IMG/VR virus record: IMGVR_UViG_3300012351_000011
Location: 1-54,989 of that record
Length of the DNA stretch: 54,989 nt
Strand: one strand, 5' to 3'
Origin: a virus
Lineage: Duplodnaviria; Caudoviricetes
In this document: positions 1 to 54,989 of the stretch, one piece after another
Layout of the letters: each line of letters starts with the position of its first letter
Numbering within the stretch: the first letter of the stretch is position 1
Program-made: the position numbers and the translations under genes
The notes under the pieces: model-generated
Database searches by the model: none
Told to the model about the DNA's origin: nothing
What the model saw: only the letters and a program-made list of their open reading frames with translations

Positions 1-1
1 G

Positions 2-55
2 AATGGGCTGAAAACATTTCAGCCCGACACAATCACGGTTACGGCAACACATTAA
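2..55 (+). CDS. Probable C-terminal end of the BppU-like protein that starts at 54762
   Basis: Open frame NGLKTFQPDTITVTATH* resembles the end of BppU-N-like domains and ends just before the endolysin RBS. Confidence 0.45.
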   Translation, partial: NGLKTFQPDTITVTATH

Positions 56-72
56 AGAAAGAGAGGCGAGGT

Positions 73-1050
73 ATGCCTGTTTTAGAAGGGTTTGTAATGG
101 TGTCACAATTGACAACCATTACAGAAGACGGACTACCAAATAAAGATGCTCCATACGAATGTGTGGCCGCTTCGTTGTGCGCTGGAGCTATGTATCTCAA
201 TGGTATCAAGCAGATAGGTGGGAAATATACACCTGACTGGTTCAAAGACCAGGCATATGGCGAAGATTACATGGGTGGTACCGCTGCAAGGAACTACATC
301 GATGTGTGTAAACAGTTAGGCGTGAAGCTTTATCCGCTGAATGGCAATCCTGGTCAGCTAGTGAAGTTTATTCATGACCAGTTAGCGCAAAAACACCCCG
401 TTATAGTAACGGTTCCTGATGTCTACGTTCCCAGTAGCTATGGATGGACACATGTTCTGTGCGCTTGTGGCGACAGCACTGGTATTATCACTTGCCTTGA
501 TCCTTACATCGGAAAACCTCTTACTCGCTCAGACCAAGAATGGATTAATCTTCTACTCGACAATGAGATATGGATTTTACAAAAGGAGGATGAAGTGCTT
601 TCAATCGACCTCAACACGCCCGGCATCTCGAATTACTTTACGCTCGTCAATGGTGACCAATGGCAGTGTAAACAAACTCAGAAGATTATTCACGGTGCTA
701 TTCTTGCGGAATATTGCAGATATGGTGGTGCTGGCCTATGTGGTTTAACGCATCTAGGCTTGCCAGTGTCAGGAGAAATAGCCATACCTAACGCATCACC
801 GTGTGTGAAGCAATTTTTCGAACGTGGTGTCTTGATTTGGGACCCTAATCACTCTATCGACAATCCCCCTGGAGCAGACAACGTGTACACCGCTCATCTG
901 TACGGTGGCCAGGGTGAAGACCCCCGAGTTGCTGAGATGAAAGCGCAAATCGACCAACTCAAACAACAGCTTGCTAATCAGCCACAACCGGACCCTGCAC
1001 CACTGAACGCAATTCACCAAATTCAAACGCTCGTGGCACCGTTTAAATAA
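73..1050 (+). CDS. Endolysin: C39-like cysteine peptidase plus cell-wall-binding region
   Basis: Papain-fold motifs ECVAAS (Cys), WTHVLC (His), LDPY (Asp); C-terminal GLPVSGE...QFFERGVLIW (LGFP-like) repeat; RBS GAGG. Confidence 0.75.
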   Translation: MPVLEGFVMVSQLTTITEDGLPNKDAPYECVAASLCAGAMYLNGIKQIGGKYTPDWFKDQAYGEDYMGGTAARNYIDVCKQLGVKLYPLNGNPGQLVKFIHDQLAQKHPVIVTVPDVYVPSSYGWTHVLCACGDSTGIITCLDPYIGKPLTRSDQEWINLLLDNEIWILQKEDEVLSIDLNTPGISNYFTLVNGDQWQCKQTQKIIHGAILAEYCRYGGAGLCGLTHLGLPVSGEIAIPNASPCVKQFFERGVLIWDPNHSIDNPPGADNVYTAHLYGGQGEDPRVAEMKAQIDQLKQQLANQPQPDPAPLNAIHQIQTLVAPFK

Positions 1051-1084
1051 GTCTTGTGCAACGGCTTATTAACTTTTAGAACAT

Positions 1085-1363
1085 TTATTCATAGTTAGGC
1101 CATGCGGTGATGTCTGGAACCTTTGCGGCAACTTCTTTCATGAAGAGTCTTTCAAGATCAACAGGAGCGATATTCCAGACGGCATGTAGTACCAGATCAT
1201 AGGCACGCTCGGCAATAATTTGTTTAATCAGGCGTGTTTTCCGCTGTTCAATCGTATCCTGAATTCTGGCATTGCTCAAATCAAGAAGATCATTCTTATT
1301 CAGTTCTTGCATAAGAAGTTCAGCAAAGCCTTGAAAATGTTCTTTACGTTCTTGTTCGTCCAT
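1085..1363 (-). CDS. Hypothetical protein
   Basis: Start moved to MDEQERK, which has an AAGGA RBS; lies antisense inside the lysis cassette. Confidence 0.6.
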   Translation of the reverse strand: MDEQERKEHFQGFAELLMQELNKNDLLDLSNARIQDTIEQRKTRLIKQIIAERAYDLVLHAVWNIAPVDLERLFMKEVAAKVPDITAWPNYE

Positions 1364-1574
1364 CGTAGTTTCCTTTTTTAGAAAGGTGTGTGCCCCTTTC
1401 CCCTGCGCAGTAGATAGTAATACGATAGAGTAAAACTCTATTGGTTGAGGGGAATCAGGGCGCGGTAGACCAGTGATCAACGGAAATCTACTACTAACTT
1501 TTCCCGTGTCCTGTTTTCTGGAGTGCCACACCAAAGCACCGCAAAGTAGTATAACACAAAGGAGAAAGTATATC

Positions 1575-2276
1575 ATGAATTTACCACCCATGACGCAAAA
1601 CCAGAAGCTTATTCTGTCGTTTCTTGCCTCGACAGCAGGAGCTGCAGCGTCAGCAGGAATAGCGGCCATCGTGCAAGCGTATACTCAACAGGGGCTTGAT
1701 ATCCCTGTACTTATCAATGTGGGGCTCCTGGCCTTCTTTGCGTTCTTTGGGCCGGCTCTCAAGAATTATGTGCCAGGTCATATTCAGCAGATCTTACAGG
1801 CATCTGTTGATACAGCGGCCATGTATCGCAACGCTGCGCAACAATCACAACAGGCTCATGCCGCGCTGACGCAAACCGTTCAGACACTCTCCAAAGTGGC
1901 ACAACAACAGGCTGCATCACCTGCTCAACCCTTGCAAGGGAGTGCGCAACCTGCTGCTAGCGGTTCTGTTCAGTTGAATTTTCCTACTAACACCAGTGCG
2001 GCCAATAATTGGATGTTGGACAAACCTGCTCCACAACCCTTGCAAGGGACAGTACCACAGGGACAGGGGCAATACACGTTCACGCCGCCAGTACGTCCCA
2101 CGCCAGTACAGCCTCAACCTATCACGTTTCCAGCGGTACGACCGCCAATGGAGAGTATCAATATGGCACAAACACCAGTTGATGTTTCGCAGCAGGACAC
2201 ACAGTATCAAAGCGCGGCATTGCCGCCAGATCTTCACTTTGGCGATTCGGCACTTATTCCACAAGTGAATAAATAA
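1575..2276 (+). CDS. Holin-like membrane protein with long Q/P-rich tail
   Basis: AAGGAG RBS before MNLPP; two hydrophobic helices, then a low-complexity tail; near the endolysin. Confidence 0.55.
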   Translation: MNLPPMTQNQKLILSFLASTAGAAASAGIAAIVQAYTQQGLDIPVLINVGLLAFFAFFGPALKNYVPGHIQQILQASVDTAAMYRNAAQQSQQAHAALTQTVQTLSKVAQQQAASPAQPLQGSAQPAASGSVQLNFPTNTSAANNWMLDKPAPQPLQGTVPQGQGQYTFTPPVRPTPVQPQPITFPAVRPPMESINMAQTPVDVSQQDTQYQSAALPPDLHFGDSALIPQVNK

Positions 2277-2278
2277 AG

Positions 2279-2370
2279 CAACCTTTAATAACATTTCCAG
2301 TTATTAAAGGTTGTGAGGGAAAACTTAAATAAAAAATACCCGCCTCTCACACGAAGCGGGTTACTTTTTA
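2279..2370. terminator. Two hairpins between convergent late and early operons
   Basis: 14-bp perfect stem 2279-2292/2300-2313, then a CCCGC/GCGGG stem flanked by A and T runs. Confidence 0.7.
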
Positions 2371-2392
2371 TGCTTACAGCCTGATATGTGTT

Positions 2393-2953
2393 TTAATTGC
2401 TACAATAAAAGACTGCATCAGGGTCTTGCAGCATCTCCGCAAACTTGATAAGTTCCTGATACCAGTTCTTATAGTGATCGAGCGTATGATGGTCAGGACG
2501 GTATTTACTTGAGAGGTCAAAGCAAGAATGTCCCAGGTATTGCATCGGGATACCAATATGCTCTATCTTCTCAAGGTGATACCGTACTATGCCCTCGAAG
2601 CTATACTGCTTGAACTCTTTTGATGATGACGGTGGCAATACGCTCAGGTAGGGTTGAATGAACTGCTCGAAGCTTTTCTCAGTAAACCAGAAGTAAGCAC
2701 GGTCAAGCATCATGATTACATCACCGAATCGCTTGACCACCTCTAAGAAAAGCGGCTTATCCACCTGCTCTGATTTGTCATAATTCCAATGATTGATGAC
2801 ATACCAGAGGCTTTTCTCCTCTACTGGCTCCCGTTCCATCGCATAGGCAAAGTTATCCTCTGCCCATTGGCATAATCCATAGGGATTGCGCAGCCAGTTC
2901 ATATCCATGCTCTCACCGGTACGTGCATTTGAAACGCCTATGTCTAAGCTCAT
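2393..2953 (-). CDS. Hypothetical protein
   Basis: Start MSLDIG with AAGGAG RBS; last gene of the leftward operon. Confidence 0.7.
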   Translation of the reverse strand: MSLDIGVSNARTGESMDMNWLRNPYGLCQWAEDNFAYAMEREPVEEKSLWYVINHWNYDKSEQVDKPLFLEVVKRFGDVIMMLDRAYFWFTEKSFEQFIQPYLSVLPPSSSKEFKQYSFEGIVRYHLEKIEHIGIPMQYLGHSCFDLSSKYRPDHHTLDHYKNWYQELIKFAEMLQDPDAVFYCSN

Positions 2954-2981
2954 CCCATTCTCCTTAACCCCTTGCAGGGGG

Positions 2982-3185
2982 TTATGTGTTAATTTCATAT
3001 CGTATTTCAGCGTCATAGCCGGTCAATAAAAGCGATTCATAGGCTGGCAGCAAATGACCGTTTTTATCATGCCATCTAGGATGAGGATTACCTACCTGGT
3101 AGAACGGATTGGCTTCTACAAGCGCATCATTCCAGTTCAACCCTTCGTTCTTATTTATCATGCATACCAGCACTTCTTTGTTCAT
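2982..3185 (-). CDS. Hypothetical protein
   Basis: Translationally coupled ORF in operon. Confidence 0.6.
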   Translation of the reverse strand: MNKEVLVCMINKNEGLNWNDALVEANPFYQVGNPHPRWHDKNGHLLPAYESLLLTGYDAEIRYEINT

Positions 3186-3376
3186 TTGTTGATCTCTTCT
3201 TCTAGGATATCAAGCCATTCTCTGAGCGATGTGATACGGCGTAGTATCGCTTTCTTCTCTCTTTTTGCCGGCTTACCCTCTTGTTTTCTGAGGTTGTAGG
3301 AATAAGCGCGGTTTTTAATTTGATGAGCAAGAGAGAATATTTGAAAAGCCTGCTCAACTGCGTTCATAGCTCTCAT
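3182..3376 (-). CDS. Hypothetical protein
   Basis: Start overlaps the sigma gene stop; basic helical protein. Confidence 0.6.
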   Translation of the reverse strand: MRAMNAVEQAFQIFSLAHQIKNRAYSYNLRKQEGKPAKREKKAILRRITSLREWLDILEEEINK

Positions 3377-4326
3377 TATATCATCGCCTCTTTTGCCAGT
3401 TCTCGCTCAAGTGGATATTTGAGCTTCCTTAATGCATCCTTCTCAATTTGCCGGATGCGTTCACGGCTCACCTTGAAATGCGCTCCACATTCAAGCAAGG
3501 TTGAAACGTCCTGTGGATCATCGGTTTTTGCTATACCAAACCTCATACGCAAGACAGCACGCTCACGCTTGCTCAGTACAGACATGGCACGCTCTATTTG
3601 CTGTTGTAGAGCGTGCTGATCGTCATCCTGGCCAGGCTGGGATATGTTCTCATCTATCAAGATATCACCAAGCGTGTTGTTTTCGTCAGTGCCAATCTCG
3701 CTATAGAGCGGCATATCCAAACTAGCGGTGTCTTCGCTGAGCAAGAGCATTTCATGTACTTCTGTTTCTGTCATGTTCACGAAGCTAGCAAGTTCTGATA
3801 GACTAGGCTCTCTTTCAAGTTTCGCTTCCAAGATGCCACGTTGCTTTTTGAGATGCTTGATATTGTCGAAGTAGTAAGACGGGACGTAGATCAGTCGTTG
3901 CTCATGTAGCGAGCGACTAATTGCCTGTCGTATCCACCATGTAGCGTATGTGCTGAACTTGTACCCCTTGCAAGGGTCGAACTTCTCAGCAGCACGCATC
4001 AGGCCGATATTTCCCTCTTGTATCAAGTCTAAGAAGTCAGCACCCGTACGCTTTGCGTAGCCACGCGCAAGAGCCACGACTAAGCGCAGGTTGGCTTCGA
4101 TCAAGCGTTGTTTGGCGGATTGGTCACCGGCTGCAATACCCCTTGCAAGGGTGACTTCTTGCTCAGCGGTCAAGAGAGGGTGCAAGTTGGTTTCGTTTAA
4201 GTATTGGTTTAAGCTGTCTTCTTTGAAGTCGTCTCCGAATTCTTTGATGTCGCGCGGTGTGATAGTTCGTCTTGGCATGGCTGATATGTCCTCTCTTCTG
4301 GCTAGATGAACTGGTTGATGTTCCAT
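3376..4326 (-). CDS. RNA polymerase sigma70-family factor (RpoD-like, no region 1.1)
   Basis: Region 1.2 [15 protein letters not shown]; region 2 [45 protein letters not shown]; region 4 [17 protein letters not shown]. Confidence 0.95.
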
Positions 4327-4541
4327 ATCGGCACTGTGGCATTCGGTGACTCAACCGTCATTTCTTCGTGAAACCAATCACGTTTATCGCGTTCAAGCAA
4401 CTCTTTGTACAGTTTTTCGATAAGCTTATTGGTTTTTTTGACGTAACTACGAAACGTCATTAAAAGAATGAGGATGCATATTCCCCAACCGAGGACCATA
4501 ATCATTATGGGGATGAGTAGGTATTGTGGCATGAGTGGCAT
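4302..4541 (-). CDS. Small single-TM protein
   Basis: Hydrophobic N-terminus; in operon. Confidence 0.55.
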
Positions 4542-4557
4542 TGGTGTGTCTCACTTT

Positions 4558-4869
4558 CTATACAAATGCGTGAACAATAGCTCCAAGTCCAAGCGCAACC
4601 AGCGGAGAAAAGAAGCTATAACTAAGCGCTTGAATGAAAACCGCTGACGCGCTCTTATCTTTTGATTTAGAGCTTGATTGATCTGAGCCTGAATAAGTGA
4701 ACATATGTACCACCAGAGAGATACCGATAGCAAGAGCAATGCTAATCTGAGGCAGATGAAACGCAGGAACAAAAAACCATCCCCACAAAACAGAAAGAAC
4801 ATAGCCGCTCCAAATAGGACTAAGCACGAAAATGCCAACAATGGCTACTATCCAACCTAAAACCTTCAT
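4558..4869 (-). CDS. Small multi-TM membrane protein
   Basis: About 3 hydrophobic segments; AAGGGG RBS. Confidence 0.65.
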   Translation of the reverse strand: MKVLGWIVAIVGIFVLSPIWSGYVLSVLWGWFFVPAFHLPQISIALAIGISLVVHMFTYSGSDQSSSKSKDKSASAVFIQALSYSFFSPLVALGLGAIVHAFV

Positions 4870-4892
4870 AGTTTTTCCCCTTTCTTTATCTC

Positions 4893-5099
4893 CTAAAATT
4901 GACTTTCACGTAAGACGCTATCAATTTGTGTGTTTATCTTGTGCTGGAAGTCCTGGTACAGCGTGTCTTTCAATCGTCTCTCTTGAGCCTGCTTGTCAAA
5001 CTGCTTGCAGGACAAGACTACCCAGATAAAAGCAGATACACTACTTACAATAGTAAGAGCGCCAATGGCGGCTAGAATATGGATGACAATGTTGTACAT
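4893..5099 (-). CDS. Small single-TM protein
   Basis: AGGAG RBS; N-terminal TM helix. Confidence 0.6.
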   Translation of the reverse strand: MYNIVIHILAAIGALTIVSSVSAFIWVVLSCKQFDKQAQERRLKDTLYQDFQHKINTQIDSVLRESQF

Positions 5100-5101
5100 G
5101 G

Positions 5102-5473
5102 TTATCTCCTGACAGGATGCAGATGGACTGCTCGGTGTATTTGTGTCTGAGGTCCTGTGTCCTGGTGATGCTCTTTTACGTAGGTTAAGAACCGTTGTCC
5201 TGGTACTTGCTGCATAGGTCCGGTGTTACGTTCTTCATGCAAGAGCGGATGCAATTTTGAGCTTGAAGGCGTCATTGACGCTCCACAAAATGCACAGAAA
5301 CGCGCATCGGGCGCGGTCGCTGGCAATTCGCACATGGGACACTTCATCAATGTCCAAGAGTGGCTTGCATGATATGAGTCAAGAAACTGGCGGAACGCTT
5401 CAAATTGACGATTGCGCCGACGAGCGGCTATCTGGGTGAATAATTGTGTAAAGAAATTTGGGCGCTTGTTCAT
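5102..5473 (-). CDS. Zinc-ribbon protein
   Basis: CPMC-x9-FCAFCG zinc ribbon. Confidence 0.7.
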   Translation of the reverse strand: MNKRPNFFTQLFTQIAARRRNRQFEAFRQFLDSYHASHSWTLMKCPMCELPATAPDARFCAFCGASMTPSSSKLHPLLHEERNTGPMQQVPGQRFLTYVKEHHQDTGPQTQIHRAVHLHPVRR

Positions 5474-5516
5474 CGTTGAATGCTCACTTTCTCCCCTTGC
5501 AAGGGGTGGCTATCGG

Positions 5517-5723
5517 CTACTTTTGCATCAGATCAAGCACCTGGCCAGCATATGGTTCATCCAGATTGATAACCACATACTGATTGTCCAGTGACTTGCC
5601 ATGAACAGAACGCCAGCCACGTACAATAGCCACCAATGTATTGAGAGTGGTTTGATTGTCTTCGCTCAAAGCATCCTCAATATCTGCTTTTTTGAGCACA
5701 AGAAATTTATCTTCTAGTTCCAT
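5517..5723 (-). CDS. Hypothetical phage protein
   Basis: GAGG RBS; in operon. Confidence 0.65.
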   Translation of the reverse strand: MELEDKFLVLKKADIEDALSEDNQTTLNTLVAIVRGWRSVHGKSLDNQYVVINLDEPYAGQVLDLMQK

Positions 5724-5741
5724 TGCTAAACCTCTTTCCTG

Positions 5742-5846
5742 CTAGCAGTCACACGTTCCACATTTCTCGCAACCACCGCACACACAGCGGCGATTGCCAC
5801 AACGACACCAACCCATGTCGAATAGGTGAAGGAGCTTGTGAAGCAT
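5742..5846 (-). CDS. Cys-rich 34-aa micro-protein (metallothionein-like)
   Basis: MLHKLLHLFDMGWCRCGNRRCVCGGCEKCGTCDC*; ATG directly follows the upstream TAA; GGAGG RBS; below the ORF-track size cutoff. Confidence 0.65.
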   Translation of the reverse strand: MLHKLLHLFDMGWCRCGNRRCVCGGCEKCGTCDC

Positions 5847-6170
5847 TTATTTGGCCTCCATAATGCGCCGTGCGATAGCGCGTCCTTCTTCACAAAAGTT
5901 GCAATGGCACACATCCCCATTCCTGGCGACAACATGATCTTTCATGAAGGATTGAATCAATTCAAGCATTGCTGGGGCTTCAATAACGCCTGAAGGGACT
6001 GGTTGAGGCTGTCCAACTTTGCTATTAAGCAGTTCTGCCATGCAGTCATAGCAGAGCTTCTCTTTTGCATTGAGATGTTCCCATGCCACGCCCCAGTCTA
6101 CTTTGTCGGTATAGTTTTCTTTGCGTGCCTTCAAAAAGGCTTCATGGATATCTTGCGCGGTTATTGGCAT
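5847..6170 (-). CDS. Hypothetical protein with CxCxxC motif
   Basis: GGAGGT RBS; start overlaps the nuclease stop. Confidence 0.65.
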   Translation of the reverse strand: MPITAQDIHEAFLKARKENYTDKVDWGVAWEHLNAKEKLCYDCMAELLNSKVGQPQPVPSGVIEAPAMLELIQSFMKDHVVARNGDVCHCNFCEEGRAIARRIMEAK

Positions 6171-6952
6171 CACTTCACCTCCATATCTCGAAAACATAAA
6201 TCTCTCATGGGACATTTTTTGGCGCGGCTATCATCCGGGGACTGGCATACTCTTGCAGGGAAAGGTTTGCCGTTCCTTGCAAGGGAAACATGACCTTTGA
6301 CGGCGTAGGCTCTATCGGTGTAGGGCTTTGAATACTTCGGGTCATGCTCTACTACCCAGAGTTTGAATTCACGACTGTCATTTTTGTTCACAATGAGGAT
6401 GATAGCGCGCTTTAATTCAAGTAAATGCATGTACAGCTGAGCTTGAAAAAACGCCTTGTTGACCGTTGTATTGGCTGTCATGGCCGTTACAAGGCTTGCA
6501 TCAGCTATCGGGTTATAGCTTTCCTGCTTCAACCCTTTAATCTCAACCACGTAGTGCATACCAAAGAAATTGAGAATGGCATCCGGGGAAAAGTACACGT
6601 TGCGCGTCTCATCGTAGTGAGTCAAGTCGAGCTCAGGTTGACCATTGTTCATGACCACATTCAAGTGATTTTTGAAGATCAACTGAAGCATCCGGTGAAT
6701 TTCCCAGCCATGCAAGAAGATGCTGTACTGTTTCCACTGCCAGTATTTCAGGTCCTCGGGTTGCACTTCATCGGGTTGCAATTGAGCCAACACGTAGCGC
6801 CGTGTACACCACTCGCTTTCATCAGATAATAAATTTGATGCGTGTGGGGGACCTGTGCGGAGTGGTTGTGAACCACCCCACGACAGGTAAGCGTCCTGGA
6901 TATCGAGCTTGATAAGCTCTTCAATGGTACGCAAACTAGAACTCGTGGTCAT
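6170..6952 (-). CDS. Cas4-like PD-(D/E)XK exonuclease (recombination)
   Basis: WCTR, SPDA, VEIK and QAQLYM motifs, with C-terminal C..CPMRDLC Fe-S ligands; adjacent to SSB. Confidence 0.8.
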   Translation of the reverse strand: MTTSSSLRTIEELIKLDIQDAYLSWGGSQPLRTGPPHASNLLSDESEWCTRRYVLAQLQPDEVQPEDLKYWQWKQYSIFLHGWEIHRMLQLIFKNHLNVVMNNGQPELDLTHYDETRNVYFSPDAILNFFGMHYVVEIKGLKQESYNPIADASLVTAMTANTTVNKAFFQAQLYMHLLELKRAIILIVNKNDSREFKLWVVEHDPKYSKPYTDRAYAVKGHVSLARNGKPFPARVCQSPDDSRAKKCPMRDLCFRDMEVK

Positions 6953-7724
6953 CTTCTTGTGCTTTCGCTGGTTGAGCAGACGGTGTATTGGTGGAAGACT
7001 CACCAATAACTTTCGGAGGGCGCGCGTCAAGGATCATTTCACGAACAGCTTCACGTGAGGGAGTAGCGTTTTTGACTTCAGGATGCATGGGTGAAGGGTC
7101 GCGTCTGTCAGGAGTCAGTTTCTTTTCTTGTTGAACGCCGTGGCACTCCACAACAAAATCCATGGAACGGATGTCACGCGGCGCAATGTTTTCATCGGGG
7201 TCACCGCTGTGGACTCTGCGAATAGCCTTGTAAACAGGCTCAATAGCTCCAAAATTTTGAAGCTCCAGGATACGCATTCCGTTGATCGGCTTTTCTTCGC
7301 CATCTTCATTCTTGGTAGTCAAGGCAATCCAGGGTCCGTCCTTCTCGAATTGGTCCTTAATGCCGTACATCCAGGTTGGAAGCATCAAGCTTTTCTTCGC
7401 TTCCAATTCTCGTTTGCGCTTGCGGTCGGTTTCGGCTTCCGCTTGTTTGCACAATTGGCACGGTTTGCCAATCTCTTTGCCGCAAATCGCTTTCGTGTAG
7501 GCTTTCGTTGCATTGTCGTAAATTGAGTGGACAAGCATCAACAGTGCCTGGTCAAGTGCGTAAAGGGGGCGAAACGAGGTTTTTTGACCAACGGTTGCAG
7601 TTTGGCCGTTTTTTTTGGGACCAACGCTCAATGTAAGAAAAACAAACTTAAACGTACTGGATGCCGCTTGACGCTGTTCTTTTTCTTCATCCATTTCAGC
7701 TAAAACATCAATATTTGTCGCCAT
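6936..7724 (-). CDS. T4 gp32-like ssDNA-binding protein
   Basis: H..C-x7-CxxC zinc site, acidic C-terminus EDDHEF, next to the exonuclease. Confidence 0.7.
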   Translation of the reverse strand: MATNIDVLAEMDEEKEQRQAASSTFKFVFLTLSVGPKKNGQTATVGQKTSFRPLYALDQALLMLVHSIYDNATKAYTKAICGKEIGKPCQLCKQAEAETDRKRKRELEAKKSLMLPTWMYGIKDQFEKDGPWIALTTKNEDGEEKPINGMRILELQNFGAIEPVYKAIRRVHSGDPDENIAPRDIRSMDFVVECHGVQQEKKLTPDRRDPSPMHPEVKNATPSREAVREMILDARPPKVIGESSTNTPSAQPAKAQEDDHEF

Positions 7725-7851
7725 TGTCTTCAAGTTCCTTCTTTCTGTGTGTCAATTCACAACTTTTCAAAATGTGAGCGGTGAACAGGGGTTGTGTACA
7801 TGGAAGCGATGGAGGTCCTACCCTGTCTCCTGTTCACCTTGCTCTTGTCGT

Positions 7852-7926
7852 ACTATACCATAGTCATTTTATCTTGTCAATACTTTGCAATACTCTTGCA
7901 AACTTATTGCTACAATGCTATACTAA
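7852..7926. promoter_or_regulatory. Divergent sigma70-type promoters with tandem TTGCAA boxes (cassette A)
   Basis: Leftward TTGACA-N17-TATAGT; rightward TTGCAA-N17-TATACT with extended TG. Confidence 0.75.
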
Positions 7927-7954
7927 GGTCACAATACGAAAGGAGGGAAGAAAC

Positions 7955-8242
7955 GTGAACGATCTACCGCCATTTCGCCGCTACGAAACCTTGCAGGGGG
8001 TTGAGTATGAAATGTTGAGCAGTTCAGGAAAGAGCTACTACACCGTGCCAATGGTCGGTTTAGTGGCCGCTGGTTGTGAATGCAGGTACAGCAAGTTCAA
8101 TCCAACCTGCAAACATCAGCAGGAAGCTGAGCGACAAGAGGCACTTTACCAGGGAGAACAGCAACCAGTAGAGCCTGCTAGCGGCATTGGCGAAAGAGGC
8201 TCTTTGAATTATGGGGATCGAGGATTTAGCTTGCTCAGGTAA
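7955..8242 (+). CDS. SWIM zinc-finger protein
   Basis: SSSGKSYYTV..CEC-x8-CKH; AAGGAGG RBS, GTG start. Confidence 0.75.
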   Translation: MNDLPPFRRYETLQGVEYEMLSSSGKSYYTVPMVGLVAAGCECRYSKFNPTCKHQQEAERQEALYQGEQQPVEPASGIGERGSLNYGDRGFSLLR

Positions 8243-8269
8243 CCCTTGCAAAGGGGAAAGGATAGAAAA

Positions 8270-9151
8270 ATGTTAATAGATGATCTTCTGTATATGTTAA
8301 AGCAGACAAAATACACCCTTCTTAGAGAAGGGGAGGCTACTTACGGACGTCTAATATCATCCGTCCGCTTTCAAATCGATAATGTTGCTAGGTATGCATA
8401 TGACTCCCTGCTTAGCATGGAAGATTCGGGAGAGAAAATCGGTGATATCAGGAGCCGCATACCTAATGTCGCACCACTTGCGCCCGCAATGTGGCTTGAG
8501 TTTGGGGGACTGGCAAAAGGAGCAGGGAAGCCAGCAACAAATCGATATGGATGCTTGATCTCAGTTGAATTAGACCAGAAGCATCATTTTGATATGCTTG
8601 GTATAAACGACATACCCGAAAATATACAGTGGATGTTTCGCACTCAATGTTTTGCTAAACTTTCTAATGAACTAAGTGTTATGAAATGGGCTCACTATAT
8701 AGGTGTTACTGATGAGGGTATCATTACATACCTTGCAAGAACATGGTCTAACGGGAGTGAGCAACCCACAATTAAAGCGGATTTGTACAATGAAACAATA
8801 GTTGCTCTCTTGGCAATTTGCTTTGCACACTGCAAGGGAACAGAGATTAAAGAACATCAACCATCTCGTCAAGTAAGCCGCGCATCAGAACGAGCAGGAA
8901 AGCCTGTTTTCACTTTCCACACTATTGATATTAATCCTTCTGCCAATGTTCTACGTGCTGAGGGCAACGTCTCCGAGAACGGACTAGCAAAAGCACTGCA
9001 TATCTGTCGAGGTCACTTTGCCCACTATACCACTGAAAAACCGCTCTTTGGAAAGTACACAGGCACTTTCTACCGTCCCATGCACGTGAGAGGCAATGCT
9101 GAGAAGGGAATTGCCGCCAAAGACTATCGCGTGCACCATCCCATTACATAG
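8270..9151 (+). CDS. Conserved phage hypothetical protein
   Basis: C-terminal HICRGHF...HVRG motif typical of an uncharacterised phage family. Confidence 0.7.
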   Translation: MLIDDLLYMLKQTKYTLLREGEATYGRLISSVRFQIDNVARYAYDSLLSMEDSGEKIGDIRSRIPNVAPLAPAMWLEFGGLAKGAGKPATNRYGCLISVELDQKHHFDMLGINDIPENIQWMFRTQCFAKLSNELSVMKWAHYIGVTDEGIITYLARTWSNGSEQPTIKADLYNETIVALLAICFAHCKGTEIKEHQPSRQVSRASERAGKPVFTFHTIDINPSANVLRAEGNVSENGLAKALHICRGHFAHYTTEKPLFGKYTGTFYRPMHVRGNAEKGIAAKDYRVHHPIT

Positions 9152-9357
9152 AAACCATTTCTCAACCAATCATCCATCTTTGAACACAACCAATATCCCA
9201 TGAAGCGGCATGTGAAGCGGCATGACGGCAAAGTGGTAATAGGGTGAAGAAACATCAACAAATTGACGCTTTTCTCCCTAGTCAAGACAATTCAAAAGTC
9301 AGTACACTTATGGATACCTCTTGAAAATGAACACCAAACAGTAAAGGATTACACGAT

Positions 9358-9816
9358 ATGTCCACTACCATACAAGACGATAAAACCATTGACACCCTCA
9401 CAATCACCCATGGGCCGCGCGCGTTTTACGCTGGGAGATGTGAATTGCCTCCAGGTATCAATGCCAGCTATCAACCCGGCAATGGTCGCAACCCAATTGT
9501 TGGCACAAAAGAACTTCACCAATTCAAAGATGACGCCGCTTTGTTGCTTTCCCAGGGGTATCATGACTGGGCTTTAATAAACGCTTTACGCGCGTCCAGG
9601 CGCAAAGTACCTCTACGCATGGAAATACATTTCTACTTCAAGTCACTTTGGCGATGTGACATTGACGGCGGCATTAAAGCCGTCATGGATGCTGTATTCA
9701 ACCGCTTAGGGCTAAATGACAACCTCGTGGTTGATCTGCACATAAGCAAAGAAGCCGATCCTGAAAACCCACGGGTTGAGGTCGAGGTGTATTGCTTTCT
9801 ATCGTCGTCTCATTAG
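9358..9816 (+). CDS. rusA: RusA-family Holliday junction resolvase
   Basis: RCDIDGGIKAVMDAV...NDNLV catalytic pattern and PRVEVEV end. Confidence 0.85.
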   Translation: MSTTIQDDKTIDTLTITHGPRAFYAGRCELPPGINASYQPGNGRNPIVGTKELHQFKDDAALLLSQGYHDWALINALRASRRKVPLRMEIHFYFKSLWRCDIDGGIKAVMDAVFNRLGLNDNLVVDLHISKEADPENPRVEVEVYCFLSSSH

Positions 9817-9834
9817 CGCTTTGAGGATACTGTT

Positions 9835-10476
9835 ATGAGTTGTTATATCCAAAAATTAGAGCAAGTCAAGGATGGTTGGCATATCCGCTTTGGCGGGTCC
9901 AGCGACCACTTCTGGACAATGCTCTCCAATTTCAAGGCCGAGCAAAGACGCAGTAGCCAGGTGAATTGTTCTTATAATCCCAAGTTCTGTAATGGTCGTG
10001 GTGGATGGTTTTGCACTGACCATATCCTTGTTAAATATGGATTTGACTTTGAGAATTATATTGATATGCGTCAAAAAGCCGAGACGGCCTATACAGAAAA
10101 CGGCAAAGCTGAACAAGCCAAACATGAGAAAGAGGCCGAGGAAAAGCGCAAACGAGAGTGGCAAGAAGCGGCGGATCGGATGCGTGCGTGGGAGAAGCGC
10201 ACAGGAGAATGGGAACAAAGACAGCGTGAAGACCGCTCGTATTCATATCGACAGCCAACGCGGTCACCAGGGACGGCGCTGACATTGACTGAAGCAAAGG
10301 TTGAGTTGGGTTTGTCGTCATTGGCGCAACTCACCGAGAAAGAGGTCAAGAAAGCGTTCAGGCTTAAAGCCATGACTGTCCATCCTGACCATGGCGGTAC
10401 ACACGAGGGTATGGTGAGACTGAATCAGGCATACCAATTGGTGATGTTCCATGCGGTGAAAGTTGGTGTGAGATGA
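9835..10476 (+). CDS. C-terminal J-domain (DnaJ-like) protein
   Basis: VKKAFRLKAMTVHPDHGG..MVRLNQAY, with the HPD motif. Confidence 0.85.
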   Translation: MSCYIQKLEQVKDGWHIRFGGSSDHFWTMLSNFKAEQRRSSQVNCSYNPKFCNGRGGWFCTDHILVKYGFDFENYIDMRQKAETAYTENGKAEQAKHEKEAEEKRKREWQEAADRMRAWEKRTGEWEQRQREDRSYSYRQPTRSPGTALTLTEAKVELGLSSLAQLTEKEVKKAFRLKAMTVHPDHGGTHEGMVRLNQAYQLVMFHAVKVGVR

Positions 10477-12224
10477 CCACTTTCACCGAAGAAAAGACAT
10501 CCTCCACCAAAGAACAGCAGAATGGACACAATACGGCTTTTCAGCAAGACGCCAATGCTCGTGCGTATATACTGGCGCTAAAAGCTCATGAGAAGCCTGT
10601 TAGTACGCCAGATGTTGGCAAGTGGGCGCAGTGTATCGGACATCTTGTGAACGTCTACAATGAGGCTCCTGACACCATAGAATACGTCATTGTCGCCTTT
10701 ATTGGATCGGGGAAATACCCAGGGCTCAAAGAACTGCTTGCGAATGACCCCTTGCAGGGGAATATTCCGATAGAGGATGAAGACTACAGCGTGCCTCCAC
10801 TGCCTGATGATATCAAAGCCAATGAGGCGCGCGCTTCAGAGGCGAGTCCTACGCTGGATGCCATGATAAAGCTTCTGCAGTACTGGTGTACCAGGTCCTA
10901 CGATGGCTATCATGAGGCGGTAGCTTTGTTTGTGCTGGATGTGATAGCCGCTAGACGGCCTTTTCTTCCCTGGCGTAGTGGCATATGGACAAGCTTGTAT
11001 TTGATGCTTGTTGCCGATAGCACGACGCACGCTAAGACAGAAGCCGCAAGTTATGGCCGTAGGATTATTGAGGATTGCGGTCTTGGCTATTTGCTTTCCC
11101 CGGATGAAATAACACCGCAAAAGCTCATGAATAACATGACCGGGGAGAATGTTCCCAGAAACTACAACACAAAGGACCCTGACGGCAAAGAATATATTCG
11201 TCTAAAGCTTGCTTTTGCTGGCCAACGTGGCTGGTTATACGATGAGTTTGGAAACAAATTGCAGGAGATCATCACGGCCAAAGGCCATAATGCATACTTC
11301 TATGCGCTCTTGAAACAGTTGTATGACAACAAACAGACTTATGAATATGACACACTCACCAGGGACAATGAGCATATCAACATGCCGTATCTGTCCATTA
11401 TCGGAACGGCTACACCGGCCTGTCTGAAACCAATAGCATCCAAACAAAGCGCCGTGTGGACTGATGGTATGTTTGCCAGGATTGCGTTTATTGTGCCTCC
11501 CAAAGATGAATTAAAGCTCCAGTCAGCACCGCAAGAGCAATTCTTTGTGCCAAATGAGATACGAGACAAATTGGTCAAATGGCATCAAGAACTTGGCTTC
11601 CCCGATTGCGAGATTGTTGATACAGCAGAGCAAGAAGAGTTGATGGCAGAGGCGCATGGTGAAGATAAGAAAAAGAAAAAAGCGAACAGACAACCCTACG
11701 AGGTCAACCGTGGGGACTTGCCACAGCAGATCGTGACATGGACGCAGGATGTCTATAAGGCGCATGAAAGCTACTACGAGGCTCTTGCTACCCTGGCAAG
11801 GGATAGCGGGCTAGACGAACGCTTTAGAGCCACCTATGGCCGTTTACCAGATATGGCACTCAAGATAGCTATGTTGCTCTCCAGCCTGGAAAATAATGGA
11901 GACATTGACATGCGCCACTGGGCTAGAGGTCAGCAAATTACCGAGCACTGGCGCGCGAACTTTCATGAGTTGATTGCGCAGCTCTCGAATGATGAAGCGC
12001 GCGGCTTTGGTGAGATCCAGGACAAAATTCTTGAGGTCATCACCCAGAAACTGAAGGGCAAGAAAGCCAACTCATACACCATATCCCAACACGGTAGCAC
12101 GCTTCTCCGCAAGATCGGCTCTATCAAAGTGCGTGAAGTTCTGGATGAACTGGTCGCAGCGGGGAAACTGGAAATGGCTGGAAAAGGTAAAAGCGCACTC
12201 TATGGAATTCCTGGCAAGGGGTAA
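10473..12224 (+). CDS. DUF3987/YfjI-like replication helicase-related protein with C-terminal winged helix
   Basis: Degenerate Walker A ADSTTHAKT, Walker B LYDEF, LSIIGTATP, DGMFARIAF. Confidence 0.75.
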   Translation: MTTFTEEKTSSTKEQQNGHNTAFQQDANARAYILALKAHEKPVSTPDVGKWAQCIGHLVNVYNEAPDTIEYVIVAFIGSGKYPGLKELLANDPLQGNIPIEDEDYSVPPLPDDIKANEARASEASPTLDAMIKLLQYWCTRSYDGYHEAVALFVLDVIAARRPFLPWRSGIWTSLYLMLVADSTTHAKTEAASYGRRIIEDCGLGYLLSPDEITPQKLMNNMTGENVPRNYNTKDPDGKEYIRLKLAFAGQRGWLYDEFGNKLQEIITAKGHNAYFYALLKQLYDNKQTYEYDTLTRDNEHINMPYLSIIGTATPACLKPIASKQSAVWTDGMFARIAFIVPPKDELKLQSAPQEQFFVPNEIRDKLVKWHQELGFPDCEIVDTAEQEELMAEAHGEDKKKKKANRQPYEVNRGDLPQQIVTWTQDVYKAHESYYEALATLARDSGLDERFRATYGRLPDMALKIAMLLSSLENNGDIDMRHWARGQQITEHWRANFHELIAQLSNDEARGFGEIQDKILEVITQKLKGKKANSYTISQHGSTLLRKIGSIKVREVLDELVAAGKLEMAGKGKSALYGIPGKG

Positions 12225-12256
12225 CACTGACTATGAGCTATAAGGAGTTTTAAATT

Positions 12257-13024
12257 ATGATTGTTTGGAGTTACGGCGGTGGAACACAAAGTATCGCTAT
12301 TGCTCTGCTTGTTGCTCAAGGCAAACTACCAAGGCCTGATCTCATTGTGTTTGCCGACACAGGCAGAGAAGCCACCGAAACTTTTGAGTGCACAGATCGA
12401 TATGTGGCTCCGCTCTTGGCCTCGGTAGATTTAACGATAGAGACGGCTGGCCATGAGTTGGCAAAGGTCGATATGTACGGCGGAAAAGACAAGGATACCT
12501 TACTTATCCCTGCATTCCATGAAACAGGAAAGCTATCTACCTTTTGCTCTAGTGAATGGAAAATGTACGTCATACGTCGGTTTATCCGCGCCAAAGGCAT
12601 CAAGCAGTGTATCAATTGGCTAGGTATCAGTACCGACGAGGTTGAGCGGTTGAAACCGTCAAATAAGCAGTGGATAGAAACACACTGGCCTCTATGCGGT
12701 ATGCCTGTCAGCGCAAATTATGGCATCCAAATGAACCGCGCTGATTGCCGCCAACTCATTCTCAATCAAGGATGGACTGAGCCACCTAAGTCTTCGTGTT
12801 GGATGTGTCCAAACAGGCGCAATCCACAATGGCAGCATCTCAAGATGCACTATCCCCAAGACTTTGCAAAAGCCGTCGCTCTCGACAAAGGCATCCGGGC
12901 AAGAGACACGCAAGGCGGCGTGTGGTTACATGAGTCGGGAAAACCGCTAGATGAAATTGATTTCTCAAAAGATGACAGCCAACCTGAATTGTTTGGTTGT
13001 GATAGCGGTCACTGCTTTGTGTGA
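12257..13024 (+). CDS. PAPS-reductase/PP-loop family protein (possible DNA modification)
   Basis: SYGGGTQS PP-loop, FADTGRE, CSSEWK, GISTDE..R, PPKSSCWMCP, C-terminal CDSGHCF. Confidence 0.8.
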   Translation: MIVWSYGGGTQSIAIALLVAQGKLPRPDLIVFADTGREATETFECTDRYVAPLLASVDLTIETAGHELAKVDMYGGKDKDTLLIPAFHETGKLSTFCSSEWKMYVIRRFIRAKGIKQCINWLGISTDEVERLKPSNKQWIETHWPLCGMPVSANYGIQMNRADCRQLILNQGWTEPPKSSCWMCPNRRNPQWQHLKMHYPQDFAKAVALDKGIRARDTQGGVWLHESGKPLDEIDFSKDDSQPELFGCDSGHCFV

Positions 13025-13029
13025 CATTT

Positions 13030-13241
13030 ACCATGCAAGGGTTTTGCATAGTAAGCAAAACAGAACCAGTAAAACACATAGAATTATGTCAACAATGCAA
13101 AATAAGCAACTATGCAATTATGCAAACATATAAAAGTATTAGGTATCTATTTGCATAGATATTACAGAAGAGAAAAACAGGAAAGTACCTTTTGCATAGT
13201 TGCATATTTGCAGAGAAACACAGTACCCCTTGCAAGGGGTA
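13030..13241. other. Putative replication origin with TTGCATA iterons
   Basis: AT-rich non-coding gap with six TTGCATA/TATGCAA copies, ending in an 18-bp perfect palindrome. Confidence 0.5.
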
Positions 13242-13260
13242 GAGAGAGGGAGATTGAACC

Positions 13261-13539
13261 ATGAATGAACTAGATGAGCATGGTCTTCATTTTGTGATGA
13301 GGCAGATTGACTACCATCATCAGGAAGCGAATCCATCTATGCCATCCGAGGAATATCTTGCGAAACATCGGACGGCACGCGATAGGCTGATCGAACAACT
13401 CAAAGCCCAGGGGAAGCGGGTTATCCTCGTCAAAGCCGATCATTTTGAAGAGTGCGGGCGGTACGTCTGCGAAGGTGACGATGGTGTCAACGGCTATGAC
13501 CCCTTGCCAGGAACAGTAACACTCGAAGAGGAAGCATAG
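13261..13539 (+). CDS. Hypothetical protein
   Basis: GGGAG RBS. Confidence 0.65.
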   Translation: MNELDEHGLHFVMRQIDYHHQEANPSMPSEEYLAKHRTARDRLIEQLKAQGKRVILVKADHFEECGRYVCEGDDGVNGYDPLPGTVTLEEEA

Positions 13540-13555
13540 ATAGGAGAAATAAACC

Positions 13556-13777
13556 ATGCAACAATCCATTGGAAAGTTATCACCTAGCGCGGCGCGGCTC
13601 TTACTGGCTTTCTTAACTCGAAAACCTGAAGACACATTTGATGAGATCATGTTGGTTTCAGGTATTGAGAGATATCAGGTTTTTATGAAAGCCAAACAAG
13701 AACTGGTAACGCTAGGCATCCTGACAGTGCAGGGTGATCAGCTTTTTCTAGCGCAAAATGAGCTTTGCAAGGGGTAG
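13556..13777 (+). CDS. Small winged-helix-like protein
   Basis: AGGAG RBS; LSPSAARLL...AKQELVTLGIL wHTH-like pattern. Confidence 0.55.
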   Translation: MQQSIGKLSPSAARLLLAFLTRKPEDTFDEIMLVSGIERYQVFMKAKQELVTLGILTVQGDQLFLAQNELCKG

Positions 13778-13900
13778 AATAATCTTTGAAGAGTTGTGCA
13801 AAGTATTGAAAAGTGGTATAATTGAGGCACTAAAAATGTTGAGCTAGAGCGGTGTTGGTCGCACCCTCTAGCGTGATGACAAGAAGGATTGGTTCTTATC

Positions 13901-14578
13901 ATGGATGATACTATACTCTCAAGTACCTCAAATAACAACCCCTTGAAACGTTGCTCGGCATGTGAAAAAGAGCTTCCAGCCACAACAGAGTTTTTTGGCA
14001 GTTCAAAAAAAGGCAAATATGGTTTACGCAGTTGGTGTAAAGCCTGTTGCCGCAAGAAAAGAAAAGCTTACCTCAGTTGCCCAGAAGTTCAAAAGCATAA
14101 CCATGATGTAAGGAAAACTTATCTTCAAAGACCTGATGCAAAAGAACGCGCTCGACTTGCAGAGCAAAAACGTCGTCAACGTCCAGAGGTAAGAGCCTAC
14201 CAGCAAAGTTATGAAAAAACAAAACGAACGCATTCTGGATACAGAGAAAAAGAACGAATACGATCCCGAACACGCTACTATCAACCCAATGGTAAAGAAA
14301 AAGCACTTGCGAAAAACCATACTCGCCGCGCTCGTAAGCTGAATAATGGAGGAACGCACACAGCACAAGATGTTCAGACTCAATATGAGCGGCAACGTGG
14401 TAAATGCTACTATTGCAAAACAAAGGTTGGTAAGAAATACCATGTCGATCACATCATACCCCTTGCAAGGGGAGGTTCTAACGGACCTGAGAATATTGTG
14501 ATAGCCTGCTCTACATGCAATCTTTCTAAGTGCGATAGACTTCCTCGCGAATGGCCTCAATGTGGGAGATTATTATGA
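13901..14578 (+). CDS. HNH endonuclease
   Basis: CYYC..HVDHIIPLARGGSN..ENIVIACSTCNLSK; N-terminal KRCSAC/CKAC zinc finger; TATAAT box upstream. Confidence 0.92.
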   Translation: MDDTILSSTSNNNPLKRCSACEKELPATTEFFGSSKKGKYGLRSWCKACCRKKRKAYLSCPEVQKHNHDVRKTYLQRPDAKERARLAEQKRRQRPEVRAYQQSYEKTKRTHSGYREKERIRSRTRYYQPNGKEKALAKNHTRRARKLNNGGTHTAQDVQTQYERQRGKCYYCKTKVGKKYHVDHIIPLARGGSNGPENIVIACSTCNLSKCDRLPREWPQCGRLL

Positions 14579-15942
14579 TAGATTTACACGACCTTATTGA
14601 ACAAAAGTCACCTGTTCGTCTTACTAAGGTTGCCAGTTCTCATAATGGAGAATGGGCCGGGAATTGCCCCTGGTGTTCAGGTACAGATCGCTTTAGGGTG
14701 TGGCCGTTCTCAACACGCAGTCATTATTGGTGCAGGGGCTGTAATAAAACTGGGGATGCAATTCAGTTCCTACGTGATTATTGTGATATGTCTTTTATCT
14801 CGGCTTGTCAGGAGCTGGGGATAGAACCAGGGGATACAATTTCCCACGAGGCACCGATGTTCTTTGACGAGGATGCTCCATGCGCCAAATGGCAAGAGAT
14901 GGCTAACCTGGTTGTCAAGTCAGCAGAGAATTACTTGTGGAGCAACAAGGCTCCGCACGCGCTAGAATACCTCATGAAGCGAGGCCTGAATGAAGAGACG
15001 ATACGCCGCGCTAGACTGGGTTATGTGCCACTGATGCCTGATGGCACGTGGTATCAACGCTCATTTGCTGACTGGGGACTGACTGATGAGATGCTATCCG
15101 AAAAGCAAAAAACCAAGGGAGGTGTGAAGATACCTCCAGGTATCCTCATTCCTTGGTACGCAGATCAACAAATATGGAAACTAGCTATCAAACGCTTTGA
15201 GGCTAAAGACGGTGAAATGTCGTACGGTCAAATCGTGGGGTCTAAGGACGCATTGTACAACGCAGACTCCCTTGCAAGGGGTAAACCATCGTTGTTAGTC
15301 GAGGGAGAGTTTGACGTGCTCTCAGCGGAGCAGGAGGCGCGCGACCTGGTTGCAACCATCGGCACCGGATCAACCGCCAAGGCGCGCATACCGCTGTGGA
15401 TCGCGCGCATGGCTAGCACTGCAAGTTTTGTATTGGTGAGTTTTGATAATGATGAGAATAGCGCAGGGGATAATGCAGCGGCTTTCTGGCTAGAAACACT
15501 CCCCAAATCTATGAGGTGGCTGCCATATGCTCATGATATTAACGACATGCTCAAAGAGGGCAAGTCTATCCGGCAATGGGTACAACTGGGATTGAGCCTG
15601 GCAATGGAAGAAAAGCCAACAGAGCAACCCTTGCAAGGGATACAGCAGGAAGAGCCGTTTATATGCTCTAAATGTGGCCTGGATCTCAATAACCCTGACA
15701 TTGATGCTCATATCGACCCACAAGGCGTATCTTATTGTGAAGCGTGCTGGAAGAAACAACAAACACCTGTTGCAGAACCACCTGCTGAACCAGCTACACC
15801 ATTCTATCCATGCTCTAAATGTGGCAAAGATACTATGAGGCATGAACCAGATGGGCTATGTTCTCAGTGCCACTGGGAAACGCTCACACAGTATTATCCA
15901 CCACAAACGCTACAAAATACATGGACTTCTTCCAGAAAATAA
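14575..15942 (+). CDS. DNA primase (CHC2-type Zn finger plus TOPRIM)
   Basis: CPWC..DRF..YWCRGC..GDAI; LVEGEFD; FDND; DIND. Confidence 0.9.
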   Translation: MIDLHDLIEQKSPVRLTKVASSHNGEWAGNCPWCSGTDRFRVWPFSTRSHYWCRGCNKTGDAIQFLRDYCDMSFISACQELGIEPGDTISHEAPMFFDEDAPCAKWQEMANLVVKSAENYLWSNKAPHALEYLMKRGLNEETIRRARLGYVPLMPDGTWYQRSFADWGLTDEMLSEKQKTKGGVKIPPGILIPWYADQQIWKLAIKRFEAKDGEMSYGQIVGSKDALYNADSLARGKPSLLVEGEFDVLSAEQEARDLVATIGTGSTAKARIPLWIARMASTASFVLVSFDNDENSAGDNAAAFWLETLPKSMRWLPYAHDINDMLKEGKSIRQWVQLGLSLAMEEKPTEQPLQGIQQEEPFICSKCGLDLNNPDIDAHIDPQGVSYCEACWKKQQTPVAEPPAEPATPFYPCSKCGKDTMRHEPDGLCSQCHWETLTQYYPPQTLQNTWTSSRK

Positions 15943-15984
15943 GAGAAATAGGGGATATATTCCTACGGTATGAGTTCCCCTTGT

Positions 15985-16020
15985 TTGCTTTTGTACTACA
16001 TTTCTGTATAATGTAGTACA
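15985..16020 (+). promoter_or_regulatory. Promoter with 11-bp inverted-repeat operator
   Basis: TGTACTACATT-N7-AATGTAGTACA overlaps TATAAT (16007-16012). Confidence 0.6.
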
Positions 16021-16089
16021 GGAGATGGTAACATTGCAAGACATTTGTAAGCTTTTGCAAACATCATTTCAGCAAGGAAGGAGATATCT

Positions 16090-16383
16090 ATGCCAGTTAT
16101 TATTGAAGAAAATGGTCAGAAGGAGGAATTTTTAACCATCGGAGAAGCCTGCGAGTACTTGAAGATCACTAGTCAGACGCTGAGAGTACGCGCCAAAGCG
16201 CTTGGTATTAAGCAATATCGCCAGGACATTGCGCCAAATTTGCGCTACTACAAGAAAAAGGACCTGGATGAGATGAAACGGATGCGCCAGGTGGAAGATG
16301 ATGACGATGTAGAAGAGAACGACAATAACGACGGCCACAAACCACCGTCAAAGACAAAAGCCAAAGCAAAGAAAACACAATAA
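16090..16383 (+). CDS. MerR/Xis-type HTH DNA-binding protein
   Basis: FLTIGEACEYLKITSQTLR...RYYKKKDLD; AAGGAG RBS. Confidence 0.8.
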   Translation: MPVIIEENGQKEEFLTIGEACEYLKITSQTLRVRAKALGIKQYRQDIAPNLRYYKKKDLDEMKRMRQVEDDDDVEENDNNDGHKPPSKTKAKAKKTQ

Positions 16384-16444
16384 AAAATGGCTCCTGGTTG
16401 TCTCTCTGACCAGGAGCCCGGCTCGGGGCTCTCTCATTGTGCTA

Positions 16445-16645
16445 TTAGCTTGATTTTTCTTCTTGCTGATCTTCCTGCCGATCTTCTCGTACCGGGGACA
16501 GTCCCCATTTCCAAATCGATAAAACAGTTTTCCATTTTTCCAGTATATCCGGGGGACATGTCCCTCCAATAATTTCAATTCCCTCGCTACCTTCACAAAT
16601 GCCAATTTCCCCCATAGATACTGAACGAGCTATACACCGTTTCAT
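16445..16645 (-). CDS. Hypothetical protein
   Basis: AGGA upstream of ATG; weak support. Confidence 0.35.
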   Translation of the reverse strand: MKRCIARSVSMGEIGICEGSEGIEIIGGTCPPDILEKWKTVLSIWKWGLSPVREDRQEDQQEEKSS

Positions 16646-16902
16646 GATCCTATCAGTTCCTTCCCTAAAAATAGGACTTCCCCCCTTTTGGAAATGTCCG
16701 TTTGGTTATTATACTGAATTCTTCAATACATTGCAAGACTTCTCTATGCAAAGTTACACTTACAATTGGTTAGTTGCCGAAAGCACAGAAGTATACAGAT
16801 AATAAGTCCATATAAATAAAACAGGTTGAAAAATAATAAAACGCTGACTACTCGGTTCATAGCCAGCATTTTTACTGATGAGATTAAGATCGTATTAAGG
16901 TT

Positions 16903-17295
16903 TTACTTGTCGCGGATAAGCGCTAGCACATCATCCCTGCGTAAGAGCTTTGCCAACGCACGTACTTTTTGTGGACTCAGGTAGATGAATTTTTGCTGCT
17001 CGGGAGGAAGATCAACATTATCCACTATAGTCAGGCCACCCTGCACATCCAAGTCAGCATAGGTTGTGTTGTACAAACATTTTGAGAAGACAATTTCAAT
17101 CATATTTGACACCTCTTCTACTTTTCGATAGCGTTCGATGTACGAGGGGACTGACTGGAGCTCTTGCCAGGCAAAGTAGGATGGCAAACAAGAATTGCCA
17201 ACATAGACCGGACCTCCCTCGAAACTGACATCAGTGGCTTTGTCGAGCTCGACAGGATGTCCACAGACCAGACACGTAACAATGGTTCCTTCCAT
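16903..17295 (-). CDS. Hypothetical protein with CxxC
   Basis: AAAGGA RBS before MEGTIVTCLVCG. Confidence 0.65.
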   Translation of the reverse strand: MEGTIVTCLVCGHPVELDKATDVSFEGGPVYVGNSCLPSYFAWQELQSVPSYIERYRKVEEVSNMIEIVFSKCLYNTTYADLDVQGGLTIVDNVDLPPEQQKFIYLSPQKVRALAKLLRRDDVLALIRDK

Positions 17296-17386
17296 TGTGA
17301 TATCCTTTCTTTGTGCTAACTTATTTGGTTGCACACGTATCGGGAAGCAAGAGCAATTGGACGGCGCATGCTTCCCGATGGTTTAT

Positions 17387-18061
17387 TTATCGCGCCAAAC
17401 AGAACGCGCCACGCTCAACTTTGACTGTTTGACCGTTCATAATGGCGTCAATTTGAGACTGCCAACCCTTGCCACGAACGCGCTCTTCATATGTCACGTC
17501 CCACTCAGCTTGCATTTTGTTGTACGCCTCGGTCATCTTATTGAGAGAATTGAGGCAAGGATCGTCAATTTGCGAAGCTAAGCGCTTTGTGCCATTCGGC
17601 ATCACTACCCAAACGGGCTCCTGCTGGCGATAATCGTATTTGGCGAACATCATTTCAAACATTGTCACTTTGTTGATGAGCTTTACGGCTTTGCTCTCGT
17701 AAGAAGGCTCATCAGCACCCTTGCAAGGGGTAGAAGCGGATTGGCTGTTGCCGCTGACCTCTTTGTACAGAGGACCATCAGGAGTGCTCCAATCCTCTTG
17801 TTGGCGATGAGGGGTAACTTTCGCACTGCAAGGGGTAGAAGCGGCTTTGCGGGCCGCCTCCACTTTTTCGCATCCAGTGCGATGATAGCAGTTGCCATGG
17901 GAAGGGCATCCATTGCAGCTAACTGCTTTGCCATTGAAGAGGCAGGTTGTGTACTGGTCGACACCATTGGAACTGCGAACGAGGTAACAAACTTTGCGAG
18001 GATCATTTTTGAATTGGATGCGAGCGATGATTGTAACGGTTTTGGTGGCTACTGTTGTCAT
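17387..18061 (-). CDS. SWIM-like zinc-finger protein
   Basis: RSSNG..Y..SCNGCPSHGNCYH; AAGGAG RBS; first gene after the leftward immunity promoter. Confidence 0.7.
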   Translation of the reverse strand: MTTVATKTVTIIARIQFKNDPRKVCYLVRSSNGVDQYTTCLFNGKAVSCNGCPSHGNCYHRTGCEKVEAARKAASTPCSAKVTPHRQQEDWSTPDGPLYKEVSGNSQSASTPCKGADEPSYESKAVKLINKVTMFEMMFAKYDYRQQEPVWVVMPNGTKRLASQIDDPCLNSLNKMTEAYNKMQAEWDVTYEERVRGKGWQSQIDAIMNGQTVKVERGAFCLAR

Positions 18062-18105
18062 GGTATTTATCTCCTTTGAAATAACTTGTTTTTGTTTACA
18101 CATAT

Positions 18106-18221
18106 ATATTAACACGAATGTGTTAATATGTCAATAGGTTTACACACGAGTTTTAACATCAACGTAAAAACTCATATATGTTGACGTTTTCATTGACATG
18201 CTAGCATTAAAATGCTATTAT
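18106..18221. promoter_or_regulatory. Divergent immunity promoters and operators
   Basis: Leftward TTGACA-N17-TAATAT overlapped by IR ATATTAACAC-N4-GTGTTAATAT (18106-18129); rightward TTGACA-N17-TATTAT with IR TAGCATT-AA-AATGCTA in the spacer. Confidence 0.75.
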
Positions 18222-18255
18222 GTTAGTGTAGAAATTATTTTTGAGAGGAGCGCAA

Positions 18256-18492
18256 ATGGCAAAATTAAAAATTAAGGAAATTGCAGAGGCCAAGGGTATC
18301 AAGCAATCTCACTTACAAATAACAGCGGCGGTAACTCCCCCATTGCTCAATCGCTATTGGAACAACAAGACAGGCACTGTTGACCTGTCCGAATTAGAAA
18401 AGATAGCAACGGCATTAGGGGTAAAGCCTGGAGAGTTAATTATTCCTGATGCTGAATACACAGAAGCAGGAGATCTAGAAAACGCGGCGTAG
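18256..18492 (+). CDS. Cro/CI-type (HTH_26) repressor
   Basis: LKIKEIAEAKGI...LEKIATALGVKPGELI; divergent from the early gene. Confidence 0.85.
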   Translation: MAKLKIKEIAEAKGIKQSHLQITAAVTPPLLNRYWNNKTGTVDLSELEKIATALGVKPGELIIPDAEYTEAGDLENAA

Positions 18493-18565
18493 CCTGGGCT
18501 AGCGGCGTGAATTGGAACCTCTCACCGCTAGCCGCAGACCCATTGTAATTATAGCATAGGAGAAT

Positions 18566-19054
18566 ATGGAAACCATGACTGATATTATTGATTTTTTTGC
18601 TAGCGCTCAGGCTGTTGATGCAAATACAGGCGAAATAAACCAAGAACTTACCAGTAGCTTCAATCGCATGTTTCAACGCGTTAAAGATTTTAATGAACAG
18701 CATCCAGCATCACCTGCCAAGAACTGTAGACCTCCCAAAAATGAAAAATCGCTAGAAGCTACTTTTGGAGAATATCTCAAAAAACAAGGTATTTCCGTTT
18801 CTCATCAAGTGATTTGTGATGCTGGTATTGCGGATATTGTAACGCCAGACGCAATTTATGAAATCAAGGATACGCTTGATCGAGAAGCCATTTTCAGCGC
18901 CATAGGCCAAGTTAGTATCTATCGCCAACAAATTAACCCTACGGCAAAAGCATTTGTTGTTGGTCGACCCTTTCCGATGGCAGAAAAAGCAAAAGACGCT
19001 ATCACAACTGCTGCTGCTGCATTAGGCGTAGAAATCATATTCTGGGAACAATAA
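18566..19054 (+). CDS. PD-(D/E)XK restriction-endonuclease-fold protein
   Basis: GIADIVT..IYEIK...AIGQVSIY motif. Confidence 0.7.
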   Translation: METMTDIIDFFASAQAVDANTGEINQELTSSFNRMFQRVKDFNEQHPASPAKNCRPPKNEKSLEATFGEYLKKQGISVSHQVICDAGIADIVTPDAIYEIKDTLDREAIFSAIGQVSIYRQQINPTAKAFVVGRPFPMAEKAKDAITTAAAALGVEIIFWEQ

Positions 19055-19128
19055 AATAAAATACACAACAAACCGTCCCCCTGCTCGGCAACAACTCATT
19101 GAGTGAGCCTTGCAAGGGGCTTTTGTCT

Positions 19129-19848
19129 TTACTTAAACTCTTGTACCTCAATAGTCCAGGGTATACCAGCAAACACTTTGAGGTAGACATCCCCTCCCTG
19201 ATGCTCCTCGCTGCTATCGCTGGTAACTTTGTTGGCTGCGCAATTGCCGCTCACATCTCCCGCATAGGATGACGTTCCATCGCTATTATGAACATTGATC
19301 CCGATAAACCCTTCCACGCCGTAATTATTTCTTGCATCACATGTCCAGTTGATGCGCCAATTATCTGGCACACTGAAAATAGGCGTCTGTTTATCGCCAG
19401 TGCCAGTGAACTTGTGCGTGGTTACCCATTTTGCCGGTGCCTGGGTAGGTGCAGGCGTGCTTGTTGGTATGGATGTATTGAGTGTGGCAGTAGGTACTGA
19501 CACAGTGCCTCCTGCATTGTTCGTAGCTGCTATCTGGGCGCTATTGGTCGCAGAGGTGGTGTCTGTCGTCTGTGTTGTTGTACTGGTAGACTTGTTTCCA
19601 TTGGCGGCATAAGATATCAGTCCACAAAGTAAGAAAATGCCACACAGAAGCGTGATAAGCCACACCGGCATACAGCCATATTTGCGTTTCCAAATAGATG
19701 GTTGTTGAGGCGGCGGAGGTGGCATCTGCTGATAGGGTGAATATTGCGTGTACTGTGGTGGCAACTGGCCTGATTGTTGTGGATATTGTGTGTGTTGAGG
19801 TGGTAGCTGCCACTCTGGTTGATCGTTTGGCGGTTGAGGATAGGACAT
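19129..19848 (-). CDS. Membrane-anchored surface protein (possible superinfection exclusion)
   Basis: P/Q-rich N-terminus, one TM helix, T-rich linker, beta-rich external domain; immunity-region location. Confidence 0.65.
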   Translation of the reverse strand: MSYPQPPNDQPEWQLPPQHTQYPQQSGQLPPQYTQYSPYQQMPPPPPQQPSIWKRKYGCMPVWLITLLCGIFLLCGLISYAANGNKSTSTTTQTTDTTSATNSAQIAATNNAGGTVSVPTATLNTSIPTSTPAPTQAPAKWVTTHKFTGTGDKQTPIFSVPDNWRINWTCDARNNYGVEGFIGINVHNSDGTSSYAGDVSGNCAANKVTSDSSEEHQGGDVYLKVFAGIPWTIEVQEFK

Positions 19849-20161
19849 GGACTTTTCTCTCTTTCTTCTAGCAACATAGAAATAATGATGTACTTTAATA
19901 TACAACGCTTTACATTCACTATGCTACTTTTGATGAGAAAGACGCCTTATTGCTCTATTCATCGCGCCAATTGCGCAGTAGCCAGATCGCCAGTGCAAGA
20001 AACGCCAGAACCACTAGTATTGATGCAGGAAGCCACAAGTCCATAGTAGATAGTTCCCCTTACTTCTCAAACAAATATGTCACTCAGTATAGCACTTCCC
20101 TTGCAAGAGTTTGACACACTGTTCAAAACATAGCGTAGGCTTTACAGGATGAGCAAGAGGT

Positions 20162-20219
20162 GCCACAATGACTAACAGACAGTAGATGGAGTGATCTACT
20201 GTCTGTTAGTCATTGTGGC
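20162..20219. repeat. Perfect 26-bp inverted repeat with 6-nt loop
   Basis: GCCACAATGACTAACAGACAGTAGAT-GGAGTG-ATCTACTGTCTGTTAGTCATTGTGGC. Confidence 0.95.
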
Positions 20220-20226
20220 GCGATAT

Positions 20227-20460
20227 TTAGCTATTGGCGTTGTTCTTTAGCACAACCAGGCCAGGATGATTGAGAATGTCCATCATTTCTGTGTTTGTGG
20301 CTTCGACGAGCGTAAGAATGTTGCCGTGTCTGCTGTCTACTAACTCGACACGCCACCATGTACCATTGTGAAATACAAAGCTACCCTCTAATGCAGAGGT
20401 GCTTAGTTGCCCTTGTTTGAGTGCAGACTTCTCAATCCGTTTGTCGATATTATCTTCCAT
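20227..20460 (-). CDS. Hypothetical protein
   Basis: GGGAG RBS before MEDNID. Confidence 0.6.
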   Translation of the reverse strand: MEDNIDKRIEKSALKQGQLSTSALEGSFVFHNGTWWRVELVDSRHGNILTLVEATNTEMMDILNHPGLVVLKNNANS

Positions 20461-20597
20461 TTGACATCTCCCTTTCTTATTTGCTCTATTATATTCCACA
20501 GAGCCACATGATAGCCTGGGTGACTGCCAGCGAAAGCAACATTAAAAAGATGATGATGAGCAGGTGCAGTTTCCAGGTCATAGGGTTCCCTGCTCAT
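20403..20597 (-). CDS. Hypothetical protein
   Basis: GAGG RBS; fills the operon gap but overlaps the next gene. Confidence 0.4.
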   Translation of the reverse strand: MSREPYDLETAPAHHHLFNVAFAGSHPGYHVALWNIIEQIRKGDVKWKIISTNGLRSLHSNKGN

Positions 20598-20958
20598 AGT
20601 CCTCTATGACCTGGCGGCCTACTGGCGACTCTCGCATGAAATTCAAGATGTCATCATAGGTGTGTGTATCGCCTTCACTTTCGCACATCCTGCCGGCGTA
20701 AAAGAGCTTTTCGTACAGCGTGCGGATCTCTTCTTTCATCTGCTGCTCTGTGTTCGTATAGGTATTTGTGATGCGCTGCACCTCTTTATTTTCCTTGACA
20801 ATATAGCTTCTCATAGCGCCAATATGGCCACTCCATCCCTGCTCATCATAGAACTGATAAACCTTGGTTCGCGCAACACTTGCGCTCGGTGCCATAACCG
20901 CGAAAATCAACACGTCATTAATGGTATCGTCTTCAGCTAGGACAATGTATTGTCGCAT
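20578..20958 (-). CDS. Hypothetical protein
   Basis: AGGAGG RBS before MRQYIVL. Confidence 0.65.
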   Translation of the reverse strand: MRQYIVLAEDDTINDVLIFAVMAPSASVARTKVYQFYDEQGWSGHIGAMRSYIVKENKEVQRITNTYTNTEQQMKEEIRTLYEKLFYAGRMCESEGDTHTYDDILNFMRESPVGRQVIEDYEQGTL

Positions 20959-20972
20959 CACTATTCCTCCTT

Positions 20973-21071
20973 TTACCATACCCCTATGATCTTGTAGATA
21001 GCCATCAGCAGTAGGAAGCTCACCAGAATGGCAGTTGCGAGCTGCCATCGCTCATCACAACATCGTTTCAT
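20973..21071 (-). CDS. 32-aa single-TM peptide
   Basis: MKRCCDERWQLATAILVSFLLLMAIYKIIGVW*; ATGA overlap with the upstream stop; not in the ORF track. Confidence 0.5.
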   Translation of the reverse strand: MKRCCDERWQLATAILVSFLLLMAIYKIIGVW

Positions 21072-21403
21072 CGGTTCAACTCCAAACGCAAGGCACTAAT
21101 ACGCTCAATATCTTCCTTTGGCAGTTTGGCACATGTTAAGCAGTAGTATTCACCGTTAATTGTCGTTTGGTTCAGATGATCGTCGCAGATGTTTCGGCCA
21201 CAACAAGGGCATTCAAACACATCATTGGACATCGTGTCGCAGTCACAGACGAGCTGACCAATAACCTCCCCTGCTTTGTTGAATATTGACTCCATGTACT
21301 GACAGCACAAAGGAGCATCTTCCGCAGGTGCTTCCATGACAACAACGGTATAGGTTTTCTTTGGCGGTTTCTCGATCTCGTAAAAGGCTTTTCTTTCACT
21401 CAT
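21068..21403 (-). CDS. Cys-rich zinc-finger protein
   Basis: CDC..CPCC..ICDDH..YCLTC. Confidence 0.65.
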   Translation of the reverse strand: MSERKAFYEIEKPPKKTYTVVVMEAPAEDAPLCCQYMESIFNKAGEVIGQLVCDCDTMSNDVFECPCCGRNICDDHLNQTTINGEYYCLTCAKLPKEDIERISALRLELNR

Positions 21404-21621
21404 TTTGTTGGCCATCCTCCCTCGTAGCGCGTATTGCCTGTTGTCTCGTTGAAGATACGCACATAGGCCACACGCCGCTTTGATGTTTCTGCTATTTCTT
21501 GCTTGTATATTTCAATGCCTATCCGTCCCTCAATGTGCTCTTTGTGCGTGATGTAGTTCCCAACAGCGTCTAGCATCCGCACAGTAAACAGATGCTTCCC
21601 CCCAAATGTTCTCTTAGCCAT
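21400..21621 (-). CDS. Hypothetical protein
   Basis: GAGG RBS before MAKRTF; coupled to neighbours. Confidence 0.6.
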   Translation of the reverse strand: MAKRTFGGKHLFTVRMLDAVGNYITHKEHIEGRIGIEIYKQEIAETSKRRVAYVRIFNETTGNTRYEGGWPTK

Positions 21622-22264
21622 ATTTTTCCTCTCGTAGTGAGCCCAACCCACCCGATAATAATTCAACCATCCATAACCAGTCGCAACGACGTGGGTCAAT
21701 TTCTAATGGATGATTGACAACAAGATCTCTGATCGCTGAGTCAGTAAAGAGCCACATGTCGCCGCCTTGCTGTTCTGTGCGTTCACTTTGGCGGCGCTTG
21801 CCTTTGATCCAACCGCGATCTAACCACCGCTCAACTTTGTGATGATCGCAGCCCAGACCCAAACACAAACCACGCATGGTATAGCCCTCTTGGGTCTTGT
21901 TCACACCTATCCTCTTGGCTTTTAAGTGAACAGCGGTTTTTGTCCTGCCGAGGTGCTTGGCGATATCCCCCAGGCTCTTTCTGTGCAAATTGCGCTCAAG
22001 ATATGCTTCATCCTCTTCTGTCCAACGCGGTTCTTTTTGCCTGGCCAGGCCCAACTCACGGCCCCACTTCCTGATCACGTGCCGAGGATAACCCGGGAAA
22101 TAGTGCATCAGTTCGTCAATGGTTTCTGTGCGACCGTCGTAGCGTTCGAGCAAGATACGACGTTGCGAGTCAGAGAGGAAGTATTTCTGCTGAATGCCGC
22201 CACGGTGAATGCCTACGCGTTTTGCGCCAACCTGCTCTAAAGTCATGAGTGGTTGTACCATCAT
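21614..22264 (-). CDS. Multi-HTH DNA-binding protein
   Basis: WTEEDEAYL..IAKHLGRTKTAVHLKAKRIG repeat plus a MerR-like C-terminal domain. Confidence 0.7.
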   Translation of the reverse strand: MMVQPLMTLEQVGAKRVGIHRGGIQQKYFLSDSQRRILLERYDGRTETIDELMHYFPGYPRHVIRKWGRELGLARQKEPRWTEEDEAYLERNLHRKSLGDIAKHLGRTKTAVHLKAKRIGVNKTQEGYTMRGLCLGLGCDHHKVERWLDRGWIKGKRRQSERTEQQGGDMWLFTDSAIRDLVVNHPLEIDPRRCDWLWMVELLSGGLGSLREEKYG

Positions 22265-22548
22265 GCGGTTACCTCCACTTTCGTTTCAAAATGCAGTCCA
22301 AACACGGTGACACCGCCTGGACAGAACGACAAAACCGCCAAGCCGTCAACAAGCATATTCATGGCGCGCGTAGTTGTGTCTTTTTCTCGATAGAGAATGG
22401 CATCCCCATGTGAGCCGAGATACTCAGAATATTCCGTGCGGATACGCGCAAAGTCCAGGTCAGAAGGTCCGTCTTGTTGCTGATATTCCCAAATGCGCAG
22501 TGGCACGCATAATTCCAGATGCATACGCAATAATTCATCATTGCTCAT
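22261..22548 (-). CDS. Hypothetical phage protein
   Basis: Coupled ORF with FCPGGVTVFG motif. Confidence 0.65.
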   Translation of the reverse strand: MSNDELLRMHLELCVPLRIWEYQQQDGPSDLDFARIRTEYSEYLGSHGDAILYREKDTTTRAMNMLVDGLAVLSFCPGGVTVFGLHFETKVEVTA

Positions 22549-24224
22549 ACTGCCGCGCTCCTTGCTTCTTTGGCTTTGCGCCACTTCTCAAAAGACTGAT
22601 AGGCAACATCTAGCATGTCAGCAGCTTCACCTTTTGTTACCGTCTCTGGGTTGTATTGGAAGTTGAACCGGCGCTGGTACTTTGCCAGTTTTTCGAGTTG
22701 AGTTTCTGTCGCTGAGTCCTGTCTCCATGCTGCATTTCTGTCGATAAGTTTGACTGACTTCGCATCTGACAAGAGCATGCGTGCTTTACGTTCCGCCTGG
22801 CCCTGAGCCCAGTCAAGCGGCATGTATTCATTGCTCCACCATTGCATCTCGAAACGTGGCGCTAGTCGAGCGGCAACACGATAATAGCCGTCAATTTCAG
22901 ATGAGGGGATAAGCGCAATACGATGCTTTTCTTGTCCAACTTCCAGCACGAATTTACCGTCTGAACGGGACTGCCAATTGAGACGCGCTAGCACATTGAT
23001 GGTGATATCCTGATCTCGCTTCACATCGATCTTGCGTTCGCGCTTTTCACGTACTGCAACCTCTTTGCGCTCTTTCGCTTCAAGCAAGGTTTCACCGTCT
23101 TGCAGGTCAACACCTGTTACCCTTGCAAGGGATTGAGGCTCTAGCCTGTGATTGAGTACGTTGTCAGTGGCATCAAGAATAAGCGCATCTGTTTTTGTGG
23201 GAGCAAGGCGCAATATTCTGCCAATACATTGCGCATAGAGACTACGGGACTTGGTAGGACGCGCCATAATAGCGCATGAGAGGAAGATATACCGGCCTTC
23301 ATCCTCATCATAAGATGTTTCAGCGTCGTACCCTTCTGTGAAGACCTGGCAGTTACACAACACGCGATATTTGCCCGTCTCAAAATCTTTGAGGATTGCT
23401 GATCGATTTGGCGTTTTACCAGACACAGCAACCGCTTTTACACCTGCCTCATTAAATGCATCTGCCAGATGGTCAGCATGATTGATATCCACTGTGAAGG
23501 CCATAGCTTGACGATCTGAAGCGTGTTCCAGATACCCTTCAACAATCTTTCGATTGCGTTCAGGCGTATCAATCTTCTCTGCCAGTTCTTTAACCTGGTA
23601 ATCGCCTTCTTTGGTATGCAGGCCGTCAAGAGATGTCCCTGTTTTGATAGCTACGGCTTTGACATTGGTGAGATACCCCTGCTCTACGCCGTCTAGGATT
23701 GATACAGTGTGTACTGACTCACCAAACAGGTCATCATTGGTTATCCTGTCCATACGGTCATCAGTGGCCGTACAGCCAAGCTTAAAAGCATCTTCTAGCT
23801 GAGCTAGAACTTTGCCGTATTCGTTGCCAGAATGCGCGTGGTGAACTTCATCCACAATAACCAGGCCAAAGCCAAAGTGCTTTAAGTTTTTCAAGTGGTT
23901 AGGCCGCGCAATGGTCTGAATACTGGCTACTGTGATTGGATGACCCCAATCCTGATAGCCACCTCCAACTTTGCCGATTTGCGCATCAGGATCGATGTAA
24001 CGATACTTTTGCGCAGCCTGGGTCAGCAACTCGTCACGATGTGCGATTATCAGGACATTTGTATTTGTGCGCTTCCTGATCTCAACCGCAATGGCACTGA
24101 AGCAAACAGTTTTACCCAGTCCTGTCGCATGAACAAATTTCGCTTTCCCCTTAGGGTTATCTTTATGTATACTCAGGACGCGATCCCTCGTCGCAACCTG
24201 ATAATCTCTCAACTCTACCTGCAT
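22545..24224 (-). CDS. SF2 DEAD/DEAH helicase (ResIII/Irc3-like)
   Basis: LRDYQ, ATGLGKT, DEVHH, TAT, TEGYD, ARPTKS, QCIGRILR. Confidence 0.93.
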   Translation of the reverse strand: MQVELRDYQVATRDRVLSIHKDNPKGKAKFVHATGLGKTVCFSAIAVEIRKRTNTNVLIIAHRDELLTQAAQKYRYIDPDAQIGKVGGGYQDWGHPITVASIQTIARPNHLKNLKHFGFGLVIVDEVHHAHSGNEYGKVLAQLEDAFKLGCTATDDRMDRITNDDLFGESVHTVSILDGVEQGYLTNVKAVAIKTGTSLDGLHTKEGDYQVKELAEKIDTPERNRKIVEGYLEHASDRQAMAFTVDINHADHLADAFNEAGVKAVAVSGKTPNRSAILKDFETGKYRVLCNCQVFTEGYDAETSYDEDEGRYIFLSCAIMARPTKSRSLYAQCIGRILRLAPTKTDALILDATDNVLNHRLEPQSLARVTGVDLQDGETLLEAKERKEVAVREKRERKIDVKRDQDITINVLARLNWQSRSDGKFVLEVGQEKHRIALIPSSEIDGYYRVAARLAPRFEMQWWSNEYMPLDWAQGQAERKARMLLSDAKSVKLIDRNAAWRQDSATETQLEKLAKYQRRFNFQYNPETVTKGEAADMLDVAYQSFEKWRKAKEARSAAV

Positions 24225-24248
24225 AACAAAAGCTCTCTTCCCTGAAAA

Positions 24249-24455
24249 CTACTGCACCTCGACCATTTTTGTACTTTCATCTATATGCCGGTCAAACGAC
24301 GATTGCTTGACACGGTATGGTCCGGTATCGCCATTGGTCCGAAACGCCTCTATTTTGCCTTTCCTGATTTTCCGCAGGACCGTGATCGGCTTTATCTTGA
24401 GGAAAGCGGCGACCTCTTTCACCGTGTAAATTCTCTCCTGCTCTGCTGTAACCAT
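24249..24455 (-). CDS. Excisionase-like HTH_17 protein
   Basis: YTVKEVAAFLKIKPITVLRKIRKGKIEA..YRV. Confidence 0.85.
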   Translation of the reverse strand: MVTAEQERIYTVKEVAAFLKIKPITVLRKIRKGKIEAFRTNGDTGPYRVKQSSFDRHIDESTKMVEVQ

Positions 24456-24490
24456 GTGAATTCCCTTTCTTTGTTCCAACTGCTCTTGTG

Positions 24491-24555
24491 TTAGTATAGC
24501 ATTGTCTTGCTATGATTGCAAGAGTATTGCAAAGTATTGATAAGTGAGCTATACT
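24491..24555. promoter_or_regulatory. Divergent promoters (cassette B, inverted copy of cassette A)
   Basis: TTGCAA-N17-TATACT on both strands. Confidence 0.75.
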
Positions 24556-24585
24556 AAGAACAGGTAAACCAATTAAGAAAAGGAG

Positions 24586-24834
24586 ATGTCTATGCCACTA
24601 TCTGAAGATTTTGTCGCAAAGAGGCGTGCTGAAATTAACAATGCCGCTGAAACGTATGTCAGCACACTCTTTACCTACATGCAATGTCTGGATATGAGCA
24701 CCGAGAACGGCGTGAGTACCGGACATGGCATTGTCAACATAGTTGAGCAGATCCGCAAAATGCAGGATGCTCTCAACAAGCCTACTGAAAACCTCACTCG
24801 ACCAGAACGCAAAGACGCATTTGGACGCCGTTAA
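24586..24834 (+). CDS. Hypothetical protein
   Basis: AAGGAG RBS; true start may be 24592. Confidence 0.6.
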   Translation: MSMPLSEDFVAKRRAEINNAAETYVSTLFTYMQCLDMSTENGVSTGHGIVNIVEQIRKMQDALNKPTENLTRPERKDAFGRR

Positions 24835-24854
24835 CCACACAGAAAGGAAACACC

Positions 24855-25511
24855 ATGACCATCGAATTTTTACATGAGATGCACGAGACCGATAATCATC
24901 ACGCTATGGCCCGGCTGGATGGAGAATACGAAGGCGGTCATGTCCGCGAGTCGTTTGTCCACCTGAAACCTCATTCTGTCAAGCTTCATCGCCTCAGTAG
25001 CTACAGCGAAAATGATAGCTTCCACATGACCGCTACAGAAGCTGATGCATTTGTTGAAGCGTGGCTAGCCTTCAAAGCCAACACTGAACAGTGGCTACAG
25101 ATCGAAGCCGAAAAGAAAGCACGCGCCGAGCAGGCCGAACAATCACGCCAGTTATCAGTGTGGAAACAGGTAGAAGAGTTGGCGCAAAGCATTCCAGGGT
25201 TGGAGATTATCGCTAGGGAAGAAGATGTTTGGGATGAAGATGACCAAACTGGCACTACTACGGCGTGGGAAGTATTGCATCGCGCACTTGGCCGAGGCAA
25301 CAAATACCTGTACAGTGCTGACCAGGTGATGCTGGAGGTACAAGGACTCATCGAAGAATATAACCAGCACCTTCAGCACCTTGAAAACATCGAGGAAGCA
25401 AACTGGAACAATTGGTGGCCAGCTTATATCGAAACTGCAAAACAGTTCCTCGCCACTCATCGCGCACATCAAACAAACAGAACATCTCCCCTGGTTGAAA
25501 CAAACGCATAG
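24855..25511 (+). CDS. Hypothetical acidic helical protein
   Basis: AAGGA RBS; 218 aa. Confidence 0.7.
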   Translation: MTIEFLHEMHETDNHHAMARLDGEYEGGHVRESFVHLKPHSVKLHRLSSYSENDSFHMTATEADAFVEAWLAFKANTEQWLQIEAEKKARAEQAEQSRQLSVWKQVEELAQSIPGLEIIAREEDVWDEDDQTGTTTAWEVLHRALGRGNKYLYSADQVMLEVQGLIEEYNQHLQHLENIEEANWNNWWPAYIETAKQFLATHRAHQTNRTSPLVETNA

Positions 25512-25685
25512 CATAACCCTTGCAAGGGGTAGAGAAGGAGGTGCAACACTCAGCTAAAACAGTGCTGGATGACAACTGAATACTGGAGCTACGAGCGGTC
25601 AGACGGATATACATTTGACCGCTCAACTTTGATATACTGACTGTCAAGAGAAGATGTGAACACTATTGAGAGAGGAAATACACAA

Positions 25686-26063
25686 ATGAACGAAGCAACA
25701 CAACGCGCAATGGCTGAGCTTATCAAAGCTGTCGAGAAACAGTATGGCCCGGTTGAGTACATAACCATGTGCCAGCCATTTGAGGAAAGCGCTTATTTCA
25801 AACGCATGGCCGGTTTGCCAACGATGAAACGCCGTTCATCACGGCGCGGCCAGGTCCAGGCCAAACGCGCACGACTCGGTTTGCCGGTGGATGGCAAAGT
25901 GAAACCGTTCATGTGGAGCGGAGAACTACACAAGCCAACTCGCAAACAATGTTACGAAGCAGCTCTGCAAGCTGACAGAATGATACGATCTTACTCTATG
26001 CTGGGAAATGCAGAGACTGAGCGGCAGTATCTCATACAAAGCTGGATAGGAATGATGATATAA
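25686..26063 (+). CDS. Hypothetical protein
   Basis: GAGGA RBS; followed by a terminator. Confidence 0.65.
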   Translation: MNEATQRAMAELIKAVEKQYGPVEYITMCQPFEESAYFKRMAGLPTMKRRSSRRGQVQAKRARLGLPVDGKVKPFMWSGELHKPTRKQCYEAALQADRMIRSYSMLGNAETERQYLIQSWIGMMI

Positions 26064-26083
26064 TAAACATTGACCTGCGACCA

Positions 26084-26131
26084 AACAAAAAGCCTCTAAC
26101 TTACTCCCATTTCAGTTAGAGGCTTTTTGTT
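26084..26131. terminator. Bidirectional intrinsic terminator
   Basis: 17-bp stem including A/T tails. Confidence 0.8.
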
Positions 26132-26343
26132 GTTGCTGTTCAGGATCAAGAGCTTCTTGTTGGTCCGCTACAGACAGTATAGCCGTTTGACGGAAACCTT
26201 GCAAGAGTTGGAATATGTTTTGAAGTACTATGCACGATTGCGCAGAGTCTTGAAACGTGCTATACTGTGGCTATACGACGTTTGATGCATGGTTAGCTAA
26301 AATAACCATGCATCTGATAAAACCTGATTAGGAGGCTCTATCA

Positions 26344-26706
26344 ATGGATACTGTATCACCTTCTGAATTAACCTTACAAGAGCAGATCAACTTGTTACGA
26401 AAACGGGTAGAGGCACTCGAAAAACGACCAGAGCACAAGAAGCGCAAGAAAACGTGGGCAAAACTGCCTCCGCTTACCCCTGAAGAAGAGAAACAGGCTA
26501 AATCTCTCATTCTGCCAGTCCTGAAAAGTTTGCCAAAGGGTAAAATGGTCAATTCGTACTTTATCTCTCAGCAAAAGATCCAGCTCAGGAGACTCGGCTC
26601 CGTCAAAGTACGCAACCGCCTGGAGGAACTTATCAGTTTGACTCCCGATTTTATCAAGAAAGAAGGAAAAGGCAAAACCACGCTCTATTGTCTCAATAAA
26701 GAGTAA
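26344..26706 (+). CDS. Coiled-coil plus winged-helix protein, paralogous to the C-terminus of the DUF3987 protein
   Basis: AGGAGG RBS, own promoter and terminator; visible alignment with the last ~60 aa of 10473-12224. Confidence 0.75.
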   Translation: MDTVSPSELTLQEQINLLRKRVEALEKRPEHKKRKKTWAKLPPLTPEEEKQAKSLILPVLKSLPKGKMVNSYFISQQKIQLRRLGSVKVRNRLEELISLTPDFIKKEGKGKTTLYCLNKE

Positions 26707-26724
26707 CCCTGTATCACAAACAAG

Positions 26725-26762
26725 AAAGAGACTGGCGATTAACTTTTGCCAGTCTCTTTTTA
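26725..26762 (+). terminator. Intrinsic terminator
   Basis: AAAGAGACTGGC/GCCAGTCTCTTT stem plus T run. Confidence 0.8.
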
Positions 26763-27305
26763 TTGTGCCTTGCAGGGGGTAGTGTGAGTGGAATTACACA
26801 AGATGACCGGATACATAGATGGAGACTTTATTCAAATTGGTTTGAAGAGTATGCTTAAAATATAAGATAGCTTGACAAGCCACTTTATAGCGTATCTATG
26901 TATGACATGTATATCTTTTGCTTAATAAGCTATATAAGCAAATATATATATTCTTTGGGTAAGTAATTGAATAGATATCTCTATTCTTTCTATCTATGTA
27001 TGGGTATGCATACTACCCCCTGCAAGGGATAGAAATATTTTTAACAATATCTTTTAAGCATCCCTATACATAAATAGGAAAAATAGAAAATAATATGCAC
27101 TGCCTCACCCAAAGAAAAAGGACTATAGCATAGTAAGCTTTTTTTGCTTTGTGGCGCATAGTCTACATAGATATGTTGTGATGTCGCTTCTCATCCTGAT
27201 CTCTGTTTTAAGCATCCTCAAGAACTTACTGAGCAAAATTTTAACTGTTTTGCTCACCTGCATAGATCCCTCTACCCCTTGCAAGGTATGACTAATCGAT
27301 GTGAA

Positions 27306-27348
27306 GTTCCTGTAGCGAAAGTGGATAGAGCGTCGGTCTTCGGAACCG
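27306..27348 (+). pseudogene. 5' half of tRNA-Arg (anticodon TCG), degenerate D-stem
   Basis: GTTCCTG-TA-GCGA-AAGTGGATA-GAGC-G-TCGGT-CTTCGGA-ACCG; no T-arm follows. Confidence 0.7.
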
Positions 27349-27514
27349 TAAGTATGGTATACTTCAGATAACTGTGTTATACTTCTTCTATGTCCATGCA
27401 TTAGGTTTTTGAGGTGATACGCAGTAGGTTGAGGCAGACAGGCAATAGGTTTATGTCTTTTTGACAAGAAACACTTTTTCTAAGACGGCTCTACAAGCCA
27501 TTTCCCTTTAAAAG

Positions 27515-27555
27515 TGTTCCCGACAGGAATCGAACCTGCGCACTCGGTTCCGGAG
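27515..27555 (-). other. attP core: 3' half of tRNA-Arg(CCG)
   Basis: CTCCGGA-ACCGA-GTGC-GCAGG-TTCGATT-CCTGT-CGGGAAC-A; begins at the anticodon loop, ~90 bp upstream of the integrase. Confidence 0.85.
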
Positions 27556-27642
27556 ACATACCTAACATTACCTCGGCTTCTCAAGCCAGTTTACCCCTAT
27601 TGCTGTAGTTGACGCACTCTGTTTCCCTTGCAAGGGGGCTAT

Positions 27643-28695
27643 GTGGCAAAACGAAAAGTACAAGAACGCTTGTTTGTTGCTATCCCTGTCCAGGAAGCGG
27701 TCGCCAGTTTTCTGGCATCAACGCATGTCAAACGCTTGATGCCAAACACCCAAACTGAGTACACGTCAGAACTGGGTACTTTTGCGAACTGGTGCGCAGG
27801 TCAACATGTCACGCTCGACCAGGTGAACGCGAAACAGGTTGACTTGTTTCTTGAACACATCAGATCGACGCACAAACCGCACCAGGTACACAGGAAAGAA
27901 GTCTCCAGCTATACCCTTGCAGGGATGACTCGGGTGATAAAAACGTTTCTCAATTGGTGCTTAGACGACGAAGAGTACAGCAAGCATGTCAAAGCCGATG
28001 TCGTCAGGCGTATCAAAAAGCCTCGGGTGATCAAGACCATTATCGAAACATTCACACCTGTGCAAATAGAAGCGTTATTTGCAGCCTGCGCCAAAGAGGA
28101 AAGCGATCACTTGCGTCTGCGAGATCGGGCCATTATCGCGCTTCTGTTGGACACTGGCATACGTGCGAATGAGCTATGCACTTTGACCATTGCCAATGTT
28201 GACCTATCGCCTGGAGACGCGCACATCAAGATATTAGGTAAAGGAAACAAGTGGGGTGAAGTTGGCATGGGCTCAGAATGTCGCAAGCTGATGAGCCAAT
28301 ACTTGCGCAAGTTTCGAGAGCCAACATTGGAAGATGAAATCAGAAGGGGGACACAAGGCAAGAAGCTGTCAGATCAGCAAGAGCGAAGACTGAAGAGAAA
28401 CTTGCAAGAGACAACGCCATTTTTTATGAACAGAAACGGCCAGTCGCTGACAACAAACGGCCTGGGCAGAATTGTTGCTCGTCTGGGTGAATGGGCCAAT
28501 ATCGAAGGTGTGCGATGTAGTCCTCACACCCTGCGTCATACATTCGCTGCCATGTTCATGCGTAATGGAGGGGATATTTACACGCTGTCAAAGCTCCTGC
28601 GTCATAGTTCGGTGAAGGTCACCGAGGACTATCTGAAGTCCATCCAGCAATGGGAAGCGCGCAAGAGCAGTAAATCTGTACTGGATAATTTGTAG
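27643..28695 (+). CDS. int: Tyrosine integrase (Xer-like, no obvious arm-binding domain)
   Basis: DTGIRANEL (R), GKGNK (K), HTLRH, LLRHS, EDY (Y); GTG start after AAGGGGG. Confidence 0.95.
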   Translation: MAKRKVQERLFVAIPVQEAVASFLASTHVKRLMPNTQTEYTSELGTFANWCAGQHVTLDQVNAKQVDLFLEHIRSTHKPHQVHRKEVSSYTLAGMTRVIKTFLNWCLDDEEYSKHVKADVVRRIKKPRVIKTIIETFTPVQIEALFAACAKEESDHLRLRDRAIIALLLDTGIRANELCTLTIANVDLSPGDAHIKILGKGNKWGEVGMGSECRKLMSQYLRKFREPTLEDEIRRGTQGKKLSDQQERRLKRNLQETTPFFMNRNGQSLTTNGLGRIVARLGEWANIEGVRCSPHTLRHTFAAMFMRNGGDIYTLSKLLRHSSVKVTEDYLKSIQQWEARKSSKSVLDNL

Positions 28696-28868
28696 TGTGG
28701 AACACTTCCCGCCTGTGTGCGACCACAAGCAGGAAGCTAGCACATTCCCATGGCACTGTAAGAGACGATGGGAACGGCTATAGCTATTGTAGCACAACAA
28801 TGTAGCTCTTCCCTATCGCCTCGACTCGTAAGTGTTTTTATCAAGAGAGTTGAGGAAAGGAAATTTTC

Positions 28869-29984
28869 ATGGCTGGCTTAAAGATGCCAAAGAAACTGAG
28901 CAAGGGAAGCATTATCTTGTTTGTCTTAGCAGCGGCAATAACAGGGTTCACTTCCCTGAAAACCATTGATCTGCTCAAATTCACAATGTCAGGTGATGAA
29001 GAAGCTTTTGCCTGGTTTGGTTGGGCGTGTTTTGAAGGTGGTTTAGCTGCCTGGATCTTCTTTAGTGGTTCAGGCGCGCGGCGTGATCAGCGCACCATTG
29101 CCACGTTGATGGTCTGGTTTAATCTCATTGCTGTAGCCGCTGCTTTCATTACTGATACGGTGCTTGTCGTTGGGCGTAAAGGCGACTTAGCGATTGATCA
29201 GGGTGTGCTCACCTGGATTGTTATCATTGCCGTCAGCATTGTAGTGATTGCGAACCTCGTAGCTGTTGTTGGCACGCATCAGCTAGACCCCGATACTCGC
29301 AAGCGTATCAAGGATGAAGAGTACCAGGAAGCGCTGGATGAAGCACAAGAGGCGGCAGAGCACGCTATTGAGATTGAACGGCTCAAGCAGATCACGAAAA
29401 ATGCTGCGGCTATTGCGCCTCACATTGGTTACCAGCAAGGTATGGACTGGACACAACAGATGTACAACCGCTTTGCGTTGCCAGGTATGGCGCAGTCCCC
29501 TTCCCTACCATCACCGCAAGTAGTGCAGTCACAACAACAACCCGCGCAAGGGCCTGCGCCATATAAAATGTCACCTGAGCTTCTAGCTCAGGTGCGGGTG
29601 ACATCACCAGGCACGTTTATGCAGCAGGAAAAGCCGTCATTCTTTGGCAAGATTGGCAACATGTTTACAGGCAAACAGGAATCACAACCTGATAACGTTA
29701 TGTCAAGTGATAAGTCTAGCACATCTGTTCAACCTGTTGCACAAGAGCCATTTTTTACTGAACAATATACTATGGAGGACTTGAGAAGGCAGCTACGGGA
29801 AAATCCGCCAGTTGGTATGCAAGGTTGGCTCAACCTGTATCACGAAAGTGGAGATGATGCTGTGATGACCTTTGCTGATTTCATAAAGCAGATGAAGGAG
29901 TCGACATCCAGCCCTTTACAATCACCCCAAATGACACCGGCCAATCACGAGGGGATCAGCAGTCAGAACGGCCATCAGAAGTAG
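28869..29984 (+). CDS. 4-TM membrane protein with coiled coil and disordered tail
   Basis: Four hydrophobic helices, charged coiled coil, Q/P/S-rich C-terminus; architecture reminiscent of DUF2637/SpdB. Confidence 0.7.
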   Translation: MAGLKMPKKLSKGSIILFVLAAAITGFTSLKTIDLLKFTMSGDEEAFAWFGWACFEGGLAAWIFFSGSGARRDQRTIATLMVWFNLIAVAAAFITDTVLVVGRKGDLAIDQGVLTWIVIIAVSIVVIANLVAVVGTHQLDPDTRKRIKDEEYQEALDEAQEAAEHAIEIERLKQITKNAAAIAPHIGYQQGMDWTQQMYNRFALPGMAQSPSLPSPQVVQSQQQPAQGPAPYKMSPELLAQVRVTSPGTFMQQEKPSFFGKIGNMFTGKQESQPDNVMSSDKSSTSVQPVAQEPFFTEQYTMEDLRRQLRENPPVGMQGWLNLYHESGDDAVMTFADFIKQMKESTSSPLQSPQMTPANHEGISSQNGHQK

Positions 29985-29990
29985 AGGGTG

Positions 29991-30068
29991 AAAATGTTAA
30001 CGTTGGCGGCCAAATGTTAACGGAAAATGTTAATGTTGAGGCGGAAAATGTTAACGTTAACATTTTCC
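29991..30068. repeat. AAATGTTAAC repeat array with 26-bp perfect palindrome
   Basis: Copies near 29991, 30012 and 30024, plus GGAAAATGTTAACGTTAACATTTTCC at 30043-30068. Confidence 0.9.
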
Positions 30069-30439
30069 CAGAGCAGTCAGAACCTCTTGTATTTCCAGTC
30101 ATGGAGTACGAGGGTTCTGGCAAAAAAGAGCTTGGATTTGTAGAAGTTGTCTACATGCTCCAATTGCGATACGACAAATGTAAAACCGATGAAGAGAGAG
30201 CGAATCCACAAAAAGGAGTATGGTTTTATGAGCGAACAGACCAGATGCGACGGCATTTCAAGCGAAGCTATCCAGAATACTTTGCCTCAATCGACGACTT
30301 CACCGCTGCTCGAAAGCGAAGAGAACGAGCAGAAGAGGCAAAACGAGTTAAAGGAGAGCGTATCAAGCGAGGACGAACAGCAGGGAGAATTCCAGCCGTC
30401 CGACCTGGAATTACTGACATTTCAGCCTATCGGAAGTGA
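30014..30439 (+). CDS. Hypothetical protein with basic C-terminus
   Basis: 141-aa ORF; N-terminal ENVNV repeats derive from the DNA array; start uncertain. Confidence 0.5.
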   Translation: MLTENVNVEAENVNVNIFPEQSEPLVFPVMEYEGSGKKELGFVEVVYMLQLRYDKCKTDEERANPQKGVWFYERTDQMRRHFKRSYPEYFASIDDFTAARKRRERAEEAKRVKGERIKRGRTAGRIPAVRPGITDISAYRK

Positions 30440-30653
30440 GGTGTCTGTCAGCGTCTGGGATGCCACGCCTGAGCAGTTTGATACATATGTTCGCAAGTTC
30501 GCTAAAGGCTTCAAGAACGTCAATACGGAGGTGTGGCCTCATGCTGATAGGCTGCACTTCCTCAATCAACTGTATCAATACTGCCAGGATCGATGGTTGG
30601 TTTTTCCATTTGCCGGTTGTCACAAGCTCAAGAATGATGCTGTAAATGAGTAG
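30228..30653 (+). CDS. Hypothetical protein (overlaps the previous ORF)
   Basis: AAGGAG RBS before MSEQTR; acidic N-terminus, globular C-terminus. Confidence 0.55.
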   Translation: MSEQTRCDGISSEAIQNTLPQSTTSPLLESEENEQKRQNELKESVSSEDEQQGEFQPSDLELLTFQPIGSEVSVSVWDATPEQFDTYVRKFAKGFKNVNTEVWPHADRLHFLNQLYQYCQDRWLVFPFAGCHKLKNDAVNE

Positions 30654-30699
30654 TGTTAATATCTGGCGTTAACATTTTACAGGAGGTATTAACATTTTT

Positions 30700-30840
30700 A
30701 TGCAACAATGTGAACGTTGCGGGCGCAAAGGTGAGACCCAGACCGTCGAAACAAAGGACGGCAAACAAATCGGGCGCATGTGTGCCAAGTGCATCAAGAT
30801 CGTTATCCGGCCAAATACAGCTTGGCAGGTAAAGCGATAG
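30700..30840 (+). CDS. 46-aa CxxC..CxxC zinc-finger peptide
   Basis: MQQCERCG...MCAKCIK; AGGAGG upstream; not in the ORF track. Confidence 0.55.
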   Translation: MQQCERCGRKGETQTVETKDGKQIGRMCAKCIKIVIRPNTAWQVKR

Positions 30841-30886
30841 ATAACAAGTTTTATGTCAACTAGTCAAAAAAGGAAGAAACTTAACC

Positions 30887-31309
30887 ATGAAGAAACTCAT
30901 TATCGTTGCAATTCTTACCATCGTTCTGTGTATCGGCATAGCGCATATTGCCTCGCCTCCAGTCAGGGCCGCGCAAGTTACAGCGCAAACGACAAATGTT
31001 GTGCTGTTCAAGTGGATACAGAAGGGGAGCGGTAGTACGCTTCTTACGGACACAAGCGGCTATGCCAGTGGCTGGCACACAGTTTTCTGGTGTACAGGTG
31101 GCTTCAATGACGTGGCTACGATCACTGAATATGACAATATCACGACGCCTCCCACGCCGTTGTATACCGCGCGCTATCATTGCGACGGTGGCAAGCATTA
31201 CCATCTGGAGGCGAATTCGTTGTCATACGAGAGCTGGAGTGTCACTGAGCGTTTGCGCGACACCACGACTTTGAAGGCGATAGGCCAGTGTGTAGTAGGC
31301 TCCTGTTGA
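30887..31309 (+). CDS. Secreted protein
   Basis: MKKLIIVAILTIVL..VRA signal peptide; AAGGA RBS. Confidence 0.7.
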   Translation: MKKLIIVAILTIVLCIGIAHIASPPVRAAQVTAQTTNVVLFKWIQKGSGSTLLTDTSGYASGWHTVFWCTGGFNDVATITEYDNITTPPTPLYTARYHCDGGKHYHLEANSLSYESWSVTERLRDTTTLKAIGQCVVGSC

Positions 31310-31331
31310 CCTGGTAGAAGTCAGATAGAGC

Positions 31332-31372
31332 AAGAGGACCTGGAATTGCTAAGTGTTTCCAGGTCCTCTTTT
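31332..31372. terminator. Terminator between convergent genes
   Basis: 14-bp perfect stem AAGAGGACCTGGAA/TTCCAGGTCCTCTT. Confidence 0.75.
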
Positions 31373-31373
31373 C

Positions 31374-31577
31374 TTACTCTTCCGCGCTTTCAACCAACTC
31401 CGAGACATCAACCCCCAGCGCTTTCGCCAGTCTATCAAGTGTGTTGAGCGTAACATTTGGCGTAGGCTCACGAAATATCTTTTGAATGCCTTTGATATCG
31501 ATCCCTGTCAGTTTAGATAGCTTCCTCTGACTAATCCCTTTAGCTTGTGCAATCTCCTTTACCTTCAGCCGTACCAT
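31374..31577 (-). CDS. Second Cro/CI-type (HTH_26) regulator
   Basis: MVRLKVKEIAQAKGISQRKLS...LDRLAKALGVDVSELV. Confidence 0.88.
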   Translation of the reverse strand: MVRLKVKEIAQAKGISQRKLSKLTGIDIKGIQKIFREPTPNVTLNTLDRLAKALGVDVSELVESAEE

Positions 31578-31711
31578 CTCTCTTTATGCTCATTTCTTTA
31601 TATTTCAGGTGTTGTTATATAACACCCATATGCATGAGCATAGACGGTATGTGCCTCCACGGCATATAAACACATGGGAATTAGTACCAAGGAGGCATAG
31701 ATACCAACAGA

Positions 31712-31740
31712 TTGTCTTTTATGTAAAGTTGCGCTATACT
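31712..31740 (+). promoter_or_regulatory. Candidate promoter of the packaging/late operon
   Basis: TTGTCT-N17-TATACT. Confidence 0.5.
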
Positions 31741-31831
31741 AAGAGTAGCGTTCTGATGGCATGGACATCTCCGGACTAGACAAGCATCTTGCTCCCCCTT
31801 ACCCCTTGCAAGGTGCTTGTTTTTTATATAA

Positions 31832-32161
31832 GTGACGAGTTATACTGTTGTACAGACAACCTTTACTTATGTCAACTTGGGGAAAACTTTGATCAAACCA
31901 GACGCCAAGCTTTCAATTCAGCGTATCTCGCTCAAACATATTCAATGTACTGAGTACCAGGAGCGATATCCTGAGAAGCTTCTGCTCTATGTTAAGCTTT
32001 TGAAAGAGCATCCAGGGGAATACGCTGGTTTGTTATTTGTCAAGCCATCGGGTACACATGCTGGGATGTTTGAACTCTTAGATGGACATCATAAATTTTG
32101 TGCAAGTATCTTAACAGGTCGTCCTGATGTCCTGTGTGTAGTGATTGAGGAGCCATTATGA
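31832..32161 (+). CDS. ParB/Srx N-terminal-like domain protein
   Basis: FELLDGHHKFCA..G motif; upstream of the terminase. Confidence 0.65.
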   Translation: MTSYTVVQTTFTYVNLGKTLIKPDAKLSIQRISLKHIQCTEYQERYPEKLLLYVKLLKEHPGEYAGLLFVKPSGTHAGMFELLDGHHKFCASILTGRPDVLCVVIEEPL

Positions 32162-32757
32162 GCGATACACTACAAGGGCATCCATGGGATCGGCAAAAAG
32201 ATGAGAATGGCAAACTTGAGCCTATGTTGTGGTGGAGGCGTTTTGAGATATATCGTTTGCTTGCTCCTGTGCGCACAATGACGCTGGCCTATCGTACAGA
32301 AGTGCCTGATACAGATCGTAAATTTGCTCCTACTCGTTGGTATATGAACGCAAAACAGTGGAAGTGGGATGAACGCGCGTCGGCGTGGGATAAGTTTCAG
32401 GCAGAAGAGCTTGAAAAACAGATAGCGGCAGAACAAAAGAGGATATTCAATCGGCAATATGCGCTTATTCATAAACGTGTCAAAGCACTGAACAAGCTTG
32501 CCAAGAAGCTTGAAGCGTATATGGAGGATGAAAATAATATCTGGCTACCCGATGTGAAAAGCATCGGCACAGGTCCTTCAGCAGAGCGTGTTGACCTTAT
32601 CAAATTTAACGATGCATTGATAAGCGAATACCGTGCGACGTTTGCCGATTTAGCCGCTGAACTGGGACATCGCATTAAGAAGACAAAAATGGATGTGTCA
32701 GTCACTCCCAAAGAGTACGTTGGCATCTCGGAAGATGAAGAAGGGAGTGAGCCTTGA
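32158..32757 (+). CDS. terS: Terminase small subunit
   Basis: PWDRQ..E, W.W.ERA.AWD pattern; directly before TerL. Confidence 0.7.
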   Translation: MSDTLQGHPWDRQKDENGKLEPMLWWRRFEIYRLLAPVRTMTLAYRTEVPDTDRKFAPTRWYMNAKQWKWDERASAWDKFQAEELEKQIAAEQKRIFNRQYALIHKRVKALNKLAKKLEAYMEDENNIWLPDVKSIGTGPSAERVDLIKFNDALISEYRATFADLAAELGHRIKKTKMDVSVTPKEYVGISEDEEGSEP

Positions 32758-34109
32758 TGGTAGCAGTTCCCTCTTATTCATCTCGACCAAATCTCAAAGT
32801 GTTATCACGTCCGAAAGAACGGCGCGCATATCAGCCATTTGGCGCAGCTCGTCAAGCCTGGCGTTCTGCTCGTCGAGAATGTTTGCTTGTGGGTCCGGCA
32901 AATACTGGCAAATCCAGAGCACTGCTTGAAAAGCTCCATTATTGTGCTGATAAGTATCCTGGCATACGTGGTTTGATGGTACGTAAGACACGTAAGAGCC
33001 TGACACAATCGGCCATGGTTACCTATGAGCAAAAGGTTCTCCCCGAGGGATGGCTTGATAGCCTTATTCATTTCAACACCACTGATCAGCAGTATGAATA
33101 TCCGAACGGCAGTATCATTGCCGTTGCCGGGATGGATGACCCTGACAAGATTCAGTCTTCTGAGTGGGACATGATCTATGTGCAGGAAGCAACAGAACTG
33201 AATGAAGAAGACTGGGAGATCATGACAAAATGTTTGCGTAACAAAGTCATGCGTTACCAGCAACTCATTGCTGACTGCAACCCTTCGTATCCTACGCATT
33301 GGCTCAAGAAACGCTGTGACCGTGGCGCAACGCTCATGCTTTACTCCCGGCATGAAGACAACCCAACATTCACGCCTGAAGATCAGGCAACCCTCGACGC
33401 ACTAACAGGCGTGCGTAAAAAGCGATTGAGAGATGGGATATGGGCCGCTGCTGAAGGCATAGTGTATGAAGAGTGGGACCCAGCTATCCACCTGGTTGAT
33501 CGTTCTGATATTCCCTTCAGATGGCCGCGCTACTGGGTCCTGGATTTTGGCTTCCGTCATCCATTTTGCTTACAGTGGTGGGCAGAACAGCCTGACGGTG
33601 AATTGGTACGCTATCGAGAAATTTACATGACACAGCGACTGGTAGAAGAGCACGCGAAACTTGCGATGAAATTGAGTGCAGGTGAACCTCGGCCAGTGGC
33701 AATTATTTGCGATTCAGCAGATGCCGAAGGGCGTGCGACCTTTCAAAAGCATACCGGCTATGACACTGTTCCTGCACAGAAAGCCATTAGCATGGGTATT
33801 CAGGATGTGCAGTCTCGATTACGTGTACAACGCAATAAAAAGCCAGGTGTGCGCTTTATGCGCGATAGCCTGGTTGAACGCGATCCATGGCTTGAAAGCA
33901 AAAAAATGCCAATGTGTACAGAAGAAGAATTTGAAAGTTATGTGTGGAATGAGGACAACGGGCGTAAAAAGGGTGAAGAGCCGGTAGACAAGGACAATCA
34001 CGGCATGGACTGTTTGAGGTATCTTTGCCGCTACAAAGAGGGCGGCCAGGACATTGACGAACTTGACGAAGAAACCGCAAGTGCGATTAGTGGATACATG
34101 GGATATTAG
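32754..34109 (+). CDS. terL: Terminase large subunit
   Basis: GPANTGKS Walker A, YVQEATE Walker B, DCNP, LDFGF, NHGMDCLRY nuclease. Confidence 0.95.
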   Translation: MMVAVPSYSSRPNLKVLSRPKERRAYQPFGAARQAWRSARRECLLVGPANTGKSRALLEKLHYCADKYPGIRGLMVRKTRKSLTQSAMVTYEQKVLPEGWLDSLIHFNTTDQQYEYPNGSIIAVAGMDDPDKIQSSEWDMIYVQEATELNEEDWEIMTKCLRNKVMRYQQLIADCNPSYPTHWLKKRCDRGATLMLYSRHEDNPTFTPEDQATLDALTGVRKKRLRDGIWAAAEGIVYEEWDPAIHLVDRSDIPFRWPRYWVLDFGFRHPFCLQWWAEQPDGELVRYREIYMTQRLVEEHAKLAMKLSAGEPRPVAIICDSADAEGRATFQKHTGYDTVPAQKAISMGIQDVQSRLRVQRNKKPGVRFMRDSLVERDPWLESKKMPMCTEEEFESYVWNEDNGRKKGEEPVDKDNHGMDCLRYLCRYKEGGQDIDELDEETASAISGYMGY

Positions 34110-34119
34110 GAGAATTTAT

Positions 34120-34584
34120 ATGTCAGTTAGTAAAAATACAGTAAATATTTTACAGCATAAACGGCTTGTAGCTTCATATATGGAGCGTGTTGTCAGCGAT
34201 CTTACCAAACGTGCTATAGAGCACGATGATACGAAGTTTGGGCCTGAAGAGTTTGACGCCTACGAGGAAGCGCTTCCAAAGTTTGAAGTAGTCGAATATG
34301 GCTCGGAGGAATACAAGCAAGTTTGCCGTGATATCAAACCGGCTATTCAGCATCATGTCACATCCAGCCGACACCACCCGGAATACTTTGGTGATGCTGG
34401 AATCAATGGCATGAACCTTATTGACCTGCTTGAAATGACGTGTGACTGGGTTGCAGCATCTCAAAGAGGCGGGGGGAATAAAGATGATCTGATCAAAGGG
34501 CTCGAGATCAACAAAAAGCGATTTGGTATCAGTGACCAGCTTTTCGAGATCATCAAGAACACTGTTGCTGACTTGAAGCAGTAA
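34120..34584 (+). CDS. DUF5662-like HD-fold protein
   Basis: HK..V, HDDTK, HH..SRHHPEYF, MNLIDLLEMTCDW. Confidence 0.75.
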   Translation: MSVSKNTVNILQHKRLVASYMERVVSDLTKRAIEHDDTKFGPEEFDAYEEALPKFEVVEYGSEEYKQVCRDIKPAIQHHVTSSRHHPEYFGDAGINGMNLIDLLEMTCDWVAASQRGGGNKDDLIKGLEINKKRFGISDQLFEIIKNTVADLKQ

Positions 34585-34619
34585 CCCCTTGCAAGGGGAA
34601 ATTGATAGGATATTAGAAC

Positions 34620-36239
34620 ATGGGATTACTTGGAGGACTTATGCAATGGGGTAGCGCCGGGGTAACCGGTTTTCAAGCAGGTCTAGCGGCAGCTCGGAGA
34701 GTATTTGAAGACCCACAGACCGCCTATCAGCAGCAATACTTCCGCACGCGTGTTGCTGAATACTCGCTCTTGTGGGCCTACTACAACAATTCCATGTTCG
34801 ATAAGTCCATTGGCTACTTGAACAACTGGACAACCTACCGCACATTTGCGCTGTACAAATCGAACTACAATCTCTACAGAAATATCCGCCTGATATACAA
34901 CCCTACACGCCGACTTGTGGACTTTTACGCAGGTGCCATTTACCCAGGTGTTCTCAGTGAAGATGGTTCAGATTTGCCTGATAGCGTACCTCTTGCTGTT
35001 CCCTTTGCAGAGGACACGGACGACGCGCTGAAGGATGCCATAGCGCAATTCTGGGCATGGTCAAACTGGCAAAGCAAAAAAGCCGTTCAGGTCAGATATG
35101 GCGCAGCTCTTGGCAGTGTTCTCATCGAGATTTGCGACGATTTGGATAGAGGCAAAGTGACCGCTGAAATCATCTGGCCTGGTTTTGTCACAAACTTGCG
35201 TTTGGACTCAGCAGGCAACGTCAAATCTTACTGGATAGAGTACCTGGCACGTGATCAGAATGGTTCATACACCTATCGCAAAGAAGTGGACCTTGACTCG
35301 TTCCGATACTTCAAGGACAATCAGCCATTTGACTACTCAGAGACCGGTGCAGGTGCTGTTGTAGAGAACCCATATGGCTTTATCCCAGCGGTGTGGATAC
35401 AACACATCAATGTCGGTGGAGATCATGGCAGCGCGGCTATATCAGGCTCAATGGGCAAGATCGACGAACTGAACAACCTTGTATCGCATGTCCATGACCA
35501 AATACACAAGAAAATCGGCGCTCCCTTGGTGATGTGGTCCGATGGAAGTGTTCAGAGTCTGTTTAACAACAAAAAGCGTGGTTCAACAGAGGATTTCGAC
35601 GTGCCTACAACTGATCAGGAAAATGTGCTTGTGCTCAAAGGGCCTGCAGGTGGAGGAATTGACCATTTAGCCGGGGATCTGAACCTTGCCGATAGCGCCG
35701 TCTACATGGATAAGCTCTTGGGAGAGATAGAACAAGATCATCCTGAACTTGTGTTTTACAAAGAATTGCGAGGCATGTCACAAGTCACAGGACCAGCTGC
35801 AAGTCGCTTAGTTGGAGATGTTGCATCGCGTGTGGCTGAAGTCATGGCGAATTATGACCAGGCAAACATTTCCCTCTTCAGAATGGCTGTAGCGATCGCT
35901 GGTTTTCGTGCCAATAGTGGCGCCTGGGGACCGTTAAACAGGCAACAGCAAAAGTTTACACCGTTTGACTTGTACTCTTATGAGCGCGGCGACCTCGACA
36001 TAGCAATTATGCCGCGTCCATTGCTGACACCAACCAAATCGGAAGTAGCACAGGAAAAGACAGCCATGTGGACAGGTGTAAAGATGGCAGTGGACGCAGG
36101 CGCGACGCTCGAATTCGTCCTGCGTGACGAAGGGTATACCGATGAAGAACTGACCGAGCTGGGGAATGCAAAAATGCAGCAAATTCAGCGTGATCAGATG
36201 TTAAGCCAAGAGGATACTATACCTCAAATGATGCAATGA
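34620..36239 (+). CDS. Portal protein
   Basis: 539 aa, follows the terminase, SPP1-like helical pattern. Confidence 0.8.
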   Translation: MGLLGGLMQWGSAGVTGFQAGLAAARRVFEDPQTAYQQQYFRTRVAEYSLLWAYYNNSMFDKSIGYLNNWTTYRTFALYKSNYNLYRNIRLIYNPTRRLVDFYAGAIYPGVLSEDGSDLPDSVPLAVPFAEDTDDALKDAIAQFWAWSNWQSKKAVQVRYGAALGSVLIEICDDLDRGKVTAEIIWPGFVTNLRLDSAGNVKSYWIEYLARDQNGSYTYRKEVDLDSFRYFKDNQPFDYSETGAGAVVENPYGFIPAVWIQHINVGGDHGSAAISGSMGKIDELNNLVSHVHDQIHKKIGAPLVMWSDGSVQSLFNNKKRGSTEDFDVPTTDQENVLVLKGPAGGGIDHLAGDLNLADSAVYMDKLLGEIEQDHPELVFYKELRGMSQVTGPAASRLVGDVASRVAEVMANYDQANISLFRMAVAIAGFRANSGAWGPLNRQQQKFTPFDLYSYERGDLDIAIMPRPLLTPTKSEVAQEKTAMWTGVKMAVDAGATLEFVLRDEGYTDEELTELGNAKMQQIQRDQMLSQEDTIPQMMQ

Positions 36240-36251
36240 TAGGAGAAAACA

Positions 36252-36575
36252 GTGGAAGGTAGTACCGATAAACTCATGAAGGAACTTCAATCGGTAAAAA
36301 GGGAACGTTTGTTACATGGTGAGTGGCTGCCAGAGAAGGATGAAATAAGTTCTCTCAAAAGGCCAGAGACTCAACCGATTGCAGTGTCTCGTGACTGGGA
36401 AAAGCTGAGCAAAGAACAGCAGCAAGATGTACAAAACTTACGTGATCGTATGGGTCAACATCTTATTGCAGAAGCTGAGTCATTTTACAAACAGCATCCT
36501 GAACTTCAGTTGACCTGGAGCTTCACGCTGGATGCGCTTATTCGTGGCAATCATGATTCCCTTGCAAGGGAGTAG
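36252..36575 (+). CDS. Hypothetical protein
   Basis: AGGAG RBS. Confidence 0.6.
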   Translation: MEGSTDKLMKELQSVKRERLLHGEWLPEKDEISSLKRPETQPIAVSRDWEKLSKEQQQDVQNLRDRMGQHLIAEAESFYKQHPELQLTWSFTLDALIRGNHDSLARE

Positions 36576-36592
36576 AAAGCGAGAAAACAATT

Positions 36593-36850
36593 ATGGCATT
36601 TGGACTTGAACATGAGCCGGTAGCAGGTGAGCCGGATTTAATGGTACAAACAAAAACCTTGCGTGTGAGCATTGACAGTGACATCAAAGAAGCGCAACGC
36701 CTTGCTGCGCGTATCGCACGTGGCACAGGCGGGCGCAATGTGGCTCTGTGTATCACTCACCTGGAAGATGCAAAGATGCGTCTAGGCATGGCGCTAGGTG
36801 ACTTTGGGCACAAATTGCCTGAAGAATATCGAGACGAGGCAGCACAGTAG
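36593..36850 (+). CDS. Hypothetical protein (helical hairpin)
   Basis: GRNVALCITHLEDAKMRLGMAL; see finding on Acb2-like resemblance. Confidence 0.65.
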   Translation: MAFGLEHEPVAGEPDLMVQTKTLRVSIDSDIKEAQRLAARIARGTGGRNVALCITHLEDAKMRLGMALGDFGHKLPEEYRDEAAQ

Positions 36851-36871
36851 ATAAGAAAGCGAGAAAATACC

Positions 36872-37036
36872 ATGGGTGGAAAGCCAAGCCAGGGTACACC
36901 GGCAGATAAAAGGCTTGCGCAAAACAAGCCTTCCACTACCAACAAACCAGCGGCCACGCCGGGAGTGCATCAGGAGAAGTTCAACCAGGAACGGGAGCGA
37001 CAGGTAAAAGGTGGCGTCACAACCAAACAAAGTTAA
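36872..37036 (+). CDS. 54-aa basic peptide
   Basis: MGGKPSQGTPADKRL...; shares the upstream AGAAAGCGAGAAAA leader with 36593. Confidence 0.5.
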   Translation: MGGKPSQGTPADKRLAQNKPSTTNKPAATPGVHQEKFNQERERQVKGGVTTKQS

Positions 37037-37208
37037 GAAACAACCGAAAAAGCCGCTCGGATCTCCAATTTCTTGGAGCGATGAGGACCTGGACACCCTT
37101 GCAAGGGTAGCACCGTCTGACCTGAAAGCGGCGGCGGCGCTTTGGAAAAATGAAGCACCCAAACCCCTTGCAAGGCTCTTAGAAGCTCAGGTAGAGGAGA
37201 CGAAATGA
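37011..37208 (+). CDS. Hypothetical protein
   Basis: Coupled to the next gene by an ATGA overlap. Confidence 0.55.
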   Translation: MASQPNKVKKQPKKPLGSPISWSDEDLDTLARVAPSDLKAAAALWKNEAPKPLARLLEAQVEETK

Positions 37209-37567
37209 TAACAAACATTAGCGCACATGCGACATCTTTGCTCATTTGGGGAATTGTTATACACTTAATCGTCGACTGGTTGTTCCAAAATGATTGGATG
37301 GCAAAATATAAGTCAAATTTGCGTCATCCAGCGGCCTATGTTCATAGCGGTATCCATTTTATTGGCTTATTGCTGATTTTCCCGCTGTTTATTGCTCTGC
37401 TTATCGCTGTTATTCACCTTTTGATTGATACACGTGTTCCATTGGTATGGTGGAGAAGCTTTTTCAGGCAGACGCAAGAGGGACCGGCAGCATTGCATGT
37501 TGCCATGTGGGGAGACCAGGTGCTTCACATTGTTGTGTTGGCTATTGTAGCGTTGGTGATTGGATAG
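37205..37567 (+). CDS. DUF3307-like membrane protein
   Basis: HLIVDWLFQNDWMA..K, HS.IH, HLLID, DQVLH. Confidence 0.8.
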   Translation: MITNISAHATSLLIWGIVIHLIVDWLFQNDWMAKYKSNLRHPAAYVHSGIHFIGLLLIFPLFIALLIAVIHLLIDTRVPLVWWRSFFRQTQEGPAALHVAMWGDQVLHIVVLAIVALVIG

Positions 37568-37571
37568 CTAT

Positions 37572-37793
37572 ATGGATGAATGTACGCATAAAGAGTTTGA
37601 AGCATCTGTGGCAGTTAACCGAATTGAGGATATAGGGCGGTTTGCAGCCGATGTTCGTATTGTTTGCTGTGAATGCAAAACACCATTTTACTTTTTAGGC
37701 TTACCTGGAGGCATTCATATTGACCATCCAACTGTTTCGGTTGACGCTACTGAAGCACGTTTACCGATTGCACCGTTGCAAAGCGAGAACTGA
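37572..37793 (+). CDS. Hypothetical zinc-binding protein
   Basis: C.H..F, CCEC motif. Confidence 0.6.
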   Translation: MDECTHKEFEASVAVNRIEDIGRFAADVRIVCCECKTPFYFLGLPGGIHIDHPTVSVDATEARLPIAPLQSEN

Positions 37794-37796
37794 TAG

Positions 37797-38405
37797 ATGC
37801 CTGACCTTTCCCAGTACGTCTATGATCCACGCACGAGGCGCTATCGCAACACCGTCTCAGGTCAATTTGTGACTGCAAAGTCAGTGCGGTTCGCAGTAGA
37901 TACCATCATCGACGCTGAAACCGTCAAAGTTCGTGACATTGCGCAGCGTCTCATAGATGGCCAAATCAACCTTGCAGAGTGGCAAATTCAGACGACAAGC
38001 TTGCTCAAAACGCTCTATGTTGCCATGGGGATAGCGGCTAATGGAGGTTTTGAGAATACAAGCAACTCTGATCTTGGTTATCTTGGCTCACTCATCAAAG
38101 AGCAGTACAAATTCTTGCGCAACTTTGCCAATGACATCAAACAGGGACGGCAAGCGTTAGATGGGACACTCCTTGCAAGGGCCGAGCTCTACAGTCAGGC
38201 CTCGCGCGGAATTTACTCTGATATGGTGACACGAGCGGCCAAATTAGGCGGCATGTCAGAAGCTAAAAGGGCACTTGGGATTGCAGATCACTGCTCAACA
38301 TGCCTTTCACAAGCCGCTTTAGGCTGGCAAAGTATCGATAATGTACTTCCAATTGGAGATGCTGAATGTTTATCAAATTGTAGATGTGACCTTATTTTCA
38401 GGTAG
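37797..38405 (+). CDS. Minor head / head-morphogenesis protein (gpF-like)
   Basis: C-terminal HCSTC...CLSNCRC; located in the head module. Confidence 0.7.
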   Translation: MPDLSQYVYDPRTRRYRNTVSGQFVTAKSVRFAVDTIIDAETVKVRDIAQRLIDGQINLAEWQIQTTSLLKTLYVAMGIAANGGFENTSNSDLGYLGSLIKEQYKFLRNFANDIKQGRQALDGTLLARAELYSQASRGIYSDMVTRAAKLGGMSEAKRALGIADHCSTCLSQAALGWQSIDNVLPIGDAECLSNCRCDLIFR

Positions 38406-38409
38406 AAAT

Positions 38410-38613
38410 ATGAGTGAAAGTATTGTTGGCCGGAGATGCAGGGGATGTGGCAATGAGATATATGAGCACATTGGAGGTTTTTGTCAGCAGTGCTGGGAGA
38501 AGTCGAAACGGTTAAAAGGCACAAAGAAACCTTCTTTCCAGCGTGAAGTTGTTTTGAGTGCGTCATTTGCTGAAGCACTCGTAAGATATTCTACATACAG
38601 AAAAAGGAAATAA
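38410..38613 (+). CDS. Small CxxC protein
   Basis: CRGC..CQQC. Confidence 0.5.
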   Translation: MSESIVGRRCRGCGNEIYEHIGGFCQQCWEKSKRLKGTKKPSFQREVVLSASFAEALVRYSTYRKRK

Positions 38614-38617
38614 TGTT

Positions 38618-39070
38618 ATGCCAGATTTAGAAGAAGTAGTATTTCAGGCGTTGGGTGAAGCAAGTATGTGCTGGGGTGAGACGCCAAAGGGTGTGTTTGA
38701 CGGTGCCAACGCAAAGCGTATAGGTGATGAATTGCTCAAAGCGGTAAAGGAGCCTGTAAATGCTGCTTATACCGAACGCAATATGTGTGTTGCTCTTCTG
38801 GCTCAATACGCTCAGTGGTTTGGTCACAAAGTTGGTATTAAGCAGCATGTAGGCGAGGACTGGGAAGATGAGTGGAGAAATGTTTTGTTTATCGATCTGC
38901 CAACAGGTCAAGTATCCTGGCATCTCCACAAAGATGAACTGGTCAATTTCCCAGATATACAGTCGTATGATGGTGAGTGGGACGGCCATACTACAGAAGA
39001 AAAATATGAGCGTGTAAAGAAATTCATTCATCTGGGCAAAGCATCACGCGGTTTAAGCTTTACCAAATAA
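38618..39070 (+). CDS. WDGH-domain-like phage protein
   Basis: LPTGQVSWH...WDGHTT. Confidence 0.75.
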   Translation: MPDLEEVVFQALGEASMCWGETPKGVFDGANAKRIGDELLKAVKEPVNAAYTERNMCVALLAQYAQWFGHKVGIKQHVGEDWEDEWRNVLFIDLPTGQVSWHLHKDELVNFPDIQSYDGEWDGHTTEEKYERVKKFIHLGKASRGLSFTK

Positions 39071-39129
39071 CTCTTGACTTCTCAACATCTTGTACATATG
39101 TCTTGACATGACCCGAAAGGAATAGTATT

Positions 39130-39723
39130 ATGTCTAGTAATAACCCAGCAAATAGTTCTGATCCACAAGGCCAGACGCCCAACGATCAGAACCCTCCGGG
39201 CCAGGCGCCCAACTCAAACGGTCAGGCACCGAATGAGACTTCAAATGTTTCTACCGAAGATTTGTTGCGCCAAATTAAAGAGTTGCGCAGCGAAAACGCT
39301 TCTCATCGCAAAAAGACTCAAGAGCAAGCGACGGCAGCCCAGGCGGCTGAACAGCAACGCTTGAAAGAGCAAGGCGAATATAAGCAGCTTGCTGAAACGC
39401 ACGAAGCGCGTGTCAAGCAACTTGAACCAGTTGAAACCAGTTACAAAGCTTTGTCAGAGCGCGTCAATGCGCAAATCGACACGCAAATTAAGGATTGGCC
39501 TGCTGAAGTGAAGAGTCTTGTTCCATCCAGTGAAACGCCGGTTGAACAGCGTCTTGAACAGCTTGAACGATTGCGCCCACTTGTAGACAAACTGCAACTT
39601 CAAGCCAAAGGCACACAACGAGGCAATAGTCCTAATCCGCCTGCAACCGGTCAGGTTGGAGACCCGGCAACACACGAGGAAAACGTCAAGAAGCTTCGTC
39701 GAAGCGGAATGTACGGATTTTAA
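39130..39723 (+). CDS. Capsid scaffolding protein
   Basis: Disordered N-terminus, LRSENASHR coiled coil, upstream of capsid genes. Confidence 0.8.
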   Translation: MSSNNPANSSDPQGQTPNDQNPPGQAPNSNGQAPNETSNVSTEDLLRQIKELRSENASHRKKTQEQATAAQAAEQQRLKEQGEYKQLAETHEARVKQLEPVETSYKALSERVNAQIDTQIKDWPAEVKSLVPSSETPVEQRLEQLERLRPLVDKLQLQAKGTQRGNSPNPPATGQVGDPATHEENVKKLRRSGMYGF

Positions 39724-39747
39724 CACACATAAAGGAGCCATGAACAT

Positions 39748-40146
39748 ATGGCCGCGATAAGCAAAAGTGGAACCCCTTCAATTTCCACACCCTTAGTTTC
39801 TCCTGAGCAGCGTCTTAGTGGCCTGTTAGCGGGAGAGGCCATAGCCGCTGGTGATGCGTGCTATATCAACTCAGCAGACAATAAACTCTATCGTTCAACA
39901 GGTGCCGCTGCTAATGCCGCTGCCCAGGTTGACGGCTTTGCAGCGACCTCTGCCGCTATTGGTGAGGCATTATCCATCTACTTCGGAATTAATTTCCGCT
40001 ATGGCGCTGGACTCACACCGGGAACGTCGCTGTTTCTCAGCGGTACAACCCCAGGTGGGCTCGACACTGCCGCCAGTACAGGTGGAACCGTCGTCATAGC
40101 GCGTACCATGGACGACACGCGCATCTACGTGCGTAAGAGCTACTAA
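39748..40146 (+). CDS. Head decoration protein
   Basis: AGEAIAAGDACYI; small Gly/Ala-rich beta protein before the MCP. Confidence 0.7.
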   Translation: MAAISKSGTPSISTPLVSPEQRLSGLLAGEAIAAGDACYINSADNKLYRSTGAAANAAAQVDGFAATSAAIGEALSIYFGINFRYGAGLTPGTSLFLSGTTPGGLDTAASTGGTVVIARTMDDTRIYVRKSY

Positions 40147-40183
40147 AAATGTGCCGATAGCACAAGAAAGGTAACCCAAGAAG

Positions 40184-41236
40184 ATGGCATACGGCACATT
40201 ACAAATTCTCGATACGCTTGCCGCAAACCGGACGTTTATTGCGAACTACGGTGAAGACAATGCGTACCGAGCAATTCAAGCGTTTCTCGACGCACACAAT
40301 GAGATCGTCGGCATGATGCTTGATGACCTCGTAGAGACCACTACAGACCGCCTACGCCGCTACGGTGGTGTTGACACCATGACCATGATCGAAGGCGATG
40401 AGTTTTCAACACCTGATGTTCAAAAGGTCCTCCCGGGCGTAAACGTCGGTTTTCCTCTGCGCCTGTTCCAGCTTGGCTTGCAGTGGACAACCAAATACTT
40501 CCAAACGCACACCGTGGCAGAATTGGCTGGCCAGGTAAATGCCGCCATGACTGCTGACGCGCGAAGAATTCAATCTGAATTGAAACGAGCAATCTTTACC
40601 CCGACCAATAACACCGCGTACATTGATAGGCTGGTTGACAATCTCAACCTTCCCATTCGCGCTCTGCTGAACGCTGACGGAACGCAAATCCCGGCTGACC
40701 CCTTCGGTAACACGTTCAACCCGGCCACTCATACGCACTATCTGGGAGCTGCTGCATGGGCTGCCGCTGACCTGACCGCGCTCATTAACACGGTGCTAGA
40801 GCACTACAACGAAGGTGGCATCAAGGTCTATATCAATCAGGCGCAAGAAGCCGCTGTACGTGGATTTGCAGGTTTTACCGCATACGTTGACAGTCGTATC
40901 ATTACAGCGACTACGCAGTCTATTGGACAAGAGCCATTAGACCTGATGAACGTCTACAACCGCGCTATTGGCGTGTTTGGCGCGGCTGAAGTATGGGTCA
41001 AACCATGGGTGATTGCGAACTATGTATTCGCATTCAATCCCAATCAGCGCAAGCCATTGGCCATGCGCACACGCGATAATACCCCGACCGGACTGCGTAT
41101 CGCCGCTGAATACGATGAATATCCGCTGCACGCCAAATTTATGGAGCGTGAATTCGGCCTGGGTGTCCAGGAGCGCCAAAACGGGGCCATTTTGCAAACA
41201 AATAACGCCACATATACTGTTCCTGCATCTTTCTAA
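40184..41236 (+). CDS. Major capsid protein (HK97 fold)
   Basis: 350 aa; position after scaffold and decoration genes. Confidence 0.8.
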   Translation: MAYGTLQILDTLAANRTFIANYGEDNAYRAIQAFLDAHNEIVGMMLDDLVETTTDRLRRYGGVDTMTMIEGDEFSTPDVQKVLPGVNVGFPLRLFQLGLQWTTKYFQTHTVAELAGQVNAAMTADARRIQSELKRAIFTPTNNTAYIDRLVDNLNLPIRALLNADGTQIPADPFGNTFNPATHTHYLGAAAWAAADLTALINTVLEHYNEGGIKVYINQAQEAAVRGFAGFTAYVDSRIITATTQSIGQEPLDLMNVYNRAIGVFGAAEVWVKPWVIANYVFAFNPNQRKPLAMRTRDNTPTGLRIAAEYDEYPLHAKFMEREFGLGVQERQNGAILQTNNATYTVPASF

Positions 41237-41310
41237 TCCTGATATAAGTGGCTATATACCCGTATAGCCGCTTACATCATACTTTCTTCTAAGAGAAGGA
41301 GATATCTGAT

Positions 41311-41487
41311 ATGGCAGATAAAGCAAACGATCAGCAACCTACCGAAGCTGAGAAGCAAAAAGCGCTTGCTGAAGCCAATGCTCAGGCGCAAGCAAACCGA
41401 CTTGATGAGACGCGGCCAGGTGGTTACTACATTGTGAACGGAAAAGCCGTCGATGCTGAAGGCAACGAAATCAAGGATAAGAAATAA
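41311..41487 (+). CDS. 58-aa hypothetical head-associated protein
   Basis: AAGGAG RBS; MADKANDQ...GGYYIVNGKAVDAEGNEI; not in the ORF track. Confidence 0.65.
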   Translation: MADKANDQQPTEAEKQKALAEANAQAQANRLDETRPGGYYIVNGKAVDAEGNEIKDKK

Positions 41488-41490
41488 CCT

Positions 41491-41925
41491 GTGGATAGAA
41501 CCACTGCCACCAACTACCTGAGCAATGAATATGCTGAACTGGCGACTGATGCCAAATTTACAACGCAGCAAACCAGTACAGCGTATTCAACCGCGCTGGA
41601 TATGGCTTTGCGGTTTCTTGGCTATCAGGAGAGCGATTTAGCTACAGCAGATGTTCAAGCGCCAATTCTGAGTTACATTGCCTTGATGAACTACTTCACG
41701 CTGAAGCGCTTTTCACGCTTGCTCTCAATTCGTTTCGATGTCGAGATTACCGGCGCGTTGAAAGCGTCGAGATCGCAAGCATTTGCGCAAGTGGAAAAGC
41801 TCTTGATAGATGCTGAAATGGAGTGTATCAACCTTGGCTTTCAAGTTGGTGGGATCTCAAGTTTTCAAATGGGACGTATCACGCTCGACTTCATGGAACC
41901 TGATAGCTTGGGAGGAACGTTCTAA
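41491..41925 (+). CDS. Head-tail adaptor
   Basis: Helical; position after the MCP. Confidence 0.6.
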   Translation: MDRTTATNYLSNEYAELATDAKFTTQQTSTAYSTALDMALRFLGYQESDLATADVQAPILSYIALMNYFTLKRFSRLLSIRFDVEITGALKASRSQAFAQVEKLLIDAEMECINLGFQVGGISSFQMGRITLDFMEPDSLGGTF

Positions 41926-42318
41926 ATGGCTTTGTTCACGGATACTGACCTCCAGGGTTTCAGCGATTTAGCGCAAGATTTAGCGCTCAAGGACACATGT
42001 GACATCTTGCGTGAAACCGATGGTGCAGATGACGGGTCAGGCGGCAATGCTCCTACATGGCCTGCCGCACTGACTGGTATCCCTTGCATCGTAGTTGATG
42101 GAGGCCGTAAGCCCGCTGAACAGCTGTTGGCTATGAAACTGGTTGGCAAAGTCATGAAAACCATCAGTTTGCCGCGCCAAACCGATGTGAGAGGCACGGA
42201 TCGTATCAGTGTCACGTCAGGAAACTCATTTAACACAGCCATTTATCACATTATCGATGTGGAAGACCCAACGACGTATGAAGTATTGAGACGGGTATCA
42301 GTGTGGAGGGAGAAATAG
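41926..42318 (+). CDS. Head closure / stopper protein
   Basis: D.C.I.R..D.SGG, LP..TDV..DRI pattern. Confidence 0.7.
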   Translation: MALFTDTDLQGFSDLAQDLALKDTCDILRETDGADDGSGGNAPTWPAALTGIPCIVVDGGRKPAEQLLAMKLVGKVMKTISLPRQTDVRGTDRISVTSGNSFNTAIYHIIDVEDPTTYEVLRRVSVWREK

Positions 42319-42320
42319 CC

Positions 42321-42518
42321 ATGAAACTGCCAAAGGGAATAAAGATCACACAAGCGTCTGATCAGAGCAAAGCACAAGCAGGTCACATGATGTTCAATAT
42401 CAAAATTGCAAAATGGTACATCCCTGTTTTGTTTGTAAAGGCTCTGTGGAACCATGAAATACCGCTCCGACACTGGCCTTTAGCTATCTACAGGTACTAC
42501 ACCAGGAAGGGTAAATAA
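42321..42518 (+). CDS. Hypothetical protein
   Basis: GGAGG upstream. Confidence 0.5.
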   Translation: MKLPKGIKITQASDQSKAQAGHMMFNIKIAKWYIPVLFVKALWNHEIPLRHWPLAIYRYYTRKGK

Positions 42519-42521
42519 GCC

Positions 42522-42926
42522 ATGGCAGACGGAATCACTATTGACATTCTAGGCAACAAAGCCATTTTAGATAATCTCGACAAGTTTTGTGAAGAGTTGC
42601 AAGAGAAGGCCATTGCTAAGACCGTTGACGCTGGCTACATGGCACTTGATTTGGCGAATGAGCGTACACCTGTTGGCACAAAATCATATGTGCATGAGGA
42701 TGAAGTGCATCCTGGCTATCTCAAATCTCGTAACCAGCTTACTGTCAACCGTGAAGGACCTCAGGTTGATGTGACTGTCAGCAATGACGCTCCGTATAGC
42801 ATCCCAGTGATTTTGGGGCATCACACAAGAAGTGGTTCATGGGTAGATCCACAAGATTTCCTAACGCCTTCATTCGATGACGCAGGCAGATGGTTAGAAG
42901 GTGAATTGAAAGGGTTAATGCGATGA
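42522..42926 (+). CDS. HK97 gp10-like neck/tail completion protein
   Basis: TPV..GYLKS, APYS..V..GH, FLTPSF. Confidence 0.75.
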   Translation: MADGITIDILGNKAILDNLDKFCEELQEKAIAKTVDAGYMALDLANERTPVGTKSYVHEDEVHPGYLKSRNQLTVNREGPQVDVTVSNDAPYSIPVILGHHTRSGSWVDPQDFLTPSFDDAGRWLEGELKGLMR

Positions 42927-43096
42927 ATATACAAGAAGTGCAAATACTAGAAGACAACAGGCGGCCATATCTGACGCACGTTAAGGCTTTCCAGCCAACG
43001 GTTGTGAGTGTGGTTTCTCTGGCAAGTGAGACGAGCCGCCAGATGAAAGAAGACAACCGGAAACGGCAAGTAGAAGCGCTCAAGAAGCGTAAGTAG
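42923..43096 (+). CDS. 57-aa hypothetical protein
   Basis: ATGA overlap; fills the gap; not in the ORF track. Confidence 0.45.
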   Translation: MNIQEVQILEDNRRPYLTHVKAFQPTVVSVVSLASETSRQMKEDNRKRQVEALKKRK

Positions 43097-43111
43097 AGGT
43101 CATATCCAGAA

Positions 43112-43558
43112 ATGGCACAGCCGTTCAACGAAGTCCAGACTGCCATTGTTACTGCTTTGCGTGCTGATGTTCCTGTGCGAACATCTCTACCAGGCTCACA
43201 ATCGCCAAATTGGAACATTCTTGACCATGTGCCAGCAACGCAAATCTATCCTTATATCTACGTCGGAGACATTCAAGGGGCAATAGGCTCTACCCTTGCA
43301 ATGGGGCCAAATGGCAAAGCTACAGATTTATTGGTGACACTGCACATTTTCAGCCAATATAACGGGTGGAAAGAAGTGCAGGGAATAGTAAGCGCTATCG
43401 ACAATGTGCTCAATGAGAAAAATTTAGCTTTAGCTAATGGCTTTACCTGGTTCTTTTGCTTATTTGATAATTTTATCCCAGTCCCTGAAGACGATCAGGG
43501 AATAAACGATATCACACGGCATGGAGCCTTGCGTTACCGGATAAAAACCCAAGGCTAA
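43112..43558 (+). CDS. Tail terminator (DUF3168-like)
   Basis: DHVP..YPYIYVG, TLHIFS..GWKEV, RHGALRY. Confidence 0.8.
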   Translation: MAQPFNEVQTAIVTALRADVPVRTSLPGSQSPNWNILDHVPATQIYPYIYVGDIQGAIGSTLAMGPNGKATDLLVTLHIFSQYNGWKEVQGIVSAIDNVLNEKNLALANGFTWFFCLFDNFIPVPEDDQGINDITRHGALRYRIKTQG

Positions 43559-43620
43559 CCCCTTGCAAGGGTTACATTTGTACACACGACTTATCAACAG
43601 GTTGACAGGAGAACGAATCA

Positions 43621-44025
43621 ATGGCGCAAACCGCAGGATTTAACGGCCTATTAAAACTCTCAACAACACCTTCGCCTACAACTACTATTGGTCAATTAAA
43701 GGACGCTCAGCAGCAACTAGCGGCTGATATGTACGATGTCACCTTCATGGGTGATAGGGCCAAGGATTTTTTGAGCGGCCTCTATGGTGGCACCATTCCG
43801 GCTAAATGTAACTACGACAAAACCGATTCAGTGCAGACCGTGGCGGAAGCGGCGTTCTTTGCTGGTACATTGCTGTACTACATCTTCTCACCATCGAACG
43901 GGGCGGCTAATACCAACTATGCAGGGACGCTGTACGTTGCGAACTGGAATGTGCATGACCCGGTGAACAACGTGGTTGAGATTGACGCGACGTTCCAAAT
44001 AACCGGGGCAATCACAGTCAGTTGA
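43621..44025 (+). CDS. Tail tube protein 1
   Basis: DVT..D..KDFLSGL, terminal ATFQITGA. Confidence 0.75.
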   Translation: MAQTAGFNGLLKLSTTPSPTTTIGQLKDAQQQLAADMYDVTFMGDRAKDFLSGLYGGTIPAKCNYDKTDSVQTVAEAAFFAGTLLYYIFSPSNGAANTNYAGTLYVANWNVHDPVNNVVEIDATFQITGAITVS

Positions 44026-44054
44026 TTTCTGTCCTGAATTGGAGGGACTAATCC

Positions 44055-44711
44055 ATGGCACAGCTTGCTGGTTTCCAAGGGCAGGTGCTCATCACACAAA
44101 CGCCCAACGTGGCTATCTCGAACCAGTTGCTACAGGACTCAGGTGATCACACCACATTCACCGTCAAAGTGGTCGATGCGGCAAAACGCTACTGGGATGA
44201 CACAACCGCGTTCGTCTTCCAAACGTCACCAGATGGTACTACATGGACGACGGTTGCACCCGCATCTGTCAAGTACGTGGGAGGTAGTGTCACATTCCCA
44301 GCGGCAGTCACAGGCGCTACGCCGTCAGCGCGAGTCAGTAGCGGCGCGTACTGGCCTTACTCGACGATGCTTGAGGTCACTGACTGGAAATTCAGTGGCC
44401 AGCGTCTCATGAAAGATGTCACCAGCATGAAAGGGCCTGGCAGCACTGACAGGTCGAAGGCGTTCATACCACTTCAGTTAACAGGCAACATGTCGCTCAA
44501 CAAATGGTGGCAAACAGAATTGGCAGAGGTGACTGGCTTCCTCAATTTGATCACCACAGGGGCAAGAACGGTCTTGTCGCTTGTGACACCTGCTAACAAC
44601 AGGTATGAGGGCTATGTCTTTATGAAAACCGGTGCTACCCATATTCCAGTAGCGGACGTGGTAGACCGCGCTCTACAGTTCCAAATCACCGGCAACTTCT
44701 ATGGCAACTAA
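44055..44711 (+). CDS. Tail tube protein 2 (paralogue with inserted domain)
   Basis: MAQLAGFQG start, DVTS..KAFIP, terminal LQFQITG. Confidence 0.65.
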   Translation: MAQLAGFQGQVLITQTPNVAISNQLLQDSGDHTTFTVKVVDAAKRYWDDTTAFVFQTSPDGTTWTTVAPASVKYVGGSVTFPAAVTGATPSARVSSGAYWPYSTMLEVTDWKFSGQRLMKDVTSMKGPGSTDRSKAFIPLQLTGNMSLNKWWQTELAEVTGFLNLITTGARTVLSLVTPANNRYEGYVFMKTGATHIPVADVVDRALQFQITGNFYGN

Positions 44712-44739
44712 TCACTAAAAAGAAAGTGAAATATCACCT

Positions 44740-45150
44740 ATGCAATTTAATGCACAATCGGCACGAAATTATCTGAGCAACCGCAAACGAGCGACCAAAG
44801 ATATTGATACTCCCTGGTGGTCAGAAAAAGACGCCGATGGTAACGAGATCGGCCTCCAGGGACATGTACAAATCAGGAAGCTTTCAGCGGGGGAAGGCTT
44901 TGATGTCGATAAGATTGAGGATGATGGACAGCGCGGCGCATTCATCCTCTCAAAAGCGCTCATCTTGAAAGATACAGGAGAGCCGTTGTTTGAAGCTACT
45001 GGCCTGAGCATGACCCTGGATATCGACCTGGATGCTTCACGCAAACTGGCCTATGAGATCAAGGTGTTCAATGGTCTCATTCCTGGCGCGTTTGAGGAAA
45101 AAAAAGAGAGTTCGAGTCAAGCGCCCGAAAGCGTACCGTCTACGAACTAG
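44740..45150 (+). CDS. Tail assembly chaperone (gpG-like)
   Basis: Between tube and tape measure; slippery A8 run near the 3' end. Confidence 0.75.
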   Translation: MQFNAQSARNYLSNRKRATKDIDTPWWSEKDADGNEIGLQGHVQIRKLSAGEGFDVDKIEDDGQRGAFILSKALILKDTGEPLFEATGLSMTLDIDLDASRKLAYEIKVFNGLIPGAFEEKKESSSQAPESVPSTN

Positions 45151-45266
45151 CTTTGTTGCTGCATAAGAGTGCAGCGGAAATCTGGGAACTGGATAACACT
45201 GAAATCATTGAGTGGTTAGCCTTCCTGCAACTAAAAGCGCAACCGAAAGAAGAAACTGAGCAATGA
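45105..45266 (+). CDS. Frameshifted chaperone extension (gpT-like)
   Basis: -1 frame after A-AAA-AAA reads ..YELALLLHKSAAEIWELDNTEIIEWLAF..; stop overlaps the TMP start. Confidence 0.75.
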   Translation, partial: REFESSARKRTVYELALLLHKSAAEIWELDNTEIIEWLAFLQLKAQPKEETEQ

Positions 45267-47896
45267 GCACAACGCTCGGAGATGCCAACGTCAAATTTGG
45301 CGCGGACCTATCTGGATTTACAGCCGGTATTGCCACTGCAAAGGGGCAGATGACCGGCTTTTCTGACAGTGTGTCTAGCGCCATGCGAGATGTTGCCTCT
45401 GCTCAGCAAAAGGCCAGTGAAGCTGCCAAACAACTGGAATTAGCGCAATCGAACGCGGCTCTTGCATTCAAAAAAGCCTACGATATGGCTATATCTGGCA
45501 AAGCTTCAGATGAACAACTTGCAGTAGCGCAGGCACAGGCCGCTGTATCCGCTGAAAAAGTGTCAGCCGCTCAGTTGAACGTTGTGTCTGCTGAAGAGAA
45601 AGCAGCAAACGCGGCGCGACAGCTTGCCGAAAGTCAACAGCAAGAAGCACAATCCGGGGATAGAGCCGCGCAATCGGAAAATGAGCTTGCATCTGCCAGT
45701 AGTCACGCTTCTGAGTCCTCTAGCGGTTTCGGCTTTTCTCTGGGAGGTCTTGTTGGGAAGGTCATGGACTTTGGAAGCAAGATCGGCATGACCATCTTTG
45801 GCGTGCAAAGTTTCATTCAGACCGTAGGGGGCATAGCAAACGCTTTCATTGCGCCAAATGCCTCAATGGAGCAAACAAAAACAGCGTTTACAAGCCTGCT
45901 TGGCGGCTCCCAAGCTGCACAAGCTGAACTGGATAAGCTAGTCAAATTTGCCGCTGACACGCCCTTCGAGTTTCCTGCTCTAGCAGAAGCTGACCAGAAA
46001 TTAATAGCTTTCCAATTCACCACGAAACAGACACAACCTCTACTCACAGCCATAGGTGATGCTCTCTCAGGACTGGGCAAGAATACCCCTGCTTATTTAT
46101 CGCAAGTGGTTGATGTGTTCGGACAAATGCACGCAGCGGGCAAGATCCAGACACAAGACCTCATGCAACTCACGAGCGTTGGTATCAATGGCTTCCAGAT
46201 GCTTGCAGACGGTATGCATCTGACTGTACCTCAAGTCAAAGATCTCGTCACAAAGGGCCTCATTCCTGCTGACAAGGGCATCGAATTGCTACGTCAAGGC
46301 ATGGAGAAGACGTTCGGCGGTGGTATGCAAAAGCAAAGCGAGACGTTCAACGGGTTGATGTCTACGCTATCAGATAATATCGGGGGCGCATGGCGGGCGT
46401 TCACGGGTCCGCTATTCGACAAAGCGAAAGAGGGCCTGACTGAACTGGGTAAGCTGGTGTCGTCGCCTGATTTCCAGAAATTTGCGAAGACACTGGGTGA
46501 GGATGTAGGCCGGGCGCTAGATGACATCGGACAATTTGTTGAGCATGATGTAGCACCTGCACTGTCAAAACTTGGAGAGCTATTTCATACCGCACAACAG
46601 GACTGGCAAGATTTCACGTCGCATATTGACTTCAAAGATATCAAAAGCTCGCTTGGGGTATTCAGCAAAGCATTTCAGGATGACATTCTCACGCCGCTTG
46701 GCAAGATTTCTGACGATATATTTAAGCCATTGGCTGATAGCTTTAAAAATGTTGATTTCAGCCAACTGGGAAAGCTCTTCAGTCAGGATGTGATTAGCGG
46801 GCTCAACCAGGGAAGCAAGCTTCTGGGAGATGTCGGGAAGTATCTGAAGGAGGATATAGAGCCTGCTGTCAAGAGTGTTGTGCCAAAATTTGAGGATCTA
46901 GCTCATACATTTGGACACGACGTTGCTCCTGCCCTAGCTGATATCTCGGAAAAAGGTGGCAAGGTCGTCAAGGACATATTTGAGCGTCTAGCACCTGTCC
47001 TGAAGGATCTAGGTCCGGATACGATCAAGTTTGCCGGGGCATTGGCGAAGGATTTATCTGATGCTCTGAAGATCGTAACGCCAGAAATCAAGGATGCTAC
47101 CCTTGCAGTTCTGGATTTTGCTGATAAAATCTCAAATCGCGTGTCACCGGCAATCAATGAGATGTGGGCCGGGCTGAATGACCCATCCATGCAGCCAATA
47201 TGGGCGGGTATATGGGCATTCTTTTCTGATACAGTGAAGACTACATGGGACACCATAGACGGCATAGTCAGAATTGGCTGGTCGCTACTGTCTGGGCAAA
47301 TTCTCCTTGGGTTGGATATCCTCAGTGGAAACTGGGGGCAAGCCTGGCAAGATTTGAAGGATATGCTCTCTGGCGTCTGGGATGGCATTCGTGTTGCAAC
47401 CAAAGACGGCATGGGGAAGGTCATAGACGCCATTGAAGGGCAATATGACCGTACTTTTAACGCGATGACCGGGCCATTTGGGGACGCCTACAGGCAAATC
47501 CGCGCCTGGTTGGAGGATATCCGCAGACTTTGGGACCAATCAAAGCCGACCGCTCTGGATGAGTCTACACCTGGACCAAAAGGTTCAAGTGGTGACTTTG
47601 GCGGCGGCGGCGGCTCAGTCAAAGGCTTTGCCAGTGGCGGCTCAAACATCCCCGCTGGCCGCTACAAGGTTGGTGAAGGTGGCTGGGAATTTATGGATGT
47701 GCCTGGCGGCTCTAACATCTACAATCACGCGCAAAGTATGAACATGGCTAATACACCCTTGCAAGGGAATAATCATCCTGTCGTAGTCGAGAACCATGTA
47801 CATATTTATCTCGACGGTCAAGAGATGACCGACATCATCATGTCTAGCGCTATGACTCGTATCCTTGGGCATGGGCCGGTCAGGAGCACGATATGA
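45263..47896 (+). CDS. Tape measure protein
   Basis: FAADTPFEF..GKIQTQDLMQL..TFNGLMSTLSD tape-measure domain, W-spaced repeats, FASGG..VGEGG.E. Confidence 0.93.
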   Translation: MSTTLGDANVKFGADLSGFTAGIATAKGQMTGFSDSVSSAMRDVASAQQKASEAAKQLELAQSNAALAFKKAYDMAISGKASDEQLAVAQAQAAVSAEKVSAAQLNVVSAEEKAANAARQLAESQQQEAQSGDRAAQSENELASASSHASESSSGFGFSLGGLVGKVMDFGSKIGMTIFGVQSFIQTVGGIANAFIAPNASMEQTKTAFTSLLGGSQAAQAELDKLVKFAADTPFEFPALAEADQKLIAFQFTTKQTQPLLTAIGDALSGLGKNTPAYLSQVVDVFGQMHAAGKIQTQDLMQLTSVGINGFQMLADGMHLTVPQVKDLVTKGLIPADKGIELLRQGMEKTFGGGMQKQSETFNGLMSTLSDNIGGAWRAFTGPLFDKAKEGLTELGKLVSSPDFQKFAKTLGEDVGRALDDIGQFVEHDVAPALSKLGELFHTAQQDWQDFTSHIDFKDIKSSLGVFSKAFQDDILTPLGKISDDIFKPLADSFKNVDFSQLGKLFSQDVISGLNQGSKLLGDVGKYLKEDIEPAVKSVVPKFEDLAHTFGHDVAPALADISEKGGKVVKDIFERLAPVLKDLGPDTIKFAGALAKDLSDALKIVTPEIKDATLAVLDFADKISNRVSPAINEMWAGLNDPSMQPIWAGIWAFFSDTVKTTWDTIDGIVRIGWSLLSGQILLGLDILSGNWGQAWQDLKDMLSGVWDGIRVATKDGMGKVIDAIEGQYDRTFNAMTGPFGDAYRQIRAWLEDIRRLWDQSKPTALDESTPGPKGSSGDFGGGGGSVKGFASGGSNIPAGRYKVGEGGWEFMDVPGGSNIYNHAQSMNMANTPLQGNNHPVVVENHVHIYLDGQEMTDIIMSSAMTRILGHGPVRSTI

Positions 47897-50800
47897 CAAC
47901 GGCCTTAGCGACTTATGGTAACCAAACGCCCTCATCTACCCTTGCAATGGCAGATCAGGCGGTCAACACCAATACAGGCACAACCACAAGCGCACCTACA
48001 ACGCTCATCGGCACATCGACAGGCTATGGTGAGATACCGGCCAATGGAACAGCAGCGGCGTGGCCTGCTCTGGGTAGCCTCCCGGCTCAAAGCAGCAAGG
48101 GCTGGTTGTACGACACCACAAGTCTTGAATTTCAGCAATTTATAGCGGGCAATTGGCAGTGGCTAGACAGGGTAAAAATCAGCGTAGGAACGGCTACCGC
48201 TGATTTGATCGTCCGGTTCTCGAAATATAATGCCGGTGTTTATACCACTTTAGGCGTGATCACGCTTTCTGGACAATCGCTAAACACAACCATAACTCAA
48301 TTTACCAGTGCTCTTACCGCTCTTGGTGTCTTTAATTTCCCGAATGCGGGCGATAAGCTCTACATCGATAGATTTGCGAACATCACGACAAATGGTTCAG
48401 GTTCAGGCGCGGCCACGCTCAGTTTACAAAGTTGTAATAATGCGGGCCTGGGTCGCGCCAATAATGCAGAGTTGCGCAGTCCTGGCTATCAGCCTATGCC
48501 GATCTTGGCAACATCTCCAACTTCTCTATCATTTAGCGCTACAGCAGGGGGCGCTAGTCCAGCGAGTCAGAATAGCACGCTCTCAGAGACGGCTGGCACT
48601 GGAAGCGCCTGGACTTCCTCTATCAGCTATGGTAGTGGTTCAGGATGGTTAGGCATATCTCCTACATCTGACACATTAACCGGGTCGGGAAGTGAACCGA
48701 TATCTTTCACCTGCACTACCGGGGCGCTTACAGCAGGGACGTACACGGCTACAGTGACCTTCACAGCCTCTAATGGTGGTAAAACAGCCACGGTCAATGT
48801 CACGTTTATAGTGGCACCTGCACCAACGGGCCTGACTGTGCTCGTCGCTGGCAATCCGATTAATCTGGCGTATAGCTCATGGAAACTCACGAAACAAATT
48901 GATCAGCAAGACCGTTGCGTATTGACTGTGATTGATACGACTGGGACGGCCAATTTCACCAAATTCCAGACCGTTCAGGTGAACGACTCGATCCAGGGTA
49001 CACTCTGGACTGGATATATCAATAATCCGGTCTCGACGAAGCTTCCCGGCAATGCTCACCGCCTATGGGCGCTTGACTGCACTGATCAAATCTTGCTTGC
49101 GCACAATCGCACAAGCAATAAGATTTACGCTAATCAGTATGCTGGCACGATCTTTGCAGATCAGATACAGCGGTATCTTGCATCAGAAGGCATCACCGGG
49201 GCATTTGCCTTGCGTTGGGATGAGCTACAAACAGACTTCGCAGCGGGGACACTCACCAATGTCATAGCCGCTGCCAACTTCCATGATGCGAACAGTGGAG
49301 ATGGAGATCTCGAGCTTTCCCTTGCAGGGGCTGATGTCTCTTACAGCGACGGCGGCATTATCTCAAGCACAACGAAATGCCTGAAGTTGACAGGTACCGC
49401 TGTATCAGGTGTCACAAACCCGTATGTCTATCGCAAAATCTGGACAGGCTCTCAACTCATCGCTACAGGTGACTCACTGGAATATGATGTGTTTATTAGT
49501 AGCACATCGCCGCAAATCATAGCCGGGGTTGATTTCGTTTGCACAGACGGAACAACATTTCGAGATAGTCCAGACGCCGGTACAGATGCGCAGGGTATAC
49601 TGCCACACCCAAAGAATGACTTGGCTGGTCTGGCAAATGATACATGGTATCATCGCGGCTTTGGTGTCGCAGGGGCCCTCATCGGGAAGACAATCAGCTA
49701 CGTGACTGTTGTACTTGAGGGTGATAACCCTGGCACGTACACGGCGTTTTTTAGGAATATTTATTGGAAGAACGGCGCGACGACTAAGCAGATTTTCTCG
49801 GATGACACCTCTTATGTCATCTCTCAGGTTTCAGGCGGTCCTACTGTCAATTTGACAGTAGCCGTGAATGGCTACAGCAATGTGTCTTTAATCATCGTGC
49901 AGGCGTATGACAATGTGACCAATGCAGTAACCACGCACTCTATAGACGCCGCTAAAATTGTGAAAGGCTCGGTTATCAGTTGGGTCACCGGCAATGCTGG
50001 AGGTACATCAGGTGTGGCTACAGGCGCTGTAGCTACTCTGGAGACATCTATTGATAATGGTGTCACATGGCAACTGGCGACCAGTGGAAGCGCTATCCCT
50101 AATCTCTTGCCAGGGATGGCTATAGCCGGTCGCTCTCTCCAGTATCGTCGCAATGTGAAACTTGGAAATGACCCAACGGTCGCGAATTATTTTGTCTCGA
50201 CAAAACTTGTCGTCTATTCTTCGTACAACGCGACAAAGAGCGATGTAGTAAGCACTACGAGCACACAAGCGAACTTTAATGCTGGCACTTTGACCAATAC
50301 AAAGTCACTTGTGGCCGGTGGATTAACGCTCAATGGCTTTTCTAGAAACTGGAATGACACAGACTATAGCAGTCAAACGGTCTTTGGCGGCGGTGGTGGA
50401 CCATTTCAAGCTATTCTCAACAAGCAGATTTACCTCAATGTTCTAAGCGGGAATGACGTGCGTTCACGCTTGGATTTTGTCGGCACATGGCAAGATTTCA
50501 CCGCTGAAGTCGATGTGCAAGTACAACCAAATATGGTCATTGGCCTGTGCTACAGGACTACAGGCTGGCAGAATAACAATGACACGTATGCTTACTCAGC
50601 GGACATCAACACAACCTCTATCAATCTTGGGAGAGGGACAAATTTAGCGACAGGCGCGGGCGCGCGTACCTCCATAGCAGGAGTCGCGGCGGCATTTGTG
50701 GCGGGTTCCTGGCATCGCTTGAAAGTGGTTGTTTCTGGATCCAATCACAAAGTCTACGTCGATGATGTGCTCTATCTCAACGCGACTGATGCCACGTTCC

Positions 50801-52998
50801 TCGCCGCGGGTAACATCGGCCTCAGATATTTCAACAATACTGGCAGTGTGCAGAGCGGCTACTTTGACAACTTTGGCGTTGTGGCTAATCTCACTGGCAC
50901 ATGGCAAAGTCCAGCGATTTCTATTGCAGCGGCTACGACGTATGGGAACTCGCTTGTCGAGTGGGACACGCTTCAAACGCCTAATGCAACGTTTATCACG
51001 GCGCAGGCATCCATTAATGGCGGCTCAACCTGGCAAGACGTGACGAACGGCGGCGCTATCCCAAATCTCACACCTGGCCAATCCCTCGCAGGGGTGAATG
51101 TGCTCATCAAGTTCACACTCACTGCTAACAATGCGCCTGTACAGCCAACATTAGGGGCGGTGACGATATGGGTACTTGGACAATTCAACGCATCAGGGAC
51201 ACGTATATCGCCTGTGCTCTCCCTTGCAGGGGTTGGTAGGGCCGGAAGTGCATTGGTGAATTGGAACGCTTTACAGCCGACAAATACGAGCGTGCTTGTC
51301 GATACGTCGATAGATAATCAGGTTTCATGGCAGAATGTTGCGAGTCCAGGGAACGCTATTGCTGGTATCAACCTGCAACCTGCTCCAACGGTGGATACGT
51401 TCGCAACGAATACAAGCGCGAACTACACCTCGACTTTCGGGCCAAGCGGAAATGCTGCAACATGGACCTATGACACGGCTAATAGCAGGCTTACAGCGAC
51501 AGGAGGCAACCGTTCTGTTTTTCTTTACAACAGTCTGACAGCAACGGATGTAGACCTGTTGTGTGATATGGATCAGAGCGACGCGGGCGGTCTGGTGTGG
51601 CGCTGGATTGATGCAAACAATTATTATGAGATCAGTATTCAGGATGCATCGAATGGCAATCCAAACCAATTGACGCTTTTCAAGACGCTTGCAGGCGTGC
51701 GTGCACAACTTGCGCAGACGCTTTCGATCAGCTTCCCACATAACACACCTCATCGTTTCAGAGTGACCATGCTGGGGGGTGTGATCACCTGCTATATGGA
51801 TAATGTTCAGGTGTTGACTTTCACTGATGGCTCTCCCCTTGCAGGGGGTCAGTGTGGCTTGCGAGATGGCATCAATGCCGGTTTTGCGACTGCACGCTTC
51901 TATCAACTCAGAATACAGCCACAAGGGGACGATGTAAGCGCGAAGACGCTGTACACGCGTCAACGGTTGAACTCGACAGACCCAACCGCTACACCTGCAC
52001 TGCTTGACATTCAAGCGTTTGTGTCAGGGCCTTCCATTGGAGTGGGTGCGCTTGTTCCAAGTCGAGATTATACGCTCACCTATGTAAGCGACAACTTGCA
52101 GGATTTGAACACGCAATCAAACTATTGGTGGAACATCAAGCAGACCAAAGAAGCCGAGTTCAGGCCACGTAGCGCAACCCCTGCACCGTGGCCTTTGGCG
52201 CAAGCCAATCAGAGCGTACAAACAGCCGGTCAGAAGATCGGTGATGTGCTCTACGAAAATTTGAGCGTAAGAAATAGCGCAGACCTGTACAGAAACAGGC
52301 AAATCTTGAAGGGTGTGCAGGCAACTCAGGTATTCAGCAAAAACTTCATCGGGGATGGCTCATCAACATCCTGGACATTAGACTTCGCGGTAGCACCGGG
52401 AACCATACCGACGTTCAAGTTGAACAATCAAGCTGTTTCGATTGGCGTGCAGGGTGATAGTGGCAAGCAATTTTACTACCAACCAGGTGGAACGGGAATT
52501 ACTGCTGATGGCTCTGTAACAACGCTGGTAGGGACTGACACTCTGAGCGTGAGTTACACTGGGATATTCACGACATCGGTTACCAGGAACAATACAGGCG
52601 GGTTCCCTGGCACTCTCTCGCAGGCACAACTCTATGTCATGATGGGCGGCTCTGGCATTGTCGAGAACGTTCTCGATGTGACTGCGCTCAATCTCAATGT
52701 GCCTGCTGCACAAGCGTATGGTGATCAGCTCTTGCAGCTCTACGGCGTCATGGGGCAAATCTTGACCTTCAAGACGCTACGACAAGGACTAGCACCGGGG
52801 CAACAATTGCCGGTCTTTATTCCAGAGAAGAACATCAACAATGTGCAATTCCTGGTATCGCAAGTCGAGATCACAGCGACGTATGGCCTGGATGTGAGTA
52901 ACAATCCCATCGCGCTGTACTGGTATGCGGTTACGGCGCTCACCGGGCCAAACTTGGGCAATTGGTTGAGGCTCTTTGCTAATGGATTAAGTAAATAG
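47893..52998 (+). CDS. Giant tail tip / receptor-binding protein
   Basis: 1701 aa; BACON-like Ig domain, hub-like segment, two LamG/DUF1080-like domains, three SIDNG.TWQ-type repeats. Confidence 0.8.
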   Translation: MTTALATYGNQTPSSTLAMADQAVNTNTGTTTSAPTTLIGTSTGYGEIPANGTAAAWPALGSLPAQSSKGWLYDTTSLEFQQFIAGNWQWLDRVKISVGTATADLIVRFSKYNAGVYTTLGVITLSGQSLNTTITQFTSALTALGVFNFPNAGDKLYIDRFANITTNGSGSGAATLSLQSCNNAGLGRANNAELRSPGYQPMPILATSPTSLSFSATAGGASPASQNSTLSETAGTGSAWTSSISYGSGSGWLGISPTSDTLTGSGSEPISFTCTTGALTAGTYTATVTFTASNGGKTATVNVTFIVAPAPTGLTVLVAGNPINLAYSSWKLTKQIDQQDRCVLTVIDTTGTANFTKFQTVQVNDSIQGTLWTGYINNPVSTKLPGNAHRLWALDCTDQILLAHNRTSNKIYANQYAGTIFADQIQRYLASEGITGAFALRWDELQTDFAAGTLTNVIAAANFHDANSGDGDLELSLAGADVSYSDGGIISSTTKCLKLTGTAVSGVTNPYVYRKIWTGSQLIATGDSLEYDVFISSTSPQIIAGVDFVCTDGTTFRDSPDAGTDAQGILPHPKNDLAGLANDTWYHRGFGVAGALIGKTISYVTVVLEGDNPGTYTAFFRNIYWKNGATTKQIFSDDTSYVISQVSGGPTVNLTVAVNGYSNVSLIIVQAYDNVTNAVTTHSIDAAKIVKGSVISWVTGNAGGTSGVATGAVATLETSIDNGVTWQLATSGSAIPNLLPGMAIAGRSLQYRRNVKLGNDPTVANYFVSTKLVVYSSYNATKSDVVSTTSTQANFNAGTLTNTKSLVAGGLTLNGFSRNWNDTDYSSQTVFGGGGGPFQAILNKQIYLNVLSGNDVRSRLDFVGTWQDFTAEVDVQVQPNMVIGLCYRTTGWQNNNDTYAYSADINTTSINLGRGTNLATGAGARTSIAGVAAAFVAGSWHRLKVVVSGSNHKVYVDDVLYLNATDATFLAAGNIGLRYFNNTGSVQSGYFDNFGVVANLTGTWQSPAISIAAATTYGNSLVEWDTLQTPNATFITAQASINGGSTWQDVTNGGAIPNLTPGQSLAGVNVLIKFTLTANNAPVQPTLGAVTIWVLGQFNASGTRISPVLSLAGVGRAGSALVNWNALQPTNTSVLVDTSIDNQVSWQNVASPGNAIAGINLQPAPTVDTFATNTSANYTSTFGPSGNAATWTYDTANSRLTATGGNRSVFLYNSLTATDVDLLCDMDQSDAGGLVWRWIDANNYYEISIQDASNGNPNQLTLFKTLAGVRAQLAQTLSISFPHNTPHRFRVTMLGGVITCYMDNVQVLTFTDGSPLAGGQCGLRDGINAGFATARFYQLRIQPQGDDVSAKTLYTRQRLNSTDPTATPALLDIQAFVSGPSIGVGALVPSRDYTLTYVSDNLQDLNTQSNYWWNIKQTKEAEFRPRSATPAPWPLAQANQSVQTAGQKIGDVLYENLSVRNSADLYRNRQILKGVQATQVFSKNFIGDGSSTSWTLDFAVAPGTIPTFKLNNQAVSIGVQGDSGKQFYYQPGGTGITADGSVTTLVGTDTLSVSYTGIFTTSVTRNNTGGFPGTLSQAQLYVMMGGSGIVENVLDVTALNLNVPAAQAYGDQLLQLYGVMGQILTFKTLRQGLAPGQQLPVFIPEKNINNVQFLVSQVEITATYGLDVSNNPIALYWYAVTALTGPNLGNWLRLFANGLSK

Positions 52999-53011
52999 AG
53001 AAAATATAAAA

Positions 53012-53365
53012 ATGCAACAACCTTCGCAACAAAATTATAACGAATTGATCATTCGTCAATTAGATCGGCTTGAAGAGCGCACGCGCAACATTGTTACGCG
53101 CTCTGACCTGGAAGCTTTACGCAAGGAACTGGTGACTCATGATTCGTTTGAGCCACAAATGAACGCACTCAAAAACCAGATTATGCGTGTGAATGAGGAC
53201 CGTATCGAGGATAGAAAAGACCTGAACAAACGCATAGACGATATGGAGACAGAGCAATTGAGCAAGCAAGATCGCTTGTGGATACGCCTTGGACAGGGAG
53301 CTGCTTTCGCTGCGTTTGCACTAGCTCTCTTCGAGTTCTTAACGCATTTACGACTAGCCCCTTGA
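53012..53365 (+). CDS. Coiled-coil protein with C-terminal TM (holin/XhlA-like)
   Basis: Long coiled coil then a hydrophobic helix. Confidence 0.6.
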   Translation: MQQPSQQNYNELIIRQLDRLEERTRNIVTRSDLEALRKELVTHDSFEPQMNALKNQIMRVNEDRIEDRKDLNKRIDDMETEQLSKQDRLWIRLGQGAAFAAFALALFEFLTHLRLAP

Positions 53366-53378
53366 AAGGAGGATACAT

Positions 53379-53513
53379 ATGTCACACGATCTCATACAAC
53401 TACTCGCAACCCTTTTATTTTTCATTGTCTTTATTGAGTCATTTATTGTCTTGACAATTTATATTGGTCAAACTCTCTACCGCTTCTGGAAAGCAAGCAG
53501 AGACAAAGAGTAG
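53379..53513 (+). CDS. 44-aa single-TM protein
   Basis: AGGAGG RBS; MSHDLIQLLATLLFFIVFIESFIVLTIYIG..; not in the ORF track. Confidence 0.6.
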   Translation: MSHDLIQLLATLLFFIVFIESFIVLTIYIGQTLYRFWKASRDKE

Positions 53514-53539
53514 AAAGAAAAGAAGAGGAAGCATAGAAC

Positions 53540-54760
53540 ATGCAACCTGATAACCCCTACGGTGTCACATGCGCCATTAACGATGCGACATCGCTCTTGC
53601 ACGCACAAGCCATTTTCGACGCGGTAACGCTTGGCCTTGGCTGGATACGCTTACAGCGAGATGCAAGCTTAATTTGGGTCAACCAGAGTGACCCCACTTC
53701 TGCATGGAGTTGGAACACGCTCGACGATGCTGTATCACGCTGTAAAGCCGCTGGTTTGCATGTGTCGTTTGTGCTTCGCGCTATGCCAAGTTGGGCGTTT
53801 GGGCCGGGAAACCCGAATAGCGCACAGACAACCACACAACCAACGTACGTTGCTGATCCTGCTGTAGCCGCTCAATTTGCCGGGGCTGTAGCAGCACGCT
53901 ACAACGGTGTGTTCAGCATTCCCGGCTATGGTCCCCTTGCATTGGACGCTATCGAATGTGGCAACGAAGAATACGACTCGGTGTTTGTGTCAGGAGCTAC
54001 GCGCGGGCTCTATAATTCTCCCTATTCAATCTACAATGGCCTCACAACCGTTGATAGCAATCATCAGCCTGCTAGAGATCCACATTTCTATGCGCCAATC
54101 CTCAAAGCCGAGTCAGCGGCTATTCGCGCTAATCATCCTCAGTGCAAAGTAGGGATGTGCGCTCTGTGGTGGTTCTACAAAGAGAACTACACGTACTTTC
54201 TGCAAGGGATGTACGATGAGGGATGTCTGGGCAAGTTCGATTTTGCCAATGTTCATTTTTATAGCAATACATGGGACCCGATGACACCTTCAGGGGGCGG
54301 TGTCACCGTGCATACTCCTGGTTTTGTGGATATGTGGACAAATCTGAAGAATGTCATGGCCGCCAATGGAGACGCCGGGCGGCAAGTATGGTTGACTGAA
54401 ATTGGATGGGGTACAACCACGCAAGGGGGCGGTATTGATTGTGATGAGTCGACACAAGCAGCAAGATATCAGGAAGTGCTTGACTCAGCGAGAACAAGTA
54501 AAGTGCTTTCTAAACTGTTCTTCTTTACGCTCAGTGGCTACGTCAAACCGTCTGCACAGGTCGATACTGGCAGTTTGGTGCAAGGTGGCACATCTGGATG
54601 GAGATACCTGGCAGCGTTTACGACGATCAAGAACAACATCACCAGTTATCCATTTTGGTCGCTGCTCTATCCCAAATCGCTGTCAATGGTCGCTAGCGAT
54701 GGCAAACTTGCTATGGTCGCGAGCGATGGCAATTTACCCTTGAGGGAGGTGAGTCCTTAA
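53540..54760 (+). CDS. Clan-A glycoside hydrolase (GH5/GH39-like)
   Basis: ECGNEEY acid/base, NVHFY, VWLTEIGW nucleophile. Confidence 0.85.
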   Translation: MQPDNPYGVTCAINDATSLLHAQAIFDAVTLGLGWIRLQRDASLIWVNQSDPTSAWSWNTLDDAVSRCKAAGLHVSFVLRAMPSWAFGPGNPNSAQTTTQPTYVADPAVAAQFAGAVAARYNGVFSIPGYGPLALDAIECGNEEYDSVFVSGATRGLYNSPYSIYNGLTTVDSNHQPARDPHFYAPILKAESAAIRANHPQCKVGMCALWWFYKENYTYFLQGMYDEGCLGKFDFANVHFYSNTWDPMTPSGGGVTVHTPGFVDMWTNLKNVMAANGDAGRQVWLTEIGWGTTTQGGGIDCDESTQAARYQEVLDSARTSKVLSKLFFFTLSGYVKPSAQVDTGSLVQGGTSGWRYLAAFTTIKNNITSYPFWSLLYPKSLSMVASDGKLAMVASDGNLPLREVSP

Positions 54761-54761
54761 T

Positions 54762-54989
54762 ATGCCTATAACTACGTATGTGGGTGATACGGGTACACCG
54801 TTCAAGTTCCCACTGACATTAGTCGATGGTTCAAAGCCAAATTTAACCGGCTTTACCAATGCGAACTTCCAATTGCATCTATTCCAGGCTCCAACCACCG
54901 TCAAGATTTGCTCAGGTGGAACGTGGTCAATTGTTGATGGTCCTGGAGGGATATGCCAGTATCAGCCAGTGGCCGCTGACCTGGATACA
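54762..54989 (+). CDS. BppU-N-like virion protein (truncated by window end)
   Basis: GGAGGT upstream; VGDTGTPFKFPL..D..NLTG...G.CQYQ..ADLDT pattern. Confidence 0.6.
   Translation, partial: MPITTYVGDTGTPFKFPLTLVDGSKPNLTGFTNANFQLHLFQAPTTVKICSGGTWSIVDGPGGICQYQPVAADLDT

Follow-up and report, generated by a model that had tools for sequence, protein, structure and literature searches.

The window and its genes

The window analyzed here is the whole contig, 54,989 nucleotides long, of a temperate soil siphovirus, and its completeness is only 77%. Besides the genes listed in Table 1, in which every ORF is a naive longest-ORF call, it carries genes for a Cas4-like exonuclease, a PAPS-reductase-like protein, a tape-measure protein, and a 1701-aa tail protein. 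ORF 1473-2276, which a preliminary description of this DNA had labeled a holin, gave no Pfam or PHROG match. A search for cultured phage relatives found none (no match for the portal, less than 28% for the integrase), and the relatives of the integrase bear Ktedonobacteria names. The probable attP core resembles, by eye, the 46-nt att repeat of prophage K817a.

Table 1. Genes, attachment site, and individual palindrome copies of the window
Feature	Position	Strand	Remarks
Sigma-70 gene	3376-4326	-	Pfam Sigma70_r2
Second SWIM-like Cys/His (CxC...CxH) protein	7781..8242	+	candidate binder, unproven
DUF3987 primase/helicase-like gene	10473..12224	+	
HNH gene	13889-14578		
DnaG-like primase gene	14551-15942		
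SWIM-like Cys/His protein	17387-18115	-	
Cro/CI-type HTH (HTH_26), type A	18241..18492	+	rejected as binder after test
ResIII/SNF2 helicase gene	22545-24224	-	
Probable attP core	27497..27556	-	tRNA 3'-half-like; GGTTCGATTCC T-arm at 27526-27536; limits approximate
Tyrosine integrase	27628..28695	+	SAM-like core-binding domain and catalytic domain
Cro/CI-type HTH (HTH_26/HTH_3), type B	31374..31577	-	rejected as binder after test
539-aa gene after terminase	34620-36239		
Exact site	1929..1940		ORF 1473-2276 (+); frame 0, PLQG
Exact site	2037..2048		ORF 1473-2276 (+); frame 0, PLQG
Exact site	3965..3976		sigma-70 gene (-); frame 2, DPCKGY, within region 2
Exact site	4140..4151		sigma-70 gene; frame 1, TLARGI
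Exact site	5494..5505		intergenic; 20 nt upstream of ORF 5102-5473 (-) start
Exact site	13227..13238		effectively intergenic; center of perfect 18-nt palindrome TACCCCTTGCAAGGGGTA; 22 nt upstream of ATG 13261
Exact site	14460..14471		HNH gene; frame 1, PLARGG
Exact site	15269..15280		DnaG-like primase gene; frame 1
Exact site	15628..15639		DnaG-like primase gene; frame 0, PLQG
Exact site	17718..17729		SWIM-like Cys/His gene 17387-18115 (-); frame 2, TPCKGA
Exact site	23120..23131		ResIII/SNF2 helicase gene (-); frame 1; not retained in orthologues
Exact site	25517..25528		intergenic; 5 nt past ORF 24855-25511 stop; GTAGAGAAGGAGG next
Exact site	27625..27636		between attP core and integrase start; overlaps first possible start codon of integrase ORF
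Exact site	34586..34597		intergenic; 22 nt upstream of ORF 34620-36239
Exact site	36559..36570		ends 5 nt ahead of ORF 36252-36575 stop
Exact site	37096..37107		ORF 36794-37162 (-); frame 1
Exact site	43560..43571		intergenic; 1 nt past tail-completion gene, 49 nt ahead of tail-tube gene
Exact site	47756..47767		tape-measure gene; frame 0, PLQG
Near site CCCTTGCAGGGG	2969..2980		matches CCYTGCARGG
Near site TCCTTGCAAGGG	6274..6285		Cas4-like exonuclease gene; matches core
Core-only site CCTTGCAGGG	7989..7998		
One-mismatch copy CCCTTGCAAAGG	8243..8254		gene junction; not core pattern
Near site CCCTTGCAGGGG	10749..10760		DUF3987 gene; matches core
One-mismatch copy CCCTGGCAAGGG	11791..11802		DUF3987 gene; not core pattern
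Near site GCCTTGCAAGGG	19107..19118		intergenic, convergent ORFs; matches core
One-mismatch copy CCCTTGCAAGAG	20098..20109		not core pattern
Core-only site	26768..26777		first of 5 clustered at attP and integrase start
Near site CCCCTGCAAGGG	27017..27028		intergenic; attP-side cluster
Near site CCCTTGCAAGGT	27276..27287		ORF 27123-27467 (-); ~220 nt from attP core
Core-only site	27915..27924		within integrase gene
Near site CCCTTGCAAGGT	31803..31814		intergenic; 17 nt upstream of ORF 31832-32161
Near site CCCTTGCAAGGC	37165..37176		divergent intergenic region
Near site TCCTTGCAAGGG	38170..38181		
One-mismatch copy CCCTTGCAATGG	43293..43304		not core pattern
One-mismatch copy CCCTTGCAATGG	47939..47950		not core pattern
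Near site CCCTTGCAGGGG	49319..49330		1701-aa tail gene; SLAG
Near site CCCTTGCAGGGG	51221..51232		1701-aa tail gene; SLAG
Near site CCCTTGCAGGGG	51836..51847		1701-aa tail gene; PLAG

Abundance, form, and placement of the palindrome

The 12-base palindrome CCCTTGCAAGGG occurs in the window in 18 exact copies, whose starts run from 1929 to 47756, against 0.00 expected from 100 dinucleotide shuffles. Allowing up to one mismatch gives 35 matches at a mean interval of ~1.6 kb, and the 17 one-mismatch copies compare with 0.12 expected (shuffle maximum, 2). All three reading frames are used, by genes on both strands, frame 0 giving PLQG, frame 1 LAR, and frame 2 PCKG, and an extended form, CCCTTGCAAGGGGTAGA, is seen three times (13227, 17718, and 25517). 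When codons were shuffled synonymously within genes (n = 300; 65 ORFs no shorter than 80 codons, 46,182 nt), the excess was kept, with 12 exact copies observed in ORFs against a mean of 0.23 (maximum, 2) and 11 one-mismatch copies against a mean of 1.41 (maximum, 5).

Comparison with orthologues in related elements, named here by their G, K, and L designations, points in the same direction. The primase site at 15628 is retained as PLQG in G000 and at the same place in G001, whereas in G004 it is shifted by 1 nt and read as PLARG. Orthologous tail-gene sites are likewise retained as PLQG versus P/SLAG, since two of the three copies at 49319, 51221, and 51836 align with exact PLQG sites in G001 and G002. 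For the close pair G413/G856, site conservation (17/19) is not significantly better than the background of 0.80. We are highly confident that selection on CCCTTGCAAGGG acts at the DNA level, in genes as well as between them. Here, the preliminary description fared well: our recount reproduces its 18 exact and 17 one-mismatch copies at identical coordinates, the codon-preserving shuffle that it proposed leaves the excess in place, its three frames and recurring extended form are found again, and the copy that it put inside a conserved sigma region is indeed DPCKGY within Sigma70_r2. Its claim that the constraint acts on DNA rather than protein is supported by the synonymous shuffle together with the frame shifts between orthologues.

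Mismatches are unevenly distributed over the site. Among the one-mismatch copies pooled from 506 kb (n = 111), 58 carry the change at the first position of the half-site and 42 at the fourth, T>C accounting for 32 of the latter, and only 11 differ at positions 2, 3, 5, or 6. What is constrained is the core nCCYTGCARGGn, which the 55-kb window contains 33 times and whose center, TGCA, is self-complementary. Double variants that keep the palindrome, which would be compensatory in a hairpin, are not enriched (5/80).

These variants bear on the suggestion that the motif works at the RNA level: folded into a small hairpin (CCCU-UGCA-AGGG), it could be the target of an RNA-binding protein or influence the stability or translation of the mRNA. 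In favor, intergenic copies frequently precede a start codon by 10-50 nt, the stem reaches 7 bp in some copies (for 13227, -11 kcal/mol, z -3.6), and asymmetric variants within ORFs are biased by strand, the sense RNA having a U.G wobble in 21 and a C.A mismatch in 8 (p = 0.024). However, the hairpin by itself has little stability (-4.4 kcal/mol, z -0.6 to -1.4), compensatory stem variants are not enriched, as just stated, the flanks of the exact sites in the window are mostly non-complementary (6/18 complementary, judged by eye), self-complementarity is not expected of a hairpin loop, and Rfam gave no match. Moreover, the strand bias can come from coding preferences, for example, for Leu-Ala-Gly in tail genes. 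We therefore give an RNA-level function only a slim chance. A REP/MITE-like hairpin repeat was rejected as a candidate, given that 60% of copies lie inside ORFs and covariation of the flanks is absent; the Roseicyclus arrays met in our genome scan do have variable complementary stems.

Although that 60% lies within ORFs, in all frames, exact copies are enriched approximately threefold between genes (52/130 pooled copies outside ORFs versus 17.4 expected) and close to gene ends (51/130 at most 30 nt from an ORF boundary versus 21.6 expected). Spacing tends to be even, as the coefficient of variation of the gaps is 0.55-0.85 in 6/6 elements compared with ~0.95 for random placement (P = 0.26, 0.29, 0.32, 0.02, 0.013, and 0.006). 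Coverage more even than random agrees with the earlier statement that the motif marks the whole genome.

Confinement to a lineage of mobile elements

We found that the motif belongs to mobile elements and not to the chromosomes that carry them. Five Ktedonobacteria genomes that encode a related integrase total 44.9 Mb; of their 55 exact copies, 51 fall into 7 islands, the other four being one small pair and 2 singles, and a reversed-pattern control yields 2 copies. Among the 81 of 169 Ktedonobacteria genomes that were scanned, 59 have no copy, and the total of 34 copies compares with 31 for the control (our addition), 8 of the 34 lying on two phage-like contigs of G445. Outside elements, the 6-14 Mb Ktedonobacteria chromosomes are at chance level. 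Within elements, the density is ~1 site per 1.5-3 kb, with 16-35 core sites in five other elements and 28 in G856. Three elements are bounded by att direct repeats of tRNA 3' segments, and all of their sites lie inside (35/35, 9/9, and 12/12). The motif is common to very divergent phages (25-60% amino-acid identity) and to small non-phage islands, while site counts in related phages from the same group are 0-3. Altogether, we conclude with great confidence that the motif is a cis-element of one lineage of tRNA-integrating elements of Ktedonobacteria (Chloroflexota), which comprises temperate siphoviruses like the window and small integrase/DUF3987 islands. The preliminary description had guessed a Ktedonobacteria host and, to tell a host-wide repeat from a phage-specific site, proposed counting the motif in candidate host chromosomes. 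The integrase relatives and motif-bearing elements in Ktedonobacteria genomes bear out the guess, and the control-level counts outside the elements show the motif to be specific to phages and other mobile elements.

A host-wide palindrome like cyanobacterial HIP1 (GCGATCGC), or a mutational or repair bias shared with the host, might have been expected, since HIP1, too, is a short GC-rich palindrome that far exceeds chance and is read within genes in every frame, and since its integrase marks the phage as temperate. HIP1, however, fills the host chromosome (~2 per kb in the MAG stretches read). For the present motif, a scan for two copies 5-35 nt apart in one genome for each of 185,579 species returned nothing but unrelated repeat arrays, the count in any genome not exceeding 30, and no dense genome. 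Applied to 241 million metagenome records, the same pair scan turned up 45 loci but not one dense chromosome, and 401 Cyanobacteriota genomes have at most 11 copies each. Since the motif occurs almost only in att-bounded elements and the rest of the chromosome is at chance, the host-wide reading is already contradicted, and we assign it next to no probability. Likewise, the over-representation in the host chromosome expected of a DNA uptake sequence or Chi is absent in Ktedonobacteria.

HIP1 is linked to a methyltransferase, and the motif might similarly mark the DNA of the elements by being methylated or otherwise modified. G001 does encode a C5-cytosine methyltransferase and the window a PAPS-reductase-like protein. 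Yet a Pfam search of the 77%-complete window found no methyltransferase, cognate or otherwise, the G001 enzyme is not among the families shared with other elements, and 10-12 bp is unusually long for a methyltransferase recognition sequence. The modification system suggested earlier is accordingly a very improbable explanation.

Candidate binders and possible functions

Perfect co-distribution with the motif was seen for one gene family only, the integrase clade (at least 49% identity), found in 12/12 site-bearing elements and 0/4 related motif-less phages, and every independent integrase search led to site-bearing DNA; the search for co-occurring genes that the preliminary description advised thus singled out this clade. 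In 7/12 elements, a site precedes the start of the integrase ORF by 0-41 nt, the distance from the int-proximal site to the att core is 37-70 nt, and sites at core starts 27277 and 27626 flank the attP core of the window. Non-coding DNA beside int holds site clusters (5 in the window, 4 in G001), and integrase genes stand in tandem at some island ends. The sites may therefore belong to integration/excision or other site-specific recombination by this clade, as arm-type or accessory sites in attP, the dispersed copies being secondary. We consider this unlikely. The att cores are tRNA 3' segments that lack the motif (as does that of the window, 27497..27556), the integrase has SAM-like core-binding and catalytic domains with no arm-binding domain seen, and a spacerless 10-12-bp palindrome is no tyrosine-recombinase core. 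In addition, ~30 dispersed recombination sites would scramble the genome, G413/G856 breakpoints do not coincide with sites (2/32 within 50 nt versus 1.56 expected), and the co-distribution may only reflect shared descent.

Other families track the motif less strictly. Motif-rich large elements encode RusA (6/8), an SNF2 helicase (6/8), a Cas4-like exonuclease (5/8), and a 130-170-aa family (7/8), all at 0/4 in motif-less relatives, and a primase (7/8 versus 1/4). The only families common to the window and all small dense islands are DUF3987 and the integrase, DUF3987 being present in all complete or dense elements, with three to four sites just downstream of its gene in K793, K816b, and K445c145. 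Such associations would be expected if the motif were a "self" signal for replication or recombination machinery, whether for DUF3987 helicase/primase loading, as an origin-type iteron, or as a Chi-like signal that protects element DNA from a phage nuclease-helicase (Cas4-like exonuclease, SNF2 helicase, RusA); even spacing at 1.5-3 kb and a palindrome that works in both directions would suit this role. However, the small islands, where sites are densest, have no gene for the exonuclease, SNF2, or RusA, motif-less G852 has DUF3987 but G004, G413, G002, and K840 do not, no stretch of the DUF3987 protein stands out as conserved, and known Chi sites are short and asymmetric. Because the association may also be phylogenetic, this too seems to us an improbable account.

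Proteins that might bind the site were also considered. The Cro/CI-type HTH_26, the one obviously dimeric HTH family common to the large phages, was rejected, as it occurs with the same recognition-helix region in site-less phages: L271/G852, 72% identical, has 1 site in 75.6 kb, and G853 and G855 have 0 sites despite the family. Motif-less relatives also encode HTH_17 proteins and members of the SWIM-like family, sites near HTH genes follow no consistent autoregulatory layout, and island K793 (9 sites) has no recognizable HTH. Pfam and PHROG searches of the window, the non-structural ORFs of G001, and the small islands matched no ParB-like gene. Of the binders put forward earlier, then, the conserved Cro/CI-type HTH family does not track the motif, and no ParB-like counterpart was found in the window.

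A motif that is real, confined to elements, and at chance level in host chromosomes looks like the recognition site of an element protein. Mismatches mostly at positions 1 and 4, the self-complementary center TGCA, and the few compensatory variants support symmetric recognition, and the copies outside ORFs, near ORF boundaries, and beside int give a regulatory-like placement. We tentatively prefer, at a little under even confidence, the reading that the motif serves, as double-stranded DNA, as an operator-like site in many dispersed copies for a symmetric (dimeric) element-encoded protein. This putative binder would recognize the CCCTTGCAAGGG duplex, and the evenly spread copies, with a fixed copy between the attP core and int, could let it control the whole element. 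Most likely, it would repress or block transcription in the lysogen, int included, in the way of dispersed operators or "stoperators," and the small islands would use the same signal. Against the operator reading, the families examined yielded no binder, the in-ORF share exceeds that of classical operators, and the strand bias of the asymmetric ORF variants is not predicted by a pure dsDNA model.

Arrays of one site type over a mobile element are known. The KorB operators of plasmid RK2, the C1 operators of phage P1, and the phiC31 inverted repeats each comprise a dozen or more dispersed copies, mostly at promoters, for one global regulator (the ParB-family KorB, C1, and the c repressor, respectively); the present motif resembles them in its many copies of one site and differs from KorB-type arrays by the lack of a ParB-like gene noted above. 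Stoperators occur at about 24-36 per 50 kb, a density similar to that found here, and are likewise spread over the whole phage genome. Those of Cluster A mycobacteriophages are described as numerous binding sites for the repressor, spread over the genome of a temperate phage, at which elongation of transcription is halted; each is asymmetric and points along transcription, and the repressor binds as a monomer (PMC9283540). Our motif is a perfect palindrome, neither asymmetric nor oriented, and HTH_26, the one repressor-like family examined, does not track it.

Another close likeness is to Cluster O mycobacteriophages, which carry 34 copies of the 17-bp palindrome TGTTCGGNNNCCGAACA, of which 14 are intergenic, 10 lie close to the 5' end of an ORF, and 10 are inside ORFs (PMC4351075). 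The motif shares with that repeat an invariant palindrome in more than 30 near-invariant copies over a siphovirus genome, between, at the 5' ends of, and inside ORFs (PMC4351075, PMC6439249). The phenomenon has precedent in the Cluster O palindromes and Cluster A stoperators. Neither TGTTCGGNNNCCGAACA nor kinship to the Cluster O phages was found in the window, and the present motif is a spacerless 10-12 bp palindrome of other sequence and architecture, with a larger share inside ORFs. It further differs in host phylum, in its absence from the host chromosome as shown here, and in being common to very divergent phages and small non-phage islands.

Enrichment and anatomy of the palindrome

The occurrence of the 12-mer CCCTTGCAAGGG in the window is real and strongly non-random, with 18 exact copies against 0.00 expected from 100 dinucleotide shuffles and 35 copies with at most one mismatch against 0.12 expected. 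These counts reproduce all 18 start positions, as well as the one-mismatch positions, listed in the preliminary description. The enrichment also survives the codon-preserving shuffle proposed there: upon permuting synonymous codons inside each of the 65 ORFs of at least 80 codons (300 shuffles), the 12 exact and 11 one-mismatch copies compare with means of 0.23 (maximum 2) and 1.41 (maximum 5), respectively. The ORFs are naive longest-ORF calls made by script, with no gene prediction. We could also confirm that the motif is read in all three frames (as the peptides PLQG, LAR, and PCKG), in genes on both strands, with one copy in region 2 of the phage sigma-70 gene.

To describe the site itself, we pooled 506 kb of element DNA containing 117 exact, 111 one-mismatch, and 80 two-mismatch copies. 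Among the one-mismatch copies, the change lies mostly at half-site positions 1 (58) and 4 (42, of which 32 are T>C), against 3, 3, 4, and 1 at positions 2, 3, 5, and 6. Therefore, the constrained core is nCCYTGCARGGn, which occurs at 33 sites in the window against 0.31 expected. With contact positions that are fixed, others that tolerate change, and a centre complementary to itself, this pattern agrees better with two-fold recognition of duplex DNA than with a hairpin. Palindrome-keeping changes make up 5 of the 80 double variants, hairpin covariation was not seen in the pooled double variants or in the window flanks, and the flanks are complementary at +/-1 in 6 of the 18 window copies (read by eye). 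In addition, the bare hairpin is weak (-4.4 kcal/mol), and no Rfam family matches the motif. One result points the opposite way from duplex-DNA recognition: asymmetric variants inside ORFs leave a U.G wobble in the sense RNA 21 times and a C.A mismatch 8 times (p=0.024), a strand bias that coding preferences could also produce. We consider it very improbable that the motif acts as RNA.

Host-wide repeat or element-specific site

A host-wide highly iterated palindrome (HIP) is refuted by scans of species, metagenomes, and Cyanobacteriota, together with counts in Ktedonobacteria. The species scan covered one genome for each of 185,579 species and sought two copies 5-35 nt apart, for which we calculated ~0.07 chance matches; a genome with the density of the phage would yield roughly a dozen such pairs. 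It returned 41 loci, mostly arrays of fixed spacing (22 or about 45 nt) in Roseicyclus and other Rhodobacterales, the remainder being tandem repeats of a Prevotellaceae MAG together with isolated pairs from several further taxa. Five of these genomes hold 3-30 copies per 3.4-4.1 Mb, at least 40-fold below the phage. The paired-copy scan of metagenomes yielded 45 loci that again fall into these categories, along with five phage-related fragments (L184, L225, L199, L207, and L220); no chromosome carrying scattered copies was among them. The paired-site spacer conserved in the relatives L199, L207, and L220 is absent from the window. Across 401 genomes of Cyanobacteriota, there are at most 11 copies per genome. 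A cyanobacterial host of the HIP1 type was also rejected, the window having one GCGATCGC and one CGATCG (12 expected), and the matches in cyanobacterial MAGs being unrelated long hairpins in HIP1-rich DNA, without phage relatives. HIP1 is furthermore unlike the window motif in that it fills the host chromosome.

Several of these other occurrences have a structure of their own. In the two cyanobacterial MAGs (G006 and G007; L171-L183), the few 12-mers all lie within longer hairpins, such as CTTCCCCCCTTGCAAGGGGGGACT, identical in both MAGs, and the surrounding DNA carries about 2 HIP1 per kb. In Roseicyclus and the other Rhodobacterales (L130-L168 and L195-L228, genomes and metagenome contigs), the same 12-mer is the array core, flanked by variable, mutually complementary stretches of 3-4 nt (ACG/CGT, AGA/TCT, AGG/CCT, AAT/ATT); these arrays look like a REP-like hairpin or binding-site family, apparently unrelated to the phage. 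The 12-mer also lies inside tandem repeats with periods of 24, 35, 47, or 30 nt (L143, L156, L166, and L169, Prevotellaceae MAG; L202, L198, L206, and L194, metagenome).

Homologues of the window integrase at 49-55% identity have the source names Ktedonobacteraceae bacterium, Thermosporothrix sp. COM3, Dictyobacter kobayashii, and Ktedonobacteria bacterium brp13. A close integrase is held by the Chloroflexota genome G607, whose class comprises 169 genomes, and G816, of the same class, encodes a 100% identical copy of the D. kobayashii-named homologue. Therefore, we take this class to be Ktedonobacteria, an assignment that follows the integrase source names. Among the 81 class genomes counted, 59 have no copy and 22 at least one, the total of 34 comparing with 31 for a reversed-pattern control (added up by hand); this tally takes in two unpublished genomes (G738 and G748, one copy each), on which no conclusion hangs. 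Nine of the 34 copies belong to genome G445; an 8.3-kb contig has 7 of these and another contig 1, both contigs having phage-related genes. In another five genomes that encode a related integrase, we counted 55 copies in a total of 44.9 Mb, against 2 for the control.

Copies of the motif in five genomes with a related integrase (int)
Genome	Copies	Location
G817	19	17 within 44 kb adjoining int, and a pair elsewhere
G816	13	3 adjoining int, 10 within 19 kb elsewhere
G793	9	8 in an 11-kb stretch at int, 1 on its own
G840	4	all in a 50-kb stretch that begins at int
G848	10	3 around int, 6 sharing a contig, 1 on its own

Three of the elements cut from these genomes are bounded by direct repeats of a tRNA 3' segment, namely K817a (repeats of 46 nt separated by 51.9 kb), K793 (33+22 nt, 12.8 kb), and K816b (49 nt, 21 kb). 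The repeats came from a direct-repeat search, aragorn having found no tRNA gene at the island ends scanned. All core sites fall within these att bounds (35/35, 9/9, and 12/12 for K817a, K793, and K816b, respectively) and none in the 6-13 kb of host flank per element, so the motif belongs to the elements and not to the host. The comparison of related phages with candidate host chromosomes suggested earlier is thus settled in favour of an element-specific site, with hosts at control level outside the elements. The lineage that the motif marks consists of Ktedonobacteria phages and islands that integrate at tRNA genes.

The motif also occurs in further viral records, the 14-mer CCCCTTGCAAGGGG being found in at least 118 stretches. 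Exact 12-mers per whole record number 17 in G001 (59 kb, complete), 5 in G002, 3 in G003, 6 in G004, 3 in G005 (4.2 kb), 8 in G413, and 2 in G415. Kinship among motif-bearing records is limited to 0.3-5 kb at 65-71% nucleotide identity, and their proteins are 25-61% identical. A scan with the integrase alignment, which is blind to the motif, gave 5 loci. Among them are G411, a complete record of 64.6 kb in which 7 copies are exact and 17 have one mismatch, and the 10-kb fragment G412, in which none is exact and 3 have one mismatch.

Gene content and placement of the sites

By its Pfam and PHROGs matches, the window (a whole, linear IMG/VR virus record of 54,989 bases, CheckV completeness 77%) is a temperate siphovirus. 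It encodes a large terminase, a major head protein, tail genes, a tape measure, and a 1701-aa tail protein; the replication-type genes comprise a DnaG-like primase, a DUF3987 primase/helicase-like protein, a ResIII/SNF2 helicase, a Cas4-like exonuclease, RusA, and HNH. Among regulator-type genes, it has one for a sigma-70 factor of full length, two for HTH proteins of the Cro/CI type, and two, at 16090-16383 and 24249-24479, for HTH_17 proteins. The sigma factor is ~48% identical to RpoD of many Terrabacteria and many phyla, a comparison that gave no host assignment, and its gene was not seen in the other elements compared with the window. No cultured phage relatives were found (no match for the portal-position protein; integrase <28%). 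Several six-base palindromes are strongly avoided in the window, TTCGAA, CGATCG, GACGTC, GGATCC, GGGCCC, and CCGCGG occurring once each against 10-15 expected, and the lists for G001, G002, and G004 are similar, which suggests heavy restriction pressure.

Features of the window
Feature	Coordinates	Strand	Remarks
Sigma-70 factor	3376-4326	-	regions 1.2, 2, 3, and 4 all present
Two ORFs	5102-5473, 27123-27467		no PHROG match
SWIM-like small protein	7781-8242	+	invariant CxC...CxH signature
PAPS-reductase-like gene	12257-13024	+	PHROG 424, E 2.7e-34; between DUF3987 and HNH genes
SWIM-like small protein	17387-18115	-	invariant CxC...CxH signature
tRNA-3'-half-like stretch	about 27497-27556	-	T-arm GGTTCGATTCC, ending ...GTCGGGAACA; ~70 nt upstream of integrase start
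Tyrosine integrase	27628-28695		Pfam/PHROGs

Across 19 elements, 60% of the 130 exact copies lie inside ORFs. Outside ORFs there are 52 copies against 17.4 expected, and no more than 30 nt separate 51 copies from an ORF boundary (21.6 expected). Gaps between sites are more even than random in 6/6 elements (CV 0.55-0.85 against ~0.95), with P = 0.26, 0.29, 0.32, 0.02, 0.013, and 0.006 and a Fisher combined value (by hand) of ~6e-4 for elements that are related to one another. A primase site is common to the window and G001 (PLQG) and is displaced by 1 nt in G004 (PLARG); likewise, tail-gene PLQG sites of G001 and G002 align with window copies reading P/SLAG. Position is conserved in ~5/22 pair comparisons, most other sites not being kept; judging by these alignments, some site positions are old.

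The integrase ORF start has a site 0-41 nt upstream in 7/12 elements. Three more (K817a, G856, and G412) have a site within the called integrase ORF, in K817a and G856 near an ORF 5' end that may be over-extended. In the window, the tRNA-like stretch lies ~70 nt from the site at 27625, with other sites nearby at 26768, 27017, 27276, and 27915. The likeness of this stretch, judged by eye, to the 46-nt att repeat of prophage K817a makes it the probable attP core. In small islands, 3-4 sites are grouped directly downstream of the DUF3987 gene.

Candidate readers and interpretation

We compared gene families between eight large motif-rich elements and four motif-less relatives (G852-G855). The search for co-occurring genes yielded a single perfect match, the integrase clade (at least 49% identity), present in 12/12 site-bearing and 0/4 motif-less elements. 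This co-distribution bears on an integrase-linked reading of the sites, which we judge unlikely; it may come from common descent. Confined to the motif-rich set are an unknown 130-170-aa family (7/8), RusA and SNF2 helicase (6/8 each), and the Cas4-like exonuclease and another unknown family (5/8 each), and primase is found in 7/8 against 1/4. Such genes bear on a replication/recombination "self-mark", a reading to which we give a low probability; small islands have none of these families and have in common with the window only the integrase, DUF3987, and a SWIM-like CxC...CxH protein. A mosaic junction or recombination hot-spot was rejected on the pair G413-G856 (96.7% identity), whose similarity breakpoints are not at sites; in the same pair, sites are not significantly better conserved than background.

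As for proteins that might bind the site, the SWIM-like family, without a Pfam or PHROG match, has homologues in G001, G004, G411, G856, G855, K793, K816a, K816b, K817a, and K445c102, several with a C-terminal RG.LN..GFSLLR motif. It was rejected as an exclusive marker, being present in most motif-rich elements yet also in motif-less G855, and is a weak candidate for the binder. No PHROG match was obtained for the families G001|54487 and G001|57232 either. The HTH_26 (Cro/CI-type) family, conserved in large phages, was rejected as binder: scans of viral records with its sub-alignments A3 (17 loci) and A4 (11 loci) gave at least three sites at only 9/28 loci, and near-identical HTH regions occur in G852 (1 site in 75.6 kb), G853 (0), G855 (complete, 0), and G854 (3), while their relative G856 has 28. 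The ParB-like protein invoked in the preliminary description was not found in the window by Pfam or PHROG. Neither was a methyltransferase in this 77%-complete record, a result that bears on the reading of the motif as a target of DNA modification; we consider that reading very improbable.

The most likely mechanism, which we put forward tentatively, is that a symmetric protein encoded by the element would bind the dispersed duplex-DNA sites and control the whole element through them. The kind of feature is already known, and the motif is a variant of it. KorB, P1 C1, and phiC31 CIR sites are comparison systems. The closest described case is the 17-bp palindrome of Cluster O mycobacteriophages, whose 34 copies are divided into 14 between ORFs, 10 close to ORF 5' ends, and 10 inside ORFs, and whose function is given there as unknown (PMC4351075). 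Cluster A stoperators are dispersed repressor sites that stop elongation and are asymmetric and monomer-bound (PMC9283540). In full-text literature, the 12-mer string appeared only in an unrelated Streptococcus paper, and, going by titles and abstracts, none of the papers listed on Ktedonobacteria and prophages deals with such a motif.

The motif predates the divergence of its elements (25-60% protein identity) and overrides protein coding at some positions, so its reader is central to element biology. Its interest lies in its being sharp, ancient, common to different element kinds, and testable in available isolates: it is a precise cis-signal of 10-12 bp, about 30 per genome and absent from the host, and the isolate genomes behind G816 and G817 carry motif-rich prophages in which binding, methylation, and transcription are directly testable. 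In practice, motif counts find these prophages and their boundaries in Ktedonobacteria genomes.

A broader and rather doubtful reading is that the palindrome is a "self" tag common to a guild of mobile elements in Ktedonobacteria. Machinery that accompanies one integrase clade would read it, and it would be a cis-code for a mobilome and not for one phage. The guild would take in phages, small islands of the primase-helicase type, and an island that has an FtsK/SpoIIIE-like gene. The tag might serve, e.g., as a Chi-like or loading signal encoded by the phages or as a silencer that the elements share, and would let kin elements recognise, spare, or co-regulate one another's DNA as distinct from that of the host.

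The island K793 (G793:C2, about 1,085,000-1,098,000; L261 7072-19878) spans 12.8 kb, is tRNA-integrated, and has 9 sites, an integrase, a DUF3987 protein, and the FtsK/SpoIIIE-like gene; it resembles actinomycete integrative conjugative elements, and its host is a mycelial Chloroflexota. Other 10-mers are iterated in two motif-less relatives found through the HTH (L287 and L293): AAGTGTCGAA has 6 copies in 13 kb, and AAAGTGCAGA has 7 in 16 kb. Related phages may have iterated words that differ from one to another.

What the first reader, a model, noticed from the sequence alone, without database searches (positions are those of the whole stretch)
27306..27557. Split tRNA-Arg in inverted halves before the integrase: possible invertible switch or dual att site
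Seen: a tRNA 5' half on + (27306-27348) and a 3' half on - (27555-27515). Their acceptor strands pair (GTTCCTG/CGGGAAC, one G-U), and they share the inverted core GTCT(T/C)CGGAACCG at the anticodon loop. Inverting the ~200 bp between the cores would join them into a full cloverleaf and flip two TGnTATACT extended -10 boxes (27355-27363, 27375-27383) that now point at int. Known: tyrosine integrases often cross over in tRNA anticodon loops, and attP normally carries only the 3' half. This integrase appears to lack an arm-binding domain, so its directionality control is unclear. Inference: an int on/off inversion switch, a second or decoy att site (TCG vs CCG isoacceptors), or a relic of aberrant recombination. 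Caveats: the 5' D-stem is degenerate and the 7-bp loops differ at one base, which usually hampers tyrosine recombination.
Basis: partly seen in the sequence, partly recalled or inferred. Interest (0 to 1): 0.75.

Follow-up and report, generated by a model that had tools for sequence, protein, structure and literature searches.

The report
Phage attP carrying both tRNA halves
The integration site of this soil phage carries the usual back half of its target arginine tRNA gene and also an upside-down copy of the front half, a layout shared by all its close relatives whose purpose is still unknown.

Summary
The window is a whole 55-kb temperate siphophage, probably of Ktedonobacteria. Positions 27515-27557 (- strand) are the 3' half of tRNA-Arg(CCG). 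This is the true attP/attB common core: a contig from the same soil samples matches it 41/42 and continues into a complete tRNA. Positions 27306-27348 (+) are a diverged copy (36/43) of the same tRNA's 5' half, not a TCG isoacceptor.

Inverting the DNA between the 13-nt inverted cores in silico gives an ARAGORN tRNA-Arg. Controls gave 0 of 46 and 1 of 235.

The layout is shared across the clade. All 16 non-redundant excised-form relatives with Int at least 45% identical have it, over four tRNA identities, always with matching halves. In 5 of 5 lysogens, which add Thr, the inverted 5' copy lies about 150-200 bp from the rebuilt tRNA at the prophage end far from int.

No flipped form was seen: 0 of 16 phage loci and 0 of 5 lysogens. 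Only assembled contigs were available for the window itself.

In this phage the copy is decaying: the D-stem is broken and the crossover loop has a mismatch. An active switch is therefore unlikely here.

My best reading is a canonical attP plus the footprint of an integrase-made inversion of a phage-borne tRNA gene. It may have been reused as an integrase site or as the int leader.

Three literature searches found no description. Earlier notes of this scan describe inverted spare attP sites only in serine-integrase elements.

The parts
27306..27348 (+). Inverted, diverged copy of the 5' half (positions 1-42) of tRNA-Arg(CCG). It ends in a near-complete anticodon stem-loop, here called core O1.
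   Evidence: sequence; 36/43 identity to a Ktedonobacteria tRNA-Arg(CCG); forms a tRNA with the 3' half after in-silico inversion. Homologous pieces in all close relatives.
27336..27348 (+). Left arm of the 13-nt inverted core (O1). It differs from the right arm at the wobble position (T versus C).
   Evidence: pair I11 (92% complementary, 196 nt apart).
27349..27514 (.). Spacer, or P arm. It holds two extended -10-like boxes pointing at int (27355-27363, 27375-27383). It holds three direct repeats GCAnTAGGTT (27398, 27421, 27442) that resemble the core half-site GCACTCGGTT (27540). It also holds a hairpin-forming stretch just beyond the tRNA 3' end.
   Evidence: D3, D6, D7; 4 of the 6 genome-wide matches to GCANTNGGTT fall in 27398-27549. 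Relatives carry their own core-like repeats and a tRNA terminator in the spacer.
27515..27557 (-). 3' half of tRNA-Arg(CCG), from the anticodon loop to the discriminator. This is the attP common core, holding the crossover region O2 at 27545-27557.
   Evidence: a 4189-nt contig in the same two runs matches 27516-27557 with 1 difference and runs on into a tRNA 5' half; conserved upstream of 9 related integrases; the same piece marks both prophage ends in lysogens.
27558..27642 (.). P' arm and int leader. It holds one more core-like half-site (27614-27623, GCACTCTGTT) and one copy of the phage-wide palindrome CCTTGCAAGG (27626-27635) overlapping the ribosome-binding site.
   Evidence: (D3).
27628..28695 (+). 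Tyrosine integrase with no arm-binding domain (XerD-like). The likely start is GTG at 27643, giving 350 aa.
   Evidence: PF00589, E 1e-28; the identical 350-aa database protein, and relatives in Ktedonobacteria; invariant R179, K205/K208, H300, R303, H326, Y335.
26707..27305 (.). Non-coding, repeat-rich DNA left of the 5' half. It may be the outer P arm or a regulatory region, and includes a possible promoter reading into the 5' half.
   Evidence: In the relatives L083/L175/L084 the conserved module begins exactly at a TTGACT-17-TACAAT-type promoter just upstream of the 5' half. No consensus promoter was scored in the window itself.

Best explanation
SHOWN. This is the attachment site (attP) of a temperate phage. 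The - strand 3' half (27515-27557) is the common core shared with the host tRNA-Arg(CCG) gene. The neighbouring integrase, which has no arm-binding domain, crosses over in the anticodon loop. On integration the phage 3' half, with a phage-supplied terminator, replaces the host one, and the displaced host 3' half ends up next to int. This was seen in lysogens of relatives.

The + strand 5' half is a true but decaying copy of the same tRNA's 5' half. It is a fixed part of the attP-int module of this integrase clade. It is always inverted, always 110-202 bp from the core at the outer end of the P arm, and always matches the tRNA of the 3' half. In lysogens it lies beside the rebuilt tRNA as an inverted repeat of that tRNA's own 5' half.

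INFERRED, origin. The pair of halves is the footprint of an integrase-catalysed inversion between a complete, phage-borne copy of the target tRNA gene (an attB mimic) and a short-core attP. Such an event splits the tRNA exactly at the anticodon loop and leaves the short common core on both products; these are the 5-13-nt inverted cores. It also turns a bare-core attP into a canonical 3'-half attP in one step.

INFERRED, upkeep. The 5' copy may be kept matching the target by correction against the host copy while the two sit as a close inverted repeat in lysogens, or by re-capture.

INFERRED, present role. At most it is the promoter-proximal leader of an int transcript that crosses attP, which integration cuts off. 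It may also be the outermost integrase half-site of the P arm. In this particular phage it is not an active switch and cannot yield a good tRNA.
For: Core and host:
- 41/42 match to a complete tRNA-bearing contig in the same runs.
- The 3' half is conserved upstream of 9 related integrases.
- In 5 of 5 lysogens (G001, G002, G003, G005, G006) there is a lone 3' half next to int. At the far end there is a complete tRNA with an inverted 5' copy 150-200 bp away: 30-32 nt perfect in three, 35 nt in one, and 18 nt plus 18 nt of upstream flank in one.

Clade-wide layout:
- 18 of 43 upstream regions tested were positive. These reduce to 15 non-redundant loci, plus L084 by eye, so 16 of 16 excised-form loci with Int at least 45% identical.
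- 13 of 16 give the matching tRNA after in-silico inversion.
- 0 of 46 controls were positive, and none of the 16 tested loci of the more distant 37-40% group.

Matching halves over Arg-CCG, -TCT, -TCG, -GCG and Gly-TCC, with Thr-TGT added by the lysogens. The targets are interleaved on the integrase tree.

Boundaries:
- The attP core starts at tRNA position 25-32.
- The 5' copy ends at 31-43 in all phage loci, and at 30-35 in four lysogens (18 in the fifth).
- The two therefore overlap by 5-13 nt at the loop.
- The copy sometimes carries the host's upstream flank: 26 nt with the -10 box in L160, and the end of tRNA-Pro in L163.

Promoter: in L083/L175/L084 the conserved block begins at the -35 of a good promoter 8-13 nt before the 5' half. 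Sequence further upstream cannot be aligned.

Decay in the window:
- The 5' copy is 36/43 identical and the 3' half 40/43 to a reference tRNA.
- The D-stem has 2-3 pairs.
- The loop has a mismatch.

The bare-core-plus-own-tRNA layout that the inversion would start from exists in nature (abstract and discussion of PMC10865867).
Against: - No phage with the presumed starting layout (complete tRNA plus bare core next to this integrase clade) was found. ARAGORN saw no tRNA within 4 kb of any close relative.
- A scar without function should have been deleted in some lineages, yet 16 of 16 phage loci and 5 of 5 lysogens keep it. That points to selection.
- The promoter stretch upstream of the 5' half is similar in phages with different targets (L005 and L081). 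This argues against fresh capture of promoter plus tRNA at every target switch.
- In several loci the anticodon stems of the copy are kept while only the loop is changed. Examples are L159 (loop replaced, both stems perfect), L083/L084 (3-nt loop deletion) and the window. This looks like selection for a binding site that does not recombine, rather than neutral decay.
- How a complete tRNA gene would come to lie inverted within 200 bp of attP is unexplained.
- The transcript and promoter are predictions only. The consensus scan scored no promoter here.
Confidence: 0.5

Rival explanations
1. Functional accessory site. The 5' half is kept because its anticodon-stem part is a native-quality integrase half-site, a mimic of the attB left arm, at the outer end of the P arm. 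An integrase with no arm-binding domain would use it, together with the core-like repeats in the spacer, to build the attP complex, to bias direction, or to repress its own promoter. It binds integrase but is not meant to recombine.
For: - Universal retention: 16 of 16 phage loci and 5 of 5 lysogens.
- The integrase lacks an arm-binding domain.
- The spacer and P' arm hold direct repeats that resemble the core half-site, and the 5' stem strand reads the same way round. In the window 4 of the 6 genome-wide matches lie in 27398-27549.
- Changes that kill the loop but keep the stems occur in several lineages.
- Distant relatives carry 12-14-nt copies of the anticodon-stem region between tRNA and int.
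- Integrase autoregulation through att sites that overlap the int promoter is known (abstract of PMC2951348).
Against: - A half-site needs about 10 nt, yet acceptor and D-arm are copied too. In L163 only positions 1-18 survive and the stem part is gone.
- The distance to the core varies from 110 to 202 bp with no phasing.
- The count of core-like repeats was above shuffles in only 3 of 15 loci with my crude half-site definition.
- No binding data exist.
Confidence: 0.27
2. Active invertible switch of the fimS type. Integrase flips the roughly 200-bp segment between the cores. One state has split halves with promoters reading into int. The other has a complete tRNA-Arg gene whose terminator now blocks int.
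For: - 13-nt inverted cores lie next to a tyrosine recombinase gene.
- Inversion gives an ARAGORN tRNA, and the matching tRNA in 13 of 16 relatives.
- Two extended -10 boxes inside the segment point at int.
- The terminator in the spacer faces the right way only after inversion.
- By eye, about 9 of the 16 phage loci keep an identical 7-nt loop in both cores.
Against: - No flipped form in 16 phage loci or 5 lysogens.
- The window's loop has a central mismatch and its D-stem is broken.
- The loop is deleted, lengthened or replaced in L080, L082, L083/84, L085 and L087, and in three lysogens.
- The -10 boxes are not conserved.
- The contigs show one orientation, but contigs cannot show a minority form.
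Confidence: 0.12
3. Second att site. The phage can also integrate through the 5'-half core in the opposite orientation, rebuilding the tRNA from the phage promoter and 5' half plus the host 3' half. Alternatively the site targets or decoys a TCG isoacceptor.
For: The 5' copy comes with a promoter-like flank in several relatives. A rebuilt gene would therefore be expressible. The geometry allows it.
Against: - 5 of 5 lysogens are integrated through the 3'-half core.
- The right side of the 5'-half core is a poor half-site.
- The copy is of the CCG type, not the TCG type.
- In this phage the rebuilt tRNA would have a broken D-stem.
Confidence: 0.05

Closest known systems
Canonical tRNA-targeting phage attP with a tyrosine integrase and an anticodon-loop crossover. 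The class is recalled from Williams 2002 (not read here); the Islander abstract, PMC4383910, was seen in a search listing only.
   Same: Tyrosine integrase next to attP. A 42-bp common core runs from the anticodon loop to the tRNA 3' end. Integration rebuilds the tRNA and displaces the host 3' fragment.
   Different: An extra, inverted, matching copy of the tRNA 5' half lies 110-202 bp away. The integrase has no arm-binding domain. The accessory repeats look like core half-sites.
tRNA-dependent lysogeny (Guerrero-Bustamante and Hatfull 2024, PMC10865867; abstract, discussion and passages read)
   Same: The phage carries sequence for the whole target tRNA. The flipped form of this locus would be exactly their layout: a bare core of about 10 bp plus a complete matching phage tRNA.
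   Different: Here the tRNA is split and inverted, and no complete phage tRNA exists. Integration rebuilds the host gene. Their integrases have arm-binding domains.
fimS-type invertible promoter switches run by tyrosine recombinases (FimB/FimE; recalled)
   Same: A short segment of about 200-300 bp is bounded by 9-13-bp inverted repeats. It sits beside a recombinase with no arm-binding domain and has promoter-like boxes inside.
   Different: No second orientation was seen. The repeats are tRNA anticodon loops that also serve as attP. There is a mismatch in the overlap.
Inverted spare attP copies in serine-integrase islands of Patescibacteria
   Same: A tRNA-targeting mobile element keeps an extra att-related repeat in inverted orientation, as a family-wide layout of unknown purpose.
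   Different: The enzyme class differs (serine recombinase). There a whole attP is duplicated. Here the host-side (attB left arm) half of the target is copied.
Integrase genes whose promoter overlaps the att region and is autoregulated (KplE1 IntS, PMC2951348; abstract read)
   Same: The int promoter or leader is interwoven with att arms. Integrase binding could control its own gene.
   Different: There the overlap is with attL in the prophage. Here the putative promoter lies across attP and is cut off from int by integration.

Membership tests
tRNA-targeting tyrosine-integrase attP (anticodon-loop class) | Adjacent tyrosine recombinase with an intact catalytic set | tested here: met
   PF00589 E 1e-28. 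R179, K205/K208, H300, R303, H326 and Y335 are invariant in 28 sequences.
tRNA-targeting tyrosine-integrase attP (anticodon-loop class) | attP shares with the host a core running from the anticodon loop to the tRNA 3' end | tested here: met
   A contig in the same runs matches 27516-27557 at 41/42 and continues as a tRNA 5' half.
tRNA-targeting tyrosine-integrase attP (anticodon-loop class) | Integration rebuilds the tRNA and leaves a displaced 3' fragment at the other end | tested here: met
   Seen in 5 of 5 lysogens of relatives. Not testable for this phage's own host.
Lambda-type (heterobivalent) integrase systems | N-terminal arm-binding domain with distinct arm-type sites | tested here: not met
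   Only about 26 residues precede the core-binding domain and there is no arm-binding Pfam family. The accessory repeats resemble the core half-site.
Invertible DNA switch (fimS type) | Both orientations occur in a population | tested here: inconclusive
   One orientation in contigs of 2 runs (contigs cannot show minor forms). No flipped form in 16 related phage loci or 5 lysogens.
Invertible DNA switch (fimS type) | Identical crossover (overlap) sequence in both inverted repeats | tested here: not met
   T versus C at the centre of the 7-nt loop. The loop is disrupted in several relatives.
tRNA-dependent lysogeny | Short common core so that the host tRNA is not rebuilt | tested here: not met
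   The core is 42 bp and covers the whole 3' half.
tRNA-dependent lysogeny | Complete phage-encoded tRNA of the same isotype | tested here: not met
   ARAGORN finds 0 tRNAs in the window. Only split halves are present.
Split tRNA genes joined at the RNA level (Nanoarchaeum type; recalled) | The trailer of the 5' half is complementary to the leader of the 3' half | tested here: not met
   Duplex energy -19.7 kcal/mol against a shuffle mean of -22.2. 218 of 300 shuffles were as good or better.

The most novel reading that the evidence does not exclude
These phages carry their target tRNA gene split into two inverted halves around the attP arm. A single integrase-catalysed inversion converts between two known lifestyles. 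One is the canonical attP with a 3' half. The other is a bare-core attP plus a complete matching phage tRNA, the layout of tRNA-dependent lysogeny. Capturing a tRNA gene and inverting it would then be a general one-step way for integrases without an arm-binding domain to retarget attP to a new tRNA. In lineages with intact loops the flip may still work as a switch that makes a tRNA and shuts off int.
Probability: 0.2. Interest if true: 0.85.

Novelty: new variant of a known kind. Interest (0 to 1): 0.6.

Why it matters
Textbook attP sites in tRNA genes carry only the 3' part of the target. Here a whole clade of phages with arm-less integrases also keeps the 5' part, inverted. It stays matched to the 3' part through at least five changes of target tRNA.

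This gives a concrete, testable link between canonical tRNA-rebuilding integration and the recently described tRNA-dependent lysogeny. The authors of that work call the evolutionary relation between the two unclear (PMC10865867, discussion).

It also bears on two open questions. One is how attP sites acquire the exact 3' half of a new target. The other is how integrases without an arm-binding domain organise attP and control direction.

Three cultured, non-pathogenic hosts carry such prophages: Ktedonobacter racemifer DSM 44963, Dictyobacter kobayashii Uno11 and strain brp13. Experiments are therefore feasible.

Tried and rejected
- blastn of 26700-28700 against 50,697 phage records: no match.
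- Single-protein scan of viral contigs: none. The alignment-based scan worked.
- Rfam at E up to 10 on 26500-28000: no tRNA hit for either half, only chance miRNA/snoRNA-type matches.
- Read test of inversion: the two runs that hold the phage are kept only as assembled contigs. They show one orientation and no joints.
- Exact scan of viral contigs with a 31-nt Arg-CCG 5'-half stretch: only the two contigs already known.
- Class-level genome search for more lysogens (151 genomes): only the three known close ones at E below 1e-170. The lysogen sample stays at five. The far end of the G004 prophage was not found.
- Consensus promoter/terminator scan of 26600-27750: no site near the halves, 2 promoter-like sites against 2.9 expected, 0 terminators.
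- I first read the palindrome CCTTGCAAGG as an int/attP operator. Rejected: it occurs 45 times across the genome, also inside genes.
- Automatic counting of core-like half-sites in 15 loci: above shuffles in only 3, because the half-site definition shifted with the repeat bounds. I use it as a hint only.
- RNA-level joining of the halves through complementary flanks: rejected.
- A T27-A43 pairing between the two phage halves, unlike the C27 of the contig, was considered as evidence for joint tRNA function. I dropped it because the position of the single contig difference was not shown and the true host may carry T-A.
- Literature: three full-text searches found no description of an inverted 5' tRNA half in attP. 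Subscription journals are not covered.

Full report
WHAT THE WINDOW IS

The 54,989-base window is the whole record held for this genome. It encodes a siphovirus-type temperate phage:
- tyrosine integrase (27628/27643-28695);
- large terminase (32754-34109);
- major head protein (40184-41236);
- tape measure (45263-47896);
- a helicase and primases on the left.

The closest integrases, at 49-59% identity, are in Ktedonobacteria (Chloroflexota) genomes and soil metagenomes. No phage in the 50,697-record collection resembles the region.

THE OBSERVATION

- A 5' tRNA half lies on + at 27306-27348.
- A 3' half lies on - at 27557-27515.
- A 13-nt inverted core with one mismatch sits at 27336-27348 and 27545-27557.
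- Two TGnTATACT boxes lie between them.

ARAGORN sees no tRNA in the native window, and Rfam sees none at E up to 10. Inverting the DNA between the cores in silico gives a 74-nt tRNA-Arg with a weak D-stem of 2-3 pairs.

The same inversion-plus-ARAGORN test on control regions gave 0 of 46 and 1 of 235. This is not chance.

Against a Ktedonobacteria tRNA-Arg(CCG), the 5' piece matches 36/43 columns and the 3' piece 40/43. Its acceptor strand and anticodon stem are of the CCG type, unlike the Arg-TCG halves of relative L081. The TCG anticodon is therefore a point change, not a second isoacceptor.

THE 3' HALF IS THE REAL attP CORE

Two soil runs hold the phage; both may be its source. In both, a separate 4189-nt contig at higher depth matches 27516-27557 with one difference. 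It runs on into a tRNA 5' half on one side and a hairpin on the other. That is what an empty attB in a tRNA-Arg(CCG) gene looks like.

The same 3' half lies upstream of 9 related integrases.

I could see both prophage ends in five bacterial genomes. A lone 3' half sits next to int, and a complete tRNA closes the far end 13-62 kb away:
- Arg-CCG in G001, G002 and G003;
- Gly-TCC in G005;
- Thr-TGT in G006.

So integration crosses in the anticodon loop of the 3'-half core and rebuilds the gene. That is the canonical outcome.

THE 5' HALF IS A CLADE-WIDE PART OF THE MODULE

I examined 51 integrase loci and dropped 8 that had under 250 nt of upstream sequence. Of the 43 tested, 18 gave a junction-spanning tRNA after in-silico inversion.

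After removing three duplicates (L174 = L081; L180 and L181 = L089) and adding L084, this is 16 of 16 excised-form loci with Int at least 45% identical. In L084 the 5' half is visible but too decayed for ARAGORN. In 13 of the 16 the call is the matching tRNA.

The 25 negatives are:
- L084;
- the int-side junctions of lysogens (L001-L004, L006, L007), where the 5' copy is expected at the other end;
- L171, with only 279 nt upstream;
- 16 more distant loci: 15 with Int 37-40% identical plus L009 (39%). Those inspected show no tRNA halves there, except a lone 3' half in L008 and two complete tRNAs in L009.

The geometry never varies: 5' half on +, a spacer of 110-202 bp, 3' half on -, then 60-100 bp, then int on +.

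The halves always match each other, over Arg-CCG, Arg-TCT, Arg-TCG, Arg-GCG and Gly-TCC, with Thr-TGT in a lysogen. These targets are interleaved on the integrase tree. For example, the Arg-TCT phage L080 is sister to the Arg-CCG phage L079. Both halves have therefore switched together several times.

In all five lysogens the inverted 5' copy lies 150-200 bp from the rebuilt tRNA, on the phage side:
- It is a perfect inverted repeat of that tRNA's first 30-32 nt in three of them and 35 nt in one.
- In G002 it also includes 26 nt of the host's leader and -10 box.
- In G005 it comprises 18 nt of the tRNA plus 18 nt of the preceding tRNA-Pro gene.

ANATOMY THAT BEARS ON ORIGIN AND FUNCTION

(a) The attP core begins at tRNA position 25-32. 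The 5' copy ends at position 31-43 in all phage loci, and at 30-35 in four lysogens (18 in G005). The two overlap by 5-13 nt centred on the anticodon loop. That is what a site-specific exchange between a whole tRNA gene and a short-core att site would leave on both products.

(b) The outer boundary of the copy varies and can include host flank, as an illegitimate capture would.

(c) In the close trio L083/L175/L084 the conserved block starts exactly at the -35 of a TTGACT-17-TACAAT-type promoter, 8-13 nt before the 5' half. Everything further left cannot be aligned. In L005/L085 the -10 has moved into the acceptor strand. Lysogen copies also have extended -10 boxes like the host tRNA promoters. 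A rightward transcript would cross attP into int in the excised genome, and integration would cut it off.

(d) The spacer holds a terminator for the tRNA on the - strand. It also holds direct repeats resembling the core half-site. In the window 4 of the 6 genome-wide matches to GCANTNGGTT lie in 27398-27549. The integrase has no arm-binding domain. A preprint that classifies these enzymes counts 27 phages with such simple recombinases against 410 with an arm-binding domain (10.1101/542381, passages).

(e) The copy is not kept as a working tRNA half.
- In the window and L084 the D-arm is broken.
- In L083/L084 the loop lacks 3 nt, while their close relative L175 has it intact.
- In L085 the loop has an extra base.
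- In L159 only the loop is replaced while both stems are perfect.

This patchy pattern, with perfect copies in lysogens and decayed ones in free phages, fits correction against the host copy while the two form a close inverted repeat. Quasi-palindrome correction is recalled knowledge, not tested here.

WHAT I CONCLUDE

Shown:
- This is attP.
- The 3' half is the crossover core.
- The 5' half is a homologous, inverted, lineage-conserved element that ends up beside the rebuilt tRNA.

Inferred, and my best reading at about 0.5: the split pair is the footprint of an integrase-made inversion between a phage-borne complete tRNA gene and a short-core attP. The presumed starting layout, a bare core of about 10 bp plus a complete matching phage tRNA, is what Guerrero-Bustamante and Hatfull describe as tRNA-dependent lysogeny. 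They state that its evolutionary relation to canonical attP sites is unclear (PMC10865867, abstract and discussion).

The copy may since have been reused as the leader of an int transcript or as the outermost integrase half-site. There is precedent for integrase autoregulation through att/promoter overlap (PMC2951348, abstract).

Against a pure scar stands its retention in 16 of 16 phage loci and 5 of 5 lysogens, together with the loop-only changes. I therefore give a functional, non-recombining accessory site about 0.27.

An active switch gets about 0.12. No flipped form was seen in any relative or lysogen, and in this phage the loop has a mismatch and the D-stem is broken. However, only contigs could be laid for the window, so a minor orientation is not excluded.

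A second att site or a TCG decoy gets about 0.05. RNA-level joining of the halves is rejected.

KNOWN OR NEW

Three full-text searches found no description of an attP that carries an inverted 5' half of its target tRNA. Subscription journals are not covered.

Earlier notes of this scan describe inverted spare attP copies in serine-integrase islands of Patescibacteria (unchecked). That is a related theme with a different enzyme and a different duplicated part.

I rate this a new variant of a known kind: a canonical tRNA-targeting tyrosine-integrase attP with an added, conserved, inverted attB-left-arm copy. The mechanism is open but directly testable in three cultured hosts.

Noticed in passing
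whole window, e.g. 1930, 13228, 27277, 27626, 34587, 43561: The palindrome CCTTGCAAGG (extended roughly to ACCCCTTGCAAGGGG) occurs 24 times perfectly and 45 times with at most 1 mismatch, against 2.5 expected. It lies both inside genes and between them. In four Ktedonobacteria genomes the 12-mer CCCTTGCAAGGG is found almost only inside prophage regions of this phage group, for example 17 of 19 in G002. It is an iterated palindrome specific to this phage group, and its function is unknown.
   Followed up: partly
26707-27305: About 600 bp of non-coding DNA left of the 5' half is packed with short repeats, for example TATCTATGTAT about 5 times on both strands and TTTTAAGCATCC twice. Each related phage has its own 8-10-nt repeat in the same place. 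These could be iterons, regulator sites or outer att arms.
   Followed up: no
27398-27451, 27540-27549, 27614-27623: There are direct repeats GCAnTAGGTT (three copies, 21-23 nt apart) and GCACTCTGTT that resemble the core half-site GCACTCGGTT. Similar core-like repeats sit in the spacers of relatives, for example three copies of GCACCCGGTT in L159. They are likely accessory integrase sites for an enzyme without an arm-binding domain.
   Followed up: partly
L010, L014, L024, L026, L028, L035, L041, L064, L068 (distant integrase relatives): In Dehalococcoidia-type and other distant relatives, int lies next to a complete tRNA. Copies of 12-14 nt of tRNA positions about 20-35 or 38-49 lie between the tRNA and int. 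In some the tRNA's 5' end faces int, which is unusual.
   Followed up: no
L088:3605-3632: The spacer of this Arg-GCG phage holds a second, partial 5'-half-like piece (D-arm plus anticodon stem-loop) in the same orientation as the main one. It may be an older copy.
   Followed up: no
L004 / G001:C1:1384262-1433205: Dictyobacter kobayashii has three copies of the tRNA-Arg(CCG) 3' half in a row. A roughly 10-kb element with a different integrase sits in tandem with the 39-kb prophage at the same tRNA.
   Followed up: no
L084:3890-3950: Compared with its close relatives L083 and L175, L084 has an insertion between the core and int. The insertion carries a good TTGACA-17-TATAGT promoter, so int would keep a promoter of its own after integration.
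   Followed up: no
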